From: an uncultured delta proteobacterium
Lineage (GTDB): Bacteria > Desulfobacterota > BSN033 > UBA1163
Length of the DNA: 64,000 nt
Assembly: GCA_963827685.1 (NCBI GenBank)
Contig: CAWHBU010000006.1
Span: 256,001 to 320,000 of the forward strand
Direction: 5' to 3'
In this document: positions 1 through 64,000 of the stretch, piece by piece
Layout of the letters: each line of letters begins with the position of its first letter
Numbering within the stretch: position 1 is the first letter of the stretch
The notes under the pieces: model-generated
Database searches by the model: none
The model's input: the letters and a program-made list of their open reading frames with translations, nothing else
What the model was told of the DNA's origin: nothing
Made by a program: the position numbers and the translations under genes

Positions 1-54
1 GGGCGAGGTCTCCGGAACCAAAGGCCGTGAGTTCAACTTCCACATCGCCCACCA
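1..54 (+). tRNA. Partial/degenerate tRNA-Arg(CCG)
   Basis: GGT-CTCCGGA-ACC anticodon arm (CCG), GTGAG-TTCAACT-TCCAC imperfect T arm, ATCGCCC-A-CCA 3' end; no D arm visible; starts at window edge. Confidence 0.6.
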
Positions 55-88
55 CAATTTTTCATTCTGAGCAGGGGCATACGAATCA

Positions 89-514
89 ATGAAGAAATGG
101 ATCGTAGCTTTATTATCCTTACTCTTGATCGCTGTGTTGCTCTTGATCTCTAGCCCTTTCAACATCTTCAAACCATCGATGACCAAAAAGGAGAGTAAAG
201 AGAAGCCCGGAATTCTTCTTACCCAGGACGAGAAAAAAAAGGAGCAGACCGATCCTCATCTCATTTTGGTCTTAAAGAGATTGCGCGAGAAACTCGATGA
301 ATGGCTAAAATCGCTCAACGACCGGATCGAGAGTGAAGATATCACCCGTTTAGAGGCTCGGTTCTTAGAGATTTTGAGAAGTATCTTGGAATGGGTGAGA
401 GAGAAGGTCGATGCAAAGATCGAATCTTATGAAAAGGAAGAACCCCAGAAAAAAGAAAGAGGATTGTTTAGGGAGACTCACCAGAGAGTGTTTCCATTCT
501 TCGAAGTAGGATGA
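89..514 (+). CDS. Hypothetical protein with N-terminal membrane anchor and helical domain
   Basis: 141 aa ORF with hydrophobic N-terminus. Confidence 0.65.
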   Translation: MKKWIVALLSLLLIAVLLLISSPFNIFKPSMTKKESKEKPGILLTQDEKKKEQTDPHLILVLKRLREKLDEWLKSLNDRIESEDITRLEARFLEILRSILEWVREKVDAKIESYEKEEPQKKERGLFRETHQRVFPFFEVG

Positions 515-693
515 GAGAAGAAAAGGTATTCATTCCGTCCAATGGGATCCAATTGGAGGACTTCTTGAGCAATCATAAGGCTTTTCTTGTTAAAGGGTTT
601 ATCAATCGTCTGTGGACGGTTTCAACCAATACGGAGAGAAAGATTGAGATGGTTTTAGACTATCCTGGTTATGAGATCCGGATTTCAAATTAA
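511..693 (+). pseudogene. Possible N-terminal remnant of an alpha/beta hydrolase
   Basis: MREEKVFIPSNGIQLE resembles hydrolase N-termini, then the ORF degenerates; ATGA overlap with upstream gene. Confidence 0.3.
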
Positions 694-728
694 AAAAGAG
701 GAAAGAGAACAATTGAGAGAGGCAACTT

Positions 729-1250
729 ATGAACATGAAAAAGTCTTTGATCTTCTTGATTGTTGTGTTCTTAAGCTTTTTAATATCCACCTCAGTCTGT
801 TTTGCCATAGGTGATGACCAGTATAGCCGTTCATCGCTTAAAGACCTTAAGAAAGTATCTGTGGTTGTACAAATTGAAAAACCGTTGTCTGAGGATTTTA
901 AGAAAGTGGGTCTTACTGAAGAAAGAATCCGAACTGGCATAGAGCTGAAACTTCAGGAGGCAAAGATCGATGTTGTATACGCAACGGATTTAACTCCGGA
1001 GGCCCCGATTCTGCACGTGGAAATCGATGGGTCGAATAGAAACGGCAAAACCTTTTCATTTCTTATTGAAGTTGAATTATGGCAAAAGGGCTTTTTGAAG
1101 CGAGACCCTAAACTTGAGGTGATTGCTGGAACATGGTCCACAGGAGTTTTTGGTTCAGGACTAGCCTCAAATATGGCAAACGACATGATGAGATTGATTA
1201 ACAGTATGATGGACACCTTTGTTAAGGCTTACTTGTCAGTAAATCCTTAA
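729..1250 (+). CDS. Hypothetical exported protein
   Basis: 173 aa, signal peptide ending VCFA, GAGG RBS. Confidence 0.7.
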   Translation: MNMKKSLIFLIVVFLSFLISTSVCFAIGDDQYSRSSLKDLKKVSVVVQIEKPLSEDFKKVGLTEERIRTGIELKLQEAKIDVVYATDLTPEAPILHVEIDGSNRNGKTFSFLIEVELWQKGFLKRDPKLEVIAGTWSTGVFGSGLASNMANDMMRLINSMMDTFVKAYLSVNP

Positions 1251-1541
1251 GGAAAACTCCTTGGATCATCATCCTTTTGATTAAAAAGAGAACTTTATCG
1301 GAGCATTCATGCGTTTTCTGGATTTTCCACTTTTTAAGAAATCTTCATATAAATTTAATACCTGTTTAATCTTTCTTTTGGGATATTCCTTAATGATTTA
1401 TAGCGAGAGATTACATCTGAAAGATGAGGAAATTTTATCCCGGAAAACTTGATCCATGGTCCCTATTCTGAGTAATAACGATAAATCGTCAACTGCCGGC
1501 CAGAAAGGGAAGCGATTCAATAATACACAGAGGGGAAAATA

Positions 1542-2069
1542 GTGATGTATGGAAAATTCATCGGAATCCTCGTTTCCATGATTATAGGAGGATTACTTAC
1601 AGGAACAGTTTACTCTGCTGATACAAAGATTGGATCGGTTGATATGCAGAAGGCAGTGAATGAATGTAATGCAGGGAAAGAGGCCAAAAAGGTACTCACC
1701 AAAGAGGTGGAAAAATTCCAGCGCCTCATCGCTGAGAAGCAGAAAGAGATTCAAGAGATGAAAGAATCTCTGGAAAAACAGGGTCTGATGCTGAACCCTG
1801 AAACGAGGGTAGCAAGAGAAAAGGAGTTACAGGCTAAAGTTCGAGATTTTCAGAGATGGGGGGAGGACGTTCAGAATGAGGTCAATCAGAAACGGATTGA
1901 GGAAGAGAGGAACATTTCCATCGGCCTTATAAAGGTAGTTCAAGAGATTGGGGCAAATGAAGGATACACCTTCATCCTGCAAAAGAACGAGAACATTGTG
2001 CTCTTTGCTTCCAAGCCTACTGACATTACAGATCAGGTCATTAAGGCCTATGATGTCGGGAAGAAATAG
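1542..2069 (+). CDS. skp: OmpH/Skp periplasmic chaperone (copy 1)
   Basis: Signal peptide; KIGSVDMQKA start, coiled coil, GYTFIL...DITDQVIKAYD end. Confidence 0.9.
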   Translation: MMYGKFIGILVSMIIGGLLTGTVYSADTKIGSVDMQKAVNECNAGKEAKKVLTKEVEKFQRLIAEKQKEIQEMKESLEKQGLMLNPETRVAREKELQAKVRDFQRWGEDVQNEVNQKRIEEERNISIGLIKVVQEIGANEGYTFILQKNENIVLFASKPTDITDQVIKAYDVGKK

Positions 2070-2173
2070 GACTAATAAAGGTTATAAGGATAAAAGGGGA
2101 TGGATATTAAGGTTAGAAAAATTATGATTCCAGTTCTGGAATTGACAAAGAGAAAGAAAGGAGATGGGAAGGG

Positions 2174-2893
2174 ATGGGAAGGGAGAGGATTATTTGTCTA
2201 TTTCTTTTTGTTGTTCTTATTTTCGTTTTTTCTTCATGCCACCCTCGTCATGTTTCAGATGTTAAACCTAACATGACGAAAGAAGAAGTGGTCTCTTTGT
2301 GGGGGAGAACACCCCTTATCACCGATAGGACTGTTAATGGGAGACCTACTGAAACCTGGGAATACCATTTTTCAAACTCCAATTCTATTTGTTGGGTTAC
2401 TTTTTCTCAAGATAGCGTCGTGGCTACGCAATGTCGCCCTCTACGAAGGGGAGGGTATGGGTATTATTACCAGTCGGAGCGGAACAAACCGGGATCCCCT
2501 CCCATTGAAAAAAGCTTGGTCCGCGAAGGTTCTTTGGCAATGAAGCTGGCTGAGGCACTGAAGATAGGGGAGGTTAAGAGCGAGGCAGAAGCGGAGAGCA
2601 GACTGGCCCAAATAGGTATCGCACCCCGTAACGGATGGATTGCTGATTATCCGGTGACGCCTGATATTATCGGTGAGTTGCAAAATGCTATTGGTGCAGC
2701 AGTGGATTCCGGCAAATTAGCGATGAAGAAGGATGAAGCAATGAAGGCGTTTGAGGATCTCATTTTGGATATCGAAAGTCAGTATGCTGGAGTTGAGCCG
2801 CCCCCCGAGGGGCAACCCCCTCCTGAACCATATTATTATTATCCATACCCCTATTACCCCTACTACTACCCTTATCGCCGTCATTGGAGGTAA
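2174..2893 (+). CDS. Lipoprotein with BamE/SmpA-like N-terminal domain and Pro/Tyr-rich tail
   Basis: Lipobox FSSC; MTKEEVVSLWG..P..WEY..VTF pattern; C-terminal PYYYYPYPYYPYYYPY. Confidence 0.65.
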   Translation: MGRERIICLFLFVVLIFVFSSCHPRHVSDVKPNMTKEEVVSLWGRTPLITDRTVNGRPTETWEYHFSNSNSICWVTFSQDSVVATQCRPLRRGGYGYYYQSERNKPGSPPIEKSLVREGSLAMKLAEALKIGEVKSEAEAESRLAQIGIAPRNGWIADYPVTPDIIGELQNAIGAAVDSGKLAMKKDEAMKAFEDLILDIESQYAGVEPPPEGQPPPEPYYYYPYPYYPYYYPYRRHWR

Positions 2894-3098
2894 CAAATGG
2901 TTTGTATGTCCATGAAGGGCTTGTCTGAGGGGGAGATATCGAGATACTCCCGAATGCAGAGCCAAGAAGAATCCTTATCTACCTTTACAAAATGGGCTGA
3001 CAAGAGGTCGGAGGCCAGATGAAGAAAAGAGAAAGATTTTAGGTGAGAAATAGATTTTAATGATCTTTTTATCACAATAACGACAGATAAAAATTCAG

Positions 3099-5357
3099 GT
3101 GCCAAACATGATTATGAGACGAATGGGGCTTGCCTTCCTTGTCTTCTCTCTCCTCGTAGGGATATGTGCTGGAGCGGAGGAAAACATTTACAAGGTCATG
3201 ATCCTTGGAAATGTAAAGGTTGAAGAAGGGGTCATTCGAGGAGCGATCAAGAGCCGGGAGGGAGGTCCCTTTTCTGTCGAGAAGGTCCGTGAGGATCTAC
3301 GATCTATTTTTGATTTGGGTTCCTTCACCGATGTTCAAGTGGACATCAAATCGACCCCTCAGGGCAAAGAAGTGATCTTCATTGTCGCGGAAAAGCCTTC
3401 GATCAAAGAGATCTTGATCAAGGGAAATGACAAGGTGAAGCTGGACGATATCAAAGAGAAGATGACCCTCAAGACACGCTCGATCCTCAACCTCGAAAAG
3501 GTGAAAGAGGATTCGGAACAGATCCGGAAACTTTATTTCTCGAAAGGTTATTATGGGGTCAAGGTGGAATATAAGGTCGACTATCTGGAAACCAATGAAG
3601 CCATAGTCACTTTTACAGTCTCGGAAGGCCCTAAGGGACATATCCAAAAAATAGTCTTCAAGGGGAACAAGCATATTAAAACCTCCGAATTGAAGAAGGG
3701 GATGACGACCAAACGGAGGAATATTTTTTCCATCATCACCAAGACCGGGACCTTAGATGAAGATGTTCTTAAAAATGACCTTCAACTCCTGACCGCCTAC
3801 TATTATGATCATGGGTATCTCGAAGCGAAGATCTCTGAACCCAAGGTCGATCTCTCCAACCCGAAAAAGATCCGGATCGAGATTGGGATTGTGGAAGGAC
3901 CTCAATATCATCTCGGGAATATCGACTTCAAAGGGGATCTCCTCACCACCAAAGAAGCCCTCTTCAAAGTTCTCAAAATAAAGCGGGGAGACGTCTTTAG
4001 CAACACGGCCATTCGAAAGGAGGTCAATGCCCTCACGGAAAAGTTTGCCAATCAAGGCTATGCTTATGTAGAGGTCAACCCTGAAACCTCCGTGGACAAT
4101 AAGAATCTCTTAGTCCACCTCACCTTTGAAATTGAAAAGAAGAAAAGCGTCTATTATGAAAAGATTCAGGTCGTTGGGAATACGAAGACCCGTGACAAGG
4201 TGATCCGCAGGGAGCTCCGGGTGGCCGAAGGAGACCTTTACAACGCTACCGATATGAATTATAGTCGCGACCGACTGAAAAGGACAGGGTTCTTTAAAGA
4301 GGTGGACTTTACCACCAGCCGTGGGAGCACCGAAGAAAAAATCAACCTTGATATCAAAGTCGAGGAGGCTCCGACAGGTGCCCTCAGTTTCGGAATTGGG
4401 TATAGTACCATCGAGAGCGTCGTGGGCTCTGCCTCGATCTCCGACCGCAATCTCTTCGGTTTGGGCTATTTTGGAATGTTGAAGTTCAGCCTGGGATTTG
4501 AAACCCAAAGTGCTCGGTTGAGCCTTACAGACCCCTATTTTTTGGGATATCCTTATGCGGCAGGTTTTGACCTCTATCACGAAAGGGTGGAGATCTTCAC
4601 AACTTATTCCTGGAAAATTACAGGAGGGGATATCCGTTTCGGAAAGGAATTGACCGATAAGATTCGCATTGATGCGATGTATAAATTGGAGAACGTCGAT
4701 GTCTATAATGTGGCAAGTGATGCCTCGATCTATATCATAGACCAGCAAGGGAAGAGGACGACCAGCGCCATTGCTTTAACCCCTTCCATTGATACCCGTG
4801 ACGACTTCTTCAATCCTCGTCGGGGAGGTCGACACAGCCTTTTCAATTCAAGACGCAGGAGGGTTTTTAGGAGGGGATAACTATTTCGTCAAGGTATTGG
4901 GACAGACCAGTTGGTTTTTCCCGTTACCTTTAAGAACAACCCTCAATCTTCGTGGCCAGGCCGGGTTCATTTCTCCTTATAGTGGAAAGCATTTACCGAT
5001 CTATGAAAAATTCTTCGTCGGAGGTATCAATACTGTCCGAGGCTTCGAGTACGGAATGGCGGGGCCTGTCTATAACCAACCGGAGATCCCCTTGGTGCGA
5101 AAAAGATGGTGGTCTTCAATGTGGACTGGATCTTCCCTTTGTCCCGTGAGATTGGCTTGCAAGGAGCTTTGTTCTTCGATATCGGGAAGGGATTTGATAA
5201 GTTTAGCGATATCACCCCGTTGAGATTCGGGGCGGGGCCTGGAATTCGTTGGTTCTCTCCGTTTGGCCCGATCCATATCGACCTGGGGTTTAACCTCAAC
5301 CGCAAAAAAGGGGAGAAAGGGCAAGTGATCGACTTTACAGGTGGATCCGTTTATTAA
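3099..5357 (+). pseudogene. bamA: BamA outer membrane assembly factor, split by two frameshifts (real or sequencing error)
   Basis: POTRA repeats (GNTKTRDKVIRRE), VRGF motif, WFSPFGPI, terminal SVY; segments 3099-4880, 4789-5223, 5106-5357. Confidence 0.9.
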
Positions 5358-5399
5358 AAAATTTGTATCGTGCAAACCTTAATCTAAGAGAGAGGAGAA

Positions 5400-5938
5400 A
5401 TGAAGATGGATGGAAAAAAGTTGGGTGTTGTCACAGGTGTTGCCGAGGAATGATCTTGTTGGGATGGTACGGGTCGGTTTGGGCTGCGGATTTAAAGGTG
5501 GCTTACGTCGATATCCAGAAGGCGATCAACGAGTGTAATGCCGGCAAGGAGGCGAAGAAAGTGATCACCAAGGATGTAGAAAAAATTCAACGTCTCGGCG
5601 CCGACAAGCAGAAGGAGCTCCAAACCATGAAAGAATCCTTTGAGAAGCAGACCCTCATGCTGACTCCGGAGGCCAGGGCACATAAAGAGAACGAATATCA
5701 AAGCAAACTTCGGGAGTTCCAGCGCTGGGCGGATGATACCCAGAATGAGATGAATCAGAAACGGATGGAGATGGAGCGAAACATCTCCACCGGGCTCATC
5801 AAGGTGATTCAAAAAGTGGGGACAGAAGAAGGTTACACCTTTATTCTGGAAAAGAACGAGAGCATTGTGCTCTACGCGTCCAAAGCCATCGAAATTACCG
5901 ATCGAGTGATCAAAGCGTTTGATGCCCAGAAGAAATAA
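5400..5938 (+). CDS. skp: OmpH/Skp chaperone (copy 2), apparent indel in signal-peptide region
   Basis: KVAYVDIQKAINECNAGKEAKK; clear paralog of 1542-2069; RBS-linked ATG at 5400 is out of frame with the mature domain. Confidence 0.85.
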
Positions 5939-6345
5939 TATGACCCAGAAATTCAAAATCCAAAGTCGCCAGTTCAATAGAATCCCTTGGGAATCCATTA
6001 AACCTGAAGGAGTTACGGCAAAACTTTCAGGTGTGCATGATGGGACTACTTCTCCTAAATTCCCACAAATTGGTTTGATTTTCAAGATCAGATGCACTTT
6101 TATCTTTGGATTCAAAATATCGTCTGCCGATATCCTCATCGCGAACGATGCGGTCTTCAACTGCCCATCTCTGAGAGTTCCAAACGTCTATGGTTCTGGT
6201 CTAAGCGGGCTTGAAGGATTAAGGAGGAAGTTAGAAAAATGAGCGGAGGATCACAGTATGGTAGGCTATGGATGTTACTGGCGAGACGCAACAGAAGGGT
6301 ATAAAACATATTGGGACACTCCCTGAAAGGAGAAAGCGATTAAGT

Positions 6346-6723
6346 ATGAAAAATAAATATGTGAACAAATTATTGTCTGTTACCGTTATTACACTTTTAC
6401 CTCTATTGGGTTGTGCAAGCACCAAATACCTCCCTTCAACCTCTGGAACCTATCCTCCTACAAGTAGTGCGGTGGTCTATTATTGGGACAAACCAGATAG
6501 ACCTTATATAGAGATGGGGACGATTAATGTCAAGGCACACAGCGAGACTGGGATGTTGGAGAAGTTCAAACAGAAGGCAATGGAAATAGGTGCTGATGGA
6601 GTCTTTATAAAGTCCATGGATAATCAGTTAAGGTTCGGTACCCATATATGGTTTTTACTACTGGCCTCTATTCGAGCAGAGGGTGTCGCAATAAAATTTA
6701 AAGATACATCACCCGAGAAATAG
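6346..6723 (+). CDS. Hypothetical lipoprotein
   Basis: Lipobox LLGC; PDRPYIEMG...KAMEIGADGV pattern (YbjQ-like fold possible). Confidence 0.7.
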   Translation: MKNKYVNKLLSVTVITLLPLLGCASTKYLPSTSGTYPPTSSAVVYYWDKPDRPYIEMGTINVKAHSETGMLEKFKQKAMEIGADGVFIKSMDNQLRFGTHIWFLLLASIRAEGVAIKFKDTSPEK

Positions 6724-7026
6724 GCAAAAAAAGCAAGAGGGATAAGTAACGGAGGCAATCGTGAAAATGGCGGCGAAGTCTGTATTAAATAGTGTGCGAA
6801 AGTTAGGATTTAACCTTTCAGAAAATGTGAAGCACGGTATTGACTTGTTCCTGTAGTTCGCACATCTAAAATTTGCTATAATAGTGCAGATTAATCAGTA
6901 ATGAACCAAGCTAAAAAGCAATTTCCGATCACTAGTCAATCAGTTATCAGTTACAAAATTAGGTTTTAGATTTGGCTGGAATTTGTTTTATGATAGAACG
7001 CAAAAAAACAATAGGGAGGTGAAAAA

Positions 7027-7341
7027 ATGAAAAAACTGATTGTTATCTTTTTGGTGGTTATCTTCGCATTAGGCGTATCCATCCTCGCCTATGCACAAAA
7101 CCCCGAAGCAGCAAAGCCACAAGAAAAAGTGTCTATTGAAGAGAGGAAAGCAAAGATAATCTCGTCAATTGACGAACGCATTAAGATGCTTCAAGAAGAA
7201 AAGGCCTGCGTTTCTGCTGCAAAAACACCTGAGGATTTAAGGAAATGCAGAGAAAAATTCAGGGAAGAAAGAAAAGGGTCTTGGGAAGAGAGGAAAGAGC
7301 AGAGGAAAAAACAATTCTCTTCAAGGTATTGTGTTGCTTAG
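7027..7341 (+). CDS. Small exported helical protein
   Basis: GGAGGTG RBS; signal peptide ending AYA; Cys pair. Confidence 0.75.
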   Translation: MKKLIVIFLVVIFALGVSILAYAQNPEAAKPQEKVSIEERKAKIISSIDERIKMLQEEKACVSAAKTPEDLRKCREKFREERKGSWEERKEQRKKQFSSRYCVA

Positions 7342-7511
7342 GACAAAGCGGTAGATAAAAGGCCGCCGCTATGAAACATCAAAACCACAAAAAATCATTA
7401 TCAGTATCCTGAATAATATATGTGGTTTAATACCCATCCTGTAAAATGGCAAAATGGGATGATCCTATTTAGCGGCGGAAGGGGGCAAACTGTAACCTGT
7501 CTGAGATAATT

Positions 7512-8889
7512 ATGCGACGAACAGTTGGAATCACGATCCTGGTAGTTATCGGGCTGGTGGTGATCGGTGGCGTTGGGGTGTGGTGGTTCCGGACCAAAGG
7601 GGACAAGGGGCCGAGGTTACGCACGGTGCCGGTGAAACGGGGCGATCTGGCGGCGACGATCAGCGCAACGGGCACGGTCGAACCAGAGGCAGCAGTGGAC
7701 GTGGGCGCTCAGGTTGCGGGGGTGATTATCGCCTTCGGCAAGGACAAACACGGGAGGGATATTGACTGGGGATCGGTCGTGGATGCGGGCACGGTACTGG
7801 CGAAAATTGACGATTCACTATACGCCGCTGCCGTGGAAACTGCTAAGGCCCAATTCCAGCAGGCCGCCGCCAACAAGATCAGCGCCGATGCCAATGTGCT
7901 CCAGATGAAAGCGAGGTTGCTGCAGGCCCAGGCGGACTGGAATCGGGCACAGAAGCTCGGTCCATCCGACGCGTTATCACAGAGCGCTTACGACCAGTAC
8001 CAAGCCAATTACGAGGTCGCCAAGGCCAATCTGGCGGCGGCCGAGGCCGCCGTCGAGCAAACGAAGGCAGCGGTGGCCCAAGCAAAGGCCAGCCTCACCA
8101 CCGCGCAGATCAATCTCGGTTACTGTACCATCAAGTCGCCGATCAGAGGTGTGATTGTTGACCGGCGAGTTAACATCGGCCAGACAGTCGTGTCCAGCCT
8201 GAGTGCGCCGAGTCTGTTCCTCATTGCGAAAGACCTTAAGCGCATTCAGGTTTGGGTGTCGGTCAACGAAGCCGACATCGGCAGCATTTCTAAAGGCCAG
8301 CCAGTGACGTTCACCGTGGACGCGTATCCCGACCACGTATTCCAAGGGAAAGTCGGCCAAGTTCGGCTCAACGCGACGATGACGCAGAACGTCGTCACTT
8401 ACACCGTCGAGGTGGATACCAACAACGACGACGGCAAACTGTTGCCCTACATGACAGCCAACGCGCAGTTCAAGATCGGCCGTCGGCAAGGCGTGCTGCT
8501 GGTTCCGAATGCGGCGCTGCGTTGGTCACCGCGGCCCAACCAGATCGCGCCGGCACCTCGCCAAACGCCCCACGCTCCGGCCGGCTCCTCGAGCCGGGAA
8601 AGTGCCGGTAGGCTTTGGCCCCATGGGTGTGCCGCTGGCGCATGGAACCATATGGGTCGAGCAAGGCAAATTTGTCCGGCCTGTCCGCGTGAAAACCGGG
8701 CTGACTGACGGCACATTGACAGAGGTCGAAGGTAAGGATTTGACCGAGGGCCTGCGCGTGGTCGTTGGGGAAGCGACGCAGGAAGCCGCAGTCGGCCCAA
8801 GCGCTGACCGGAGTCCGTTCACGCCCCAAATGGGGCGGGGGCCACGTCAAGGCCAGAGTCGCCCGGACGGTCCGGGTGGTGAACGCTGA
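7512..8889 (+). pseudogene. macA: MacA-like efflux periplasmic adaptor, one frameshift near 8530-8640
   Basis: ATGTVEP, VGAQVAG, TIKSPIRG, NEADIG motifs; C-terminus VKTGLTDG continues in the 8509-8889 frame. Confidence 0.85.
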
Positions 8890-8913
8890 TGTTGGCGGAG
8901 GAGTGACCCGATC

Positions 8914-9621
8914 ATGGATTTGATCGAACTGCGGGACATTCACAAGACGTACCATCTCGGTGAGGTGGATCTGCCAGTGCTCAAAGGCGTATCGCTGAAC
9001 GTCGCCCACGGCGAACTCATGGCGTTGATGGGCGTCAGCGGCTCCGGCAAAAGCACACTGATGAATATCCTCGGTTGCTTGGATCACCCGACTTCAGGCG
9101 AGTACTGGCTGGACGGCCACGAAATCTCCGGGCAGACGGCAAAGGAACGCGCCCGGCTGCGGAATCGGATAATCGGGTTCGTTTTTCAAAACTACAACTT
9201 GCTGCCGCGCACGACGGCGTTGGAGAACGTCTTGATGCCGCTGAGCTTACACCAAGGAGAACCTCAGTGAGCATCAAAAGAAACAGCGCGCCGCCGAGTT
9301 GCTCCTGAAAGTTGGCTTGGCGGATCGCATTAATCACCAGCCGTCTCAACTTTCCGGCGGCGAACAGCAGCGCGTGGCGATCGCCCGGTCGCTGGTCAAC
9401 CGGCCACGGGTGCTCCTCGCTGACGAGCCGACCGGCAACCTCGACTCGCGCACCAGCGAGGAACTCCTCCAGATGTTCCAGCAGCTCAACAGCGCCGACG
9501 GCATCACCATCATCCTCGTCACCCACGATCCCGGCGTGGCACAACACGCCCAGCGGATCATTCGCATCAAGGATGGCCTCATCGAGAGCGGCACGGGTCC
9601 ATCCAAACCCGGAGGTGCCGC

Positions 9622-9625
<4 letters not shown>
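8914..9625 (+). pseudogene. MacB/LolD-type ABC ATP-binding protein, one frameshift near 9250
   Basis: Walker A GVSGSGKST in first frame; LSGGEQQRVAIAR, LLADEPTG, VTHD in second frame. Confidence 0.9.
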
Positions 9626-10987
<1,362 letters not shown>

Positions 10988-10995
<8 letters not shown>

Positions 10996-12478
10996 GGTAG
11001 CACTGATGAATGAGAAAGAACAACCGCGCTCCGTTTCGGTCTTGGTAGCGGCGGTGGGTTTAGCCGTGTTGGTAGTAAGCGGGTGCATGGTCGGCCCGAA
11101 TTATCATCCGCCGCAACCGACAGTCCCCACTACATGGGTCGGCGTGACGGAGACGCCGACTGGCCAACCGTCTGTGGCCACTGCGCAGCCAGCCGACCTC
11201 ACGCAGTGGTGGCAGCAGTTCAACGACCCGACATTGACCGCGCTGGTCGAGGAAGCGGTGAAGACGAACCTCGACCTGCGGCTTGCCGAGGCGCGCTTGC
11301 GCCAAGCCCGCGCCACGCGGGGCGTAGCCGTGGGTGGTTTGTGGCCGGCGGTCACTGCCTCTGGCAGTTACCAGCGATTGCACACGGCGGGCGTCACGCC
11401 GGACAACCAAGTACAAAATCTTTATCAGGCGGGTTTGGACGCTGTGTGGGAACTCGACCTGTTTGGCGGCTACCGCCGCAATGTCGAATCCGCCAACGCC
11501 AACATCCGGGCCGCGATCGAAAATATCCGCGACGTGCAGGTCAGCCTTATTGCCGAAGTGGCGCTCAATTATATCCAACTCCGCGGTTACCAGCAGGAGA
11601 TCCTGATCGCGCAAAACAATCTGAAAGCCCAGCAGCAAACCTCTGAGATCACTCATAAACGATTGGACGTGGGTTTCGCCAGTGCGCTCGACGCCGCCAA
11701 CGCCGACTCTGACGTCGCGACGACTGAGTCTCAAATCCCGGTCTTTGAAACCGCCGCGCAACAATCCATCTACGCGTTGAGTGTGCTGTTGGCCCGGCCG
11801 CCGGCGGATTTGTTGAAGCAGTTGTCGCCGACGGGCAACCTGCCCAGCGTGCCAGCGCAAGTCCCCGCCGGTTTGCCGTCGGACTTGCTGCGGCGCCGGC
11901 CCGACATTCGCGAGTCTGAGGCGCAACTGCATGCCGCCACCGCCCAAATCGGTGTCGCTATCGCTAACCTCTTTCCTAGGTTTTCACTAACCGGCACGGT
12001 GAACTGGCAGAGCAACCTGCTGCGCACGTGGTGGACTGAAGCCAGCCGCTCGTTCGGCGTCGGTCCCTCGGTGAGTTGGCCGATTTTCCAGGGCGGCGCG
12101 ATTGTGTCGAACGTACGTTTGCAGAAGGCGCTACGCGACCAGGCGTTCATCGCGTACCAGAAAACAGTCCTGGCGGCGTTTCAGGATGTCGAGAATGCGT
12201 TGATTGCGTTTGCCAAGGAACAGCAGCACCGCAAGGCGCTTAACGACGCCGTTGTCGCCAACCGCAAGGCCGTGGACTTCTCATTGCAGCTTTACACCGA
12301 GGGCCAGATCGATTTTCTCAACGTGCTCAATGCCCAGCGTTCGCTTTACGCCTCCGAAGACGCGTTGGTGCAGAGCGAGCGGAACATCGCCACCGATCTC
12401 ATCGCCCTCTACAAAGCCTTGGGCGGCGGTTGGGAATCCGTGCCGTTTGGTAAGTTGGACACTACTCAGGGAAAATGA
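10988..12478 (+). CDS. TolC/NodT-family efflux outer membrane lipoprotein
   Basis: Lipobox VSGC-MVGPNY; WELDLFG; LPSDLLRRRPD; LYKALGGGW. Confidence 0.95.
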
Positions 12479-12654
12479 TAGCGTTTGAGTTCACAATTGA
12501 GTGGGTGTCTCCACAGATACCAAATCGTTAACGCCTCAATGCTTAGAAGACCGCTTTACGGGCTGCCCTCTTTATGCACATTTCTAATCGTAATGGTTGA
12601 CATTGGGGGTTGTATTAGATTGAAGAGTAGTGAAATGCTCAAAACGAAGCTTCA

Positions 12655-14319
12655 TTAGACAATGGAGGGGCGACTTTTCAGGATGGGCCTTTGCCATGCT
12701 TTTCCAAAGAAATAATCCAAGACTTTTTTTGAACTCTTTTCTTTTACTGCTGAGAGCTTCCCATTAGAATCTTTTCTGAGACTGAAATAAGACCGTTCAT
12801 CAAAAATCATTAGCAGCAAATCCCTCCATGTCATTTCCTCACCCTTGGTCTTAACCTTCTCTTCTAACGTTCGATAGAGTTCTCCCCATGTCATTCCCTC
12901 ATCCAACTCTTTCCCGTCCATCCTTCCTTTGATAAAATTGATGACCCTTGCCAGACGAAAGAGGGTTAATAAATCGAGCCGATTAAATTCCTTTGTCTCA
13001 ATGGGAAAGGCGCTTGACCGCCACTGGACTGAGTGAAAAGGAAGGATACCCTCCTTGTTACATCTCTCAAAAAGAGAAGTCCCGGGAGTGGGGTAATAGA
13101 TGCTCGGTCCGATGAGGACTTTTTTCCCCATCAGGTAGATTAAGGTATCCACCATCTCCTCAATAGTTTGGCCGGGCATTCCCAGGATGGCATAGGCAAT
13201 CACGTTAAGGCCGACCCGCTCTGCGTCTTCGAGAATCTTATCGAACTCAGTCATTGTCTTAGGTCTTCCCATCCTTTCTTTCGTTGAAGGATCTGTGCTG
13301 ACATAGGAAAGATTGATGGTCTTAAACCCTGCCTTTTTCATTAATCCAAGAAGCTCCTCGTCCAGAGAGGCAAAGGAGATTCCATTCATCGCAGAAAGTT
13401 CAATCTTTTCTTCTCCAAACTTCTCGATAATGAGATTCATCAATTGCTTCGCCCGCTGCTGATCAAAGGTGAAATTGTCGTCTTCAATATCAAAAATTTG
13501 GATGCCATATTGCTTCTGACACTCCTTCATCTCTTTAAGTATGGCCTCCGGAGTTCGAGTCCTGAAAGATGATCCCATGACAAGATGAGCTGAACAGTAG
13601 GCACATCCATGTGGGCAACCCCTGCTGGTGATGATCATCGTGGATCGTTTCTTTCTCATCCGATATCGATCCAGATCGAGCAGTTCCCTTGCAGGATGAG
13701 GAAGGGAATCGAGATCTTGGATGAAATTCTGAAGAGGGTTGGTTCGTATTTCTCCATCTTTTCGATATCCAATCCCATCGATCTTTTCAACCTTATCCAC
13801 TTTTCCTTTCCCAATCTGTTCTAAAAGAAGAGGAAAACGGCCCTCCCCTTCCCCTAAAATCACATAATCAAGGAAGGGACTTCGTAGAACACCTTTTGGA
13901 TCGCAACTGACATGGGCTCCTCCCATGACAACAATTTTCCTTCTATCCCATTCTTTTATGATCTGAGCAATCTCCAACGCCTCACCATGATAGGGTGTGA
14001 AGGAAGAGGAGATCCCGAAAACATCAGCCTTCGAATCTTCGACCCTCTTTCGGATATCGTCCCAACCCATTCCAAAATGGTAATAACCTGAATAGAGCTT
14101 GAAGGGACTTTGATCATTGAAGGGATAGAAATCCCGGAGGTATGAAAGCTCGGAGGGAATGGGAATCGACTTTTTCGTTTCTGTCTGACAATCAAGAATC
14201 TCTACATCGTGGCCGTGATTTTTTAATGAGGCAGCGAGGTATGCCAAACCAATTGGTTGCGTCCGAATAGAGGTCTGATAGAAATCCTGAATGGGCGGCT
14301 GAATGAGAAGGATTTTCAT
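12655..14319 (-). CDS. B12-binding domain radical SAM protein
   Basis: PIGLAYLAA, GGAH, GEGE, SRGCPHGCAYC. Confidence 0.92.
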   Translation of the reverse strand: MKILLIQPPIQDFYQTSIRTQPIGLAYLAASLKNHGHDVEILDCQTETKKSIPIPSELSYLRDFYPFNDQSPFKLYSGYYHFGMGWDDIRKRVEDSKADVFGISSSFTPYHGEALEIAQIIKEWDRRKIVVMGGAHVSCDPKGVLRSPFLDYVILGEGEGRFPLLLEQIGKGKVDKVEKIDGIGYRKDGEIRTNPLQNFIQDLDSLPHPARELLDLDRYRMRKKRSTMIITSRGCPHGCAYCSAHLVMGSSFRTRTPEAILKEMKECQKQYGIQIFDIEDDNFTFDQQRAKQLMNLIIEKFGEEKIELSAMNGISFASLDEELLGLMKKAGFKTINLSYVSTDPSTKERMGRPKTMTEFDKILEDAERVGLNVIAYAILGMPGQTIEEMVDTLIYLMGKKVLIGPSIYYPTPGTSLFERCNKEGILPFHSVQWRSSAFPIETKEFNRLDLLTLFRLARVINFIKGRMDGKELDEGMTWGELYRTLEEKVKTKGEEMTWRDLLLMIFDERSYFSLRKDSNGKLSAVKEKSSKKVLDYFFGKAWQRPILKSRPSIV

Positions 14320-14562
14320 GGTCTTTAACAAAACCGACCCAAAAATTATATTAAACCAAGCGCCGATTGTCCATTTCTGGAATGTGGACGATACGGGTCA
14401 ATTGGTAATCGATAAGGTGGTATGTCCGCTATTTGTCTGGATTTCGGCCACTGACCGGGCAGGTCTTTTCGTAATTTATCATTAATCAATTGATTTTTTA
14501 ATGAACTGTGATCATATTTAAACTGAGAGGTAGTAAATTTTGACAGATAGGAGGTGGGTAAT

Positions 14563-14715
14563 ATGGTAACTGATCTTGTTTGCGGTTCAAGCATTGATGA
14601 GAAGAATGCAGGAGCATCTTACAATTACAAAAGGCAAACCTATTACTTTTGTGGAGCGCCATGTAAAGATGAATTCACAAAGGCCCCCGCTAAGTTTCTT
14701 AAGAAAAGAAGCTAA
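14563..14715 (+). CDS. YHS-domain protein (50 aa, absent from ORF track)
   Basis: Translated by hand: MVTDLVCGSSID...YYFCGAPCKDEFTKAPAKF; GGAGGTG RBS. Confidence 0.88.
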   Translation: MVTDLVCGSSIDEKNAGASYNYKRQTYYFCGAPCKDEFTKAPAKFLKKRS

Positions 14716-14814
14716 CTCTAGCATTTTGAGATGATCAAGGAAGGGCGGGAGGACAGACGTTTTCCTGTCCTTTCCTATCCTCTTCCTAAGGACGGGATTT
14801 CAATACTCGCCAGA

Positions 14815-15309
14815 CTAAGTCAACCTTAATTTGATCCTCATCACTCTCTCATAATTATCCATGTCGCAATATTCGAAACCGAGCTTCCTGTAGAGCTTAA
14901 TGGCTATGAAGTTTGTTACGTTTACTGTCAGCCAGACTGAGTCGAAACCGAGCTGCCTGAACTTTTCGAGGGTGAGCCGCGTCAGCTCTGTCCCGATACC
15001 GAGATTTCTGTGGTTTTGATCGACAAAGATCACAAATTCACCCGATTTGCCCTTCACGTCGGGAATCAGCGCAGCGTGGCCTATAACGCTATCGCCTCTC
15101 CATGCGAGAAGATTTTCCCCTATTTGAAAAAGATTCTTCACCCAGTTCTGACAGGTTTCAAGGTCTTCAGGCGGGAGGCCCTGAGAGGCGGGTTTAGGAG
15201 AGAACGTGCGGTACATCTCACAAAGAGATGGAAAATCTTCAGCACAACTGATCCCTATTTTAAAGGGTTCCCCAGACTTGTCAGTTCTGGTGATGCGCTT
15301 TGGCTCCAT
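14815..15309 (-). CDS. GNAT-family N-acetyltransferase
   Basis: FVDQNHRNLGIG; N..AIKLYRKLGF. Confidence 0.9.
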   Translation of the reverse strand: MEPKRITRTDKSGEPFKIGISCAEDFPSLCEMYRTFSPKPASQGLPPEDLETCQNWVKNLFQIGENLLAWRGDSVIGHAALIPDVKGKSGEFVIFVDQNHRNLGIGTELTRLTLEKFRQLGFDSVWLTVNVTNFIAIKLYRKLGFEYCDMDNYERVMRIKLRLT

Positions 15310-15593
15310 AATGAAATGGATTTTGAAAAGGGAATGGTTTCTCCCCAATTCTTCGTATCTCTTGGTACAACGAATATACTTTAAAGCTTCGAAAAAGGCA
15401 ATTTCTATTCAGAGAATAGCGAGACTTCTTTATTTCTGGTCGGAAGATAAAATTTCTTTTGGGATTGAAATTCCGGAAATTTTTGGTTCGGTAGGATGAT
15501 TCCTGATTATCCCTTTGGGACGGACGCCTTGTCGATGGCCGGGAAGGTCAATCCATTTGGAGTCACGATAGAATCGATTCGCTCAATTCCACG

Positions 15594-15980
15594 TCAGGCA
15601 GTGTATTGTGGTTTTTGTGCATGGTCCATTAAAAAATTCTTCAAAACATCCCTATCCTCGCGAGAGATATCTATAAATCTCACTCCCGTCTGGTAATCCC
15701 ACGCCCAATCCTTCCTCAGGCGAATGTCCATCCAAACCACCTGGACGACCATCTCCATGATATTCGAATCAGCACAAGAAGGAAAAAATAATTTCAACGC
15801 CAGTTGTTGACCAATCCCCAATTCCTCTGGAAGGTGGAGAAGCAATCCCCCTTCACTGGCATTAACAGCTCGAGCGTATTTGAAGAATAAGTTGCTTCGA
15901 CTATACTTAATTGGCAAATCGACATCAAATCTGGGATATTTTCTTTTTTCTAAATCGAGGCTCTTTTCCGTTAACTCCAT
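15594..15980 (-). CDS. PilZ-domain protein
   Basis: RKYPR and NASEGG c-di-GMP-binding motifs. Confidence 0.9.
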   Translation of the reverse strand: MELTEKSLDLEKRKYPRFDVDLPIKYSRSNLFFKYARAVNASEGGLLLHLPEELGIGQQLALKLFFPSCADSNIMEMVVQVVWMDIRLRKDWAWDYQTGVRFIDISREDRDVLKNFLMDHAQKPQYTA

Positions 15981-16026
15981 CGGATTGCTCCCATTTGATA
16001 TTTTTTGCTAACCTTTGGATCAAAGC

Positions 16027-16042
16027 AGCAAAAATTATGCCG
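16027..16042 (-). promoter_or_regulatory. Putative sigma-54 promoter of the PilZ gene
   Basis: CGGCATAATTTTTGCT on minus strand, GG-N10-GC spacing. Confidence 0.65.
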
Positions 16043-16238
16043 GAAGGAAATTAACCACTTTAGTTTTATAAATAGCTGGAATTTAAGGCTTGATTTAAAT
16101 TATAGGGAAAGGTCTAAATTGAAGCATGTCCAAAAAGGAAGTGACATGTTGTCAAAAATGGACCGATTTTGGACAAATATTCCTCTTGATTAGTGAAGGC
16201 AATGAAAGGAGATGTTAGATTTCCTTAGGCCAATCTGG

Positions 16239-16415
16239 CTACATATAAATGTTCTCTGAAAATTCCTCCGGGGTAACCATAAGATCAATCCCAAAAGCAC
16301 GATCGGTCTCGGGTGAATCTCCGACCACGGGCACCAGGAAAGGGAGCCGCCTCCTTTTTTCCCAGGGCACTCCAGATTTTTTCTCGGATTCTTTTTTCAT
16401 AATCGTCCAACTCAT
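16239..16415 (-). CDS. Small hypothetical protein
   Basis: Short ORF downstream of rsmE; start uncertain; no motif. Confidence 0.3.
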   Translation of the reverse strand: MSWTIMKKESEKKSGVPWEKRRRLPFLVPVVGDSPETDRAFGIDLMVTPEEFSENIYM

Positions 16416-16570
16416 TCTGCTCGAACTTCCTTTTAAATCCCAATATCCAAAATCCAGGTTCCGAACAAATTTCAACTGCCAATGTTCAAATGGTCAAAAC
16501 TCTTATTTTCGGTAATTGATAGTTCGATCAATATTAGGAATGTGGCGCTGGGAGATTGATTATCGTCGCT

Positions 16571-17302
16571 TTAAACAAGGTCACCCCATTCATATTGAAG
16601 AATTCCCACCATGGTGATGGCAGCGGTCTCCGTCCTCAAAATACGCTGTCCCAATTTAACGGGAATAAATTCCTTTTTTCTCGCCCACTTCACCTCTTCA
16701 TCGGTAAAGCCCCCTTCCGGCCCAACCATCACATAAATCTTTTGAGTAGAATGTCGTCTCAAGGCGCTTTTAAGATTTTCCCCTTCCTTTTCCCAAAGGA
16801 GGATCTTCAACCCATTCTCACCGCAATCTCTCAATACCTCTTGGAACGGTCGGCATTCTCCTACATAAGGAACCTTTGCTCTTCTCGATTGCTGAACTGC
16901 TTTCACGGCGATCTGCTGCCACCGGTGGGCTTTCTTCTGCTTTACCTCCCTCTCCTCCAGAGAGATGGATCTCTCGGATTGAAAAGGAAGGATCGCCGAG
17001 ACACCCAGCTCCGTCGTCTTCTGGATGATCAGCTCCATCCTTTCCTTGTCTGGAAGGGCCTGAAGCAGGATGATTTCCAAAGATGATTCTGTCGGTGACG
17101 GAAAGGCATCAAAAATAAAAATAGAAGCTTCAGCTTCGGAGAGACGAAGAATTCTTCCCCTGAAATCACTCCCTTCAAGGTCTGTCAAGGTGACGAGGCT
17201 CCCCACACGGCACCTCTGAAAACGAAGGGCCTCCAACGGAGGCCCTTTCATCAGAACTTCTTTGCCGATAACAACCTTCTGATCAAGAACAATTCTATCC
17301 AT
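16571..17302 (-). CDS. rsmE: 16S rRNA m3U1498 methyltransferase
   Basis: IIQKTTELGV, VGPEGGF, LGQRILRTETAA. Confidence 0.95.
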   Translation of the reverse strand: MDRIVLDQKVVIGKEVLMKGPPLEALRFQRCRVGSLVTLTDLEGSDFRGRILRLSEAEASIFIFDAFPSPTESSLEIILLQALPDKERMELIIQKTTELGVSAILPFQSERSISLEEREVKQKKAHRWQQIAVKAVQQSRRAKVPYVGECRPFQEVLRDCGENGLKILLWEKEGENLKSALRRHSTQKIYVMVGPEGGFTDEEVKWARKKEFIPVKLGQRILRTETAAITMVGILQYEWGDLV

Positions 17303-19778
17303 TACAAGAGGGTTTCCCTTTTTTCTTCTTCTTTTCCTCTTTTCCCCCTTCTTCCCCTCCTTCAAATTCCTTGATCTTCGATCCGAGCTCTCTCAGTTTC
17401 TTGTCTACCAGGTCGTTCACCGTCCCCTCTCTAAAACGTCCATTCTCCAATTTCTCGCCAGCCTCCACACCGGTGAGAATCTCGATCCCCTGGTCAATGG
17501 TCTTCACGGGATAGATATGGAATCTCCGTTCCTTCACCGCTTCCACCACATCCTTCCTCAACATCAGATCATCGACATTGAGATGAGGAATCATCACGCC
17601 CTGCTTGCCGGTCAATCCCTTTGCCTTGCAGACTTCGAAGAATCCTTCAACCTTCTCGTTCGCACCGCCGATGGGTTGAACCTCCCCTTTCTGATTGACC
17701 GAACCGGTCACCGCGATGTCTTGTCGGAGAGGGAGTCCAGAGATACTTGAAAGCAATGCATAAATTTCTGTCGAGGAGGCGCTGTCCCCCTCAACCCCGC
17801 TATAGGACTGTTCGAAACAAAGGCTGGCACTCATCGTAATGGGTTTATCCTGGGCATATTTTCCTCTGAGATATCCAGCGAGAATATAGACTCCCTTGTT
17901 ATGGATGGGGCCGCTCATCTCTGCTTCTCTTTCGATATTGATAATGCCTGCCTTCCCCAGGGAAGTCTTGGCCGTGATCCGAGAGGGTTTTCCGAACATA
18001 TAATCGCCAAGATTATAGACGGAGAGGCCATTGACCTGGCCCACCACCCTCCCATCGGAGTCAATCAGGATGGTTCCATCATCGATCATCTCCTGAATCT
18101 TTTCCTCGATGAGGTTCACCCGGTAATTCCTCCTGTCAATCGCCTTATCGACATGTTTTTCAGTCACCGTATCACTTCCGTCTTTCTCCGCCCAGTAGTT
18201 GGCTTCCCTCAAAATGTCAGCAATGAGGTGGAAGCGTGTTGAAAGCTTTTTCTGCCTTCCCGTAATTCTCACTCCATGCTCCACCACGGCTGCTATCCCC
18301 GTCTTGTCGAAAGGTCTTAATTTGTCTTCATCACAGATTTTCCGGATAAAGGAAGCATACTGTTGGATCTTGTCATTGTCCTTGCTCATCACGGAATCGA
18401 AGTCTGCTTTGATTTTGAAGATCTTTTTGAAATCATCGTCCAAGCTGTAAAGCAGGTAATAAATCTGGGCATCTCCGATTAGGATGACTTTTGTATTGCA
18501 CTCAACGGGCTCTGGCTTGAGGGCCGAAGTGGAAAAGAAGTAAAAGGGGTCATAGGTCTGAATCTCGATGACCTGGTTTTTTAATGTCCTTTTCAAGGCT
18601 GGCCAAACCCACGGCTCCGTGAGGGCATCCAGGGCATTGAAGATCAAATAGCCTCCGTTCGCTCTTAAGAAAGACCCTGCTTTGATATGGAGAAAGTCGG
18701 TCTTCCAGATTCCCGATCGTTCAACAACCCGTTCGATGGTGCCAAAAAGATTTCGGTAGTTGGGGGTCGTCTCGACAATGATGGGAGATCCTTTTGTCTC
18801 CGAATTGTCTACGAGCACGTTTACTTGGTATTCACTGAATGAGTCCACCGGTTGAGGCAAGACCAACCCGGGGATAGGGGGGGCAGTTTCTTCCTTTTCT
18901 CTGAAGCGGCCGAGATTCGTCAAAATATCTTCCTGGACTTCGTCCAGATATTGGTGAACCTTCTCGTAGTCAAACTTCTCCTTAATATCAGAAATGGAGT
19001 CTTTGACCGCCGGAGAGATCACCTCATTGTCCAAAGAGGTTAGCTCTTCCTTGATCTCCTTCTCTGCTTTCCGGGTCTCTTTAAATATATCCTCCAATTC
19101 ATTGATCAGTTGGACTTGCTTTTCTTTAAGCTTTTCCAATTCCTCTTTCGAGAATTTGCCCTCCTCCACCATGGATTCCAACTGCTCCATGTTGACAGGG
19201 TTCCCCTCGACTAACGGGAAGATGCCAGGACGTGAGTAAGGCCCCATCTGAACCTGAACCAGAGCAAACCCCTCCTTATTCACCATCTTTTCAAACTCTC
19301 GGAACATCTCTGCCTGTTTGTTCCGAAATTTTTCAACCACCTCTTTCTTCTTATTGAGATAGGTCTCGTTCTCAAACATCAAGGGGATTTTCTTTTTCAG
19401 AGTTTCGAGCAAGGTCTCCATCTCTTTCTTGAAGGCATTCCCCTGCCCTGGAGGAAGGATCAGCATATGGGGCATATCCGGGTTTTTGAAATTATTGACG
19501 TAACAGAAATCGTTGGGAATCTTCCCTTGGATGTTTAATTCTTCCAAGATACATTTGATCGTGGTAAAACGCCCCGTTCCTGTCAAGCCCGTTACAAAGA
19601 TATTGTACCCGACACTATGGATATTCAATCCCAATCGGATCGCCTCTTGAGCCCTCTCCTGACCAATGACCTCTTCACAGGCTCGGATGGTCTGAGTGGT
19701 CTCAAAGGGTAATGTCCCTGGATCACAACGCCACCTTAATTTCTCAATGGGAACTTCTTCATAGAGTTTCTCGACCAT
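17295..19778 (-). CDS. LonC-like (Lon-family) protease
   Basis: IGQERA, GLTGTGR, ANGGYL, GQVNGL, GDSASS...PIGGANEK Ser-Lys dyad. Confidence 0.9.
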   Translation of the reverse strand: MVEKLYEEVPIEKLRWRCDPGTLPFETTQTIRACEEVIGQERAQEAIRLGLNIHSVGYNIFVTGLTGTGRFTTIKCILEELNIQGKIPNDFCYVNNFKNPDMPHMLILPPGQGNAFKKEMETLLETLKKKIPLMFENETYLNKKKEVVEKFRNKQAEMFREFEKMVNKEGFALVQVQMGPYSRPGIFPLVEGNPVNMEQLESMVEEGKFSKEELEKLKEKQVQLINELEDIFKETRKAEKEIKEELTSLDNEVISPAVKDSISDIKEKFDYEKVHQYLDEVQEDILTNLGRFREKEETAPPIPGLVLPQPVDSFSEYQVNVLVDNSETKGSPIIVETTPNYRNLFGTIERVVERSGIWKTDFLHIKAGSFLRANGGYLIFNALDALTEPWVWPALKRTLKNQVIEIQTYDPFYFFSTSALKPEPVECNTKVILIGDAQIYYLLYSLDDDFKKIFKIKADFDSVMSKDNDKIQQYASFIRKICDEDKLRPFDKTGIAAVVEHGVRITGRQKKLSTRFHLIADILREANYWAEKDGSDTVTEKHVDKAIDRRNYRVNLIEEKIQEMIDDGTILIDSDGRVVGQVNGLSVYNLGDYMFGKPSRITAKTSLGKAGIINIEREAEMSGPIHNKGVYILAGYLRGKYAQDKPITMSASLCFEQSYSGVEGDSASSTEIYALLSSISGLPLRQDIAVTGSVNQKGEVQPIGGANEKVEGFFEVCKAKGLTGKQGVMIPHLNVDDLMLRKDVVEAVKERRFHIYPVKTIDQGIEILTGVEAGEKLENGRFREGTVNDLVDKKLRELGSKIKEFEGGEEGGKEEKKKKKGKPSCNG

Positions 19779-19872
19779 AGCCTCCCCCTTTGTCCTAAAG
19801 CATGTGATTTATTTCGCTTTCAATTTTCTATCAGAACCTGAGAAAAGTCAACGAGGTTTTAAAAAAAATCAG

Positions 19873-19933
19873 GAATTATGAGTGAAGAGTTATGAATTAT
19901 GAGTGAAGAGTGAAAAGTTACGAGTTAAAAGTT
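19873..19933. repeat. Tandem imperfect heptamer repeats
   Basis: GAATTAT/GAGTGAA/GAGTTAT units, about 9 copies. Confidence 0.8.
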
Positions 19934-19957
19934 CACATTTCATAGATGAAATTTGAC

Positions 19958-20875
19958 TCAGATTCCTTCTTTGGCAAGCTCCTGGATCAACCCTCTGTTT
20001 TTCTCGGACACTCTTTTGGGGACCTTGACGATCACCTTGACGTACTCGTCCCCTTTGCCTTCCCCTTGAAAATGAGGAAGCCCAAGGCCTTTTAACCGCA
20101 TTTTAGTATGGCTCTGGGTTCCAGGAGGAACCTTGACTTTCTTCATCCCCTCCAGGGTGGGAACTTCGATGGTCGTCCCGAGGACAGCCTCTGAGAAATT
20201 AATTTCTTTCTCCACAGTGAGGTCGTTTCCTTCTCGGCTGAAGATGGGATGCTCCCTGATAGAAACTTGGAGGTAGAGATCGCCCGGAGGACCTCCATTT
20301 CTCCCCTCCATCCCCTTTCCAGAAAGTCTGAGCTTCTTGCCAGAAGGAATCCCTCGTGGAATTTTGACAGAAACCTCCTCAACTTTTCCATTTCTTCGGT
20401 AGGAGATCCTCTTCTCTCCGCCGGAGGCTGCTTCTTCCAAAGAAATGGTCATTTCATAGATGATGTCTTCTCCCCTCTGGGACATCCGACCCATATCCTG
20501 GTAGGCCCCTTGTCCACCGAAAAGGTCTCCGAAATCAAAGCCGCCTCGACCCCCGTATCTGAACTCCCGTCTTCCTCTTCCCCCGAAGAGGTTGGATAAA
20601 ATCTCGTCAAAATCAAATCCCCGGAAGATGTCCTCTTGAGTAAATCGTTGATGGAACCCTTCGGCACCAAAGGTGTCGTATTGTTTTCGTTTCTCTTTAT
20701 CGCTCAGGACCGCATAGGCCTCGTTGATCTCTTTAAAGCGCTCTTCCGCCTCTTTTTTATTGGGATTTCGGTCGGGATGATATTTCATTGCCAGTTTTCG
20801 ATAAGCCCGCTTGAGCTCCTCGTCACTCGCGTTCTTGCCCACGCCCAAAACATTATAATAATCTTTGGCTGCCAT
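19958..20875 (-). CDS. cbpA: DnaJ-class co-chaperone without zinc finger (CbpA-like)
   Basis: J domain with HPD, G/F region, DnaJ C-terminal domain, no CxxCxGxG. Confidence 0.85.
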
Positions 20876-22662
20876 TACTCCTTATCCTCAAGCCTCTGGT
20901 CTGACTGCCGCTTGTAGATCTCGCGGATCATTCGGTTGAGGTGTCCCTCTGGATCGTCGACCGTCTCTTTGGTGATGAGGAACTCTCTTTGACCCGTCTT
21001 ATCGCGGATCAACTCGAATCCATATTCATAATCTTTTGAAAGCCGTGCGAAGAGTGCCGTCCCTTTCCCCTCTTCGTTCAGGATGATCTCTGTGATCCGG
21101 TGAATGGCCTCTTCGTTAAATTCGAGATCAATGCCAGTCCGTCTCTGAAAATCCCTTTCGAACTCCTCCACTTGTCGTTGAATCTCCACCACCTCTTCTG
21201 AAACGGTGTTGACATCATACCCTTTTTCGATCATCCGATTGACGATCAGGTCGATCCTCCCCTCTCGGAAAACAATGCCATAACGTTTCTTAAATTCTGC
21301 CTCTCTGTGCAGAATGGACTCTTTCAAGGCCATCTTCTCACCGGCAAGAAGACCTTCAAATTTTTCCAGCATCTCCGGATTGGAGGGGTCTTGAAGCAAT
21401 CGTTCCAGCTCTCGCCCCGGATCTTCCACCACTGCTTGCGTGACGACAAATTTCTGAATATCCGTGGACGGAAGTCGCTTTTCAAATTTGATGAGAACCT
21501 TCTCGACGGCACTGACCAATCCTCTGGCGCCGATCTTTTCCTCATAAGCCTTCACGGCCAATTCATAAAGGGCTCCGTCTTCAAACTGAATGTCAATCCC
21601 ATAGGATTTGAAATCTTTCTTCTTCCCGAGGGTGATGGGATTGTTCGGATTTTTCAATATCGCATAGAGGTCTTCGATCTCCAGTTTTTCAAAAACGGTA
21701 GCCACCGGAAGCCGTCCGATGAATTCTGACTCGAACCCATAGGCGATCAAATCCTCTGCCTTCACCTGTTTCAGGTATTCAGCCCGTTCGTCCTGCGAAC
21801 GGATCTCCGCGCCAAAACCAATGCCTTCTCGATTCAAACGTTTCTTGATGAGCTCCTCCAAACCGCTGAAGGCTCCACTCATGATGAAGAGGATGTTCTT
21901 GGTATTGATCGTCCGTTTCTCCCTTTTACCCGTCTTCCGGTAATGTTCAATGGCCTCCAGTTGAGAGATTGGGTCATGGGGGACTTTCAGGTCCACCTCT
22001 GTCTCCTCCATCGGTTTGAGCAGAGCCCGCTGAACCCCTGTCCTCGATACATCGGGACCAATGAGGTTATTCGATGAGGCGATCTTATCGATCTCATCCA
22101 CGTAAATGATCCCGTACTGAGCCAGATCCATATCTCCATTGGCTTCGTAGACGAGATCACGAACGAGATCCTCCACATCGCCACCCACATAACCGGTCTC
22201 GCTGAACTTCGTCGCATCCCCTTTCACAAAAGGGACTCCAATCTTCTTGGCAATCAATTTGATTAGATAGGTCTTCCCCACACCGGTGGGACCGACCATC
22301 AGGATATTATTCTTGATATGACCCACCCCTTCGTATCGATTCCGCCCCTTGGTCATTTCGGTGAATTTGATCCGATTGAAATGGGTGCAGATCTTGGTGG
22401 CCAGGATCTCCTTGGCCTCATCCTGCCGAATGATGTAATCATTCAAAAAGGCTTCCAACTCTTCCGGTTTTAGGTCAAAATGAATCTTCTTTTTCCCTTC
22501 GCCCAACTCTTTTTCTTCTTTCGAGACTTCTTCTGTCTGTGGCTTCGGGAAGAGCATGGGTACGACCAGCCGGATTCGGTCTCCGTACTTTTTACCTAAG
22601 TAATCGTTCAATTCCTTTTCCAGCTCTTTCTGATCTGGAACCTTCGAATCAGAATCTTTCAT
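20875..22662 (-). CDS. ClpX-like AAA+ ATPase with C-terminal extension
   Basis: [12 protein letters not shown] pore loop, [23 protein letters not shown] loop; no N-terminal zinc finger. Confidence 0.88.
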
Positions 22663-22845
22663 TGAAACTAAACTCCTTTTTTTCAACAGGTACTGAGTTC
22701 AATATAACCATTGCCACTTTTTTTTTCAACTCTTTTCCTCCCATCAACCCTCTTGTTCCTCTTCGCCCTCCCTTCTACACGTAGCGGAGGTATTAATAGA
22801 TCCCACCTTTCGTGAGGAAAATCAATAATCCTCCCCGTTTAGTGT

Positions 22846-22862
22846 ATGCAAATTACTTGCCA
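22846..22862 (-). promoter_or_regulatory. Putative sigma-54 promoter
   Basis: TGGCAAGTAATTTGCAT on minus strand. Confidence 0.7.
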
Positions 22863-22954
22863 CCCGGCATTAAAAAGGGGATTAGGGAGTCATTTTGCAA
22901 GAAAATTGGCTCGTTTGACTTGCCAGAAGGATTAAATGGAGAAATGAAGGGCGG

Positions 22955-24004
22955 TTAGACAAATTGGACGGATTTCAGTCGGTCTCCGTGCCACACAAAG
23001 CGGCGTCTTTTCCTTTTCCGGTAGACTTTTCCTTCCTGAAGGATGGCACCGACCAACAAGGGAAGAGCGACGGTTGCGTCCATATAGACGGCCGCATAGT
23101 TTGACCCTCGCTCAATCTTCCCCCAAGACTTCGCTTCTTCAAAGGTACAGCCAGAAAGTCCTCCCCACTTCGGGTCATCGGTGGTGATCTGGAAGGCATA
23201 CCGATGGCCGCTCTCTTTTTGGAACAGGAGTTCACTGACAGGTCCCAGTTGTTGAATATAATTCTTGGGGACTCCTCCTCCAATGTAGATCGCCCCGGTG
23301 GCGGAGGCCATTTTCTTCAACTGGGCGATCTCGAAACTGTCCCGAATCTGATCGATGAGGAGTCCTTCTGAGGGAGCTCTCTTTTGAAGGTGGAGAAAGG
23401 TCAGACCTATTCCAATGGAACTGTCGCTCAGGGCGGGAATAAAGACGGGAACCCCATAGCGGGAGGCGGTCTTGAGAATGGATCCCTCATCCTTCTTGAT
23501 GCGGCTCCCCAAAACCTCCAAATATCGCCTTGAGGAAACGACCTTCTCCTCCAACTTTTCCGGAACCTTTGAGAGAAGGTGAATCACCTGATTGATTTCG
23601 TGGTCGTCCATCAAGGCATCATAGACTCGTACGATACGATGTCTCCGCAGGGCATCATCATCGCCTTCCTCGGACCCGACATAATGTCGATATCCAAAGC
23701 TTTCGAAAAGATCATGAAAGATGTTAGCACCGGTGGAGACGACCACATCGATCAATTTCATCTCGATCATCTCCCGGATCACCTTACGCATCCCACCCGG
23801 GATCATCGCCCCAGACAGCCCCATGAAGATGATACAATCCGGATCATCGAGCATCTTTCGAAAGACTTCAAAACATTTAAAGACATTTCGACTTTGAAAA
23901 GAGGTGTGTTGGAAGGCTTTGACAAGATCGAGAAGGCTTTTCGTCGCTTTGAGATCTAAATGCTGAATGGGTTGTTGAAGAAATTTGGATTTCCTTTTTT
24001 TCAT
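22955..24004 (-). CDS. Deoxyhypusine synthase-like protein (probable homospermidine synthase)
   Basis: STGAN, GGGVPKN, GGLSGCTFEEAKSWGK. Confidence 0.92.
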   Translation of the reverse strand: MKKRKSKFLQQPIQHLDLKATKSLLDLVKAFQHTSFQSRNVFKCFEVFRKMLDDPDCIIFMGLSGAMIPGGMRKVIREMIEMKLIDVVVSTGANIFHDLFESFGYRHYVGSEEGDDDALRRHRIVRVYDALMDDHEINQVIHLLSKVPEKLEEKVVSSRRYLEVLGSRIKKDEGSILKTASRYGVPVFIPALSDSSIGIGLTFLHLQKRAPSEGLLIDQIRDSFEIAQLKKMASATGAIYIGGGVPKNYIQQLGPVSELLFQKESGHRYAFQITTDDPKWGGLSGCTFEEAKSWGKIERGSNYAAVYMDATVALPLLVGAILQEGKVYRKRKRRRFVWHGDRLKSVQFV

Positions 24005-24163
24005 CTTTATCGTCAGGCGGATGAATTCTTGCGGAAATTATCAAATAAAAACAGAGAAGTCAAGGAAAATGATTCGTCTTTTTGCCCCAAATGGCTTGAC
24101 ATTTGGAATGAAATACGATAATTAGGTTGTTTTGAGAAAGGATGAGGATATTCTTCAGAAAGG

Positions 24164-25288
24164 TTGAACTCTTATATGGAAAAAAAGCCAATCCGAATTG
24201 CTGTCGTGGGTGTCGGAAATTGTGCCAGTGCCCTCATCCAAGGGATTGAATTTTACCGAGCCAGTGGCCAGAAGAATCCGAAATTTGAATCCCTTGGCTT
24301 GATGCACCTCGATATCGGAGGCTACAAACCTTGGGATATCGAGGTGGGTGCCGCTTTCGATATCGATCGAAGAAAAGTGGGGAGACCTCTCAAAGAAGCC
24401 ATTTTTGCCAAACCCAATTGCACCAAAATTATTTTTCCGAACCTCAATGATTCTGCCGTGACAGTCTCCATGGGGGAGGTGTTGGACGGGATTTCAGAAC
24501 ATATGAAGGATTACCCTGAAGATCGCGTCTTCCTCGTCGCCAATCAAAAACCATGCGATGTGGAGAAGGTTCTCAAAGATTCTGGAGTGGAAATCCTGAT
24601 GAACTACCTTCCTGTGGGGTCAGATCAAGCAACTCAGTTTTATGCGGAGGCCTGTTTAAATGCAGGGGTGAGTTTAATCAACTGCATCCCCAGTTTCATC
24701 GCCTCCGATCCTCGGTGGGCAAGACGGTTTGAAGAGAAAGGAATTCCGGTGGTCGGAGACGACGTCAAATCCCAAATGGGGGCGACCATCATCCATCGGG
24801 TGTTAGCAAAACTCTTCGAAGATCGAGGGGTGCGTTTGGACCGAACCTATCAGATTAACACAGGCGGGAATACCGACTTCCTCAATATGCTCAATCGACA
24901 TCGTCTGAAAAATAAACGGATTTCCAAGACCGAAGCGATTCAATCCCAGCTCGGTGTTCCATTAGAACCCGAAAATATTCATATCGGTCCCTCCGATTAT
25001 GTTCCATGGCAGAATGACAACAAGGTCTGTTTTCTACGAATGGAAGGACGGGGGTTTGGAGAAGTCCCCCTCAACCTCGAATTGAGACTTTCTGTCGAAG
25101 ATTCTCCCAATAGCGGTGGGATGACCATTGACGCGATCCGATGTTGCCAACTCGCCCGTGAACGAGGAATCGGAGGCCCTCTTCTTTCTATCTCCGCTTA
25201 TGCGATGAAACATCCGATTGTCCAGATCCCTGATAATGAGGCCAAATCCATGGTGGAGGAATTCATTGAAGGGAAGCGGGAACGATAA
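24164..25288 (+). CDS. ino1: myo-inositol-1-phosphate synthase
   Basis: GVGNCAS, GDDVKSQMGAT, GGNTDFLNM, VEDSPNS. Confidence 0.95.
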   Translation: MNSYMEKKPIRIAVVGVGNCASALIQGIEFYRASGQKNPKFESLGLMHLDIGGYKPWDIEVGAAFDIDRRKVGRPLKEAIFAKPNCTKIIFPNLNDSAVTVSMGEVLDGISEHMKDYPEDRVFLVANQKPCDVEKVLKDSGVEILMNYLPVGSDQATQFYAEACLNAGVSLINCIPSFIASDPRWARRFEEKGIPVVGDDVKSQMGATIIHRVLAKLFEDRGVRLDRTYQINTGGNTDFLNMLNRHRLKNKRISKTEAIQSQLGVPLEPENIHIGPSDYVPWQNDNKVCFLRMEGRGFGEVPLNLELRLSVEDSPNSGGMTIDAIRCCQLARERGIGGPLLSISAYAMKHPIVQIPDNEAKSMVEEFIEGKRER

Positions 25289-25407
25289 TCATTTCAGATT
25301 TTAGATGGCAGATTTTGGCATTGAGAAGTCAGGAACCAGAATCCAGAACAAAAGATTACTTAACCTTGTACCTTAGGCCACGATCAGAACGAGTAGGAAT
25401 TGTCCTT

Positions 25408-26481
25408 TCATTCTGACTTCCGACTCCTGGATTCTGGATTCTCAATTGCGGATTGGAAGACTACCTTATCTCCCGAAGCCTGGATGGTCTTGAGATACTC
25501 TACAACCCTTCTGATATCCCTTCCGTATTGCTCATAAAGGGCTTGAAATTTTTCGAGGCGATGAATATATCGACGATAGGCCAATAGCACCGCGTTATTG
25601 ATGTCCACTTTTTCGAAATTTTTGTAACCCTCTGTTTTAAAGGATGCCATCTTTCCCCTAAAGTCTTCTTTTAAACGCTGAAAGAATTCTTCTCTCCCTC
25701 TTAATTTCTCATCCCTTGAAATCTCTCTCGAATAGAAATGGGATAGCTGCTGACAGGCCTGATCGATCCATTGAGAAAAAAGGAGGTCATCCTCTTGGCA
25801 GTGAATTGCCTCCGCCACTTCCTTGGATCCTTTCCCATGCTTCTCGATCAAAAAATCGATGGCCCCCTGATTCCCCACAAAAGTGGCTATCTGCTCATTG
25901 AAGTCGGTCTGGCCTTTAAAATAGATCGTGGCATGGGTCATCTCATGGAGGATGAGATTGGCGAGGGTGGCCTCATCCCATTTAAGCATGGACGAAAAGA
26001 TGGGGTCTTTCAGCCATCCGAGCGTGCTGTAGGCTCCGGCTTTCTGGATAAACGTGTCGTACCCCTTCGTTTCGAGAAATCGTTTCTCCTTGAGAACACC
26101 TTCTTTCGTAAAAAAGCTCTTATAGGTCACCTTGCCGGTGATGGGAAAGTTCCAATGATAGAGTTGGAGGCGATCCTTTTCGGAGGCGGTGATGACATGG
26201 AGAACAGGGCCCTCGACTTCGAAATATTTTGAATAACTTTCAGTTTTCGTGAGACCCAACTTCTCCTCTCCATAGTGCTTCACCTCTTGGATGAAACGAA
26301 TTTTTTCTTTGGCTTCGTGGCCCACCCCTTCGTCCTCCAAAACCTCTTGAACCGGGATACTATGAAAAGTAATGGAAGATTGATACCATCCCAGTTTGGA
26401 GAGATAGAACAGGTTCCCACAGCCTGTCAAAGAAAGGGATATGAATATGAGTAATAAGAAACTCGCCAAGGTTTTGATCAT
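25408..26481 (-). CDS. Putative zinc aminopeptidase lipoprotein
   Basis: Lipobox LTGC; AYSTLGW..DP; HEMTH...FNE. Confidence 0.88.
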   Translation of the reverse strand: MIKTLASFLLLIFISLSLTGCGNLFYLSKLGWYQSSITFHSIPVQEVLEDEGVGHEAKEKIRFIQEVKHYGEEKLGLTKTESYSKYFEVEGPVLHVITASEKDRLQLYHWNFPITGKVTYKSFFTKEGVLKEKRFLETKGYDTFIQKAGAYSTLGWLKDPIFSSMLKWDEATLANLILHEMTHATIYFKGQTDFNEQIATFVGNQGAIDFLIEKHGKGSKEVAEAIHCQEDDLLFSQWIDQACQQLSHFYSREISRDEKLRGREEFFQRLKEDFRGKMASFKTEGYKNFEKVDINNAVLLAYRRYIHRLEKFQALYEQYGRDIRRVVEYLKTIQASGDKVVFQSAIENPESRSRKSE

Positions 26482-26552
26482 GAATCTTTCTTACAATATT
26501 CTTCGGTGGGAATCAAAGGTTTCTGATACTTTCCCCTCTTCTTAACATCCCC

Positions 26553-26852
26553 TTGGTTTTGGAGTATGCTGATAAGAATGCCATCCATGACGTGTCATTG
26601 CGAGGAGCGAAGCCCTGCACCGTCCTGAACCAGCACGGTTCGGGGCACCGCATGGTGTCCAGCGCGAAGCGACAAAGGATTTATGACTCTCAAGAGATTG
26701 CAGCAACCATGCCTGTCCCAGAAAAAGAGCTGGCAAAAGTGGTCATGGTGAAAGCAGATGGGAAGATGGTCATGTGGGTCCTGTCTGTCAGTGATCAAGT
26801 CGAAACCAAGAACCTAAATAAAGCTCCTGAGGGTTCGAGTCGGCTTTTTTGA
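26553..26852 (+). pseudogene. YbaK/EbsC-family remnant with a palindromic repeat at its 5' end
   Basis: SQEIAA..VPEKELAKVVMVKADGK matches YbaK family; both ends missing; repeat at 26594-26673. Confidence 0.6.
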
Positions 26853-26917
26853 GGGTTTCTTCTGAAATTGCCACTTCCTGTTTTTCTCTCTTCTTCCTTA
26901 TTATCCCCTCTTGCGCC

Positions 26918-27403
26918 CTAATGATATTTCCATATCACCGAGAGAAGGTAACGTCCCAAAGACATCGTTTCTACTCTCAATTGAATCCGGTCTCCTCTCT
27001 CTCCGATCTCGCTCAGGTAGATCTTCCTGTCCCTGACAATCAACCCCTGTCCCTCACCTATGCCCCACTTAAAATAGATGGCCCCCAGCCTCTGATCCAT
27101 CGGATGGAACCCCTTCATATCCTCAAACCCATAGTATTCCATAACCGCGGGGCTTTTCGTCCTCACCCCTTTTAGGACAATAGCCTCTCCCTCAGCCTGA
27201 AACTCCTCCACAACAGGCTCCTTATAAATCGAGTGAATATAGAATACCGAAAATGGTTCAGTCGGACTGATCCTGATACGGATCGTCTGTGGATGATCCA
27301 TGTTCTCAATATGAAGGACTGTTACCTTCTTCAAAAGCAACACCCCTCCTGCGATGACCAAAAGGCCGATCAATATCAGGAGGGACCAGGTCTTCTGTCT
27401 CAA
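26918..27403 (-). CDS. DUF1850-like protein (TRAP associated)
   Basis: FYIHSIYKEPVVEEF motif; directly downstream of TAXI gene. Confidence 0.8.
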   Translation of the reverse strand: MRQKTWSLLILIGLLVIAGGVLLLKKVTVLHIENMDHPQTIRIRISPTEPFSVFYIHSIYKEPVVEEFQAEGEAIVLKGVRTKSPAVMEYYGFEDMKGFHPMDQRLGAIYFKWGIGEGQGLIVRDRKIYLSEIGERGDRIQLRVETMSLGRYLLSVIWKYH

Positions 27404-28374
27404 TTACTTAATCTTAAGTCCTTTCTCTGTGAAATATTGAATTGCCCCTGGATGGAACGGAATCGGAGAACCCCCACCCGCCTGGGACTCCAAAGATAAG
27501 TTGTTTGCCTCTCTATGAAAGGCCACTAACTCCGATTTATGATCGAACAGAGTCTTCACGATATCATAGACCACATCCTCTTTCATATTCTCGCGACAAA
27601 CCAGGAGATTCCAAACGACAGCAATCGGAATGTCCGCATTCTGTCGGGGATAGGTTTTGGCAGGAATCACTCCTTTTACATAGAGAGGCCCGTAATTTTC
27701 CCTCATCTTGGGAACCACATCCGCATGGCCAATGAGTTTCATTTTAAGCCCAGGGGTGACTCCTAAATCGGTTACCGCTGCAGTAGGAAGGCCCCCCACC
27801 CAGAAGAAGGCATCGATCTTCCTATCCTTTCCTTTAAGGCACTGGCTGATTCAGAAACACTCAAATTATCCCTCGTCATATTCTTATTCGGGTCCAGTCC
27901 ATAAGCCTCAATAACCCTCAGGGCCATCACCTCGGTCCCGCTTCCCGGAGCTCCTGTTGAAACCCTTTTCCTCTTCAGATCCGTGACCTTTTCAATCCCC
28001 TTGCTCTCAATCGTCACAATATGCATATTATTCGGATAGAGAACCGCTATGGTCCTCAGGGGGATTTTCCCCTTAAATCTTTCTCTCCCCCTATAGGCAT
28101 CCCATCCTATATCTGCCATAATGAGCGCCAAGTCTTCCTTTCCCTTGCCTACCAGGAGGCAACTATCCACCGAGGCAGTGGTGACCTCTGCTGTTGCTCC
28201 TAAATAAGGGATGTATTGAGATAGGATATTGGCTATTCCGCTGCCCATCGGATAATAGACACCTCCTGTAGCACCGGTGGCGATGGACAACTTCACTGTT
28301 TTTTGAGCATAGACTGAAGAGACGCTGAAAACCAAAAAGAAGATAATTCCCAGTACCCTTAGTCGTCTCATCAA
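27404..28374 (-). pseudogene. TAXI-family TRAP solute-binding protein, frameshifted
   Basis: IATGATGGVYY, GAPGSGTE, PFHPGA; AAAGG duplication near 27826-27835 shifts the frame. Confidence 0.88.
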
Positions 28375-28559
28375 AAACCTCCTTCCAAAAATGATGAACG
28401 TTTCACATTAATATTAAACCAACTTCTCGTTCTCAACAAGAAGTTCCAAAAAAAACCGGATAAGAGGGATGTTTCGGTTTCACGCGGACCTCTTCCTTTT
28501 CATGCCTGCCAAGGAGATAAAGGACGCCTATCTCATTTTTAGTAGTGATGGGCATATTA

Positions 28560-28704
28560 CTAAATGTCAAAGTTCCAAGTTCAAATGAAATCCAAAGTTC
28601 AAATCACAAAAGAAAGAAGGAAGAGCTTTTGACATTGAGTCATTCGGTATTCATTTGATATTTGCCTACCTGCCAGCAGGCAGGGATTTTGAGATTTGGG
28701 CTTT
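28560..28704. repeat. AT-rich imperfect palindrome of heptamer units with nested CCTACC...GGCAGG palindrome
   Basis: CAAAT/CAAAG units, then TTTG units; nested element 28665-28684. Confidence 0.7.
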
Positions 28705-30303
28705 CTCCATATGCGTTATCTGAAGTTCTCCCTTTTCAAGGCGGTAGCAGGTATTTTTCAACCAATTCTGGTCATCCTGATCCGGAAAGTCCTTCCGAAA
28801 GAAGGAACCCCTGCTTTCTCTCCGAAGCAAACTCCCCTCTAAAATGGCTCTGAGAAGGAGCGCCACATTTTCTAGATCTCTTCTTTTAAAAAGATCTTTT
28901 AAGGTCGCAGGATAAACCTCCTCGATTCTTTTCTCAATAGAAGCCAACCGATCCAACCCCTCTTTCAAGGACTCTCCCTCCCGAACAGGACCGGCATATC
29001 TCCAGGCCAAATCTTTTAACTCCTTAAGCAGGTCTCTGGGTCGGTCAAAGGTTCCTCTTCTTTTTCTGAGATAGGATCGAACCTTTCGGTCCCATTTTTT
29101 GATAAAGTTTTCAGAGAAAAGATTGAATCCTCCCTGCTTCTGTTCTTTCTGGCGGACATATTCGGCTGCCGACTGACCTCCAATGGCTCCAAACACTGCA
29201 CATTCCGTCAGTGCATTCCCTCCCAGTCGATTGGCACCATGAATCCCCCAGACGACCTCCCCTGCCGCAAAGAGACCCGGGAGAGACGTTCTGCCGTTTT
29301 CATCGATCTCCAGCCCTCCCATAAAGAAATGGACTGCCGGGGAGACCAGAAAGGGTCTATCATGGAAAGGAAACTTCGATTTCTTGAGAAAGTTAAGGGG
29401 ATAATGCTCCCATTTTTCTCGTGGAACTTGTGTCAGATCAAAAAAAACATCCCCATTCTGCGAGGCATGGTAGAGGGCAATGGAGAGGCGATCTCTTTGG
29501 ACATTAATGGCTTGGTTTAGGTCTCCGTGAAGGTCAAATTTCTCTAAAAGATCCTCCCCTTTCTCATCGAACAACCTGACTTCACTTGGATAGGGAGGAT
29601 AAAGGAGAAAAGAAGAGAGCCTTGGCTCTCCCAAAACAAAGGGATAAAATTGGACAAATTCTAAATCAATGAGGGGAAGACCTGCCCGAAGGGCTAAGGC
29701 GTATCCATCTCCGAGGATGCTTCTCTGATTGTCATTTCTGCGATAAATCGCCCCTGCTCCACCGGTTGATAGAATAGCCGCTCTTGATTGAACCAAACAG
29801 GATTTACCGTCTCTTAAAAATCCAAAGGCCCCCCGAACTTCACCCTCTTCGATCACCAAATCAAAAATGACTAAACCTGGGAAAATTTTGATGGAACTGT
29901 TCCTCAGTCGTTCTACGAGGGGTTTGATTAAGAGGACTCCAGGCAGTTGGGAGGAACCCTCCGGCCGATCCACGATATATCCTATCCCTTTATCAAGGAT
30001 TGGGGCTCCATAGTCTCTCAATTTTCTTATGGTATCCGGAGCTTTTTCGATAAGGGTCTTCACCAGTCCGACCTGGTTCAATCCCTTTCCAGATTCTAAG
30101 GTCGCCTGGAGATGACCTTCTTTCGAAAAACGGGAGTTCGCAGCCGTGAAGGCACCATTGGCCAATGAGGTATTGGTCCCCATCCCAATGGCAAATTTTC
30201 CCACAAGGAGAACACGAAGACCGGCCCTCTCCGCTTCCAAAGCAGAAAACAGGCCGGCCAGGCCGCTACCAATCACAAGAATGTCGGTGCTGAGTTCTTC
30301 CAT
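28666..30303 (-). CDS. FAD-dependent oxidoreductase, SdhA/FrdA/NadB superfamily
   Basis: IGSGLAG, STGGAG, HFFMGG, GIHGANRLGGN, RRESRG. Confidence 0.9.
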   Translation of the reverse strand: MEELSTDILVIGSGLAGLFSALEAERAGLRVLLVGKFAIGMGTNTSLANGAFTAANSRFSKEGHLQATLESGKGLNQVGLVKTLIEKAPDTIRKLRDYGAPILDKGIGYIVDRPEGSSQLPGVLLIKPLVERLRNSSIKIFPGLVIFDLVIEEGEVRGAFGFLRDGKSCLVQSRAAILSTGGAGAIYRRNDNQRSILGDGYALALRAGLPLIDLEFVQFYPFVLGEPRLSSFLLYPPYPSEVRLFDEKGEDLLEKFDLHGDLNQAINVQRDRLSIALYHASQNGDVFFDLTQVPREKWEHYPLNFLKKSKFPFHDRPFLVSPAVHFFMGGLEIDENGRTSLPGLFAAGEVVWGIHGANRLGGNALTECAVFGAIGGQSAAEYVRQKEQKQGGFNLFSENFIKKWDRKVRSYLRKRRGTFDRPRDLLKELKDLAWRYAGPVREGESLKEGLDRLASIEKRIEEVYPATLKDLFKRRDLENVALLLRAILEGSLLRRESRGSFFRKDFPDQDDQNWLKNTCYRLEKGELQITHMEKAQISKSLPAGR

Positions 30304-30345
30304 AGGGAGACCTGCTGACCGCAGGCCGCTGCGATAGACAAAAAT

Positions 30346-30531
30346 CTAAGCCCTTTTCTTAGGCCTCATGGGTTTTTCACAGCAGACGATGTCGCAATAA
30401 TCGACGCATCCGCAGATCTCGTCCACGGTGACCGCCAGACCGCAAACGCTGCATTTATATACATCTCCCTTCTTCACACCCTTTTTTGCCACCTTCTTTA
30501 TCACCTTTTTTGCTGCCTTCTTTACTGCCAT
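30346..30531 (-). CDS. Small Cys-rich desulforedoxin-like protein with Lys-rich N-terminus
   Basis: GDVYKCSVCG...IVCCEKPM; strong AAGGAGG RBS. Confidence 0.8.
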   Translation of the reverse strand: MAVKKAAKKVIKKVAKKGVKKGDVYKCSVCGLAVTVDEICGCVDYCDIVCCEKPMRPKKRA

Positions 30532-30616
30532 GGTTTCCTCCTTTCATCCTCTCTCTTTCATCCAAAATCTGTCTTATTACCTCGAGCACAATATCGTTTG
30601 CGTGAGCCCCCATTCG

Positions 30617-30695
30617 GTCATTGCGAGGAGCCCTTAGCGACGAAGCAATCCCAAGCTAACAACGAGATTGCCACACCCTTCGGGCTCGCAACGAC
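30617..30695. repeat. GTCATTGCGAG...CTCGCAAyGAC palindromic element
   Basis: Inverted arms; related copies at 56832-56973 and 26594-26673. Confidence 0.85.
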
Positions 30696-30794
30696 AACCT
30701 TTTTAAAATTGAAGCGTAAACTATTTCATTCTCCCGTTAATAAACCGGAAGGCTTTGTTCAGAGCGTTTCTCACTCCATTCTTTTCAGGCACTT

Positions 30795-31604
30795 TTAGCT
30801 CTTTTCCACAGACTCCAATTCAAATTCGATATCTCCAATGGGAAGCTGCAGCTCAATCAAGATCGGAGTCTTTTCCCCATGGGTCGTGTACCAGATTCGG
30901 ATTTTCCCCTCTTTATCTTCAAAGGAAGAAAAGGAAGTGTTGGACTCGAGACATACTGCCTCAACCTCTCCATACCTCTTTGACTTTACCTTCCCCTTTT
31001 TTGAATAAAAGACCATCTGGCGCAACTTCACCCCGTCGAAAATGGACATCTGAATATCCTGACCTGGATGAATTTCTTCTTTCAAATAACATTTGGCAAA
31101 CATCGAAAGAGGGTCATACGTCTCGGACGAAAGGGGAATCTCTTGCCTCTCTTTTTTCTCCCCTTTTTTCTCCCTTTTTTCCACCACCATCTTCTTATTA
31201 GGGTAATCAAACGTGATCGTTTGAGAATAATTCTTCTTCTCGATCAGAAATCCCTCCTGATCAATTTCTTTCACATATTGGACTGGAGAGCAGGTCTCCT
31301 CATCCATGGTTGAGAGAAATCGGTTTTTCATTCTGAATAAGAATCCGAGATGGAGAGATTCCACGGAGGCATGAATCCGGTAGAGAAGCTTTCCTTCTCC
31401 GGAAGATCCATTTTCAATTTTAATGGAAGCCTTGAGGATGGGAACACCGAACTTTTTTGCTGTATATACAAAAACCTTTCCCGGCCCAAGTTTTGGTTCC
31501 GGAATCTGTTTCTGCTCATTGCTATAGGCGGCGAATCCCGACCCTGAAATGGCTCCAATAAAAAAGAGCAACCCGATGGCTAACTTCCGTTTGTCCTGTC
31601 TCAT
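30795..31604 (-). CDS. DUF3108-like exported protein
   Basis: Signal peptide; YDPLS, IFDG, IRIWYT...PILIE pattern. Confidence 0.7.
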   Translation of the reverse strand: MRQDKRKLAIGLLFFIGAISGSGFAAYSNEQKQIPEPKLGPGKVFVYTAKKFGVPILKASIKIENGSSGEGKLLYRIHASVESLHLGFLFRMKNRFLSTMDEETCSPVQYVKEIDQEGFLIEKKNYSQTITFDYPNKKMVVEKREKKGEKKERQEIPLSSETYDPLSMFAKCYLKEEIHPGQDIQMSIFDGVKLRQMVFYSKKGKVKSKRYGEVEAVCLESNTSFSSFEDKEGKIRIWYTTHGEKTPILIELQLPIGDIEFELESVEKS

Positions 31605-31747
31605 GTCCTTTGACTCATTAGGAACTAAAATTATTTTAAATCATCTCTCACCTGGGAAGCAAATATTTTCCCCGGGTTGCCTTGACAGGTCAAATTTATA
31701 TGTGCTACCGATGAAAACAAGTCAAAAACCATCGATAGGGCAAAACG

Positions 31748-32521
31748 ATGCGTGTGGCATCCATTCAGTTAAAAATCACGGAGGAACCAAAAGAAAAAGC
31801 TTTGGCACATGCTTCTGAGATGATTCGCCAATGTCAGGGCGCAGATCTTATCCTCCTGCCAGAACTCTGGAATATTGGATTTATGAGCTTTGATCGTTAT
31901 AGGAATGAGGCCGAAACGCAAGAGGGTTCGACCTTAACCCTCCTTCGCGCACTGGCCAAGGAACTTTCCTGCCATCTTCATACCGGAAGTCTTATAGAAA
32001 GGAGAGGAAATCGATTTTACAATTCCAGTTTTCTTTTGGACCCCAAAGGAGCGGCCCTCGGAAGTTACCAGAAGATTCACCTCTTCACCTACCAATCTCA
32101 GGAAGCAGAAATCTTAACTCCCGGCACATCCATCACAGTGATCCCCACTGAATTCGGAAACTTCGGGCTAGCCATTTGCTATGACTTAAGATTTCCAGAA
32201 TTGTTCAGGAAGATGCTCGATCAAGGGGCTGAATTTTTTCTTATCCCCTCTGCCTGGCCCGCTCCTCGTCTGGAGCATTGGCTTCTCCTGAATCGAGCAA
32301 GAGCTTTGGAGAATCTCTCCTGCCTCATCTCATCCAACTGTGTCGGGATCAATCGGGGAACACAGTTTATCGGTCACAGCCTGGTCATCGATCCAATGGG
32401 TCAAATCATAGCCGGAAGCAATGATGAGGAATGTGTCGTCTGGGCGGAAGTCAATCGAGATATCGTTCTGAAGGCACGAGCGGAATTCCCTGCCTTAAAT
32501 GATCGAGTCTTCAAGATTTAA
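31748..32521 (+). CDS. Carbon-nitrogen hydrolase family amidase
   Basis: LLPE, YQKIHLF, ICYDLRFPE (Glu-Lys-Cys triad). Confidence 0.95.
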   Translation: MRVASIQLKITEEPKEKALAHASEMIRQCQGADLILLPELWNIGFMSFDRYRNEAETQEGSTLTLLRALAKELSCHLHTGSLIERRGNRFYNSSFLLDPKGAALGSYQKIHLFTYQSQEAEILTPGTSITVIPTEFGNFGLAICYDLRFPELFRKMLDQGAEFFLIPSAWPAPRLEHWLLLNRARALENLSCLISSNCVGINRGTQFIGHSLVIDPMGQIIAGSNDEECVVWAEVNRDIVLKARAEFPALNDRVFKI

Positions 32522-32586
32522 CCTTAATGTTGCATTGGAAAGGCGGTTGACTATGCTTTTTGAAATTTTATTATTCAACTGTAAGG
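32522..32586. mobile_element. 65-bp MITE
   Basis: TIRs CCTTAATGTTGCAT / ATTCAACTGTAAGG; TTAA on both flanks; left end shared with 38268-38579. Confidence 0.7.
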
Positions 32587-32695
32587 TTAAGTTATTGCGT
32601 GAATGGGTTTTAAACCAGTTGGATTACTATCAGCTTTGCGCTATGCTCTATGCCTGCCCGCCGCAAGGCTTATGGAGGCGGGCGCTATGCGTATA

Positions 32696-34981
32696 TCAGC
32701 CGCAGTCTGAATAACCACAGTAACACTTCACACAGCCCTCTTCGAAGATAAGAGGGCCTCCACATTCGGGACATGCCCCTCTTTGAAAGACCATGCCTAA
32801 GCTTCGTTGAAAAGACCCCCCTTCTTCTTGGAGAGGATGTTTTGGAATGGACATTCTCATTTCAGGCTCGGTCTTTATTCTCCCTTCCTTTTCTTGAAGG
32901 TGCCATTCGATGGCCTTGGCTACGGCATCAGAGCAAGAGAGAACCTTTCCTTCACGGTACCAGACCGGCGTATGACAGCTGATGCCTTTCAGCTGTCGAA
33001 TGATATCTTCGGGTTCAATTCCCGATCGAAAAGCCAGAGAGACCAGGCGGCCGATTGCCTCGGATTGAGAGGCGACACAACCTCCCGCCTTCCCTATCTG
33101 ATTAAAGATCTCGAAAAGCCTTCCCTCCTCATCTTCGTTCACCGTCACATAGAGGTTTCCGCAACCGGTGCGGATCTTTCGGGTAGAACCATGAATCACA
33201 TCCTGGCGAGCCCTCGGCTTCCTCTCCTCCTCGCGAAACTCCTCTTCCTCCTTCAATCGATCCCTGCTCACGGAATCCATTCCTTTATAGAGGACTTGTT
33301 TGGTTCGGCTCCTGTCCCGGTAGATGGTCACTCCCTTACAATCCAGTTCGTAAGCCAATTTATAGACCTTGGCCACATCACCGACGGTCGCCTCGTGAGG
33401 AAAATTGACGGTTTTCGAAACAGCGTTGTCTGTATATTTTTGAAAAGCTGCCTGCATCCGGATATGATCCTCAGGGGTGATATCATGGGCCGTCACAAAG
33501 AGTTTCCGGATGTTCTCTGGAACTTCTTTAACATGCTGGATATTCCCGCTGTAAGCGATCTTCCTCATCAGTTCTTCTGAATAGAACCCTTCCTGCTTTG
33601 CCAAGGCCTCAAAGTACGGATTGGCTTCTAAAAGTTCCTTGCCTTCCAAGACATGGCGGATAAAGGCCAGAGCAAAGAGGGGTTCGATCCCCGAGGAGGT
33701 CCCTGCAATAATGGAAATGGTCCCGGCAGGAGCAATGGTCGTGACCGTCGCATTTCTCATCGCATCCCAGCGGCCCTTCAAGGTGCTTCCATCGAAATTG
33801 GGAAAAGACCCTCTCTTCAGAGCCAACTCTTTGGAGGCTTCTCTCGCCCTCTTCTGAATAAAGGCCATTACCTTTCCCCCGATCTCTAAAGCCTTCGGGC
33901 TGTTGTAAGGAATTCCTAACAGAATGAGAAGATCAGCAAATCCCATCACGCCCAGACCGATCTTTCGATTCGCCTTGGTCATCGCTTCAATCTGGGGAAG
34001 CGTATAGCGATTCATATCGATCACATTATCTAAAAAATGGACCGCCTTTTCAGTCGCCGAACCCAGTCTTTCCCAATCGATGGCTCCATTCCTGACCATA
34101 TTGGAAAGATTGATGGAACCAAGGTTGCAGGATTCGTAAGGGAGGAGAGGTTGTTCCCCACAAGGATTGGTGCTCTCGATCTGTCCGACGTGAGGAGTGG
34201 GGTTGTCCTGATTGATCCGATCGATAAAGATGATGCCTGGATCCCCGTTCTTCCAGGCATAATGGACCATCTTCTCAAAAACTTCACGGGCATCGAGAGT
34301 GCCGATGATTTCTTTGGTCCTTGGATTCCGAAGAGTGTACTCCTTCCCTTCTTCCACGGCCTCCATGAATTCATTGGTAGCCGCCACCGAGATATTGAAA
34401 TTGTTGAAGTGATGGTCCCCCTCTTTGCATTGGATGAAATGAAGAATATCAGGGTGGTCCACGCGGAGGATACCCATATTCGCTCCCCTTCGCGTCCCTC
34501 CTTGCTTGATCGTCTCCGTGGCTGTATCAAAAACACTCATGAAAGAGACAGGACCGCTTGAAACTCCCTGGGTGGAACCCACGACATCATTTTTTGGCCT
34601 AATCCGAGAGAAAGAGAAACCTGTCCCGCCCCCGCTTTTTTGAATCAAGGCCATCTGTTTCACGGCATCAAAAATCTCATCCATAGAATCTCCCACAGGG
34701 AGAACAAAACAGGCGGAGAGTTGTTGAAGCTCTCTCCCTGCATTCATCAACGTTGGAGAATTGGGAAGGAAGTCCAAGGACGCCATCAAAGAATAGAATT
34801 CGTCTTCAATGGGAGGGAGATCGATCTCGGGATGATAGAACCGGTCCGCTTGAGCAATATTCTTTGCCACGCGTCGAAAAAGCTCTTCGGGGGTCTCCAC
34901 AATATTTCCCTGCGGGTCTTTTTGTAAGTAACGCTTCTTCAGTACGGTCATGGCATTTTGCGTCAGTTGGGCCAACTCCAT
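32696..34981 (-). CDS. nrdJ: Class II (B12-dependent) ribonucleotide reductase
   Basis: NSPTLMNAG, LSACFV, TNPCGEQPL, TIAPAG, C-terminal TSCPD-like and Cys-rich domains; GGAGGAGG RBS before ATG 34981. Confidence 0.95.
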   Translation of the reverse strand: MELAQLTQNAMTVLKKRYLQKDPQGNIVETPEELFRRVAKNIAQADRFYHPEIDLPPIEDEFYSLMASLDFLPNSPTLMNAGRELQQLSACFVLPVGDSMDEIFDAVKQMALIQKSGGGTGFSFSRIRPKNDVVGSTQGVSSGPVSFMSVFDTATETIKQGGTRRGANMGILRVDHPDILHFIQCKEGDHHFNNFNISVAATNEFMEAVEEGKEYTLRNPRTKEIIGTLDAREVFEKMVHYAWKNGDPGIIFIDRINQDNPTPHVGQIESTNPCGEQPLLPYESCNLGSINLSNMVRNGAIDWERLGSATEKAVHFLDNVIDMNRYTLPQIEAMTKANRKIGLGVMGFADLLILLGIPYNSPKALEIGGKVMAFIQKRAREASKELALKRGSFPNFDGSTLKGRWDAMRNATVTTIAPAGTISIIAGTSSGIEPLFALAFIRHVLEGKELLEANPYFEALAKQEGFYSEELMRKIAYSGNIQHVKEVPENIRKLFVTAHDITPEDHIRMQAAFQKYTDNAVSKTVNFPHEATVGDVAKVYKLAYELDCKGVTIYRDRSRTKQVLYKGMDSVSRDRLKEEEEFREEERKPRARQDVIHGSTRKIRTGCGNLYVTVNEDEEGRLFEIFNQIGKAGGCVASQSEAIGRLVSLAFRSGIEPEDIIRQLKGISCHTPVWYREGKVLSCSDAVAKAIEWHLQEKEGRIKTEPEMRMSIPKHPLQEEGGSFQRSLGMVFQRGACPECGGPLIFEEGCVKCYCGYSDCG

Positions 34982-34994
34982 CTTCTTTCCTCCT

Positions 34995-35047
34995 CCACTA
35001 AATATACGCAATAGTAGAATTCTTACCACAATATTTTGTGTTGTCAA
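34995..35047 (-). promoter_or_regulatory. Tandem NrdR boxes overlapping a sigma-70 promoter of nrdJ
   Basis: CACAATATTTTGTG (35027) and weaker CACTAAATATACGC (34996), 31 bp apart; TTGACA at 35042-35047. Confidence 0.75.
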
Positions 35048-35249
35048 GGGAAATTTTTTAAGAGCTCTGGAGAACTACTCCAAGCTCTCTTGATTACGCA
35101 GATTTTAAAAAATGATTGAACAGATTTTCTCTCTTCTCAATGCCTGATCTGAAAGATCTTCGGCCATCACAAAGCGCGAATGAACAACATCTTTTTTCCC
35201 TTATCCAAAGGTGAAAGGGATAAAAGTGGGAACAATAAAAATCGTGTGA

Positions 35250-36272
35250 TCAGGAAGCTCCAATTCGACGGCGATAGGCATCGGTGTGATAGACTTCAGG
35301 GTTTACGGTGTTAGGAGCTTTTTCCTTTTTCAACATAGCGAGGGCATTGGCAGCGGCCATGGTGGCCATTTTATTCCGGGTTTCTCGGGAGGCACTTCCC
35401 AGATGGGGAAGGAGGACCACATTCTCACATTCCATCAGCCCTGGAGCTAATTCCGGCTCGTTTTCATAAACATCCAACCCCGCGCCGGCAATCCTCTTCT
35501 CCCTGAGAGCCTTCACCAGAGCTTTTTCATCAACGATCGGACCCCTCGACGCGTTGATGAGGTAAGCGGCTGGTTTCATCATGGAGAATTCCCTCTCACC
35601 AATCAGATGACGGTTTTTTTCAGAAAGCGAGGGGTGAAGGGTAATAAAATCACTTTCTCTCAAAAGGTCGGGTAATGCTCGATATTCTACGCCTTCTGTT
35701 TTTTCAATGGTTTCTTTCTGGAAAGGATCATAAGCCAGAACCCGCATATCAAAGCCTTTCGAGCGTTTAAAGACGGCCTGCCCGATTCGTCCGAATCCAA
35801 TGATGCCCAAGGTCTTCGGCTTTCCACTCCCTCCAGCGCTCACATCCATCCCAAGAAGAAGTTTTGGCCTCCAGATTTTAAAACGTCCCTCTTTCACATA
35901 TTGATGTCCCTGGACAATGTTTCGCGCCACAGACATGATCAACGCCCATGTCAGATCTGCTGTGGTATCGGTTAAAACTCCTGGCGTATTGGTGACAGGA
36001 ATGCCCAATTGGGTGGCTGTCTCCACACCGATATTATTGTATCCTACAGCGTAATCGGCAATGCCAAGGAGTTTGGGGTTAGCTTCCATGACGGCGCGAT
36101 CGATCTCTTCCGTAAGAAGACAGAGAAGAACATCCGCCTTCTTGATCCCATCAATGATCTCTTTTTTCGATGGTGCTTCATCTTCGGGACCGGGCCAGAC
36201 TTCCACCTCTGCCTCTTTTCTTAGCAGAGCCAGTCCTGCTTCTGGAATCAAACGGGTAACGAAAACATGCAT
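35250..36272 (-). CDS. D-glycerate dehydrogenase/glyoxylate reductase
   Basis: VTNTPGVLT, GFGRIG, INASRG, LDVYENEP, PHLGSA. Confidence 0.93.
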   Translation of the reverse strand: MHVFVTRLIPEAGLALLRKEAEVEVWPGPEDEAPSKKEIIDGIKKADVLLCLLTEEIDRAVMEANPKLLGIADYAVGYNNIGVETATQLGIPVTNTPGVLTDTTADLTWALIMSVARNIVQGHQYVKEGRFKIWRPKLLLGMDVSAGGSGKPKTLGIIGFGRIGQAVFKRSKGFDMRVLAYDPFQKETIEKTEGVEYRALPDLLRESDFITLHPSLSEKNRHLIGEREFSMMKPAAYLINASRGPIVDEKALVKALREKRIAGAGLDVYENEPELAPGLMECENVVLLPHLGSASRETRNKMATMAAANALAMLKKEKAPNTVNPEVYHTDAYRRRIGAS

Positions 36273-36351
36273 GCCTTTTGCCTCCAAATCCTCCTGGGTG
36301 GAGTTAACGCTCATGAATTTTACGAATAAAGGGGCTTAATTAAATCATGTA

Positions 36352-36507
36352 TCAATAACCAAATTCCAAGCACCAATAATCAAATAATTATCAAGACACC
36401 AATGACCTAAACTTTAAAAATAAGACTGATCAATGTGCGTTTGGGTTATTTGAATATTGATAATTGGAATTTATTTGAAATTTGAAATTTGGGATTTGGT
36501 ATTTGGG
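36352..36507. repeat. AT-rich imperfect palindrome of heptamer units
   Basis: CCAAATT/CCAATAA arm facing TTTGAAA/TTTGGGA/TTTGGTA arm. Confidence 0.75.
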
Positions 36508-36543
36508 AGTCAATTTATTATACCACCTCTCCTGGCCTCACCA

Positions 36544-38130
36544 TTAAGACTTTGGTTTGCGGTTAGAAACGAACCCCTTCACTTTCCAAAATAGACTCGA
36601 AAGATCACAGAGCCTCCTTCCCCAGAAAGGGGTTGACGATTTTCTGGCCTCTGGATGGATAAAGCAAAAATGGCGGCATCTGATCTTCTGCAATGCCTCT
36701 TCAAATTCCTTCTCGTCTTTCTCCTCCTCGAAATAATCTGGAATCCAATATCCTAAAGAAGAGAAAGCATTCTTGTCTCCAGAATGGTAATGGTAAAAAT
36801 CCATAAAATCATGAAGTGAGGTTTTCACACCATATTCCTCGGGATCAAGATGCCAGGGCGAGCCCGGTTCCATCTCGATGGTAAAAGTGCGAATCCCTTT
36901 CACATTGGAATACCGCCGTCGGATCATCTTTTGGAGTTGAATCGTCTGTTGAACATCTGCTTCCTTCTCAAAGGGCACCCCGAGAGTGAAGAAAAGGTCG
37001 CAGAAGACTCCGTTGGCTTTCATCTGGTCAAGAGTCTTCATCAGAGCATGATTGGAATAGGCATATCCTTTATGAATTTTTCTTCTTCGTTCTGACCCGA
37101 CTTCAGGAGAAAGAGCAATCAATGATTTGGGTCCGGGAAAGGTTGCTTTAAAAGACTTGATAAAATTGATGGTGGGGAGTCCAAAAGATTCGAAGAAACA
37201 TTCCATTCGGATCTTTTCCTCGCGGATGCGGGAGAAAAGATCGAGGAAATATTGAGGCCTCTGGGGATAAGGATCGAAGCAGATATGGAATGTCTCATAA
37301 CCAAAAGAGACGGCTTCTTTAATGGATTGAAGAACACGCTCCACGCTTCGATAGGTCACTTCTTTTCTGCCCGTGATGGTCTCCAGAGAGGAACGACCGC
37401 CGCCGCACCAGGTACATTGAACAGGACATCCTCTCCCTACGGTGAGATGATAGATGGGCGACTTGAGAGAATACATCCAGAAATTCTTCTCCTTGGAAAC
37501 TCCCTTGACATAGAAGGGTTGACCGATATAACGGATGTAGGTGGAATGATTCTTCAATAAAGGGAAGTTCGTGAAGGAGATGTTATTTAACTCTTTCTCC
37601 GAGGCGATGTAGGAAAGAGGATTGATAAGAATTCTCCCTTTCCTTCTCCAGGTGAGATTGGGGATGGAAAAAAGATCTCCCTTCCCTTGCGAGAGTGCGT
37701 TCGCCAATTCCAAAATGGGAACCTCTGCCTCACCGCGAATGATTCCATCGACCCCGTCGAAGTTCTTCATGATCTCTTCATGAAAGAAACTGGCGGTATA
37801 GCCCCCGAGAAGAACGTAAACGGAAGGAAAGGCAGCTTTCACCTTTTTGACTACTTCCATGACATCGTAGCTCTGATGGTGCCAGTGGAGGTCGAGGGCA
37901 ACGATCCGGGGGGCCTTTTCTCTGATATATTCGATGACAGAAAAATGGTGATCTTCAATCCACTCCACTCCCGTGTGTACCACTTCCGTGGAAACGCCAT
38001 GACGTTGGAGAAGGTCGGCCAATCCAAGAAGCCCCATGGGCAGGAAGTTAATCCAGATAAAATGATTGATCGGCCGGTAATAGTTGGTCAGCTTGGGGAC
38101 ATGGAGAAAAATAAAGTCGAGTCTTCCCAT
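36544..38130 (-). CDS. B12-binding domain radical SAM protein
   Basis: PMGLLGLA, GGYTAS, RGEAE, GRGCPVQCTWC. Confidence 0.9.
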   Translation of the reverse strand: MGRLDFIFLHVPKLTNYYRPINHFIWINFLPMGLLGLADLLQRHGVSTEVVHTGVEWIEDHHFSVIEYIREKAPRIVALDLHWHHQSYDVMEVVKKVKAAFPSVYVLLGGYTASFFHEEIMKNFDGVDGIIRGEAEVPILELANALSQGKGDLFSIPNLTWRRKGRILINPLSYIASEKELNNISFTNFPLLKNHSTYIRYIGQPFYVKGVSKEKNFWMYSLKSPIYHLTVGRGCPVQCTWCGGGRSSLETITGRKEVTYRSVERVLQSIKEAVSFGYETFHICFDPYPQRPQYFLDLFSRIREEKIRMECFFESFGLPTINFIKSFKATFPGPKSLIALSPEVGSERRRKIHKGYAYSNHALMKTLDQMKANGVFCDLFFTLGVPFEKEADVQQTIQLQKMIRRRYSNVKGIRTFTIEMEPGSPWHLDPEEYGVKTSLHDFMDFYHYHSGDKNAFSSLGYWIPDYFEEEKDEKEFEEALQKIRCRHFCFIHPEARKSSTPFWGRRLCDLSSLFWKVKGFVSNRKPKS

Positions 38131-38267
38131 CCAGGGAATTGTAAGATGCTCACACGTAATATTTCAACTTCATCCCAAAAATTGGCAAAAGGTATAACGT
38201 CCGCCTGCCGCAGGCAGGAATTTGAAATCTCTAATCTCGGATTTTTGCCCCTATCCCCTTCGCTTTA

Positions 38268-38579
38268 CCCTAATGTTGCATTGAAAAGGCGGTTGGGTGT
38301 ACTTCCAAACTTTTACTAAGCGGTTCTTTACTATTGTTTATGGATAACATGCGATATCACCTAAGGTGGCTTCTGTAACGTGCTCGGAAACATCGTAGTA
38401 AAACACTATAAGGTCCCGCCCTGCCTTCGCCGGAGCGGCTTCGCGCAGGCAGGTGTAAAGATTTGGAGAATCCCCACCATTAGGTGGGGATTCTCCCGGA
38501 AAGGTAAGATTCTTTTGTATCATCTGACGGCCCAGCACGCTCAACCGCCTTTTTAAAACGTCTTTATGCAACGGTAAGG
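38268..38579. mobile_element. Non-autonomous IS derivative (possibly IS1634-like)
   Basis: TIRs CCCTAATGTTGCAT / ATGCAACGGTAAGG; TTTA on both flanks; internal RDLIVFYYDVS peptide; two nested palindromes. Confidence 0.65.
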
Positions 38580-38580
38580 T

Positions 38581-40086
38581 TTATTCTCGATGCAGCTTTT
38601 TAAGGATGATTCTGGCGGCAATGAAGCCCGAAAGACTTGCGCCCACAATGCCGTGAGAGGGTCGGGTATAGTGGCCGACTTGAAAGAGGCCCGGGATAGG
38701 GGTTTGATGGGGAGGTCTTAAATTCCCGACCTGCTGTGGTGTGGAAGCCAAGCCGTACATCGCACCCATTTCATTTCCAGTATATCGCTCTAAGGTCAGC
38801 GGGGTGGCGGCTTCATAAAAGAGGAGATGGTCTCTCAGACCGGGGATTAACTTTGCTTCCAATTGGTGGAGGACTTTCTGGGAAAATTCTTCTTTAATAT
38901 GGCGATACTTTTCAAGATCCCCTCCTCCCCATTTCCCTTGATAATGATAAGGGACATTGATCAGAACACTCAAAATGTGTTGTCCAAGAGGAGCCAACGA
39001 AGGATCCAACGTCGTAGGGATGGATACCATCATGGTCGGGTTCTGGGGAATTTCACCCCTTCTCAATATCCGATCCTCTTCCTCTAAATCGGATAGAAAA
39101 CGGAGATAAGTAAAATAGGGAAGGCCCATTCTTTTGAGATCCAAATCGGTGGCGACATAGAGGATAAAGCAGGAGAGGGAATATTCGAGGCGGCTCCACT
39201 TTTTCGCAAAAAGTTTTCGAAATTCAAAGGGAAGCATTTTGACTGAAACATTCGGATTGATATTGGAGATGACCAATGGGGCTTGAAATATTTCTCCATT
39301 CTTTGTCAGCACCCCTTCGACCCTGCCATCTTTGATCAGAATTTGATGCGCCTCTGTTTGAAGATGAATCTCCCCGCCGGAACGAAGAAAAGCATTGGCC
39401 ATGCCTCCTGAAATTTTTCCCATTCCACCCTTTGGATAAGAAACACCTTCTATCAAGGCTTTATTGATCATGACGGCGAGGAAGAGAAAAGAAAGTCTCG
39501 AAGGAGGCTCAGTGACCGGAAGAGAATGGAGAGCCATCTTGATCTCCCCTCCTCTGAAAAGGTTGTCTAAAATCGTCTGGTGACTGGATCGATGAAACCG
39601 AACCAGATTTCGGAAATAGAAGGGGAAGAAGATCCTCTGGATCGTCGTTATCTCTGAGTATGATTTTATTTCTTCTCCAATTCGTTTGACCATGGAGAGA
39701 TAGGTTTTCAATCCTTTCTCCTCTTGGGGAAAAAGGTCAAAGAGCGCATCGGTATAGGAATGAGATCCACCCGGATGGAGATGAACCTCAAATCCAGGAT
39801 AGATGTTTCGGACGTGATCAATAGGAATAAATTCAATTTCCTGATGTGCACCAATCTCATTAAGGATTTGATGAAATTCTCCGCCCTCGTGACATCCTCC
39901 GACAAAGGCACCTGTCGCATCGAAGGTGACCCCATGCCTTTTGAAGGAGACGACATAACCTCCCACCTGGTCCTCTTTTTCGAGGAGAAGGATCTTTAAT
40001 CCCTTCTTCGCCAAGAGGGCTGCTGCCGTCAATCCTCCCATCCCGGCTCCAATGACGATGGCATCGTATCTCTTAGCACTTCCCAT
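38581..40086 (-). CDS. Phytoene desaturase-family FAD oxidoreductase
   Basis: IGAGMGGL, YPKGGMG, ATPLTLERYTGN..GAMYG. Confidence 0.9.
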   Translation of the reverse strand: MGSAKRYDAIVIGAGMGGLTAAALLAKKGLKILLLEKEDQVGGYVVSFKRHGVTFDATGAFVGGCHEGGEFHQILNEIGAHQEIEFIPIDHVRNIYPGFEVHLHPGGSHSYTDALFDLFPQEEKGLKTYLSMVKRIGEEIKSYSEITTIQRIFFPFYFRNLVRFHRSSHQTILDNLFRGGEIKMALHSLPVTEPPSRLSFLFLAVMINKALIEGVSYPKGGMGKISGGMANAFLRSGGEIHLQTEAHQILIKDGRVEGVLTKNGEIFQAPLVISNINPNVSVKMLPFEFRKLFAKKWSRLEYSLSCFILYVATDLDLKRMGLPYFTYLRFLSDLEEEDRILRRGEIPQNPTMMVSIPTTLDPSLAPLGQHILSVLINVPYHYQGKWGGGDLEKYRHIKEEFSQKVLHQLEAKLIPGLRDHLLFYEAATPLTLERYTGNEMGAMYGLASTPQQVGNLRPPHQTPIPGLFQVGHYTRPSHGIVGASLSGFIAARIILKKLHRE

Positions 40087-40295
40087 ATTTTTCCCTCAAA
40101 AAATTAATAAGGGTTGGAATGACAAAACGCGATTCGATTATAACAGATTCATCAGAGATGTGTAACAGTTAGAACATAACTCACCAGCATTGAACTCAGC
40201 AAGTTCTTCCTGAAGTCTTCATGGGAACGTATTACATTTAGAATGCAGATTTCAACACGTAATTGATAATGCTTGCACGATGATAAGTGTGTATA

Positions 40296-40431
40296 GTGAA
40301 GCTCCCCGGCCACAGCCCGGGGCTTCCCGGGCACGCAGTGGCGAGCGGGATGCGAGCAAAGGAAATATCGTTTTAATTGTGCCCCTTAACCCCGCCTACA
40401 AGGCGGGGGTTGCGGGGCACTTGCCGGCCAA
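40296..40431. mobile_element. Two-hairpin palindromic element (IS200/IS605-like ends)
   Basis: GTGAAGCTCCCC...GGGGCTTC and CCCCGCCTACAAGGCGGGG hairpins; second copy at 58215-58324. Confidence 0.7.
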
Positions 40432-40445
40432 GTTCCTGAAATCTC

Positions 40446-40474
40446 TTGACAGCGATCGATCCTACGGCTACCAT
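40446..40474 (+). promoter_or_regulatory. Sigma-70 promoter of the TOBE gene
   Basis: TTGACA-N17-TACCAT. Confidence 0.65.
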
Positions 40475-40504
40475 TGAAATTAAATATTCTATAAAGGAGG
40501 CAGA

Positions 40505-40717
40505 ATGATGAAGATAAGCGCTCGTAATGTCCTTAAAGGGAAGGTGAAAAACGTCAAACATGGCTCAGTTAATTCAGAAGTTACGATTGAACTTCCCGGA
40601 AACGTTCAGATTGTCTCTATCATCACCAAAAAATCAGCGCAGGATCTACACCTTTCAAAAGGCAAGCAAGTGTATGCAGTGATCAAGGCTACGAATGTAA
40701 TGCTTGCCATAGACTGA
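40505..40717 (+). CDS. TOBE/Mop molybdate-tungstate binding protein
   Basis: ISARNVLKG, SIIT..SA..L.L, AVIKA. Confidence 0.93.
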   Translation: MMKISARNVLKGKVKNVKHGSVNSEVTIELPGNVQIVSIITKKSAQDLHLSKGKQVYAVIKATNVMLAID

Positions 40718-40764
40718 GAGGACAATAGGAAGAGAAAATCCATACTCAAACTGCCAAAGAGCGG

Positions 40765-40795
40765 AGGCAGGGCCAGAAACGGCTCTGCCTTTTTT
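40765..40795 (+). terminator. Rho-independent terminator
   Basis: AGGCAGGGCC-loop-GGCTCTGCCT followed by T tract. Confidence 0.75.
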
Positions 40796-41069
40796 GCTTC
40801 TGTGAAACGAACATCCTGAGACATTGACTTCCCAAAAGTCTAAAAAGGATGTATATTACAACCCATATTCCACAATTGATAGGCCTGATCAAGAGGCCAG
40901 CTAATTTTTTCAATGGTTATGCTGCGACAATTTAGCATTGCTAAGAGCAACATTATACTGCAAAAAAGCGGTATGAGGAGCCGATTGGGGATTGAAGGCA
41001 GCCTTTTAAGAGGCTGAAAGTTTTGAACTTCAGAAAAAACCTCGCCGCAACATAACGTGCAAGGAATAA

Positions 41070-41810
41070 ATGAAAAATATGAATAGAGTAGCCATCGTCA
41101 CGGGCGGCACGAAAGGTATAGGAGGTGGCATCTGCAGGAGGCTCTTGTCCGGCGGCGTAAACGTTGCTACACTCTATCACCGCGATCAGGAGGCCGCGGA
41201 CCGGCTGAAGAGTTTTGCTCAAGCAGCCGGCACGAGGGCCATTGTCGAATGCATCGATGTTCGAGATTCAGACGCACTCAAAACATTCGTCGCCTCGACT
41301 CAAAATGAGTTCGGTCGTATTGACTACTTGATAAACAACGTTGGTATTGATGTTTTCAAGCCAATCATGGACTTATCCTTTCATGAATGGAAAGAATCCC
41401 AGGACATTATTCTGAATGCTCCACTTGTTCTCTGCCGGCTTGTTGTCCCCATCATGAGACATCAGGCATTTGGCCGAATCATTAATATCGGTGCCTCCTC
41501 CAAAGACTATATGAAAGGGGCGCCGGGTCTTGCAGCTTTTGGTATTCACAAGGGCGCTCTCGCCATATTGACGAAGACGTTGGCGATAGAGGAGATAGCA
41601 AACGGCATAACCGTCAACATGGTCGCCCCTGGCAGCACCCGGAATGCGGGGACATTCTCGGAAGAGGACCGTATCCCGATAGCTTCTATTCCCCTCGGCC
41701 GCAGGGTTGAGATCGACGAGGTGGTTGAGGCTGTCATGTACTTTCTCTCGGAGAAGGCGGCGAGCGTTACGGGTCAATTCCTGGCAGTCAATGGAGGACT
41801 CAGCACGTAA
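41070..41810 (+). CDS. SDR-family oxidoreductase (FabG-like, atypical)
   Basis: TGGTKGIG, NNVG, VAPG, VNGG; YxxxK appears as FGIHK. Confidence 0.9.
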   Translation: MKNMNRVAIVTGGTKGIGGGICRRLLSGGVNVATLYHRDQEAADRLKSFAQAAGTRAIVECIDVRDSDALKTFVASTQNEFGRIDYLINNVGIDVFKPIMDLSFHEWKESQDIILNAPLVLCRLVVPIMRHQAFGRIINIGASSKDYMKGAPGLAAFGIHKGALAILTKTLAIEEIANGITVNMVAPGSTRNAGTFSEEDRIPIASIPLGRRVEIDEVVEAVMYFLSEKAASVTGQFLAVNGGLST

Positions 41811-41867
41811 CGACCCTCTCCACCGGATCGCCGATAAATCCGGCTCCCAGCGAGCAGCATGTTATAC
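41805..41867 (+). other. attC-like integron cassette site
   Basis: ACGTAAC overlapping the stop codon ... GTTATAC; central CCGGAT/ATCCGG stem; 63 bp. Confidence 0.55.
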
Positions 41868-42308
41868 TTTCTGTCAATCGAAAATCAATAACTTCTGGTG
41901 TGGGCTAATCATCACTCTTTGTGTAATCCTCAAAATTTAAACTTAATCGAACAGGAGCTGCATGCTTGAGGTCGTTAGAAGTTTCCAAAGGCAATGGTCA
42001 AACCCTCGCCCATGTTGAGGCTTTTCTTTGCAGGAAATTTTCCGCTGTTTTCATAGGTCTCATAACTGCAATCCGTCGCCTTCGAACCATAACCTCCTGT
42101 ATAGCCGATGGCCCATAAGTTCTTACTCTCATCCTCCTGTGATGGGATTGTCCTGTAGATTGCAGAAATTAAGAAAGTTTTGCAAGCATTCTTTGAAGAC
42201 TATGAGAGGCGACACCAGATTAATACATGTAAGGTGTCTGAGATTTTACAAGATACCCAAATTCATGTCGATTTGGACGCCAACATTGTCAAAAATGAGT
42301 AGTGTAAT

Positions 42309-43637
42309 TCAAAAAGAAGGGGGGACCGGGGGGATCAATTTTCTGAAATGCCGCTCTGCTCTTTTGACGGCGGGCCAGAGGCCGAGATTCATCGGCCCGA
42401 AGATGATCAGGCTTCTTTTGATATGAAAGGGATTGAAGATTCTTTTCAACATAGAGGGAAAGGAATAGAAAGACCGATTCACCTTCCAGAATCCTTCCTG
42501 AAGTTCTTCAATAGTCATCCGTTTGGGTTGAAAGACCACGGTAGCCATATCGTATTTCGACCAATCCTCTGTCAAAATTCTTCCTTCCTGCTTTAACCTC
42601 TGGTAGATCCGGGTCCCTGGAAAAGGGGTGAGGATGGGGAGGAAAGCCCCCTCAATCTTGTTCCGTTCGGCAAATTCCAAAAATTCATCGAAGACAGATC
42701 GGTCATCGAAGTCATAGCCAAAGACAAAGGAGGCATAGACTCCGATGCCAGCGTCGTGGAGTTTTTGAATCCCTCTCTCATAGGCTTCAATTCGGTTAAT
42801 CCGCTTTCCCATCAGATTCAAGTTTTCCTCACGAAGGCTTTCAAACCCAATGAAGAGCCCATGGCATCCTGCTCTAGCCATCAGGGAAACCATTTCTTCA
42901 TTCTCTGCGATATGAATCGGCCCTTGGCTCACCCAACGCAACCGATAATGCGAGAGCATGGTGAGAAGCTCTTTGGCATGGGAAAGGCTTCCAACAAGAT
43001 TATCATCCACGAAGAAGATGTAGGCCTTTGACCGTTCCAGAGATTGAATCTCTTTTTCAACTTCGGAGACCGGCCTCATGCGATAAGACTTCCCATGAAG
43101 GGCGGTCACAGAACAAAACTCACAGTCATAAGGACAGCCCCTCGTGGTCTGAATCAAATTGTGAAAGAGGTACCCCTTCGGAGGGAAAAGGTTCCTTCTT
43201 GGGATGGGAAGACGGTTAAGATCTGTTCTCTCCTTTTGGCGATAAAAAGGCTTCGTCGTTCCTTTTTCAGCATCTTCCAATATCTCCATCCAGACCTCAT
43301 CGGCTTCGCCAATGGCCACACTATCGGAATGAGCTTTCGCCTCTTCAGGAAGCCAGGAGGCGTGGATACCCCCGATCACCACCTTTTTCCCTCTCCTACG
43401 AAATTCGTCTGCAATCTCATATCCCCTCGGCGCTAAAGGAGTGATGGCGGTGATAGCGACCAGATCCGCCTCCTGATCGAAGTCGATCTCTGCGAGGCTT
43501 TCATCGATGATGCGGAGTTGATGATGCGAGGGGGTAAGCCCCGCGAGAAGGGAAGTTGAAAGCAAGGGGAATTTGAATGCGATCACGTCCCAGAAGCTGT
43601 TCTTCGGCCACCTGGGAATGACAAAAGAAATCTTCAT
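42309..43637 (-). CDS. B12-binding domain radical SAM protein
   Basis: LAGLTP, GGIHAS, GEAD, TRGCPYDCEFC, FVDDN. Confidence 0.93.
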   Translation of the reverse strand: MKISFVIPRWPKNSFWDVIAFKFPLLSTSLLAGLTPSHHQLRIIDESLAEIDFDQEADLVAITAITPLAPRGYEIADEFRRRGKKVVIGGIHASWLPEEAKAHSDSVAIGEADEVWMEILEDAEKGTTKPFYRQKERTDLNRLPIPRRNLFPPKGYLFHNLIQTTRGCPYDCEFCSVTALHGKSYRMRPVSEVEKEIQSLERSKAYIFFVDDNLVGSLSHAKELLTMLSHYRLRWVSQGPIHIAENEEMVSLMARAGCHGLFIGFESLREENLNLMGKRINRIEAYERGIQKLHDAGIGVYASFVFGYDFDDRSVFDEFLEFAERNKIEGAFLPILTPFPGTRIYQRLKQEGRILTEDWSKYDMATVVFQPKRMTIEELQEGFWKVNRSFYSFPSMLKRIFNPFHIKRSLIIFGPMNLGLWPAVKRAERHFRKLIPPVPPSF

Positions 43638-44248
43638 TCCAACTTCTTTCCTTTTAGGAATTGGGCTAACGGTCTAATCTCCACTCCCTCCGGGGCAACC
43701 CACTGAAAGGCATCCTCCGACAGGGATGGATTGATGGAGATCTCCTTCAATTTCACGTCCACGCGAGTCTCCTTCTCGGGCATCTCGATCCGAATCCGGT
43801 CTGGAAGCTCGCTTCCTTCTGGCTTTTCTGTAGAAATCTTAATGTTTGCCTTCGCGATAAGATCTGCAAATTGTGAAATTTCCCCGGTATAGGCCCGATT
43901 CTGCAAGGGGCTGAAAAGGAGGAATTCGCCACCTCGGTAAAGAACATCGAACACACCCATTCCAAACGGGTGATAGCCCAGGATGCGAATCTTATCCGGT
44001 TTCTCGTAGAGGACGATCCCGTTGAGAAGGAATTTTAACTCCTCACCTTTTCTCACGGTGTCGATACGAATCGAGGCCTTTGCCTGGAGAGATTCTGCAG
44101 AGGAAAAGGCTTCAAGAAGTTTAGCTACGGGATCCTTGACAGCTGGTGCCTCTATGGAGGGAATCCTCACAACTCTCTTGGGACACCCTGAGAGAAAGAG
44201 TACCAGTAGAAAAAGACTCAGAATCACGAACCAGGGTTTTCGGACCAT
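43634..44248 (-). CDS. Lipoprotein, LolA/LolB-like fold probable
   Basis: Lipobox LSGC; YEKPDKIRI; PEGVEI near C-terminus. Confidence 0.65.
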   Translation of the reverse strand: MVRKPWFVILSLFLLVLFLSGCPKRVVRIPSIEAPAVKDPVAKLLEAFSSAESLQAKASIRIDTVRKGEELKFLLNGIVLYEKPDKIRILGYHPFGMGVFDVLYRGGEFLLFSPLQNRAYTGEISQFADLIAKANIKISTEKPEGSELPDRIRIEMPEKETRVDVKLKEISINPSLSEDAFQWVAPEGVEIRPLAQFLKGKKLE

Positions 44249-44252
44249 TTCG

Positions 44253-45740
44253 CTATTCTCCTCTCTCAAGCCTGTTCAAAACCGCTTCTGCAGTCAATTC
44301 CCCAGAGGCAACCACTCCAGCAATCCCTCCGCCAGGAGATGTCCAATGTCCGGTAAGATAAAGATTTGAGATGGGAGTGGTGCGAGAAAGACGATAGATC
44401 CCGGATTGCCTCGGTATCTGGGCCCACCCATAGGCAGCGCCCCATCGATTGCCCGTCCACCTCTCGATGGTTTGAGGAGTGTTCTCCACCTTGACCAAAA
44501 TCCGTTTCTTTAGGTTTGGGATGAGAGCCGAGGCTTGGGTGATCAGGCGCTGGGAGAGCTCATCTTTCACCTTTTGATCCCAATTCGGGCTGAGGTGATA
44601 GGAGGTTTTGTAACTCAGACAGAGCGTACTTTGCCCCTTTGGCGCATGGGATGGATTGACCTTTGACGGAGCAAGAAGATAAAAAGGTGCATCATCCGGT
44701 ATCAGATTCTCATAGAGAGCGTGATATTCTTTTTGGAGTTGATCGTCGAAAAAGACCTCATGGTTTGAAACGGAAAGCTCATCCAATTCCCCTTCAATGC
44801 CTAAATAAAGGATATAATAAGAAAGGGAAGGTTTCATTCCCTTCAATTTTGATCGGAAGCCACTTGGAAGGTGGTCCTCTTTGATCAGGTCTGAAAATGT
44901 GTGATGGGCGTCGATATTCGAAATGACAACCTTCCCTTTCATCTCTTGGCCATCCTTTAACCGTACGCCGATTGCCTTCTTGCCCTCGATGAGAATTTGA
45001 TCAACCTCATGGCCGATCAAGATTCGCCCTCCTATCTTCTCAAGAGTCTCTCCTATTCTGAGGGGAAGTTGTTCCACCCTTCCTTCGATACAGGAAACTC
45101 CGTAGTTGAAGTAAGACATTTCGATCCCGGTCATGCCCACCACAGAGATCTCCTCAGGAGGAAGCAGCGCATAAGAGCTCCGTATCGAGAGGAGGGTTTT
45201 CAAAAAAGGATCGGAAATCCATTCATTGAGGAGTTCGCCATAAGTCTTATCCTTGTATCGGGAGAGAAAAGGATATTGGGATGAAAAGGAAGAAGGCTCA
45301 AACCAATTGAGAGAGGATCGAACATTTGAAAACTCTTCAAAGATTTTTCTCAGGACGGCATAGACCCCTTCAATTCCCTTTCTCTCATTTGGAAAAAGAG
45401 ATGAGAGGTTCTCAATGTGAGTTCCGAGATGGGAGGATTGGCTCACCTTCCTATCCGGGAAGTGATATTCTCTTGCGGGTTCGAGAGGGATGAAGTGGAT
45501 TTGAGGCAGCAGGTCTAATGCTTTCAAAATTTTCCATACTCTCCCCCCTTCTTGGCATTCCCCAATCGATTGTACAGCGAGGTCAAAAGAAAACCCATCT
45601 TTTTGGAAGGAGCTACAGCAGCCACCCACCTTTTGATTCTTTTCGATGATCAGGACCTTCAGCCCTTTTTTCGCAAGAAGACAGCCGCAGGTGAGCCCTG
45701 CCATTCCTGCTCCAATGATGATGACATCCGTATCAGACAT
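44253..45740 (-). CDS. Phytoene desaturase-family FAD oxidoreductase
   Basis: IGAGMAGL, TPQTIERWTGN..GAAYG, GHWTSPGGG. Confidence 0.9.
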   Translation of the reverse strand: MSDTDVIIIGAGMAGLTCGCLLAKKGLKVLIIEKNQKVGGCCSSFQKDGFSFDLAVQSIGECQEGGRVWKILKALDLLPQIHFIPLEPAREYHFPDRKVSQSSHLGTHIENLSSLFPNERKGIEGVYAVLRKIFEEFSNVRSSLNWFEPSSFSSQYPFLSRYKDKTYGELLNEWISDPFLKTLLSIRSSYALLPPEEISVVGMTGIEMSYFNYGVSCIEGRVEQLPLRIGETLEKIGGRILIGHEVDQILIEGKKAIGVRLKDGQEMKGKVVISNIDAHHTFSDLIKEDHLPSGFRSKLKGMKPSLSYYILYLGIEGELDELSVSNHEVFFDDQLQKEYHALYENLIPDDAPFYLLAPSKVNPSHAPKGQSTLCLSYKTSYHLSPNWDQKVKDELSQRLITQASALIPNLKKRILVKVENTPQTIERWTGNRWGAAYGWAQIPRQSGIYRLSRTTPISNLYLTGHWTSPGGGIAGVVASGELTAEAVLNRLERGE

Positions 45741-46006
45741 AATTTGAAAGTATAACACAGCACTTCGCCGTTCGTCGAATCCGCTCCTTTTTACAAATCA
45801 CGAAGTCGCTGAAAAGATTTGATCGTTTTACAAAAAAGGGGAAAGTGGTTGCTGCAATAAAGCCGAGGTAGGCGGAGTCTTCACCAAGTTTAAGAATCCT
45901 GTACACACGATTGATCAATTGATTGAGGAAATAAGGAGAGGAAATGGTCAAATCGCCCTGAAAAATAGCGATTGCGTGAGATTGGATTTAAATCGCTTTT
46001 TCCAAA

Positions 46007-46936
46007 TTACCCGGTTCGGTCTTTTGGGTCTGTTTCCTCTGCTGTAATACCGTAGACATTATAGGAGGGGGGGATCCCTCTTTTTTCGGCTGAGATGCTC
46101 ATCTCTTTGTAGGACGGATGAGCCTTGCGATTATGAGCAATGAGTGCCTTCACCACATCCCATCCTATCTTATTCCGTTTCGCCATTTCAGTAATCTCCT
46201 CAAGGGCTGTTCGATTATCATATGCTGAAGATCGATAAGGCCTAGGCATAACGAGGGCATCGTAAATGTCGCTAACAGCGATGATTTCCACTAACGGATC
46301 CTTAAGCGGGATGCCTCGTGGATATCCCGAACTATCTCTTCTTTCATGATGATCAAAGGCCACCTTGCAGGCGAGGTGTTGGGTGTTTTTGTAGTAATAG
46401 CTGAGTAGCACATAGCCTGCTGCCGCGTGATGTTCTAAAGAACCCCGCTCCGTTTTGGTGAGAGGCGTCGTCTTCTTCAGAATGTGCAGGGGCACGCAGA
46501 TTTTACCAGTGTCGTGGGTGGGACCGGTTGCGGACAGCCGGATACACCCCTCGTAGTCGGGTATCAGATCTCTTGCCAAAAGGGTAGACAAGGCAAACAC
46601 CATGAGAACATGAGTATAGGTGTACAAGTCATGCTGCCTAAAATAGTCCAGCGATTGTAGAATGGGGATGGGAAAACGAACTGTTTCTAAAAGGTTCAAG
46701 AGATCACCGATTTGCTTTTTGTCTGAGAAAATTTGTGTATAAGGAGGGCTGCTGAGAAAATTTAAACAGTCCTCTTTAACCGAACCGTACAATAGGAGGG
46801 GATATGTCTGATAGGAATCCGCCCTGTGCGAATCAATAAGGGCATCTAATGTCTCCTCTGTCACAAGGGTCCCAGGAGGGAACAATAATTGATTATCGAG
46901 TGTCCATATCGGATGCTGAAGTGTTAATCCTGGCAT
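46007..46936 (-). CDS. HD-GYP domain phosphodiesterase
   Basis: HDTGK, HHERRDSSGYP, DIYDAL...RPYR. Confidence 0.92.
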   Translation of the reverse strand: MPGLTLQHPIWTLDNQLLFPPGTLVTEETLDALIDSHRADSYQTYPLLLYGSVKEDCLNFLSSPPYTQIFSDKKQIGDLLNLLETVRFPIPILQSLDYFRQHDLYTYTHVLMVFALSTLLARDLIPDYEGCIRLSATGPTHDTGKICVPLHILKKTTPLTKTERGSLEHHAAAGYVLLSYYYKNTQHLACKVAFDHHERRDSSGYPRGIPLKDPLVEIIAVSDIYDALVMPRPYRSSAYDNRTALEEITEMAKRNKIGWDVVKALIAHNRKAHPSYKEMSISAEKRGIPPSYNVYGITAEETDPKDRTG

Positions 46937-47208
46937 AAAGGAAGACCTTCGGCTGCTAACTTATCATTGTGAATAAACGGGTGTCAATACATTTTAGAAA
47001 AAAAGGATCCCGATAAAAAGGGGTGGTCATTCGATCATTGATAGAGAAGAAAAACTGTAAAGGGATGACTCTATAGGAATACCCGTCAATCCCCTCCCTA
47101 ATTTTTCTAAAATGGATTGAAAGTTTAAAATAGATGGGTAAAAACCATAATTTCGGCAAGATTAACGATTGGTCGCAGGGCGAAAGGAGTTGATGAATAG
47201 AAGTTAGA

Positions 47209-47234
47209 GGGGAAGGACAGAAAAGTCCTTCCCC
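47209..47234 (-). terminator. Hairpin after the FadL-like gene
   Basis: GGGGAAGGAC-N6-GTCCTTCCCC; weak U tract. Confidence 0.55.
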
Positions 47235-47242
47235 CAGGATGA

Positions 47243-48475
47243 CTAAAATCTCCAGCTTAACCCAACCTCGAACGAGTCTTCCTTGAGCTTTGAGCCAAGC
47301 GTTACATTGGGCCCACCTGGACCACCAAAATTTGTCCCTGTTTCAGAGATCTTTTTCTCAAATGCATGCGTGTACCCGAGATTTATTGAAAACTTCTCGC
47401 TAAATTCGTAGCCTATACCAAAAGTCAAATGAGTCTCTACAATAGCCGGGAATCCGATGATTCTCAGATATTCGTACCCGAACGTGGAAGTGGGTACACC
47501 CTGGACGGTAGTCATTGACGCTGCATTGAATCCATTATGTTCCTTAACCGGGTTTCTCCCGTAATTGACACCCCCTCTTAAGAAGAGTTTTGGTATAGGG
47601 TTATATTGCGCGCCGAGTGAGAACACATACTGGTCCCTCCAGTCAAAGTCTTCATAGCCATTGGCATTAGACCAGTTAATCCACTTGAAATCGCCTTCTA
47701 TCAATAGCTTCTGAAAAGGCGAATAGGCTATTCCGAATCCCAGAGTCTGTGGCATTTGGAGCTTCAGGGTATCCCTGGTGCCATCACCATTAAAGTCAAA
47801 GACCCTCTCGTGCCTTATCGTTTGTGGCGTGACATAAGAGAGGCCTAAGGAGACCGGCCCGATTTTGTAAATGGCGCCAAACTGAAATCCAACGTTATAG
47901 CCGGAAGAAGTCCCGGAGCCGAGATCGAGGGCGGCATAATCCAGCTGAACGTTTGCCCCGACTGAAAGATTATCCGTGATCATATAGGCCAGATTAGGAG
48001 CAAATTTCATGACCTGATACTGTGTAAATACCTCTCCTGCGGGCCCTAAAATTGTATTAAGCCTGTCTCTATAGTCAACACCCAGTCCTGAGGTACCATA
48101 CGCTGCAATCCCAAACCTCAATCTTGAGGTAATAGGTGTTGATAGGCCTATCGCAGGAACAATGAAAACGTTTGACTGACTTCTATCGCTACTAATACCG
48201 AACCCAGGGACCTCTACTTTTCCGTGGGTCGCGGGGAGAAAGACTGTTCCTGCAAAATCAACTTGTGAACCGGGGCAGTAAGGCCCAAAACACATGCCTG
48301 CAGGATTTTCAAAAACTGCACTGATAGAATCTTGAGGAGCGGCAATTCCAACCCCTCCCATTGACCTCGCGATGGGCCCTATGGCTATGAAATTATCCCC
48401 ATTCGTAGCGTTGGCAATGCCACCCATGCTGAGCAGAAAGACAAACGGTATGGTCACAAAAAATAGTCTCTTCAT
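47243..48475 (-). CDS. FadL/TodX/OmpP1-family outer membrane channel
   Basis: Signal peptide; ATNG..IGP.ARSMGG..A, ENPAGM hatch motif; terminal F. Confidence 0.9.
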   Translation of the reverse strand: MKRLFFVTIPFVFLLSMGGIANATNGDNFIAIGPIARSMGGVGIAAPQDSISAVFENPAGMCFGPYCPGSQVDFAGTVFLPATHGKVEVPGFGISSDRSQSNVFIVPAIGLSTPITSRLRFGIAAYGTSGLGVDYRDRLNTILGPAGEVFTQYQVMKFAPNLAYMITDNLSVGANVQLDYAALDLGSGTSSGYNVGFQFGAIYKIGPVSLGLSYVTPQTIRHERVFDFNGDGTRDTLKLQMPQTLGFGIAYSPFQKLLIEGDFKWINWSNANGYEDFDWRDQYVFSLGAQYNPIPKLFLRGGVNYGRNPVKEHNGFNAASMTTVQGVPTSTFGYEYLRIIGFPAIVETHLTFGIGYEFSEKFSINLGYTHAFEKKISETGTNFGGPGGPNVTLGSKLKEDSFEVGLSWRF

Positions 48476-48647
48476 TTTCTCCCTCCTTCTTTGAATTTTC
48501 AAATATGAACGAACAACCGCTTACCGTTCTTTATTCTTCACCCCCTTTCTCCCCATCCCCATTTGATTTAACTTATTCTACTCCCGTCCTCTTTCTTCCC
48601 ATTTCAATCGTATATGGCGTAAGATTTTAATCGGTGTGGATCACCGA

Positions 48648-49895
48648 TTATTCCAGAACCAAAGCATTTGCGACCATGTTGCTCAGGAACTCCACCTTGA
48701 CTCCCATATTGTATCTCTCATTCAGAAACCCTAACTGTGTGTGGCAGTTCTCGCAGCCCGTGGCCACAATGGCTGCCCCTGTCTCTCTGATCTGATTGAC
48801 CTTCGCCTTCCCTGTCTTTTCCCTAAATTCCTCATTTTCTAAGGCAACCAGTCCTCCACCCCCTCCACAACATAAGCTGTATTCTCTGTTAGGAGTCATC
48901 TCTATGAATTCGGAAGTCAATTGGTTAAGAACATACCGAGGTTCTTCGATCACCCCACCATTGCGGGCAGACTGACAGGGATCATGATAAGTGATCACCC
49001 CATTGATTCGATCCTTTTCCACCCTGATCCTCCCCTCTTGGAGATATCTCGCCATGACCTCGGCGATATGAGAAACCTCAAAAGGTTGTTTCCCAACGAG
49101 ATGCTTCATGACCCGAAAGGCTGTCCCACATTCACAGATCACCACTTCTTTCACCTTAAGCCTGATGGCCTCGTCAATGATTCGCTTCGCAATGAGTTGG
49201 GTTTTTCTTGGATCGCCCACAAAGGCTCCAAAGTTGACCGCCTCAAAGAAGCTGAGGGTCCAGTTCTCCCTGGCCGCATTCAAGATGGAAGCCGTTGGAA
49301 CAATCGAATGTGCCCCAGCCAAAGCAACATAGAGGATGTTCGCCCCTTCAACATCTAAAGGAATGATTTGGTCAGACTCACCTCTCCATTTGGCGATGAC
49401 ATCCTTTTCCAGATTCTTAATCCCCTGAATAAAAGACTCTTTGTAAAGGTCAAGGCTTTTCCCTTTCTCGAGGGAAGCATCGGCCAGCATGGATAGAACC
49501 TCAGGTTCACTCTGATTTCCTATCAGGAGCAACTTGGCAATCGATTGAATCGCCTGGGTATCGATGCCAAAAGGGCAGTACATCATACATCTCCGACACC
49601 CTGTGCAGGAATACGCCGCCTCATAAAGTTGTTTCATCAACTCATCATTAAGTTCTGTGGCCTCCCCCCAATAGGGGAATAGTCTGCCGCTCAGTTTGAA
49701 ATAACGTTTATAAATCCTTCTGACTACCTCAGCCCGCCAAGAGGGGATATATTCGAGCTTCGGAACGGAGGCATACGCGAAACAGGCGTCCTTGCAGAGA
49801 CCGCATCGAGAGCAGACTTCAAGATAATATTGTGTCGGTTTATCCAGTTTTGATCGAAAGAGGTCGAGAAGCTTTTTCTTTTTCCCTTTATCCAC
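48648..49895 (-). CDS. HdrD/DsrK/TmcB-like Fe-S protein with CCG domain
   Basis: CSRCGLCKDAC, CTGCRRCMMYCP, ECG, YHDPC, CCGGGGG, CENC. Confidence 0.9.
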   Translation of the reverse strand: MDKGKKKKLLDLFRSKLDKPTQYYLEVCSRCGLCKDACFAYASVPKLEYIPSWRAEVVRRIYKRYFKLSGRLFPYWGEATELNDELMKQLYEAAYSCTGCRRCMMYCPFGIDTQAIQSIAKLLLIGNQSEPEVLSMLADASLEKGKSLDLYKESFIQGIKNLEKDVIAKWRGESDQIIPLDVEGANILYVALAGAHSIVPTASILNAARENWTLSFFEAVNFGAFVGDPRKTQLIAKRIIDEAIRLKVKEVVICECGTAFRVMKHLVGKQPFEVSHIAEVMARYLQEGRIRVEKDRINGVITYHDPCQSARNGGVIEEPRYVLNQLTSEFIEMTPNREYSLCCGGGGGLVALENEEFREKTGKAKVNQIRETGAAIVATGCENCHTQLGFLNERYNMGVKVEFLSNMVANALVLE

Positions 49896-49897
49896 GA

Positions 49898-50638
49898 CTA
49901 ACTCCTCTTAACGGCGTTGGAAAAAAACGCAAGTATTGAATGCGTCACCTTGCTGAACGGAAAGTAAATGAAGAAAATATTGGCCAGGAAAACATGCATA
50001 ACCAGAATTACCTGGTGGGGGGACCCCGAAATCTCGGCTGGGACGGTAGGTTGGAAACGAATCATGCTTCCTAAGTAAGTCCGGTAGGCTTCTAAGGGGA
50101 TGTCAAACCCGTAACTTGAATAAAGCCTTGCCAGATTCATGTGAGCACCAAAGAATGCGGTAACCAAGAGTCCTAAGATGAGGATGAAATCCTCAGGAAC
50201 CGATAATTCTCGGTATGGGCTCCGGAATCGGCGAAAGAGAAAATAAAGCAGGGAAAGCACCAATAATAGACCCACAAAGCCCTTCCCAAGAAAGATCTTG
50301 TGTTTCACAAATTGAATCACCTTCAAATCGGCAATCAGTTCGAGATGACCGAGAAACAAAAAGAAAATGACTATATGGAAGAGACCAAAAAAAAACCAAT
50401 AGACCGGGTCTTTCTTCCTCGTTACGTCTGGAAAGAGAAATACGTCACTCAATATAGCCAATAACTTGGATCGCTTTTTGGGGAAGACGCGAAGGGTTAT
50501 TGCCTTTGGTTTTGGTGCCAAGCCCATTTTGATCAAGCGCAAGATGGTCCCGACAATAAAAATAAATATAGCAGTGTAAAGCATGGGAACCATCACAACG
50601 TAATAAAAGTTATCCGCAAAAAGATGAAATGAATTCAA
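49898..50638 (-). CDS. NarI/DsrM-like membrane cytochrome b
   Basis: About 5 TM helices; FH..GH and MH...FSKVTH heme-ligand pattern; TTG start with GGAGG RBS. Confidence 0.85.
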   Translation of the reverse strand: MNSFHLFADNFYYVVMVPMLYTAIFIFIVGTILRLIKMGLAPKPKAITLRVFPKKRSKLLAILSDVFLFPDVTRKKDPVYWFFFGLFHIVIFFLFLGHLELIADLKVIQFVKHKIFLGKGFVGLLLVLSLLYFLFRRFRSPYRELSVPEDFILILGLLVTAFFGAHMNLARLYSSYGFDIPLEAYRTYLGSMIRFQPTVPAEISGSPHQVILVMHVFLANIFFIYFPFSKVTHSILAFFSNAVKRS

Positions 50639-50738
50639 CCTTTCCCTCCTTCAATGGGGTCTTAACCCTACTGTTCATTCTCAGGTGAATGATAAGACCT
50701 ACTTACTCCTAAAAAATTCTTTATCGATTCAATAAGGA

Positions 50739-50981
50739 TTATTTTACCCTCTTGATGAGGAATTTGATCAGACCATTTCCCTGTTCTGTCTTCAATATTT
50801 CATTCCCACTTGTTCGAGCCCATGCTGGAAAATCAGATAGAGAGCCGGGGTCAGTGGTGATTGCTTCTAAGATTTGCCCCACCGCTATCTCCTTGATCCC
50901 TTTGCTGACTTTGATCACCGGTTGGGGACAGGGTAATCCTTTTAAATCCATTGTCTTATTTGCTTTGATTTCTTCGCTCAT
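50739..50981 (-). CDS. tusA: TusA-family sulfur carrier
   Basis: DLKGLPCPQP, TDPGS..DFPAW. Confidence 0.93.
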   Translation of the reverse strand: MSEEIKANKTMDLKGLPCPQPVIKVSKGIKEIAVGQILEAITTDPGSLSDFPAWARTSGNEILKTEQGNGLIKFLIKRVK

Positions 50982-50997
50982 GATTTCCTCCACAAAA

Positions 50998-51594
50998 TTA
51001 AATGAAAAGTTGTACCTTGCTGTTTTTTGCCTGCTCCAAGAATGTGGCTACCCCTACATACTCCAAATTCGGATAGTCGATGAATTCTTCTTGCTTAAAA
51101 CCCATTAAGCTCATCGACATCTCACAGATGTAGATCTTGACACCCAGCTCTGCCGCCATATCCAGCATCTCATCTAACGAAGCAACATTCTTTTTTTTCA
51201 TGAGGGATTTCATCATGGAAGTCCCCATCCCCCCCATGTTCATCTTTGATAATTTAATGGCATTCCTCCCTTTGGGAAGCATGAAACCAAACATCTTTCC
51301 CATGAGATCCTTTCCCTTTGCCTTCTTCTTTGGGTCCCTCAGAACCGGCGTGCCCCAAAAGGTAAAGAACATCACGGCTTCCATTCCCATTGCCACAGAA
51401 CCCGTGGCGATGACAAAGGCAGCTAACACTTTGTCCAGATCGCCACTAAAAACAATGATGGAGACCTTGTCTTCCGCCCCCGGTTTGATGTTTTCAATCT
51501 GCTTCCTAAGTTCTTCCATCCGCTTTGCCAGATCGTCAACCGTCATAATTCCCTTGTTGTGACCTTCTACTTTTGTTGCCAAAATTTCAGCCAT
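50998..51594 (-). CDS. DsrE2-family sulfur transferase
   Basis: FSGDLDK, FFTFWG, ICEMSM, GVATFL. Confidence 0.92.
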   Translation of the reverse strand: MAEILATKVEGHNKGIMTVDDLAKRMEELRKQIENIKPGAEDKVSIIVFSGDLDKVLAAFVIATGSVAMGMEAVMFFTFWGTPVLRDPKKKAKGKDLMGKMFGFMLPKGRNAIKLSKMNMGGMGTSMMKSLMKKKNVASLDEMLDMAAELGVKIYICEMSMSLMGFKQEEFIDYPNLEYVGVATFLEQAKNSKVQLFI

Positions 51595-51682
51595 TGCCGT
51601 TCCTCCTTTGCATTTTTATCTCTATTATGAGAAGGGTCGTCCATCCCACCAGCAGGGAATCGGACCGAACGCAACATGAGCT

Positions 51683-51952
51683 TCATTTCATGTTAATGAA
51701 CCGATATATGGCTTTAGCCATATCATCTACCTTAACCTTCAAATCTGCCTCGTCGCGGATGCTTGGTATTGAGGAGGCACAATCTCTTATGCACCCCTCC
51801 ACAATGATTATCCCCAGTCTTCGGGCCGCAGAGGAAAGGGCTGAAATCTGTATTAGAATATCGGTACAATTACTGTCTTTTTCCACCATCCCCCGGATTC
51901 CACGTGCCTGCCCTTCAATCTTTCTAAGGCGAGAGAGTATATCCTTCCTCAT
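51683..51952 (-). CDS. CsoR/RcnR-family repressor (CstR-like)
   Basis: RLRKIEGQARGI, CTDILIQISA, CIRDC. Confidence 0.92.
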   Translation of the reverse strand: MRKDILSRLRKIEGQARGIRGMVEKDSNCTDILIQISALSSAARRLGIIIVEGCIRDCASSIPSIRDEADLKVKVDDMAKAIYRFINMK

Positions 51953-52021
51953 TTCCTCTGTTAAAGATGAAGCTTGAATTTTAGATTCTCCTTTTATCTA
52001 TGATATAATCTATAAAAATTA

Positions 52022-52093
52022 TTGTATAATTCCGATACAACCCTACCCCCCCATGGCATAATAATTATTAATAAAAAACTAACCTCCTGTCAA
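52022..52093 (-). promoter_or_regulatory. Promoter and candidate CsoR-family operator
   Basis: TTGACA (52088-52093)-N17-TAATAA; TACCCCCCCATGGCATA at 52044-52060; TTGTAT-N7-ATACAA at 52022-52040. Confidence 0.6.
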
Positions 52094-52240
52094 GTTTTAA
52101 TTTTCTTAACTTGCTAGCGTTAAAACAATAATAGTATTATATAGTTATGTCACTTCCGCTGTAGTTTTTACCCTCTCTTCCTGATGCATAGAAAAAATGG
52201 AGTATTCCCTTTTCATGGAGCTGCTGGTATAGTAAAGGGA

Positions 52241-52585
52241 ATGATTCGTGTTCTGCTGGTCTTGTTTTCTATTATCATTTTCTCTGTCCTTCTGGGGCAT
52301 TTGACCTCTGCCAAAGCCCAGGAAACAGGTACTCTGTCAGTTACAACGACGCCTGTAAGTGGAGCTATTTATGTTGACTACGTTTTTAAGGGCACCAAGT
52401 TCTGGAGTGGGGATTTGAACGTTGGATCCCATGTGGTCTCATTTGGCAATGTAGATGGCTACATCGCGCCACCCATGCAAACCGTTACGGTCATTGCAAA
52501 TCAAACGTATTATATCGTCGGTGCTTACAGAAAGTTGCTCTCCCTACCTGACCCGGTCGTAATGAGCAGCATCTGGGTTCATTGA
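52241..52585 (+). CDS. PEGA-like domain exported protein
   Basis: Signal peptide; GTLSVTTTPVSGAIYVD..GSHVVSF..GY. Confidence 0.75.
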   Translation: MIRVLLVLFSIIIFSVLLGHLTSAKAQETGTLSVTTTPVSGAIYVDYVFKGTKFWSGDLNVGSHVVSFGNVDGYIAPPMQTVTVIANQTYYIVGAYRKLLSLPDPVVMSSIWVH

Positions 52586-52994
52586 GAAAAAAACTTTCAA
52601 AGCACATTTTCCTTTTTGAATCATCATTGATGATATCGGTCCCGGGAGAAACAATCGGTCTTTTGTGATTGATTATTGCTTCATGGAATAACATTCTGCC
52701 TAAATCCTAATCGTCGGTAAGACAATTGTGTGGATATTACTTCCTAAACTCCACAGACGGGCATTTGGGCAAAGCGTCCTTGATTTCAATAATCGCTAAA
52801 TCTTGAGACTATCCAAAACTGTGGACGTGCAGGTGGGATTGGTTAGGCTGGACATTTTTCTATGGGGGGTAACTTTTTGGACTTACCCACGCTTCATTTC
52901 AAGATGAAGAATAACTTTTAAACCACAGCGAAATATTCGATCCACCATTCGAGCAACCATTCAATTGCGGATTTCATATTGCGAATTGCGGATT

Positions 52995-54251
52995 TTACTT
53001 ATTACTATTCCCTTCGCGATATGTTTTAAACCATAAAGAAATATTAGATCCACCATTGGAGGCACTATTGAGGATAGCTGAACGCATCTCTTTTTTCTTC
53101 GATTGACCGACAACCACATTCAAATCACATTGTGGATCGAGATGCTCTGTTCCGATCGTCGGAGGAATTATCCCGTGATAAAGACTTAACGCCAATCCAC
53201 AAGCTCTGATCCCTCCCGAGCCGTCGAACTCCCCGAGCGCTGATTTAAGGCTGCTGACAGAAATCTCCTTCGCTCTTTCTCCAAAGATCTTTTTGATCGC
53301 AAGGGTCTCCACGCGATCCAGATCAGGAGTGGAGTTAGCGGCTGCTGAAATATAATCAACGGTGTCGAGTTCTTGGGCTGCCAGAGACATTGCCCTGGCA
53401 ATTGAATCTCCCTTAAGATCATACCGAAGAAGTCCATCTGTGCTTCCTGCAAGCCCAACACCAGCCATCTCAGCATACACTCTCGCTCCCCTCTTCTTCG
53501 CATGTTCCAATGTCTCTAAGACGACAATTCCGCTTCCTTCTCCCAGGACAATCCCATTCCGATCCTGATCAAAGGGTTTCATCCCTTCTGCGCCTTTTCC
53601 TCTTCCCGGTGACAGAGCGCCAAGCATCGAATAGACATGATAGAGAGGCTCGCTCAACTCATCGCCTCCTCCTGCGAAGACGACATCTGCCCTTCCCTCT
53701 TTCAACAGATGATAAGCAAACGTCATGGCCATCTCTGTGGAAGATTCTTTATGAGAGAAGGTGATGTTCACTCCCTTGATGCCATATTCGATGGCACAGT
53801 GGCTCGTGATGGCATTGGGCACAGCAGTTTGAAAGAGGAGGGGGGCTGCTCCCAGCGGACCCTCTTTTAGAAGGGAACGAAAGAACTGGTCTACGGTATC
53901 AGAACTCCCCAAACCCGTACCAATTGAAATCCCGATTCGGCTGGAATCCTCCTCCTTTAGGTTGAGACCGGAATCATCTATCCCCAATCGGACGGCTGAG
54001 ACAACGATTTTCCCGATCCGATCCATCCTTCTAAGATTAGCCGGCTTGATAAAAGCCTTAAAATCGATCTCCGAAAGTTGGGCTCCCAACCGAGAGCGGT
54101 AAGAACTCACGTCAATCCCCTGAATCGGCTTGATCCCGGAGATTCCTTGAAGGCAGTTCTCCCAGAAGGCCTCTTTACCAGCACCAATTGAGGAAACAAT
54201 TCCCAAACCTGTAATGACAACGCAATGATCCTTCGGCGAGTACACTTCCAT
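52995..54251 (-). CDS. Ketosynthase homolog lacking the catalytic triad (chain-length-factor-like)
   Basis: VVITGLG, PFD..RNG..LGEG; Cys>Glu, His>Ala, His>Glu by eye alignment. Confidence 0.88.
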   Translation of the reverse strand: MEVYSPKDHCVVITGLGIVSSIGAGKEAFWENCLQGISGIKPIQGIDVSSYRSRLGAQLSEIDFKAFIKPANLRRMDRIGKIVVSAVRLGIDDSGLNLKEEDSSRIGISIGTGLGSSDTVDQFFRSLLKEGPLGAAPLLFQTAVPNAITSHCAIEYGIKGVNITFSHKESSTEMAMTFAYHLLKEGRADVVFAGGGDELSEPLYHVYSMLGALSPGRGKGAEGMKPFDQDRNGIVLGEGSGIVVLETLEHAKKRGARVYAEMAGVGLAGSTDGLLRYDLKGDSIARAMSLAAQELDTVDYISAAANSTPDLDRVETLAIKKIFGERAKEISVSSLKSALGEFDGSGGIRACGLALSLYHGIIPPTIGTEHLDPQCDLNVVVGQSKKKEMRSAILNSASNGGSNISLWFKTYREGNSNK

Positions 54252-54307
54252 TTTCCTATTAATTCTTAACCCCCAATTATTGAATTAAATTACCGACTCC
54301 GAACTCA

Positions 54308-55528
54308 TTACTCCGAACTAAATTTCTTAAACACCAAGCACACATTGTTGCCCCCGAAGGCGAACGAATTTGAGAGGGCCACCCGAACATCCTTCTTAAT
54401 GGATTGATTAGGTGTATAATTCAGATCACAAAGGGGATCTGGTACTTCATAGTGAATGGTCGGAGGAATGATCCCAGTCTTCAGGGTCATGACGGTCGCC
54501 ACAGCCTCGATACCACCCGCAGAGCCAAGGCAATGTCCTATCATGGATTTGATTCCGCTGATGGGAATCTCTTTTGCCCTTTCTCCAAAAACCCGTTTGA
54601 TCCCCCGTGTCTCGGCAATGTCATTGAAAGGCGTGGCCGTGCCATGGGCATTGATGGTATCGACCTCCTCTGCGGAAACCCCCGCATGAGCTAAAGCAAG
54701 GCGGATCACCCTTTCTACACCCTCCCCGTTGGGCTCCGGTGCTGTAAGATGATAGGCATCGGCGCAGATCCCATATCCTAAAAACTCCGTATGAATCGGG
54801 ACTTCTCTCTTCAATGCATGGCCCAGTTCCTCAAGGATGAGGATGCCAGCTCCTTCACCGATGACCAGACCCTGTCTCCTCTTGTCGAAGGGTTTGCAAC
54901 TTTCAGGATCAACCAGCTTCAGACTGCTGAATCCGCTATAGGAGACCTCGCAAAGAGAATCACTTCCACCCGTCACCATCACATCCGCCAAACCCATTTG
55001 AATCATCTCATAGGCTACGCCAATAGAGGCGGAACTTGAAGAACAGACTGTCGCGGTGGTCGTTCGGGGTCCTTTCAAGCCTGATTCAATGGCGATGTGG
55101 TCCGTCGTAGTGGCGAGGGAATAAGAGATAAGAAGGGACGGAGAGGACTTCTTCGTTCCTTGATAATAGTCTCTAAAATATTTTTCGACTGAGAGAATGC
55201 CGCCGGAGCCTGCCCCCAATACGACCCCTACCCTTTCCTTATTATGCGAATCCTGGTTAAGACGGGCAGATTTCCACGCCTCTCTGAAGGCAATCAGGCC
55301 GAATTGATCACATCGGGAGAGGCGTCGAGTCTCCTTTTTTGAAAAATGGGCCCCAGGGTCCAAATGGGAAACCTCTGCAGCAATCTTCGTCCGGTAGGCA
55401 GAGGGATCAAAGACCGTAATCTCCTTTGTCCCATCTCTTCCCTCGATGAGGGAGTTCCAGAACTCAGGGAGGTCATTTCCCACGGCACTAACCACACCCA
55501 GACCTGTAATCACAACCCTTTTCTTCAT
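54308..55528 (-). CDS. fabF: beta-ketoacyl-ACP synthase, FabF-like, intact triad
   Basis: TVCSS, NAHGTAT, KSMIGH, SNSFAFGG. Confidence 0.93.
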   Translation of the reverse strand: MKKRVVITGLGVVSAVGNDLPEFWNSLIEGRDGTKEITVFDPSAYRTKIAAEVSHLDPGAHFSKKETRRLSRCDQFGLIAFREAWKSARLNQDSHNKERVGVVLGAGSGGILSVEKYFRDYYQGTKKSSPSLLISYSLATTTDHIAIESGLKGPRTTTATVCSSSSASIGVAYEMIQMGLADVMVTGGSDSLCEVSYSGFSSLKLVDPESCKPFDKRRQGLVIGEGAGILILEELGHALKREVPIHTEFLGYGICADAYHLTAPEPNGEGVERVIRLALAHAGVSAEEVDTINAHGTATPFNDIAETRGIKRVFGERAKEIPISGIKSMIGHCLGSAGGIEAVATVMTLKTGIIPPTIHYEVPDPLCDLNYTPNQSIKKDVRVALSNSFAFGGNNVCLVFKKFSSE

Positions 55529-55555
55529 TTGACCTCAGTTAATTAAGCACGTGTC

Positions 55556-55910
55556 CGTGCCTGCACGCTGAAGCCTGCCTCCGCCGGAGCGGCTTCGCGC
55601 AGGCAGGCGTTTCGGCGCGCAAGCGTGTCCGTTTTTCGTGTCCGGAAACCATTAGAATTCTATTTCCAAATTACCTAGAAAATAACTCTCAAATCCCCCA
55701 ACCCCCCTTTTGCTAAAGGGGGGCGAGGGGGGATTAGCAATTTTCATGGTTCGTGCCTGCCTGCCGGTAGGCAGGGGTGACGAACCCGTCATGAAAGATT
55801 GTTCAGAAAATAAAACGCCCCAAAAATCTTCCTCCCCCCTTGCGGGGGAGGATCAAGGTGGGGGGTAGTCCATTTTGTTCACCCCCACCCACCCCCGGGA
55901 GGGGGACCAT
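55556..55910. repeat. Cluster of several palindromic repeat families, partly nested
   Basis: CCTGCACGC..(55560-55623), AATCCCCC..GGGGGATT, TTTCATG..CATGAAA, CTCCCCCCTTGCGGGGGAG. Confidence 0.85.
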
Positions 55911-55943
55911 TCAAATTTCTATCATTCGGATGCAACGTATCCA

Positions 55944-56804
55944 TCACGATATATTACTTCTGAATGCTAAAATGGTTTTGCTGACTCCGGGAAGAAGGAT
56001 TTTCTTCAGGCTGAGATAGAAAAGCGCTTCCGCGAGGCTTCCAAAAAGAACGGAGGCTGTTCGCTTTTCCAAATCACTGGGGAGCGTGTATCCACCGATC
56101 AGGTGTTGGCCTTTTCCAAAACCAATTCTCTCTAAACACCCCTGAATCATCTTCGGCGAGAAATCGGAGAGATGAGCAGGTAGATCGTATAAACGATTCT
56201 TAACGCCGAAGAAATGGAGTAGACTCTTGATGGGGGTGGTATGAGGATACCTCAGCAGGAGGAGTCCTCCTGGTTTGAGAATTCGGTAGCATTCCCTGAG
56301 AAAGGTCATCGGGTGGGGGAGGTGCTCGATGACATAGAATCCAGTGACTGCATCGAAATGATTATCGGGAAAACCCACCTTCTCCAATGGTCCAGGATGG
56401 ACTGTCAGTCCTAAAACATTCCTTGCATAGTCTAAGGCTTTTTGGGAAATCTCAATGCCCACTGCCTCCCATCCCCTGTTCTTCATCTCGGCAATAAAAA
56501 ATCCAAAACCAGCCCCTACATCCAAGAGCCGTCCATTTCTTCTATATCGCTTGAGTAGATCTGCCGCCCGATGGAAGACGGGCTTCATCATCTTCTCCCA
56601 TGATCCAATCGAGGCTTCTTCTTCCGGAAGATACTGTTGATAGAAATGATGAAGAGATTCAACCGTGGGCCGAGGATTGAGAAAGATGAATTGACATGAG
56701 GGACACCGGACCATTTGGAAGGAACCCTCCAGGTGTAGAGGGTCTCCTCTTGACTTTTGGCAGATGGGACAGTTGACCTCCTCCATTTCAAAATCCATGT
56801 TCAA
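55944..56804 (-). CDS. Class I SAM methyltransferase with N-terminal CxxC..CxxC
   Basis: CPIC, CPSC, LLDVGAGFG, VIEHL, LKPGG. Confidence 0.92.
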   Translation of the reverse strand: MNMDFEMEEVNCPICQKSRGDPLHLEGSFQMVRCPSCQFIFLNPRPTVESLHHFYQQYLPEEEASIGSWEKMMKPVFHRAADLLKRYRRNGRLLDVGAGFGFFIAEMKNRGWEAVGIEISQKALDYARNVLGLTVHPGPLEKVGFPDNHFDAVTGFYVIEHLPHPMTFLRECYRILKPGGLLLLRYPHTTPIKSLLHFFGVKNRLYDLPAHLSDFSPKMIQGCLERIGFGKGQHLIGGYTLPSDLEKRTASVLFGSLAEALFYLSLKKILLPGVSKTILAFRSNIS

Positions 56805-56831
56805 CTCTTATACTGACCGCCAAAAGAAAGT

Positions 56832-56973
56832 TGTCATTGCGAGGAGCGAAGCGACGTGCCTGCACGCCGCAGTGCCTGCCTTCGTCCCGCAAGGCAGGGC
56901 TTCACGCAGACAGGCGTTTCGGCACGCAGGCGTGGCAATCTAATGAGATTGCTTCACTTCGTTCGCAATGACA
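56832..56973. repeat. Triple-nested palindromic element
   Basis: GTCATTGCGAG element containing a CCTGC..GCAGG insert (56859-56930, CGTG on both sides), itself containing a CCTGCC element. Confidence 0.85.
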
Positions 56974-57002
56974 TCCTGTGCGTGCCAACTTATTTATGAC
57001 GG

Positions 57003-57722
57003 TTACTTTGGTAATCCCCCTTTGCCTCCTCTTATTGAAGGAGGATTAGGATTAGGCCTCACCGATTCGATCCACATCTCTACGGTTCGTGTGTAAAGCT
57101 TCCAACGCTCCAATCTCGATTGTTCTAAGAAATCCCGACATTCCTTGATGGTATAGGAAGACTGGATCGATTCTAAAAAACCTCTCGTCGCTTTAGGATG
57201 TCTTCCAAAAAAAGCTTTCCAAAGAAGATTAAAAATTCCGATGAACACAATAGAGGCATCCCGGTGAAAATCAACTATAACAAACGCTCCCCCTTCCTTC
57301 AAGGATCGGGCAACCTCGTTGAAGAAGTCGACAGGGCGGTCTAAATGGTGGAGAGTGGTAATGCAGAGAACAAGATCGAGAGAATGATCTTCAACGGGGA
57401 GGGAGTAGGCCGAACCCACCTCAAATTCGATTTTGTCGGCCAATCTTTTCTCCTTCGCATTTCTTCTCGCAATTTCGACCATCACTGGAGAGAGATCAAT
57501 ACCTTTAAATCGAACCCCCGGAATGGCCTTTGACAAAAAAATGGGAAAGGTTCCGGGACCTGTTCCCACATCAATGGCCCTTCCCTTCTCAATCCCCTTG
57601 GCCAATACCCGTTTGAGAACCCTCTGGCACGGGAACCTCCCATATCGCTTGGCCATAAGGTTGTAATATTCCGCCAGCTCCTGGTCTTCAATAATACCAG
57701 ACTCTGTGATTCGCTCTTTCAT
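57003..57722 (-). CDS. Class I SAM methyltransferase
   Basis: IDVGTGPG, GIDLS, TLHHL, LKEGG. Confidence 0.92.
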   Translation of the reverse strand: MKERITESGIIEDQELAEYYNLMAKRYGRFPCQRVLKRVLAKGIEKGRAIDVGTGPGTFPIFLSKAIPGVRFKGIDLSPVMVEIARRNAKEKRLADKIEFEVGSAYSLPVEDHSLDLVLCITTLHHLDRPVDFFNEVARSLKEGGAFVIVDFHRDASIVFIGIFNLLWKAFFGRHPKATRGFLESIQSSYTIKECRDFLEQSRLERWKLYTRTVEMWIESVRPNPNPPSIRGGKGGLPK

Positions 57723-58165
57723 TCTCCTTCCGCCAGCCTCTTTGCCAAAACAAGCGTTCCCTCAGCTATTATTTCTCCTTCCACTCTAGCCAGAACCTTC
57801 ACCTTGGCCAAATCAGAAAATATATGTAGCACTTCTGCCTCAATGTTGACTTGATCTCCCGGTATAACTCTTCTTTTCAATCGAAACTCTTCAACTCTCG
57901 CTAAGACAGGTATCCTTTCTCCTCCATCTTCAAATGAGGATTGAAAGGCCAGTCCCCCGGTTTGCGCCATTGCTTCGAGAATCAATACTCCCGGCATGAC
58001 AGGGTCTTTTAGGAAATGGCCTGAAAAATGCGGTTCATCAATGCTGACATTTTTCAGGGCAATCGCCTTCTTTCCATTTTCGATCTCGAGAATCCGATCG
58101 ATCATCCGGAAAGGAAAGGCATGGGGAAGTCTCAACAAGATTTCATTGAGGTCGGTCGTCTTCAT
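57719..58165 (-). CDS. fabZ: 3-hydroxyacyl-ACP dehydratase
   Basis: LPHAFPF..IDRI, GHF...PVMPGVLILEAMAQ. Confidence 0.93.
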   Translation of the reverse strand: MKTTDLNEILLRLPHAFPFRMIDRILEIENGKKAIALKNVSIDEPHFSGHFLKDPVMPGVLILEAMAQTGGLAFQSSFEDGGERIPVLARVEEFRLKRRVIPGDQVNIEAEVLHIFSDLAKVKVLARVEGEIIAEGTLVLAKRLAEGE

Positions 58166-58214
58166 TTTAATCCGTAATTGACATAGATAAAATTTCAAAT
58201 ACCAAAATCCAAAT

Positions 58215-58324
58215 GTGAAGCTCCCCGCCCACAGGGCGGGGCTTCCCGGCAAGGTATTTTCATTTTATATTGTGCCCCTTGCCCCCGCCTACAAGGCGGG
58301 GCTTGTGGGGCACGTTCCGGCCAA
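58215..58324. mobile_element. Second copy of the two-hairpin element, inside a heptamer palindrome
   Basis: Shares ends and hairpins with 40296-40431. Confidence 0.7.
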
Positions 58325-58469
58325 ATCAATGCCAAATGATTAAATATCAGAGTTATTCTTTTGAAATTTGACCCTTCGATTCCATTTGAACTTGATTCAC
58401 CTTCGGTTCATCACTTCGTGCGGGCTTTGGCTTTGGTATTTGAAAACATATCCTTTTGTTCACAAATGC

Positions 58470-58949
58470 CTAAAAGAGAGATAGAATTTTAAAGATTCCT
58501 TTAGCGATCCCCATGATAATAAAAATACCTATGAAGGAGCCTGTCATTAAAAGAACGGTTCCTTCAATCTTTCCCTTTTTAAGAAAGAAACTAACGATGC
58601 TCGCTGAAAGGATTCCAAAACCCCGAATGGGAAGAGCAGAAAGCAGGATGAGTCCCACATTCCCCAGGGACATCACTTTTCTTAAGATCGGCCTTTCATC
58701 CAATCGGGTCAAGACATGATCCGTTTTTTTCTTCAACCATCGCACAGGGAAGAAACTCCTACTCGAATGCTCCAAGATGATTCCATAGACTGGGATTTGA
58801 ACATAGTCATAAGCCAGAGCCAAAGGAAAGTAGAGGGAAACAGGCATTTGATTGAAGATGGCAAAAAGCACAGAGAAAGATCGCCCCAGGGTGAAGTGGA
58901 TAAGGGTGAAGAGCGAAATCAATTTCCAATAGCCGGCTATCCACTCCAT
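58470..58949 (-). CDS. Small multi-TM membrane protein (small multidrug export-like)
   Basis: About 4 hydrophobic helices; overlaps upstream KS gene. Confidence 0.7.
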   Translation of the reverse strand: MEWIAGYWKLISLFTLIHFTLGRSFSVLFAIFNQMPVSLYFPLALAYDYVQIPVYGIILEHSSRSFFPVRWLKKKTDHVLTRLDERPILRKVMSLGNVGLILLSALPIRGFGILSASIVSFFLKKGKIEGTVLLMTGSFIGIFIIMGIAKGIFKILSLF

Positions 58950-60169
58950 TCAACACCTACCAGGATAGACGAAAAGCAATTCTCTGGTGAAATTCCTAAA
59001 TGGAGGATCGTCTGAACCTCTCGATTCAATCTTTGATTGACCACATAATGGAGATCACAGATCGGATCCGGGTTCAGATAATTAATGGTCGGTGAAATGA
59101 AGTCATTTCCCATGGAAAGTACATTGGCCACCATTCTCATCCCGCCGGATGCAATGGCTTCTCCCACCATCGACTTGATCGAACTAACAGGAATCTGAAG
59201 GTACTCGGTTGGAAATGTCTTCTTAACCCCTTTGGCCTCCAGGGCATCCAATACTTTGGATGAATTCCCAGCCCCGCTGAGATAATCGACGGAAGCACCT
59301 TTTTTCCCCTTAAGTGCCAGTTTCATGGACCGATTCAAATCCTCTGACCCGTCGCCTTTAGATGATCTCCCGACCAAACTATAACCGAGAATATAACCGT
59401 AAATCCTTACCCCCCTCGATCGGGCATGCTGTTCATTTTCAACCACCAATAATCCAGCGCCCTCTCCCAATACCAATCCATTTCGCATTTTATCGTAAGG
59501 CCGGGACTTTTCTCCATGTCTCTGATCTGTGGCTAACAGGTGAAGTTCTGAAAACCCGCGGAACAGAATCTCGCTTAGTTCATCCACTCCACCTGTGAGG
59601 ATAAGGTCAGCCTTTCCTTTTCGAAGCTGATCACAGGCGAAACATATAGCGGCCTCTGCTGTGCAGAAGGATTGAACCAATGTCGAATTGACCCCCTGGA
59701 TTCCAAGTTCAATGGAGACATAACTGGAGGGGGCATTAGGAACAGTATTGGGAAAGAGCATGGGGTTTAAGTCCAAGAAACCTTTCAGGACCTGGCCTTG
59801 ATGAAATTCCTCTGAGCTCGAGAGACCACAGAAACCAGAGCCAAAGACGACTCCGACCCTTGAGCTATTCTCCTGAGTCACAGTGAACTGAGCATCGCCT
59901 AAAGCCAATTTCGACGCTGCGATAGCGAACTGACTCGCCCGATCAAGGCGCCGGATCTTACTCGCGGGTATAAAATCTTTGGGATGGAAGGATCGGATCA
60001 CTCCTCCCTTTTTAGAACGGGAGAAACGCGTATCGAATTCTTTAATCTCCTCAATGCCGGATTTCCCGTTCTTTAAGGATGAAAGGAATTCCTCCTTCCC
60101 GATTCCAATCGGAGAGACGATTCCTATTCCGGTAACACAAATACGATCTGATGCCTTCGGCTCACTCAT
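58937..60169 (-). CDS. Second ketosynthase homolog lacking the catalytic triad
   Basis: VTGIG, PYD..RNG..LGEG; Cys>Phe (a Cys sits at +1), His>Ala, His>Glu. Confidence 0.88.
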
Positions 60170-61391
60170 AGACCTTTTCTTCGTCTCCCTCGAGGTCCAT
60201 CGCATCTTTTTCTACATCCCTTGCATCACTCTCTCTTTTTAACACCTCCCTGTAGAATTCATGTTGAATAAGAAGACTCATGATTTCATTCGTTCCGGTC
60301 CAGATCATCTGCAATCTCGCATCGCGGAAGAAACGCTCGATGGGATAGACATTCGTATATCCGATTCCACCCATCACCTGCATCGAATGGTTGACGACCT
60401 CCCAGAGCATTTCTGTAGAGTTCTTTTTTGCCTCGGAGACCATCCGCCTCGAATCAAAACCTTCATCGACATGCCTTGCCGTCACATAGACCAGACTCCG
60501 AGCGGCATCGAGTTTTGTAATCGAATCGGCCACCCTAAAACTGACTGCTTCAAATTTTCGGATCGTCTCTCCAAAGGCCTTCCTCCGGTCGCTGTATCGT
60601 GTAGCAATCTCCAGACAGCACCGCGCCATGCCAAGGGCTCCGGCTGCAGTGGTCAATCGCTCAGGGATCATCATCCGGTCGAAGACCAGCGAACCTCCAT
60701 TCAACGGCCCAACGAGATTTTTTGCCGGCACCTTGGTATCGCGAAAATAGAGACGGCCTGTCCCTCCTCCGCGTGAACCCAGGAGTCCGTAAACATGCTT
60801 GACTTCTACACCCATGTCCCTTTCGACAATGAAACAGGAAATGGATTGGTGGGGATGAGCCTCTGGTGCCGTTTTTGCATAGACCAGAAAATAATCCGCC
60901 CCCTCCGCACCCACCACAAAACGCTTCTGGCCATTGAGGATGTAATGATTCCCATCTTTCTTGGCAAGGGTGGTGGCGCCGAAAAAGTCGGATCCTCCCC
61001 GGGGTTCAGTGAGAGCCTCTGCGCAGCAGAGCTTTCCCTCAAGGGTGGGCTTCAAATATTTTGCCTTCTGCTCCGGCGTACCAAAATGATGGATCGCCTC
61101 GCCGCAGATGCTCACTAAAGAGTAGAGGCAGCTCATTCCTGATCCAAGGACACCAATTTCCTCAATGGCCGCTACCTCCCCTGTCCACTTCATCCCCCTG
61201 CCTCCCCATTCCTTGGAGAAGCGAAGGCCGAGGAGATTCTGTGCTGCCAGACTTTCAATATACTCCTTCGGATACTTCACCTGATCAGCGTCCATGGCTC
61301 GAATCAGTGAACTCGGCACCTTTTCTCTGACGAACCTTCTGACCTCCTCTTGCAACTTCTTCTCTTCCTCTGTCAAAAGAAAATCATACAT
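60162..61391 (-). CDS. Acyl-CoA dehydrogenase
   Basis: [35 protein letters not shown]. Confidence 0.95.
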
Positions 61392-61566
61392 CGTTTTCCC
61401 GCTCCCCTAAAAGTGATATTGGCTTCCTGGCCGTTCTTCCATGATGAATTCATTACCCAAAAATCATAAAGAATCAAGAGAATTCTTTTCCGAGACCGAT
61501 CCCTGATAGCCCCTTGTGTTTTTAGGAGCGATTGATTAATATTGGGGGTGATAGGAGAGGAAAGTT

Positions 61567-63477
61567 ATGCTGAGAGTGTTGAGGGAACACGCATCTTCAT
61601 GGATGCTCAAGGCTATCCTGATATTGGTGGCTCTTTCTTTTATCTTGTTTTTCGGAGGTTATTCCTACTTCAGAGAGAAAAAAGTGACTTATGTGGCTCA
61701 AGTGAATCGAGTCACCATTGAATGGCCAGAGTACAATAATGCCTTTCAAGACGCCATCAAGCAGTATCAGCAGGCCTTAGGCCCAGCATTTTCGGAGAAG
61801 ATGATCGAAGAGCTCCATCTGAGAGACAAAATCTTGGACGGCCTCATTGAAAAGATTCTCGTTCTTCAAGAGGCAAAAAGATTGGGGTTCTCCGTCTCCG
61901 ATGAAGAACTGAGGGAGGCCATTGAATCCATCCCGGCTTTTCAGGTGAATGGCCAGTTTGACAAAAGGGCCTATGAATGGTCTCTTCGTTCAAACCGGAC
62001 GACCGATGAACAGTATGAGCAGAGTCAACGGGAAAGTCTTCTCATTTCAAAGGTAGTTAATCTAATTAAAATGAACGAAGGGAAGGTCTCAGATGAAGAA
62101 GTATTGGATACTTTCCTTTTTGAGAACGAACGGATCAACCTCGCTTTCCTGAAGGTCGCTCCTGGCGCTTTAAGAAGTCAGGTCAACGCAAATGAGATTG
62201 AGATAAGGGACTACTACCAGAAACATCAAGAGGAATTCAGAGTTCCCGCTTTCATTCAGATTCAATATCTCCTCTTCCGACCTGCTGATTTTGAGAGCAA
62301 AGCCCAGGTCTCTTTGGATGAAGCCAAACGATATTATGACTCCCGGAAAGACACTTTTAAGATACCCAAACAGGTGAGGGTGAGTGACATCCTGATCAAA
62401 GCAGGACCGCAAGACCCACCTGATCAATTGGAGGCCAAAAAGAAGAAGGCTGAAGAAATCCTGGAAAAAGCCAAAAAGACAAAGGACTTTGGTTCCTTGG
62501 CAAAACAGTATTCCGAAGCGGAAAATGCCTCTAAAGGCGGCAACCTGGGTTGGATTCAAAAAGGGATGTTGGGTGAACAAATCGAATCCATTCTCTTTTC
62601 GATGAAGGCGGGTAACCTGAGCGAACTGTTAGCCGCAAGAGATGGATTTCATATTTTTAAAATAGAGGAAGTCAAGGAGGAAAAACAAAAACCCTTCGAG
62701 GAAGTAAAGGACCAGATCCTTCAGACCTTAAAGAAAGAAAAGGCTAAAGCAGAAGCCTCCCGAAAGGCCGACAACGCTTTCTACTCCCTTTATCGGAGTC
62801 GGGATTTGGAGGGATATTCAAAGGAAAAGGATGTTCCCATTAGGACCACAGGCCTCTTTAAGGAAGGCGATGAGATTCCGGATATGGGGAGGAATCCTCT
62901 CTTTTATTCCAGTGCCTTCTCTCTGAGGTTGGGAGACATCTCTCCTGTGGTGAACGTCCCGCCCAATTTCTATGTCTTGAAGTTGGTGAATAGGAAAGAC
63001 TCCCGGATCCCGCCTCTGGATGAGGTGAAAGAGGATGTGAGACAAAAGGTTATCGGAACAAAAGCGGAAGAGAAAGCAGGTCAGGTGGCTGAAGACCTTC
63101 TCAATCAGATTCGATCAGGCAAGAACATCAGAGAGGTCGCGAGAGAGAGAGGTTATTCTCTGGAAGAGACCGGTTTTTTCACCCGGACGGCAGAGGTGGT
63201 TCCCAAGATTGGTCCTGCCAGGGAGTTCATGGGAACGCTCGCCTCGCTGACAGGAAAAAATCCTGTTCCTAAGGAAGTCATTCGGACAAGGGATGGGTAT
63301 TTTGTGGTGAGGTTATCTGCCTATGAGCCTGCGGATCAGAGTAAATTCCAGTCCCAGAAGAACAATCTTGAAAAACGACTGCGCTACCAGAAACAGGAAG
63401 AGGCATTTCAGAATTGGCTCGATCAACTCCGGTCCAAAGCCAAGATCGATAAGAATAAAGACATCCTGAAGGGCTAA
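61567..63477 (+). CDS. ppiD: PpiD/SurA-like peptidyl-prolyl isomerase chaperone
   Basis: N-terminal TM anchor, SurA_N-like region, rotamase FGSLAKQYSE..GGNLGW. Confidence 0.88.
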   Translation: MLRVLREHASSWMLKAILILVALSFILFFGGYSYFREKKVTYVAQVNRVTIEWPEYNNAFQDAIKQYQQALGPAFSEKMIEELHLRDKILDGLIEKILVLQEAKRLGFSVSDEELREAIESIPAFQVNGQFDKRAYEWSLRSNRTTDEQYEQSQRESLLISKVVNLIKMNEGKVSDEEVLDTFLFENERINLAFLKVAPGALRSQVNANEIEIRDYYQKHQEEFRVPAFIQIQYLLFRPADFESKAQVSLDEAKRYYDSRKDTFKIPKQVRVSDILIKAGPQDPPDQLEAKKKKAEEILEKAKKTKDFGSLAKQYSEAENASKGGNLGWIQKGMLGEQIESILFSMKAGNLSELLAARDGFHIFKIEEVKEEKQKPFEEVKDQILQTLKKEKAKAEASRKADNAFYSLYRSRDLEGYSKEKDVPIRTTGLFKEGDEIPDMGRNPLFYSSAFSLRLGDISPVVNVPPNFYVLKLVNRKDSRIPPLDEVKEDVRQKVIGTKAEEKAGQVAEDLLNQIRSGKNIREVARERGYSLEETGFFTRTAEVVPKIGPAREFMGTLASLTGKNPVPKEVIRTRDGYFVVRLSAYEPADQSKFQSQKNNLEKRLRYQKQEEAFQNWLDQLRSKAKIDKNKDILKG

Positions 63478-63555
63478 TGAGGCCTTTCTATCAAAGGCAG
63501 GGTTCTCTCTCTTGAGTAAGAGAAAATGAGCGTCTCATTCTTCTTGGGTGTTCTC

Positions 63556-63903
63556 TTAACAAGTCTTAGACCTTACATCGGATAAGATCCACCCCTGTCG
63601 GGACAAAGCAAGCTCCTTCCCCCAATCTATCTCAATTTTCTTGCCCCGAAATCCTCTTATCTTATCGAAGGGGCGTCTCCATCCAGGAAGATAATGGTAC
63701 TCCAATACCTCCACCAGGAAGGGAACAACTTCACTCAGCCTTTCTTTGGGGAGGCAGGCATGAACCTCTTTGAAATAATCTCCCAGGGCTTCAGGAGTTA
63801 AGGGATGCGCTGTAAGCAAGGCCACTGGATAGTTACAGCCTACGGCCCTCTTAAGAAGGTCGAAGCCACGGACCCCCATAGTGTCAAGGATAACCAAATC
63901 ATG
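63556..63903 (-). pseudogene. 5'-truncated response-regulator receiver domain
   Basis: DLVILD.MGV.G.DLL, LLTAH, LPK; N-terminal acidic pair region absent. Confidence 0.6.
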
Positions 63904-64000
63904 GTAGTGGGTCAGTTTGGAATTTAGATATTAGAGATAAGAAAATCAAGGTGTTTTTTACTCATATCTGGAGATTTTAATGCAGCATTTTGTATTTTTT

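Follow-up and report, generated by a model that had tools for sequence, protein, structure and literature searches.

The 64,000-nucleotide window analysed here (C6:256001-320000) probably encodes most of an ACP-dependent pathway for a specialised lipid, spread over several loci and of the 'ladderane-type' FASII/radical-SAM sort that anammox bacteria and some Desulfobacterota possess. Its host is an uncultured Syntrophales-like Thermodesulfobacteriota MAG, a wetland sulfate-reducer relative. Using Pfam and NCBIfam scans of the window, KS alignments and Foldseek searches with a model of the lipoprotein, we located on the minus strand, at the positions first assigned to them, all 13 genes named in a preliminary description of this DNA, which had read them as a dispersed ladderane/aryl-polyene-like cluster for a lipid (Table 1). 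That interpretation survives in part: the enzyme mix, the assignment to a single system, the separation of the KS from housekeeping enzymes and a role in export are supported, but the likeness to aryl-polyene clusters is not, and the polyene chain proposed there, with its radical methylation or cyclisation, is putative.

Table 1 Features of the lipid cluster in the window
Feature	Position	Strand	Evidence
ACAD (acyl-CoA/ACP dehydrogenase-like flavoprotein)	60162-61391	-	three ACAD Pfam domains
Dead ketosynthase 1 (dead KS 1; KS-like, CLF-like)	58937-60205	-	Pfam, NCBIfam, alignment
Small polytopic membrane protein, PF06695 (Sm_multidrug_ex)	58470-58949	-	Pfam
FabZ-type 3-hydroxyacyl-ACP dehydratase	57719-58252	-	PF07977; NF000582
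Class-I SAM methyltransferase, UbiE/BioC-like, 239 aa	57003-57722	-	Pfam, NCBIfam
Class-I SAM methyltransferase, 286 aa	55944-56804	-	Pfam, NCBIfam
Intergenic gap, LolA position of relatives	55529-55943		locus comparison
Active FabF-type ketosynthase (KS_act)	54308-55528	-	intact Cys-His-His triad
Dead ketosynthase 2 (dead KS 2; KS-like, CLF-like)	52995-54251	-	Pfam, NCBIfam, alignment
Interrupting block, outside the system	45759-52994		gene scans, locus comparison
CrtI/phytoene-desaturase-family FAD enzyme B (CrtI_B)	44253-45758	-	Pfam, NCBIfam
Lipoprotein, LolA/LolB fold	43634-44269	-	lipobox LSGC; AlphaFold and Foldseek
B12-binding radical SAM enzyme B (rSAM_B)	42309-43637	-	CX3CX2C motif, DUF4070 tail
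CrtI-family FAD enzyme A (CrtI_A)	38581-40086	-	Pfam, NCBIfam
B12-binding radical SAM enzyme A (rSAM_A)	36544-38130	-	Pfam, NCBIfam

Two of the three window KS had been called dead, and alignments including HMMER alignment to B. subtilis FabF bear this out. The Cys/His/His columns read Phe/Ala/Glu in dead KS 1, where a Cys lies one residue past the catalytic column, and Glu/Ala/Glu in dead KS 2, which starts 56 nt downstream of KS_act. KS_act itself scores under the cut-offs of every specialised KS model in the NCBIfam scan and falls in a clade of other cluster-linked KS (SH-aLRT 99), apart from housekeeping FabF. FabZ exceeds the NF000582 cut-off (147.5 bits versus 113) and its stop overlaps the UbiE/BioC-like methyltransferase gene by 4 nt; the other methyltransferase carries two CxxC pairs at its N terminus, and homologues of the PF06695 membrane protein (32-50% identity) occur in the related clusters L092, L099 and L102. 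The intergenic gap contains neither a LolA gene nor a remnant of one, and at the matching position 9 of 17 related loci encode a LolA (PF03548) about 214 aa long. ACAD, whose stop end runs 44 nt into the dead KS 1 ORF, has AcrC as its best NCBIfam match (258 bits, under cut-off) and isovaleryl-CoA dehydrogenases among its top PDB matches, and its catalytic Glu column holds Thr in alignment with 1ukw (iwTGTnei versus iyEGTnei). Because its identity to relatives' copies (87-96%) is far above that of neighbouring genes and it is missing from the version of the cluster in genome G036, ACAD may be a housekeeping enzyme that borders the cluster without belonging to it.

The other half holds two CrtI-family enzymes sharing 30-32% identity, two B12-binding radical SAM enzymes and the lipoprotein. 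CrtI_B reaches 193 bits against crtI_fam (cut-off 238) and has orthologues (at least 47% identity) in 18 of the 401 genomes of the phylum sample, and the lipoprotein and then rSAM_B come after it in 26 of the 27 loci whose downstream sequence is long enough. CrtI_A and rSAM_A are paired in six loci (L022, L060, L106, L107, L111 and L112). The nearest family to rSAM_A is TIGR04190 (211.6 bits versus a cut-off of 500), and its orthologues (at least 56% identity, cut fragments counted) were found in 26 of 41 genomes; both window radical SAM enzymes fall far under the cut-off of the 'ladder' family TIGR04072 (75.9 and 38.5 bits versus 360). The lipoprotein gene overlaps both flanking genes and its product has sub-threshold Pfam matches (DUF2092, E 0.002; DUF4292, E 0.0095). 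The AlphaFold model (pLDDT 83.6, pTM 0.75) resembles LolA and LolB structures (best Foldseek E 4.8e-11, probability 1.00), and with the lipobox this upholds the earlier label 'Lol-like'. The family is narrow: a set of 1.84 billion proteins yields 10 representatives at E<=1e-30. Together with the true LolA gene in relatives, this fold supports the export role proposed at the outset.

Comparison with related loci shows that the trio of CrtI_B, lipoprotein and rSAM_B forms one cluster with the KS half, split by inserted genes in this genus. Among 20 related CrtI_B loci whose upstream sequence spans 8 kb or more, 16 have dead KS 2 upstream of CrtI_B and on its strand, and the two genes directly adjoin (within 150 nt) in 7 loci, answering the earlier question of whether the halves are contiguous in relatives. 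The genes between them, rightly described at first as unrelated, encode hyp133, CsoR-like, DsrE2-like, TusA and DsrM/DsrK-like proteins, a FadL-type porin and an HD-domain protein. Only HD and hyp133 occupy this position in same-genus loci and none of the block genes does in other genera, and the 7.2-kb gap in the window is the widest among the loci compared. Uninterrupted versions of 11-12 genes occur in other genera (L042, L027, L021 and L052), and the order KS-dead KS-CrtI-B12 radical SAM is retained in three of seven distant phylum loci (L099, L100 and L102), plus L098, in distant lineages at 30-42% protein identity. CrtI_B occurs without dead KS 2 in the other 4 of the 20 loci (L028, L035, L051 and L056), and in loci of the small-genome family f15 the trio stands alone within 15-19 kb; the trio is therefore able to stand apart from KS genes. 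The preliminary description had named two outcomes as fatal to its reading, that the halves never co-occur and that the KS group with housekeeping FabF; since the KS half co-occurs with the trio and KS_act lies off the housekeeping clade, both fail.

As the preliminary description noted, the window encodes no ACP: PF00550 has three sites in the whole 5.2-Mb assembly, all outside C6:256001-320000. The search for it that was proposed there leads further along the window's contig to a second locus (C6:420.9-433 kb), about 100-110 kb past the window end. Four functions missing from the window cluster, namely ACP, ketoreductase, malonyl transferase and acyltransferase, are all encoded by this second locus, which comprises the ACP, FabD, FabG, a thioesterase, an acyltransferase (LPLAT) and five B12 radical SAM enzymes. 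The ACP matches NF006617 (74 bits, cut-off 70), FabG scores 246 bits against the flexirubin reductase model FlxB, under its cut-off of 340, and one radical SAM enzyme is a true TIGR04072 member (392 bits versus 360), alongside four further B12 radical SAM enzymes. Parts of the window cluster and the second locus are fused in relatives. In G036, second-locus genes lead straight into KS-dead KS 1-membrane protein-FabZ, and in the same-genus genome G002, PpiD-ACAD-dead KS 1-membrane protein leads into rSAM513-TIGR04072-FabG. Dead KS 2 has orthologue-level matches in 21 of the 41 genomes searched; 19 of these 21 have TIGR04072 over the cut-off and one more reaches 351.8 bits, versus 3 of 20 genomes without a dead KS 2 orthologue, all counts coming from relatives that are non-independent samples. 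The gene set is dispersed over at least three genome places: the window, C6:421-433 kb and a KS at C4:104 kb.

From these sequences we infer the following pathway chemistry. By analogy with anammox amxFabF2/amxFabFmut, for which a heterodimer is reported in a bioRxiv preprint (Granatino 2026), each dead KS would form a KS/chain-length-factor-like heterodimer with one active KS. Dead KS 2 would be the partner of KS_act, and dead KS 1, whose orthologue in G036 adjoins a second active KS, that of the KS at C4:104 kb. With the second-locus FabG and the cluster FabZ, these pairs could assemble, on the dedicated ACP, an acyl or enoyl chain whose length is defined. Early intermediates may be modified by the ACAD-like flavoprotein and both SAM methyltransferases, the CrtI-like flavoproteins may introduce, shift or remove double bonds, and the B12 radical SAM enzymes may methylate or cyclise unactivated carbons. 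LPLAT would then transfer the finished acyl group to a lipid acceptor, and LolA (in relatives) and the LolB-like lipoprotein would ferry the product across the periplasm to the outer membrane.

An unlikely alternative holds that a module independent of the KS genes, consisting of the CrtI-lipoprotein-B12 radical SAM trio and the CrtI_A-rSAM_A pair, remodels membrane-resident lipids. It might, for example, methylate chains midway, desaturate them or close rings in ordinary or membrane-spanning lipids, and KS genes would be frequent but dispensable neighbours. The trio appears without KS genes in L094-L096 (15.7-19 kb of DNA) as well as in the four loci named above, judged from the DNA of the loci themselves. 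rSAM_A orthologues are also found in four genomes without dead KS 2 (G013, G020, G022 and G023), beside a lipoprotein homologue (59-60% identity) in G020 and G023; TIGR04190 takes its name from an archaeal protein; and the characterised lipid-modifying B12 radical SAM enzymes covered in a 2026 review use finished membrane lipids. Against this, most loci with enough flank have the trio after the KS pair on one strand, and the persistence of the order KS-dead KS-CrtI-radical SAM at such low identity favours a shared pathway over chance adjacency. It is highly improbable that the halves are neighbours without a functional link, one an additional FASII set and the other made up of tailoring genes for isoprenoids (carotenoids or hopanoids). 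The intervening genes in the window and the best named NCBIfam matches of the CrtI-like and radical SAM genes, which are carotenoid and hopanoid enzymes and all under cut-offs, would suit such a reading, but no carotenoid or hopanoid synthase was found in the window, families across the phylum keep the gene order, and the synteny already contradicts it.

It is also improbable that the genes form an aryl-polyene/flexirubin-type pigment cluster, in which a type II PKS-like KS/CLF pair makes a polyene anchored in the outer membrane. The KS with its CLF-like dead KS, FabZ, methyltransferase, LolA and Lol-fold lipoprotein would fit, as would the LPLAT, thioesterase, FlxB-like FabG score and ACP type of the second locus. 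Aryl-polyene clusters, however, typically encode an aryl-starter activating enzyme or ammonia lyase, an MMPL exporter and a glycosyltransferase, and gene scans revealed none of these in the window or in locus L088. Such clusters are not known to have CrtI-like or B12 radical SAM genes, whereas the two loci here encode two and seven, respectively, and KS_act stays under the cut-offs of the specialised KS models. That the loci make true ladderane lipids outside anammox bacteria is the remotest reading: the gene kinds are those of anammox Cluster I and a second-locus enzyme passes the TIGR04072 'rSAM_ladder_B12' equivalog cut-off, but the window proteins are not specially near the solved anammox proteins, no ladderanes were found in Desulfotalea psychrophila despite syntenic clusters (Rattray 2009), and the published reports of ladderanes described by Granatino 2026 and the Cariaco Basin study are confined to anammox bacteria.

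The candidate ladderane cluster of anammox bacteria is described as combining amxACP, amxFabZ, amxFabF2, amxFabFmut, a phytoene-dehydrogenase homologue and a B12 radical SAM enzyme, and the same mix is reported in deltaproteobacterial look-alike clusters (Granatino 2026; Rattray 2009), 'ladderane-type' clusters outside anammox bacteria being on record since 2009 (Rattray 2009). The window has these published gene kinds, as first proposed. Matched by gene kind, it shares with anammox Cluster I (kustE3603-3608) FabZ, a CrtI-family flavoprotein and a B12 radical SAM enzyme on one strand, and an active KS directly beside a KS without Cys-His-His. In the alignments chain 9s5h_C carries Val/Asn/Glu, as published for amxFabFmut (Granatino 2026), and it has Glu at the second His column in common with the window dead KS. 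The host, by contrast, is not an anammox bacterium, the ACP lies in the second locus, and there are two dead KS rather than one, with Phe or Glu at the Cys column (Val or Thr in anammox) and Ala at the first His column (Asn in anammox). The window also adds ACAD, two small methyltransferases, the PF06695 membrane protein and Lol-fold carriers, and its FabZ and KS sequences are no nearer to anammox proteins than to canonical FabZ/FabF: FabZ scores 115 bits with canonical FabZ structures versus 86-90 bits with amxFabZ (8ayc, 89.6; 8ayd, 87.5), and the three KS score nearly equally against 9s5h chains B and C and canonical FabF.

Type II PKS KS/CLF and aryl-polyene clusters resemble the window in having an active KS beside an inactive homologue, Lol-type carriers and a methyltransferase; the window differs in lacking aromatic-starter genes and in its many B12 radical SAM and CrtI-like genes. 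Classical CLFs have Gln in place of the catalytic Cys, where the window dead KS have Glu or Phe. Rattray 2009 describes ladderane-like FASII/radical-SAM clusters in Desulfotalea psychrophila, Geobacter and Pelobacter, and the Cariaco Basin study reports 'ladderane' BGCs called by antiSMASH in Desulfobacterota and other phyla. The former, likened here by description, belong to the same phylum as the window and share with it divergent FabF paralogues, SAM and radical SAM enzymes, 'phytoene dehydrogenase' genes and a membrane protein (Rattray 2009); such combinations occur in the phylum loci L099, L100, L102 and L105 at 27-56% identity to window and second-locus proteins. Unlike those clusters, the set described here is spread over at least three genome places, split by an insertion and joined to LolA/LolB-like carriers. 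With a pair of CLF-like dead KS, carriers of the Lol fold and an additional CrtI/radical SAM pair, it appears to be a new form of the known 'ladderane-type' cluster.

The 13 genes that the preliminary description had assigned to a dispersed cluster, all on the minus strand, were recovered without exception by an ORF listing combined with Pfam and NCBIfam scans of the window, which comes from a 5.2-Mb assembly of 14 contigs estimated as 94.5% complete with 8% contamination. They form a ketosynthase (KS) half, from an acyl-CoA dehydrogenase-like gene (ACAD) to dead KS 2, and a CrtI/radical SAM half. The genes between the halves encode hyp133, a CsoR-like repressor, DsrE2-like, TusA and DsrM/DsrK-like proteins, a FadL-type porin and an HD-domain protein. 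The closest PDB matches of the methyltransferases MT_239 and MT_286 are generic class-I methyltransferases (44-53 bits); no match could be linked to anammox AmxMT1 (PMC9821293), to which the two may nonetheless be related. An Rfam scan of the whole window returned 0 matches at the gathering score. A plus-strand SDR gene was considered as the ketoreductase of the cluster and rejected, as related loci carry no orthologue beside rSAM_B and only 29-36% matches elsewhere.

Genes of the window cluster and other features of the source genome (window positions unless prefixed with contig C2, C3 or C6; overlap is with the gene in the next row)
Feature	Position	Strand	Basis	Overlap
ACAD	60162-61391	-	Pfam/NCBIfam	44 nt
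KS-like, dead KS 1	58937-60205	-	Pfam/NCBIfam	13 nt
PF06695 membrane protein	58470-58949	-	Pfam	
FabZ	57719-58252	-	Pfam/NCBIfam	4 nt
Methyltransferase MT_239	57003-57722	-	Pfam/NCBIfam	
Methyltransferase MT_286	55944-56804	-	Pfam/NCBIfam	
FabF-type KS, KS_act	54308-55528	-	Pfam/NCBIfam	
KS-like, dead KS 2	52995-54251	-	Pfam/NCBIfam	
Splitting block (CsoR-like, DsrE2-like, TusA, DsrM/K-like, FadL)	46007-52585			
CrtI-like, CrtI_B	44253-45758	-	Pfam/NCBIfam	17 nt
Lipoprotein	43634-44269	-	lipobox + fold	4 nt
B12 radical SAM, rSAM_B	42309-43637	-	Pfam/NCBIfam	
CrtI-like, CrtI_A	38581-40086	-	Pfam/NCBIfam	
B12 radical SAM, rSAM_A	36544-38130	-	Pfam/NCBIfam	
SDR	41070-41810	+		
Myo-inositol-1-phosphate synthase-like	24164-25288	+		
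Deoxyhypusine-synthase-like	22955-24004	-		
Further B12-binding radical SAM, 558 aa	12655-14331	-		
Second locus (L088)	C6:420.9-433 kb			
TIGR04072 'rSAM_ladder_B12' protein	C6:423806-425149		392 bits, cut-off 360	
Second-locus ACP	C6:430078-430299		PF00550	
Canonical FabF	C2:608539-609771			
ACP beside canonical FabF	C2:608278-608478			
TIGR04190 true member	C3:1137485-1138996		664.6 bits	
rSAM_A paralogue (L093), 44%	C3:452609-454147			

Gene order in relatives shows that the two halves belong to one system. A pattern scan of species-representative genomes, built on an alignment of CrtI_B orthologues, gave 60 loci, 41 of which (L020-L060) carry an orthologue at 53-92% identity. Where 8 kb or more of upstream DNA is available, 16 of 20 loci have a dead KS 2 orthologue upstream of CrtI_B on the same strand (L028, L035, L051 and L056 lack it there), at a spacing of 72 to 6294 nt that falls below 150 nt in seven loci; the 7237-nt gap of the window is the widest among the loci compared. 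Where downstream sequence extends for 2.2 kb or more, CrtI_B is followed directly by the lipoprotein and rSAM_B in 26 of 27 loci. Loci from other genera (L042, L027, L021 and L052) show an unbroken order of ACAD, dead KS 1, membrane protein, FabZ, two methyltransferases, LolA, KS_act, dead KS 2, CrtI_B, lipoprotein and rSAM_B. Same-genus loci have only the HD-domain and hyp133 genes at the junction, and the DsrE2-to-FadL block is absent from every related locus compared. The preliminary description had deferred to relatives on whether the halves are contiguous; they adjoin in seven loci and keep their order in 16 of 20 with enough flank, so the objection that KS genes and radical SAM/desaturase genes never co-occur does not hold.

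Catalytic residues were read from a KS alignment and from HMMER alignments to B. subtilis FabF and PDB 9s5h_C. KS_act retains an intact Cys-His-His triad, dead KS 2, located 56 nt downstream, has Glu/Ala/Glu in the same columns, and dead KS 1 has Phe/Ala/Glu. KS_act and dead KS 2 thus reproduce a hallmark of Cluster I, the anammox candidate ladderane cluster kustE3603-3608, in which an active FabF-type KS adjoins a KS homologue lacking the triad, and the two may pair as a KS/CLF. A Cys lies one residue past the lost catalytic Cys in dead KS 1 ('SFC') and in its orthologue from G036, a genome of a different family ('SYC'). Chain 9s5h_C has Val/Asn/Glu at the triad columns; because this matches the pattern published for anammox amxFabFmut, as reported in Granatino 2026, 9s5h is probably the amxFabF2/amxFabFmut heterodimer. 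The source genome holds nine KS-type genes, including a canonical FabF gene beside an ACP and a FabG-like SDR gene (C2:607.6-609.8 kb). That KS_act might be a housekeeping FabF, a grouping that the preliminary description had named as fatal to its reading, was rejected: the two proteins share 44% identity and fall into distinct clades of a quick maximum-likelihood tree of 26 rows, nine from the source genome and 17 from related loci. In this tree KS_act sits in a 10-row clade (SH-aLRT 99) alongside second-locus-linked KS and those of distant Desulfobacterota clusters, the housekeeping FabF sits in a separate 5-row clade (SH-aLRT 96), and the dead KS proteins form long branches outside both; four matches whose extracted sequence contained stops, and a fifth of 270 residues (300-residue cut), were left out.

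Whether ACAD is a pathway member is uncertain, since its identity across genera (87-96%) is higher than that of neighbouring genes (54-92%) and the G036 arrangement lacks it. Alignment places Thr in the column of its canonical catalytic Glu ('iwTGTnei' versus 'iyEGTnei' of 1ukw). Isovaleryl-CoA dehydrogenases are among its best PDB matches; their catalytic Glu sits on another helix, and the Glu in 'pERl' of the window protein may occupy that site.

The lipoprotein was described from the start as Lol-like, and structure prediction agrees. An AlphaFold model from a 9-row alignment (pLDDT 83.6, pTM 0.75) matched LolA best in Foldseek (E 4.8e-11), followed by matches including LolB 1iwm (E 7.6e-6), with TM scores of 0.42-0.57 and 59 matches at E<=0.001. 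By fold the model belongs to the LolA/LolB superfamily, which is defined by an unclosed beta-barrel with a helical plug, and an LSGC lipobox supplies the lipoprotein signal of the LolB type; the Pfam LolA model is not matched. Together these features indicate a LolB-like anchored carrier, as modelled. The family is narrow: in a profile search of 1.84 billion representatives, 593 match at E<=0.001, of which 58 reach 1e-10 and 10 reach 1e-30. The extra gene that relatives carry between MT_286 and KS_act encodes a true LolA (PF03548, E 5e-17 to 4e-15) and occurs in 9 of 17 loci in which both flanking genes are seen; tblastn at E<=1e-6 detected no LolA remnant in the corresponding window gap, 55529-55943.

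Neither radical SAM enzyme of the window cluster reaches the 360-bit cut-off of TIGR04072, the family of lipid biosynthesis B12-binding/radical SAM proteins (rSAM_B 75.9, rSAM_A 38.5). The nearest family of rSAM_A is TIGR04190 (B12_SAM_Ta0216), with a score of 211.6 bits where 500 is required, and a true member of that family is encoded elsewhere in the genome. At least 4938 proteins, out of 8000 scored, are homologous to rSAM_B at E<=1e-30; identity is 69% or higher throughout the 120 matches listed, which bear generic names only, and the search yielded no lead on function and no anammox sequence. A literature search on TIGR04072 or rSAM_ladder_B12 found no paper. Counting cut fragments, 26 of 41 genomes have an rSAM_A orthologue (at least 56% identity), among them G013, G020, G022 and G023, which have no dead KS 2. 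CrtI_A precedes rSAM_A in four of seven fetched loci (L106, L107, L111 and L112), L110 ends at the rSAM_A gene, and in L022 and L060 the pair lies downstream of CrtI_B, lipoprotein and rSAM_B as it does in the window. From this distribution and these variable neighbours, the CrtI_A/rSAM_A pair is a related, more loosely attached module. In two genera without the KS cluster, a lipoprotein homologue (59-60% identity) stands beside rSAM_A in place of CrtI_A (L108, 8308-10519; L109, 5160-9810), with a 2.5-kb unannotated gap in the L109 stretch. The TIGR04072 model matches the genome 33 times at E<=0.001, an unusually large B12 radical SAM complement. The further B12-binding radical SAM gene of the window shows no link to the cluster, and the rSAM_A paralogue on C3 precedes genes for an HMGL-like protein (homocitrate/isopropylmalate-synthase type), large and small aconitase subunits and a LuxE acyl-protein synthetase, an unexplained pairing of a B12 radical SAM with a chain-elongation-type gene set.

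All three genomic sites matched by PF00550 lie outside the window, in line with the earlier remark that the window has no ACP, and the sought-after gene was located about 100 kb past the window end in a second locus on the same contig. Its product matches 9ls6_A best in the PDB (61 bits). A dedicated in-cluster ACP, another hallmark of Cluster I, is therefore absent from the window; the distant relatives L102 and L105 do carry one. The second locus encodes a methyltransferase, a B12 radical SAM, FabG (above the TIGR01830 cut-off), the TIGR04072 radical SAM, two more B12 radical SAMs, a REP-associated transposase, a thioesterase, a FabD-like transferase, the ACP, an LPLAT-type acyltransferase and a further B12 radical SAM, in total five B12 radical SAMs, a single one exceeding the TIGR04072 cut-off. 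The transposase gene, of the REP-associated tyrosine type, lies mid-locus (L088:14145-14669). The second locus encodes exactly what the window cluster is missing.

Fusions in other genomes, together with co-occurrence, tie the second locus to the window cluster. In G036 the second locus continues straight into KS, dead KS 1, membrane protein and FabZ genes. In G002, of the same genus as the source, PpiD, ACAD, dead KS 1 and membrane protein genes (C17:536700-544400, L113) are joined to rSAM513, the TIGR04072 protein and FabG, not to FabZ; because the left end of the cluster is here joined to part of the second locus, the two loci have recombined. Co-occurrence was counted in the source genome and 40 relatives, a related and hence non-independent set for which the numbers are descriptive only. 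A dead KS 2 orthologue (at least 59% identity) occurs in 21 of these 41 genomes, in three as fragments only. TIGR04072 exceeds its cut-off in 19 of the 21; of the other two, G007 reaches 351.8 bits, and in G005 (83% complete) a 303-bit paralogue is the sole match. Among the 20 genomes without dead KS 2, the cut-off is exceeded in three (G013, G022 and G034), while in G025 a contig end truncates a 328-bit match.

Analysis of an even sample of the phylum identified a CrtI_B orthologue (at least 47% identity) in 18 of 401 genomes, from families f1, f2, f15 and f27, and 12 neighbourhoods were fetched. Four f15 loci hold the CrtI_B gene alone or with the lipoprotein and rSAM_B genes, and no KS genes within the 12-19 kb examined; the f27 locus has LolA, KS, dead KS and CrtI. 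The order KS, dead KS, CrtI, B12 radical SAM is kept in three of seven loci with a distant CrtI (32-38% identity; L099, L100 and L102), which are surrounded by homologues of the membrane protein, both methyltransferases and the second-locus radical SAMs, and in L102 also of the ACP. L105 carries a TIGR04072-like radical SAM, FabG, ACP and FabZ followed by MT_286 and CrtI, and L101, L103 and L104 show little beyond the distant CrtI homologue. An Omnitrophota locus (L061) encodes dead KS, SDR, FabZ, KS and CrtI. Thus, from the loci found in the phylum sample and in Omnitrophota, the window cluster is a rearranged member of a cluster family distributed across Desulfobacterota and beyond.

Sequencing runs sharing words with the window were DNA only, from metagenomes of freshwater sediment, wetland, peat and soil, and just one of them contains over half of the words; no RNA sequencing runs were listed. 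Elsewhere in the window, G+C rises to 0.60-0.61 at 8000-12500, compared with about 0.46 for the remainder, across MacA/HlyD-like, MacB-like permease and TolC-like genes among which the ABC ATPase is represented only by short ORFs of 108-126 aa. This stretch may be acquired DNA, frameshifted genes or, given the contamination estimate, a binning or assembly artefact. The myo-inositol-1-phosphate synthase-like gene may bear on inositol lipid head groups, and a deoxyhypusine-synthase-like gene lies nearby.

The analysis establishes the gene set and its unity across loci, the loss of catalytic residues in two KS, the Lol fold and the site of the carrier protein gene, and from these we infer KS/CLF pairing, the order of steps, the chemistry of the CrtI-like and B12 radical SAM enzymes and an outer-membrane destination. 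We tentatively propose, as a possibility we rate below even chances, that the window and second locus form a complete non-anammox counterpart of the ladderane gene set with a Lol-type periplasmic carrier pair, with which uncultured Syntrophales of wetlands and peat would produce a so far undescribed class of fatty-acyl lipids tailored by radical SAM enzymes, multiply methyl-branched and/or carbocyclic, and place them in the outer membrane. If the proposal is true, the shared KS/CLF-CrtI-B12 radical SAM core would do the same carbon-skeleton chemistry that starts ladderane formation, opening a second, comparative entry, with many natural variants for heterologous expression, to a biosynthesis that has been a question in anammox bacteria for more than 20 years. 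Since the same kinds of genes recur in the same order in uncultured Syntrophales-like and other Desulfobacterota, this core may be a wider lipid-tailoring device, and alone it should not serve as a ladderane marker in metagenomes. Modular shuffling shows which genes travel together and so suggests a minimal set for cloning, and the Lol-fold carriers suggest that the product ends up in the outer membrane, which would narrow the search for it. In peat and wetland biomarker studies, orphan branched or cyclic lipids have a candidate source in this abundant anaerobic lineage, which carries seven lipid-linked B12 radical SAM genes. The system thereby bears on both the ladderane problem and the orphan lipids of anoxic wetlands, in a host that is uncultured.

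Aryl-polyene (APE) clusters encode an aryl-starter activation enzyme, paired ACPs, a ketoreductase, an MMPL exporter and a glycosyl/acyl-transferase set. Pfam and NCBIfam scans of the window found none of these; the second locus supplies ACP, FabG, LPLAT and thioesterase, yet no starter-activating enzyme, MMPL protein or glycosyltransferase was seen in it, and APE cluster membership is very unlikely. Rattray 2009 describes Kuenenia FASII clusters in which FabF paralogues without active-site residues accompany radical SAM enzymes, methyltransferases and two 'phytoene dehydrogenases', reports syntenic clusters in Desulfotalea, Geobacter and Pelobacter, and states that no ladderanes were found in Desulfotalea. 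Later work describes amxFabF2 and amxFabFmut as a KS/CLF-like heterodimer preferring short chains (Granatino 2026), characterizes amxFabZ (Dietl 2023), speaks of Cluster I as 'unique to' or 'encountered exclusively in' organisms that produce ladderanes (Granatino 2026; Dietl 2023), and lists antiSMASH 'ladderane' clusters in Desulfobacterota, Omnitrophota and other phyla with function given as unknown (Cariaco Basin study). At the sequence level the window KS and FabZ proteins do not appear specially close to their anammox counterparts. The three window KS proteins score 210-372 bits against the 9s5h chains, on par with canonical FabF: KS_act gives 371.9 bits with 9s5h_B and 370.5 with B. subtilis FabF, dead KS 2 gives 258.5 and 244.9 with chains B and C and 261.5 with 1j3n, and dead KS 1 gives 216.5 with 9s5h_C and 231.8 with 4ls6; likewise, FabZ scores 86-90 bits with amxFabZ structures and 115 with a canonical FabZ. 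As in Cluster I, a phytoene-dehydrogenase homologue and a B12 radical SAM accompany the KS pair and FabZ, although in the window they lie 7.2 kb apart and in relatives they are contiguous. The likeness to ladderane-type clusters of anammox bacteria and deltaproteobacteria proposed in the preliminary description is therefore upheld at the level of architecture (KS with dead KS, FabZ, CrtI and B12 radical SAM), and the window cluster is a variant of a kind already known from the literature.

Follow-up and report, generated by a model that had tools for sequence, protein, structure and literature searches.

The window that we analysed, a stretch of 64,000 nucleotides, contains six co-oriented genes on its minus strand. 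Families were assigned by Pfam and NCBIfam profile searches, and the gene order is CsoR-family regulator, DsrE2B-like carrier, TusA, cytochrome b, DsrK-like protein and FadL/TodX channel. The genes and the features around them are listed in Table 1. A preliminary description of this DNA had placed six such genes here, with intact active-site Cys, haem His and Fe-S motifs, between a promoter/operator and a terminal hairpin. All six were found where it had placed them and their families were confirmed, the residues are intact and conserved across homologues, and a promoter-like site, an operator-like site and a hairpin flank the genes. That is, the six-gene stretch (47243..52093) is a real operon.

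Table 1. Genes and flanking features of the operon in the window
Feature	Position	Strand	Support
CsoR-family regulator, 89 aa, with Cys29, Cys54, Cys58	51683..51952	-	PF02583, 74 bits
DsrE2B-like sulfur-carrier protein, 198 aa, single invariant Cys157	50998..51594	-	PF13686, 181 bits
TusA-family sulfur carrier, 84 aa, Cys22 in Cys-Pro-x-Pro	50739..50993	-	PF01206, 75 bits
NarI/DsrM-type dihaem cytochrome b, 246 aa	49898..50638	-	PF02665, 36 bits
DsrK-like cytoplasmic iron-sulfur subunit, 415 aa	48648..49895	-	best NCBIfam match DsrK, 264 bits
FadL/TodX-family outer-membrane channel with signal peptide	47243..48475	-	PF03349, 94 bits
Sigma-70-type promoter-like site, TTGACA-18-AATAAT	52064..52093	-	11/12 matches
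G-tract operator-like sequence, just 3' of the -10 element	52035..52059	-	related sequence in CsoR-type loci
9-bp hairpin over the DsrK-like stop codon	48628..48650	-	-11.9 kcal/mol, z = -3.4
11-bp G+C-rich hairpin directly after the FadL stop	47208..47235	-	-22.5 kcal/mol, z = -5.1

The cytochrome b stop and the DsrK-like start are 2 nt apart. The FadL reading frame is open from a TTG at 48502 (47243-48502), and its true start is likely the ATG at 48475, which stands behind a GGAGGG ribosome-binding site. The promoter scan was unspecific, giving 15 sites in the window against 8.7 +/- 3.3 in shuffles; the operon heads of loci L042, L043, L045 and L046 also carry a TTGACA -35 element with a 17-18 nt spacer to the -10. 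A sequence centred on G6-7 follows the -10 directly in all five loci with a CsoR-family gene, the window included. In L043 and L046 this sequence forms a clear palindrome; the version in the window is degenerate, and the inverted-repeat scan reported none at this site. It is a candidate operator for the CsoR-family repressor. The smaller hairpin lies inside the 172-nt gap between the DsrK-like and FadL genes and has no T-tail. The larger one was equalled in none of 200 shuffles; the terminator scan missed it because of its weak T-tail, and it is the probable end of the transcript. No RNA run was found to contain the locus.

The cytochrome b has five hydrophobic segments, predicted as five transmembrane helices. 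His88, His98 and His233 were kept in 40 of 40 homologues and His215 in 97%, and every match to the NCBIfam models TmcC, DsrM and HmcE fell far under the cut-off. The DsrK-like protein has two 4Fe-4S ferredoxin motifs and one complete CCG domain, and its Cys97/100/103/107, Cys256, Cys307, Cys342, Cys343, Cys381 and Cys384 were kept in all 41 homologues. Its score against NCBIfam DsrK lies below the cut-off of 400, and it reached about 204 bits against TmcB and HmcF (cut-offs 735 and 750). Some databases label homologues of this protein as DsrK. In a phylogeny, as proposed for the Fe-S protein in the preliminary description, the family forms a single clade next to DsrK (UFboot 100 / aLRT 99), apart from TmcB and HmcF. 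In an AlphaFold model (pLDDT 85), the nearest fold found by Foldseek was EtfD 9ojn (E = 1.3e-11, TM 0.67; sequence E = 2e-17), followed by HdrB, which the CCG domain matches by sequence as well as by fold.

TusA and DsrE2 are dedicated sulfur-relay families. Cys22, Pro23 and Pro25 of TusA are invariant in 37 of 37 homologues, and Cys157 of the DsrE2 protein in 33 of 33. The latter scored 87.5 bits against the NCBIfam DsrE2 model, under the cut-off of 210, and its best solved relatives are 3pnx (8e-32) and 2qs7.

The linkage of all six genes had been expected to be conserved. Among related loci with enough upstream sequence (at least 1.9 kb), DsrE2, TusA, cytochrome b and the DsrK-like gene were all present in 31 of 32. 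This core, found in metagenome-assembled genomes, occurs in three phyla (Thermodesulfobacteriota, Spirochaetota and Bacillota) and in two gene orders. In a same-genus genome, a more distant DsrK-like gene (42% identity) also lies beside a TusA gene. The outer two genes are not constant: a CsoR-family regulator is present in 5 loci, and FadL comes immediately after the core in just 8 of 35. The conserved unit is therefore the four genes only. A literature search found no publication describing this cluster.

The nearest solved relatives of the FadL protein are the aromatic-hydrocarbon channels CymD (6e-8) and TbuX (8e-7). The earlier proposal that S8 or polysulfanes are imported through it is supported by family membership only, and S8 import via FadL is speculation.

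The regulator at the head of the operon differs by lineage: it is of the CsoR family in 5 loci (including the window), of the MarR type in 10, and a sigma-54 activator in 4. That is, the same position is taken by three unrelated regulator types, two of which have conserved Cys. The MarR-type proteins share a Cys-Cys pair in 10 of 10, and the CsoR-family proteins keep Cys29 and Cys58 in 5 of 5. At position 54, which aligns with the copper-ligand His of CsoR 4adz, the five have Cys in two and Tyr or Phe in three. The window regulator lacks this His and carries Cys at each of the three ligand positions. Reading it as CstR-like is plausible, but such a Cys-Cys-Cys set could also coordinate Cu(I). 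Among solved structures it is closest to copper CsoRs (50 bits); 7mq1/7mq3, which carry the PDB name csoR and which we take to be CstR structures, gave 37 bits.

The preliminary description stated that dsrAB and dsrC are absent here. This is true for the window, but the source genome has dsrA, dsrB, dsrN, dsrC, dsrM and dsrK elsewhere, on short contigs (C11 and C12). In the loci examined, dsrC, dsrAB and dsrJOP were never beside the DsrK-like gene. The dsrA gene was found in 20 of 34 module-carrying genomes and not in the other 14; nine of these 14 were searched for DsrC/TusE, and it was not found in eight. In the phylum sample, dsrA occurred in 17 of 23 module-carrying genomes against 188 of 378 non-carrying ones, related genomes not being independent counts, and the module may be linked to Dsr metabolism in the dsrA-bearing hosts of this sample. 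The constant partners of the complex are TusA and DsrE2, and DsrC was not found in eight of the nine dsrA-less genomes tested, which makes it unlikely that DsrC is the general substrate. The presence of the module in genomes that yielded neither dsrA nor DsrC/TusE fits the self-contained system proposed earlier, in which sulfur on TusA/DsrE2 is coupled to the quinone pool.

We therefore think that the module probably connects sulfur on the carriers with the quinone pool, independently of the sulfite-reductase pathway. Our specific reading, to which we give a probability of about 0.5, is that of a quinol-dependent reductase of TusA/DsrE2-bound sulfane sulfur or of a heterodisulfide, whose induction by thiol-reactive sulfur we infer. 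The module would be self-contained and horizontally mobile, and would consist of a two-subunit membrane complex of the DsrMK/HdrDE type with its own pair of single-cysteine carriers. The complex would pair a NarI-type dihaem cytochrome b with a cytoplasmic iron-sulfur subunit whose single CCG catalytic domain is of the HdrB/HdrD type. One carrier would bind cytoplasmic sulfane sulfur (from S8, polysulfide or organic polysulfanes) as a persulfide. The thiol of the second carrier would then attack this persulfide, either releasing H2S or forming a bridged species, and would leave TusA-S(n)-DsrE2, a heterodisulfide or trisulfide corresponding to the DsrC trisulfide. The CCG subunit would reduce this species with electrons passing from menaquinol through cytochrome b. 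Expression may be blocked by a thiol-based repressor, in the window one of the CsoR family, which would sit at an operator overlapping the promoter until thiol-reactive sulfur releases it. The FadL/TodX channel would be an optional addition of some double-membrane hosts and may admit a hydrophobic substrate.

The predicted fold of the catalytic subunit, with its match to quinone-linked EtfD and to HdrB, appears to support this reading, and its chemistry has precedent. According to the available text of PMC3543383, Pcar_0429 of Pelobacter carbinolicus, a proposed S0 reductase, fuses a disulfide reductase with rhodanese, TusA-like and DsrE-like parts. It thus combines similar carriers with a disulfide-reducing enzyme, and the same chemistry from persulfide to disulfide to reduction is proposed; however, it is a soluble NADH/FAD-dependent fusion, itself uncharacterised, whereas the module is quinone-linked and membrane-bound, with separate proteins. 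As far as the available parts of PMC11094781 and PMC4175335 describe them, the sulfur-relay sets rhd-tusA-dsrE2 of Allochromatium vinosum and dsrE3A-dsrE2B-tusA by sHdr of Metallosphaera cuprina likewise place TusA beside a DsrE2-type protein, in genetic linkage to a heterodisulfide-reductase-like enzyme. These sets serve cytoplasmic sulfur oxidation, with rDsr or with soluble sHdr and lipoate-binding proteins. In contrast, the carriers of our module are partnered by a membrane-bound DsrMK-like pair; the hosts are anaerobes, and genes for rhodanese, DsrE3, sHdr or LbpA are lacking.

We also compared the module with other membrane systems. Like HdrDE of methanogens and the TmcBC and HmcEF complexes of sulfate reducers, it combines a cytochrome b in the membrane with a CCG iron-sulfur subunit, but it has only one complete CCG motif and no cytochrome c or CoM/CoB context. 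EtfD/EMO is an ETF:menaquinone oxidoreductase, a single fused polypeptide that takes ETF as its partner and reduces quinone. The module resembles this quinone-linked cytochrome b and CCG enzyme (Mycobacterium smegmatis EtfD, 9ojn), although it is made of two separate polypeptides with no etf genes beside them. The cst operon of Staphylococcus aureus is controlled by CstR, a persulfide sensor of the CsoR family, and has a TusA-type carrier among its controlled genes; its effector enzymes, a persulfide dioxygenase and SQR, need oxygen. The module likewise has a CsoR-family repressor with two conserved Cys and no copper-ligand His and a TusA-type carrier under its presumed control, whereas its own effector enzymes would be quinol-linked and anaerobic.

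DsrMK is the core of DsrMKJOP of dissimilatory sulfite reduction and the presumed link of the quinone pool to protein-bound sulfur. The module shares with it this presumed role, the NarI-type dihaem cytochrome b, and a cytoplasmic subunit with two ferredoxin-type clusters and a CCG domain, DsrK being both the sister clade and the best NCBIfam match. It might then be a spare DsrMK, reducing DsrC trisulfide while TusA and DsrE2 merely feed DsrC; the database labels and the dsrC and dsrAB genes of the source genome agree with this. We consider it very improbable, as the profile score is 264 against a cut-off of 400, the clade is separate, the DsrK-like gene was never beside dsrC or dsrJOP in the loci examined, and DsrC/TusE was not found in eight of the nine dsrA-less module genomes tested. 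The subunit has 415 residues against about 530-550 in the DsrK proteins of relatives, and in the loci examined its gene is always linked to TusA and DsrE2, never to dsrC, dsrAB or dsrJOP. The complex might instead run in the oxidative direction, the CCG subunit oxidising carrier sulfane sulfur or thiols and passing electrons through cytochrome b to the menaquinone pool. The nearest solved fold, EtfD, is quinone-reducing, the dsrAB genes in 20 of the 34 genomes could process the oxidised carrier product further, and the available text of PMC13293266 proposes that DsrMK-type complexes are reversed in sulfur oxidisers and cable bacteria. We regard this direction as unlikely: in the dsrA-less genomes (14 of 34, with no DsrC in eight of the nine tested), trisulfide formation would be a dead end, because no enzyme for further sulfur oxidation is apparent, and the flanking ORFs scanned around the core included no sHdr, Sox or lipoate-binding genes.

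The carriers may also handle thiosulfonate, a TusA Cys-S-thiosulfonate formed from tetrathionate or imported thiosulfate being cleaved reductively to sulfite and sulfide; the module would then be a cytoplasmic quinol-dependent thiosulfate or tetrathionate reductase. The available text of PMC4175335 reports that archaeal TusA and DsrE3A bind thiosulfate derived from tetrathionate, and that of PMC13047784 that the TusA-family YeeD partners thiosulfate importers. The former also reports, however, that DsrE2B of M. cuprina, the only one tested biochemically, took no thiosulfonate from TusA and reacted with none of six sulfur compounds, which also weighs against our preferred reading. No YeeE/YedE-type inner-membrane importer adjoined the core among the flanking ORFs scanned, a further point against both readings, and many module genomes have no dsrA, the sole sulfite reductase searched, for sulfite disposal. 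We find this chemistry rather improbable. It is quite unlikely, in our view, that the module serves thiol, electrophile or metal stress, that is, disulfide repair or copper or selenium handling under copper or electrophile control. The three ligand Cys and the copper CsoR relatives of the window regulator would suit such a role, as would the MarR and PadR regulators and the FMN reductase in the flanks of other copies, the aromatic-compound channels related to FadL, and the score of TusA against the YedF selenium-protein model, which about equals that against the TusA model. But the third ligand is Tyr or Phe in three of the five CsoR-family regulators, no copper ATPase or chaperone was seen beside any copy among the flanking ORFs scanned, and the yedE-yedF-selD selenium cluster is separate in the source genome. 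The carriers belong to sulfur-relay families, and a rhodanese/metallo-beta-lactamase gene adjoins two copies.

As the preliminary description had noted, neither the direction of electron flow nor the physiological role can be read from the sequence. The modelled fold does not reveal the direction either, because EtfD, with the same combination of cytochrome b and CCG protein, works as a quinone reductase. If the quinol-dependent reductase is the right reading, the NarI-like topology would make the reduction of carrier sulfur electrogenic, and the module could therefore serve both as an electron sink that reduces sulfur and in the detoxification of reactive sulfur.

Six consecutive ORFs on the minus strand make up the operon of the window. 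Their coordinates and family matches are listed in the table, together with those of neighbouring features and of related loci in other genomes, which are designated by L-numbers. The DsrE2, TusA, and cytochrome b genes and the gene of the DsrK-like iron-sulfur protein (CCG protein) are referred to as the core.

Coordinates of the operon, its neighbours, and related loci discussed in the text
Record	Feature	Coordinates	Strand	Family match or remark
Window	Six consecutive ORFs	47243-52093	-	
Window	CsoR-family regulator	51683-51952	-	PF02583, 74 bits
Window	DsrE2-type protein	50998-51594	-	PF13686, 181 bits (cut-off 25); NCBIfam DsrE2 equivalog NF047629, 87.5 (cut-off 210)
Window	TusA	50739-50993	-	PF01206, 75 bits (cut-off 28.6)
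Window	NarI/DsrM-type cytochrome b	49898-50638	-	PF02665, 36.4 bits (cut-off 22.9)
Window	CCG protein, two ferredoxin motifs and one CCG domain	48648-49895	-	PF02754, 55 bits; best NCBIfam DsrK (NF045796), 263.7 bits (cut-off 400)
Window	FadL/TodX-family channel	47243-48502	-	PF03349, 93.7 bits (cut-off 29.7)
Window	Candidate promoter	52093-52064		TTGACA-18-AATAAT
Window	Candidate operator, degenerate	52059-52035		G6-7-centred
Window	Downstream neighbour	46007-46936		HD-domain protein (HD_5, 309 aa); looks unrelated to operon
Window	Upstream neighbour	52184-52585	+	133-aa ORF without family match; looks unrelated to operon
Window	Two beta-ketoacyl-synthase-like ORFs	52995-55528		Family assigned by eye only
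Window	Segment of high G+C	8001-12000		G+C 0.60-0.61, against about 0.46 in the remainder
L040	Regulator, TusA, 222-aa ORF, DsrK-like protein	8011-11113		Same-genus genome G002
L042	Core with tandem second cytochrome b-CCG pair	2684-8209		
L063	Rhodanese/metallo-beta-lactamase gene	4745-6013		Opposite strand to FadL
L067	Rhodanese/metallo-beta-lactamase gene	3349-4614		Opposite strand to FadL
L064	Thioredoxin-domain and DsbD/CcdA-type proteins	5316-6915		Same strand as core
L083	Core with MarR and FadL genes	3465-11454		
Contig C6 of window's genome	yedE-yedF-selD cluster	488900-493500		L107:2902-7464; one strand; outside window

The cytochrome b and CCG genes were separated by 2 nt and the DsrE2 and TusA genes by 4 nt, and wider gaps of 88, 100, and 172 nt were present after the regulator gene, after the TusA gene, and before the FadL gene, respectively. 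The probable start of the FadL gene is the ATG at 48475, which is preceded by a ribosome-binding site (GGAGGG), and its product carries a signal peptide at the N-terminus. A 9-bp hairpin overlapped the stop codon of the CCG gene, and an 11-bp hairpin (-22.5 kcal/mol, z = -5.1) followed that of the FadL gene. The promoter proposed in the preliminary description was the best match in our scan, but the scan itself was unspecific, giving 15 sites against 8.7 +/- 3.3 in shuffled sequences. A search of the whole window against Rfam gave no family, rRNA included, at threshold.

We then compared the operon with other loci. A scan with one genome per species yielded 59 loci encoding a relative of the CCG protein, and in 43 of them the identity was at least 45%. 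Among the 32 loci having at least 1.9 kb of upstream sequence, the DsrE2, TusA, and cytochrome b genes adjoined the CCG gene in 31, the exception being L068. The linkage of these four genes is thus conserved. In contrast, the comparison ruled out the six-gene unit that had been described at first, since the type of regulator varied and, of the 35 loci having 1.3 kb or more of downstream sequence, only 8 had a FadL gene immediately after the core in the same orientation. None of the 43 related loci had dsrM, dsrJOP, dsrC, or dsrAB beside the core, and no inner-membrane sulfur importer was linked to it in the flanking ORFs scanned. According to the record titles, the carriers belong to the Syntrophaceae, Desulfarculaceae, Desulfomonilaceae, Desulfovibrionaceae, Desulfomicrobium, and Desulfobacteraceae within the Thermodesulfobacteriota, and also to the Spirochaetota/Leptospirales and the Bacillota/Clostridia; all of these records are MAGs.

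Most loci, like the window, had the gene order DsrE2-TusA-cytochrome b-CCG, and L045-L049 had DsrE2-cytochrome b-TusA-CCG. In L042, the order CsoR-DsrE2-cytochrome b-TusA-CCG was followed in tandem by a second cytochrome b-CCG pair, and its two CCG copies were 86% and 89% identical to the protein of the window. Loss of the first cytochrome b gene and the first CCG gene from such a layout would yield the gene order of the window. In L064, a thioredoxin-domain protein and a DsbD/CcdA-type membrane protein are encoded after the core, which is another thiol-disulfide link.

In order to clarify the nature of each component, we compared family scores and conserved residues. TusA possesses the Cys-Pro-x-Pro site, and its Cys22, Pro23, and Pro25 were invariant in 37 of 37 sequences; its scores were below the equivalog cut-offs of both E. 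coli TusA (47.6 against 78) and YedF (50.3 against 79). Cys157, the sole Cys of the DsrE2 protein, was conserved in all 33 sequences, and the protein was similar to the structures 3pnx and 2qs7. An earlier study gives two conserved Cys residues for DsrE2A and one for DsrE2B (PMC4175335). Because of the single invariant Cys, the score below the DsrE2 equivalog cut-off, and the likeness to 3pnx and 2qs7, we regard the protein as DsrE2B-like, not as the DsrE2A type of Allochromatium.

The cytochrome b has five hydrophobic segments. Its haem-ligand residues His88, His98, and His233 were found in 40 of 40 sequences and His215 in 97% of them; these histidines lie in the second and fifth segments with spacings of 10 and 18 residues, which we take to be those of NarI. 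The protein did not reach the equivalog cut-offs of DsrM, TmcC, or HmcE. The CCG protein contains two CxxCxxCxxxC motifs and a complete CCG motif (C...CC...CxxC). Cys97/100/103/107, Cys256, Cys307, Cys342, Cys343, Cys381, and Cys384 were conserved in all 41 sequences, and Cys28/31/34/38 in 98%. Its score was below the cut-offs not only of DsrK, for which four other family members gave 224-267 bits, but also of TmcB (NF045724; 204.3 against 735) and HmcF (NF045711; 203 against 750). The AlphaFold model of the CCG protein was confident (pLDDT 85.4, pTM 0.86), and the nearest fold was that of Mycobacterium smegmatis EtfD (9ojn, E = 1.3e-11, TM 0.67), followed by a LutA model and HdrB chains. A sequence-profile search against the PDB agreed with this, and no DsrK or DsrM chain was matched in the PDB sequence search.

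The relationship of the CCG protein to DsrK, TmcB, and HmcF was analyzed with a maximum-likelihood tree (IQ-TREE, LG+C20+F+G4) of 65 proteins, namely 37 of the cluster family, 10 DsrK, 13 TmcB, 2 HmcF, and 3 others, in which the DsrK proteins came from dsr loci of relatives and labels were given by NCBIfam score. The cluster family formed one group (UFboot 100 / aLRT 99). This phylogenetic check, which the preliminary description had called for, thus placed the family apart from DsrK (95/87), TmcB, and HmcF. TmcB (100/100) and HmcF lay across the midpoint root, which serves for drawing only; the genuine TmcB proteins (746-827 bits) and an HmcF protein (902 bits) fell in that other part of the tree. 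The DsrK proteins of close relatives scored about 343-353 bits, slightly under the cut-off, yet they lie within dsr operons. The exact positions of the long branches L076_other, L087_HmcF, L021, and L085 are unsure.

Between the cluster family and DsrK stood a single protein from G002, a genome of the same genus. It has 460 residues, is DsrK-like, and is 42% identical to the CCG protein of the window; its gene comes after a PocR/HTH regulator gene, a TusA gene (product 52% identical), and a 222-aa ORF. This set contains no DsrE2, and the 222-aa ORF, which had no Pfam match, is possibly a membrane anchor. Since this DsrK-like gene stands beside TusA, the linkage with TusA reaches beyond the core family.

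The regulator beside the core is interchangeable between loci. A Pfam search of 115 flanking ORFs revealed a MarR-family gene directly upstream of the DsrE2 gene on the same strand in 10 loci (L047, L049, L050, L058, L064, L065, L066, L071, L074, and L083). A CsoR-family gene was present in five (the window, L042, L043, L045, and L046), and a divergent PAS/sigma-54 activator in four Desulfarculaceae-type loci; two spirochaete loci had PadR plus an FMN reductase encoded downstream, on the other strand. The ten MarR proteins were mutually orthologous, with a Cys-Cys pair in all ten and a third Cys in nine. CsoR-family (CstR), sigma-54 (FisR), and some MarR-type regulators are known as sensors of sulfane sulfur, which gives a lead only.

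For the CsoR-family proteins, a copper sensor and a persulfide sensor of the CstR type have to be weighed. All five possess Cys29 and Cys58. At the position of the copper-ligating His of Streptomyces lividans CsoR (4adz), the window has Cys54 and L042 likewise has Cys, and the proteins of L043, L045, and L046 have Tyr or Phe; because of these replacements, the Cys-His-Cys ligand set for Cu(I) of the copper sensor is absent from the five proteins. The protein of the window nevertheless belongs to PF02583. The Cys-Cys-Cys regulator of the window may still bind Cu(I). Two conserved Cys residues without the His fit the CstR pattern, yet the sequence similarity is greater to the copper CsoRs. In all five CsoR-type loci, a TTGACA -35 element, a spacer of 17-18 nt, and a -10 element were followed immediately by a G6-7-centred sequence. 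This candidate operator is cleanly palindromic in two loci, L043 and L046; the copy of the window is degenerate, and an inverted-repeat search of that site detected none.

The FadL protein has an N-terminal hydrophobic segment. Its score for the E. coli FadL equivalog was 14.8 against a cut-off of 585, and its nearest solved relatives were the aromatic-hydrocarbon channels CymD and TbuX. Seven of the eight FadL loci (L050, L051, L053, L063, L066, L067, L071, and L083), that is, all except L067, which was not in the tree, fell in one nine-member subclade together with L064 and L065, which have no FadL; the window was the only FadL carrier within its own subclade. The occurrence in these loci and in the window suggests that FadL, although outside the conserved unit, has a real but optional association with the core. 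Just past FadL, L063 and L067 encode a protein of about 421 aa that combines a rhodanese with a metallo-beta-lactamase domain, the copies being from Desulfovibrionaceae and Desulfomicrobium. This domain pairing recalls persulfide dioxygenase-rhodanese fusions, and the neighbour hints at sulfane sulfur. It is a reasonable guess, but no more than that, that the channel passes a hydrophobic sulfur compound, for example S8 or an organic polysulfane. A full-text search for a role of FadL in the uptake of elemental sulfur or polysulfide gave a single paper, in which FadL occurs once, as a fatty-acid-transporter label in a figure legend.

Orthologues of the CCG protein with 77-86% identity were present in 7 of 40 relatives, from other genera and another family. 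The 14 same-genus genomes had none, G002 having just the 42% paralogue. In the phylum sample, an orthologue was found in 22 of 400 other genomes (about 1 in 18), representing 13 of 254 genera. The L083 locus (MarR-DsrE2-TusA-cytochrome b-CCG-FadL) is situated between smpB and a phage-type integrase and looks like an integrated island; stop codons appeared in the tblastn alignments of its DsrE2 and FadL. The cytochrome b of the window shared 64-79% identity with its counterparts in L043 and L042 (second copy), 42-51% with those of the FadL-bearing loci, and just 31-37% with those of the closest relatives of the CCG protein. Since the affinities of the cytochrome b thus differ from those of the CCG protein, the operon is a mosaic. 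A tblastn search of PLSDB plasmids with the CCG protein gave no match.

The protein family is abundant in metagenomes, where 2982 of the 8000 proteins scored as candidates matched at E <= 1e-60. The 120 matches listed were 81-95% identical, and their names were limited to "Fe-S oxidoreductase", "(Fe-S)-binding protein", and, in a few cases, DsrK. The sequencing runs containing the locus were DNA from freshwater sediment, peat, wetland, and sediment, and none was RNA.

The genome of the window has two other TusA genes. Both lie in a cluster encoding a YedE-like transporter (PF04143), TusA, a class-V aminotransferase of the cysteine desulfurase/selenocysteine lyase type, a YedF-like TusA+DsrE fusion, a Se/S carrier protein (PF11823), and a SelD-like protein of the AIR-synthase family. 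We rejected the assignment of these genes to a YTD sulfur-disproportionation cluster, both being part of a yedE-yedF-selD selenium cluster.

To determine how the core is related to the Dsr pathway, we searched the carrier genomes for dsrA. The genome of the window (5.23 Mb, 14 contigs, 94.5% completeness, 8% contamination) contains dsrA'-dsrB-dsrN-dsrC-dsrM-dsrK on a contig of 6971 bp (C11) and a partial second copy on one of 4194 bp (C12). These are the sole dsr-bearing contigs of the assembly, and they partly duplicate each other. The organism is Dsr-positive if the small contigs are correctly binned; they may be foreign to it or reflect two strains, and only 2 of the 14 same-genus genomes had dsrA. 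We collected 34 carrier genomes, namely 23 from an even sample of 401 genomes of the phylum (including that of the window), 6 further relatives, and 5 to which loci from other phyla or unclassified MAGs had led. In 20 of the 34, dsrA was found, and in 14 it was not. Within the phylum sample, the frequency was 17/23 in carriers and 188/378 in non-carriers (205/401 in all), a mild enrichment for which shared ancestry may account. No DsrC/TusE was found in eight of the nine dsrA-less carriers searched, whose completeness, where given, was 82-93%; absence in incomplete MAGs is no proof of absence. Still, in one family (f3), four of five genomes had the module, and dsrA was found in none of the five.

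The present analysis established the parts, their conserved residues, their tight genetic coupling, a separate clade, occurrence where dsrA and DsrC were not found, and cysteine-bearing regulators. The mechanism can be considered as follows. By analogy with DsrMK, HdrDE, and NarI, the cytochrome b would exchange electrons with menaquinol or menaquinone, and the CCG subunit, as in its family, would act on a disulfide, persulfide, or trisulfide at a non-cubane cluster. The substrate would be carried by TusA and/or DsrE2, in line with TusA and DsrE proteins as persulfide carriers. Because each of these carriers has exactly one conserved Cys and DsrC has two, we propose that both carriers may jointly form a bridged species, which would then be reduced by the enzyme. 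Such chemistry was proposed in the genome paper on Pelobacter carbinolicus for Pcar_0429, a fused enzyme (PMC3543383).

Reduction to sulfide is favoured, since many carrier genomes have no evident enzyme to oxidise carrier-bound sulfur further. Against certainty about the direction, EtfD shows that the same cytochrome b and CCG architecture can reduce quinone. A further point against certainty is that the only tested DsrE2B was inert to six sulfur compounds and to TusA-thiosulfonate (PMC4175335), and another is that no inner-membrane sulfur importer was linked to the core. The most far-reaching reading, to which we give a probability of roughly 0.3, is that the four core genes encode a membrane quinol:TusA-DsrE2 heterodisulfide/trisulfide reductase of a hitherto unrecognised kind, which conserves energy and works independently of DsrC. 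It would let Dsr-less anaerobes respire or dispose of cytoplasmic zero-valent sulfur, and in some hosts FadL/TodX would be the first outer-membrane channel known to be dedicated to the entry of S8 or organic polysulfanes.

Full-text searches gave no description of a DsrE2-TusA-cytochrome b-DsrK-like cluster, and none was met in passages of recent work on DsrEFH type II, YTD clusters, sulfur disproportionation, Dsr evolution, and sHdr sulfur transferases, although an earlier mention is possible. What would be new is the dedicated carrier pair with its own regulation, and what is known is the DsrMK/HdrDE-type enzyme.

DsrMK-type complexes are regarded as acting on DsrC. If the quinol:TusA-DsrE2 reductase reading is true, TusA and DsrE2 play for the core the part that DsrC plays for DsrMK, and Syntrophia-class bacteria, spirochaetes, and clostridia that live in sediments, peat, and wetlands would be among the Dsr-less hosts. 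A sister family constantly accompanied by TusA and DsrE2, also where DsrAB and DsrC were not found, would carry the "bacterial heterodisulfide" idea to a second carrier system, and DsrE2B-type proteins would gain a testable role. The habitats of the sequencing runs (freshwater sediment, peat, and wetland) are those of cryptic sulfur cycling. If the core performs quinol-linked reduction of zero-valent sulfur, surveys using dsrAB, psr, or sre as markers would be missing one way in which sulfur is reduced or detoxified.
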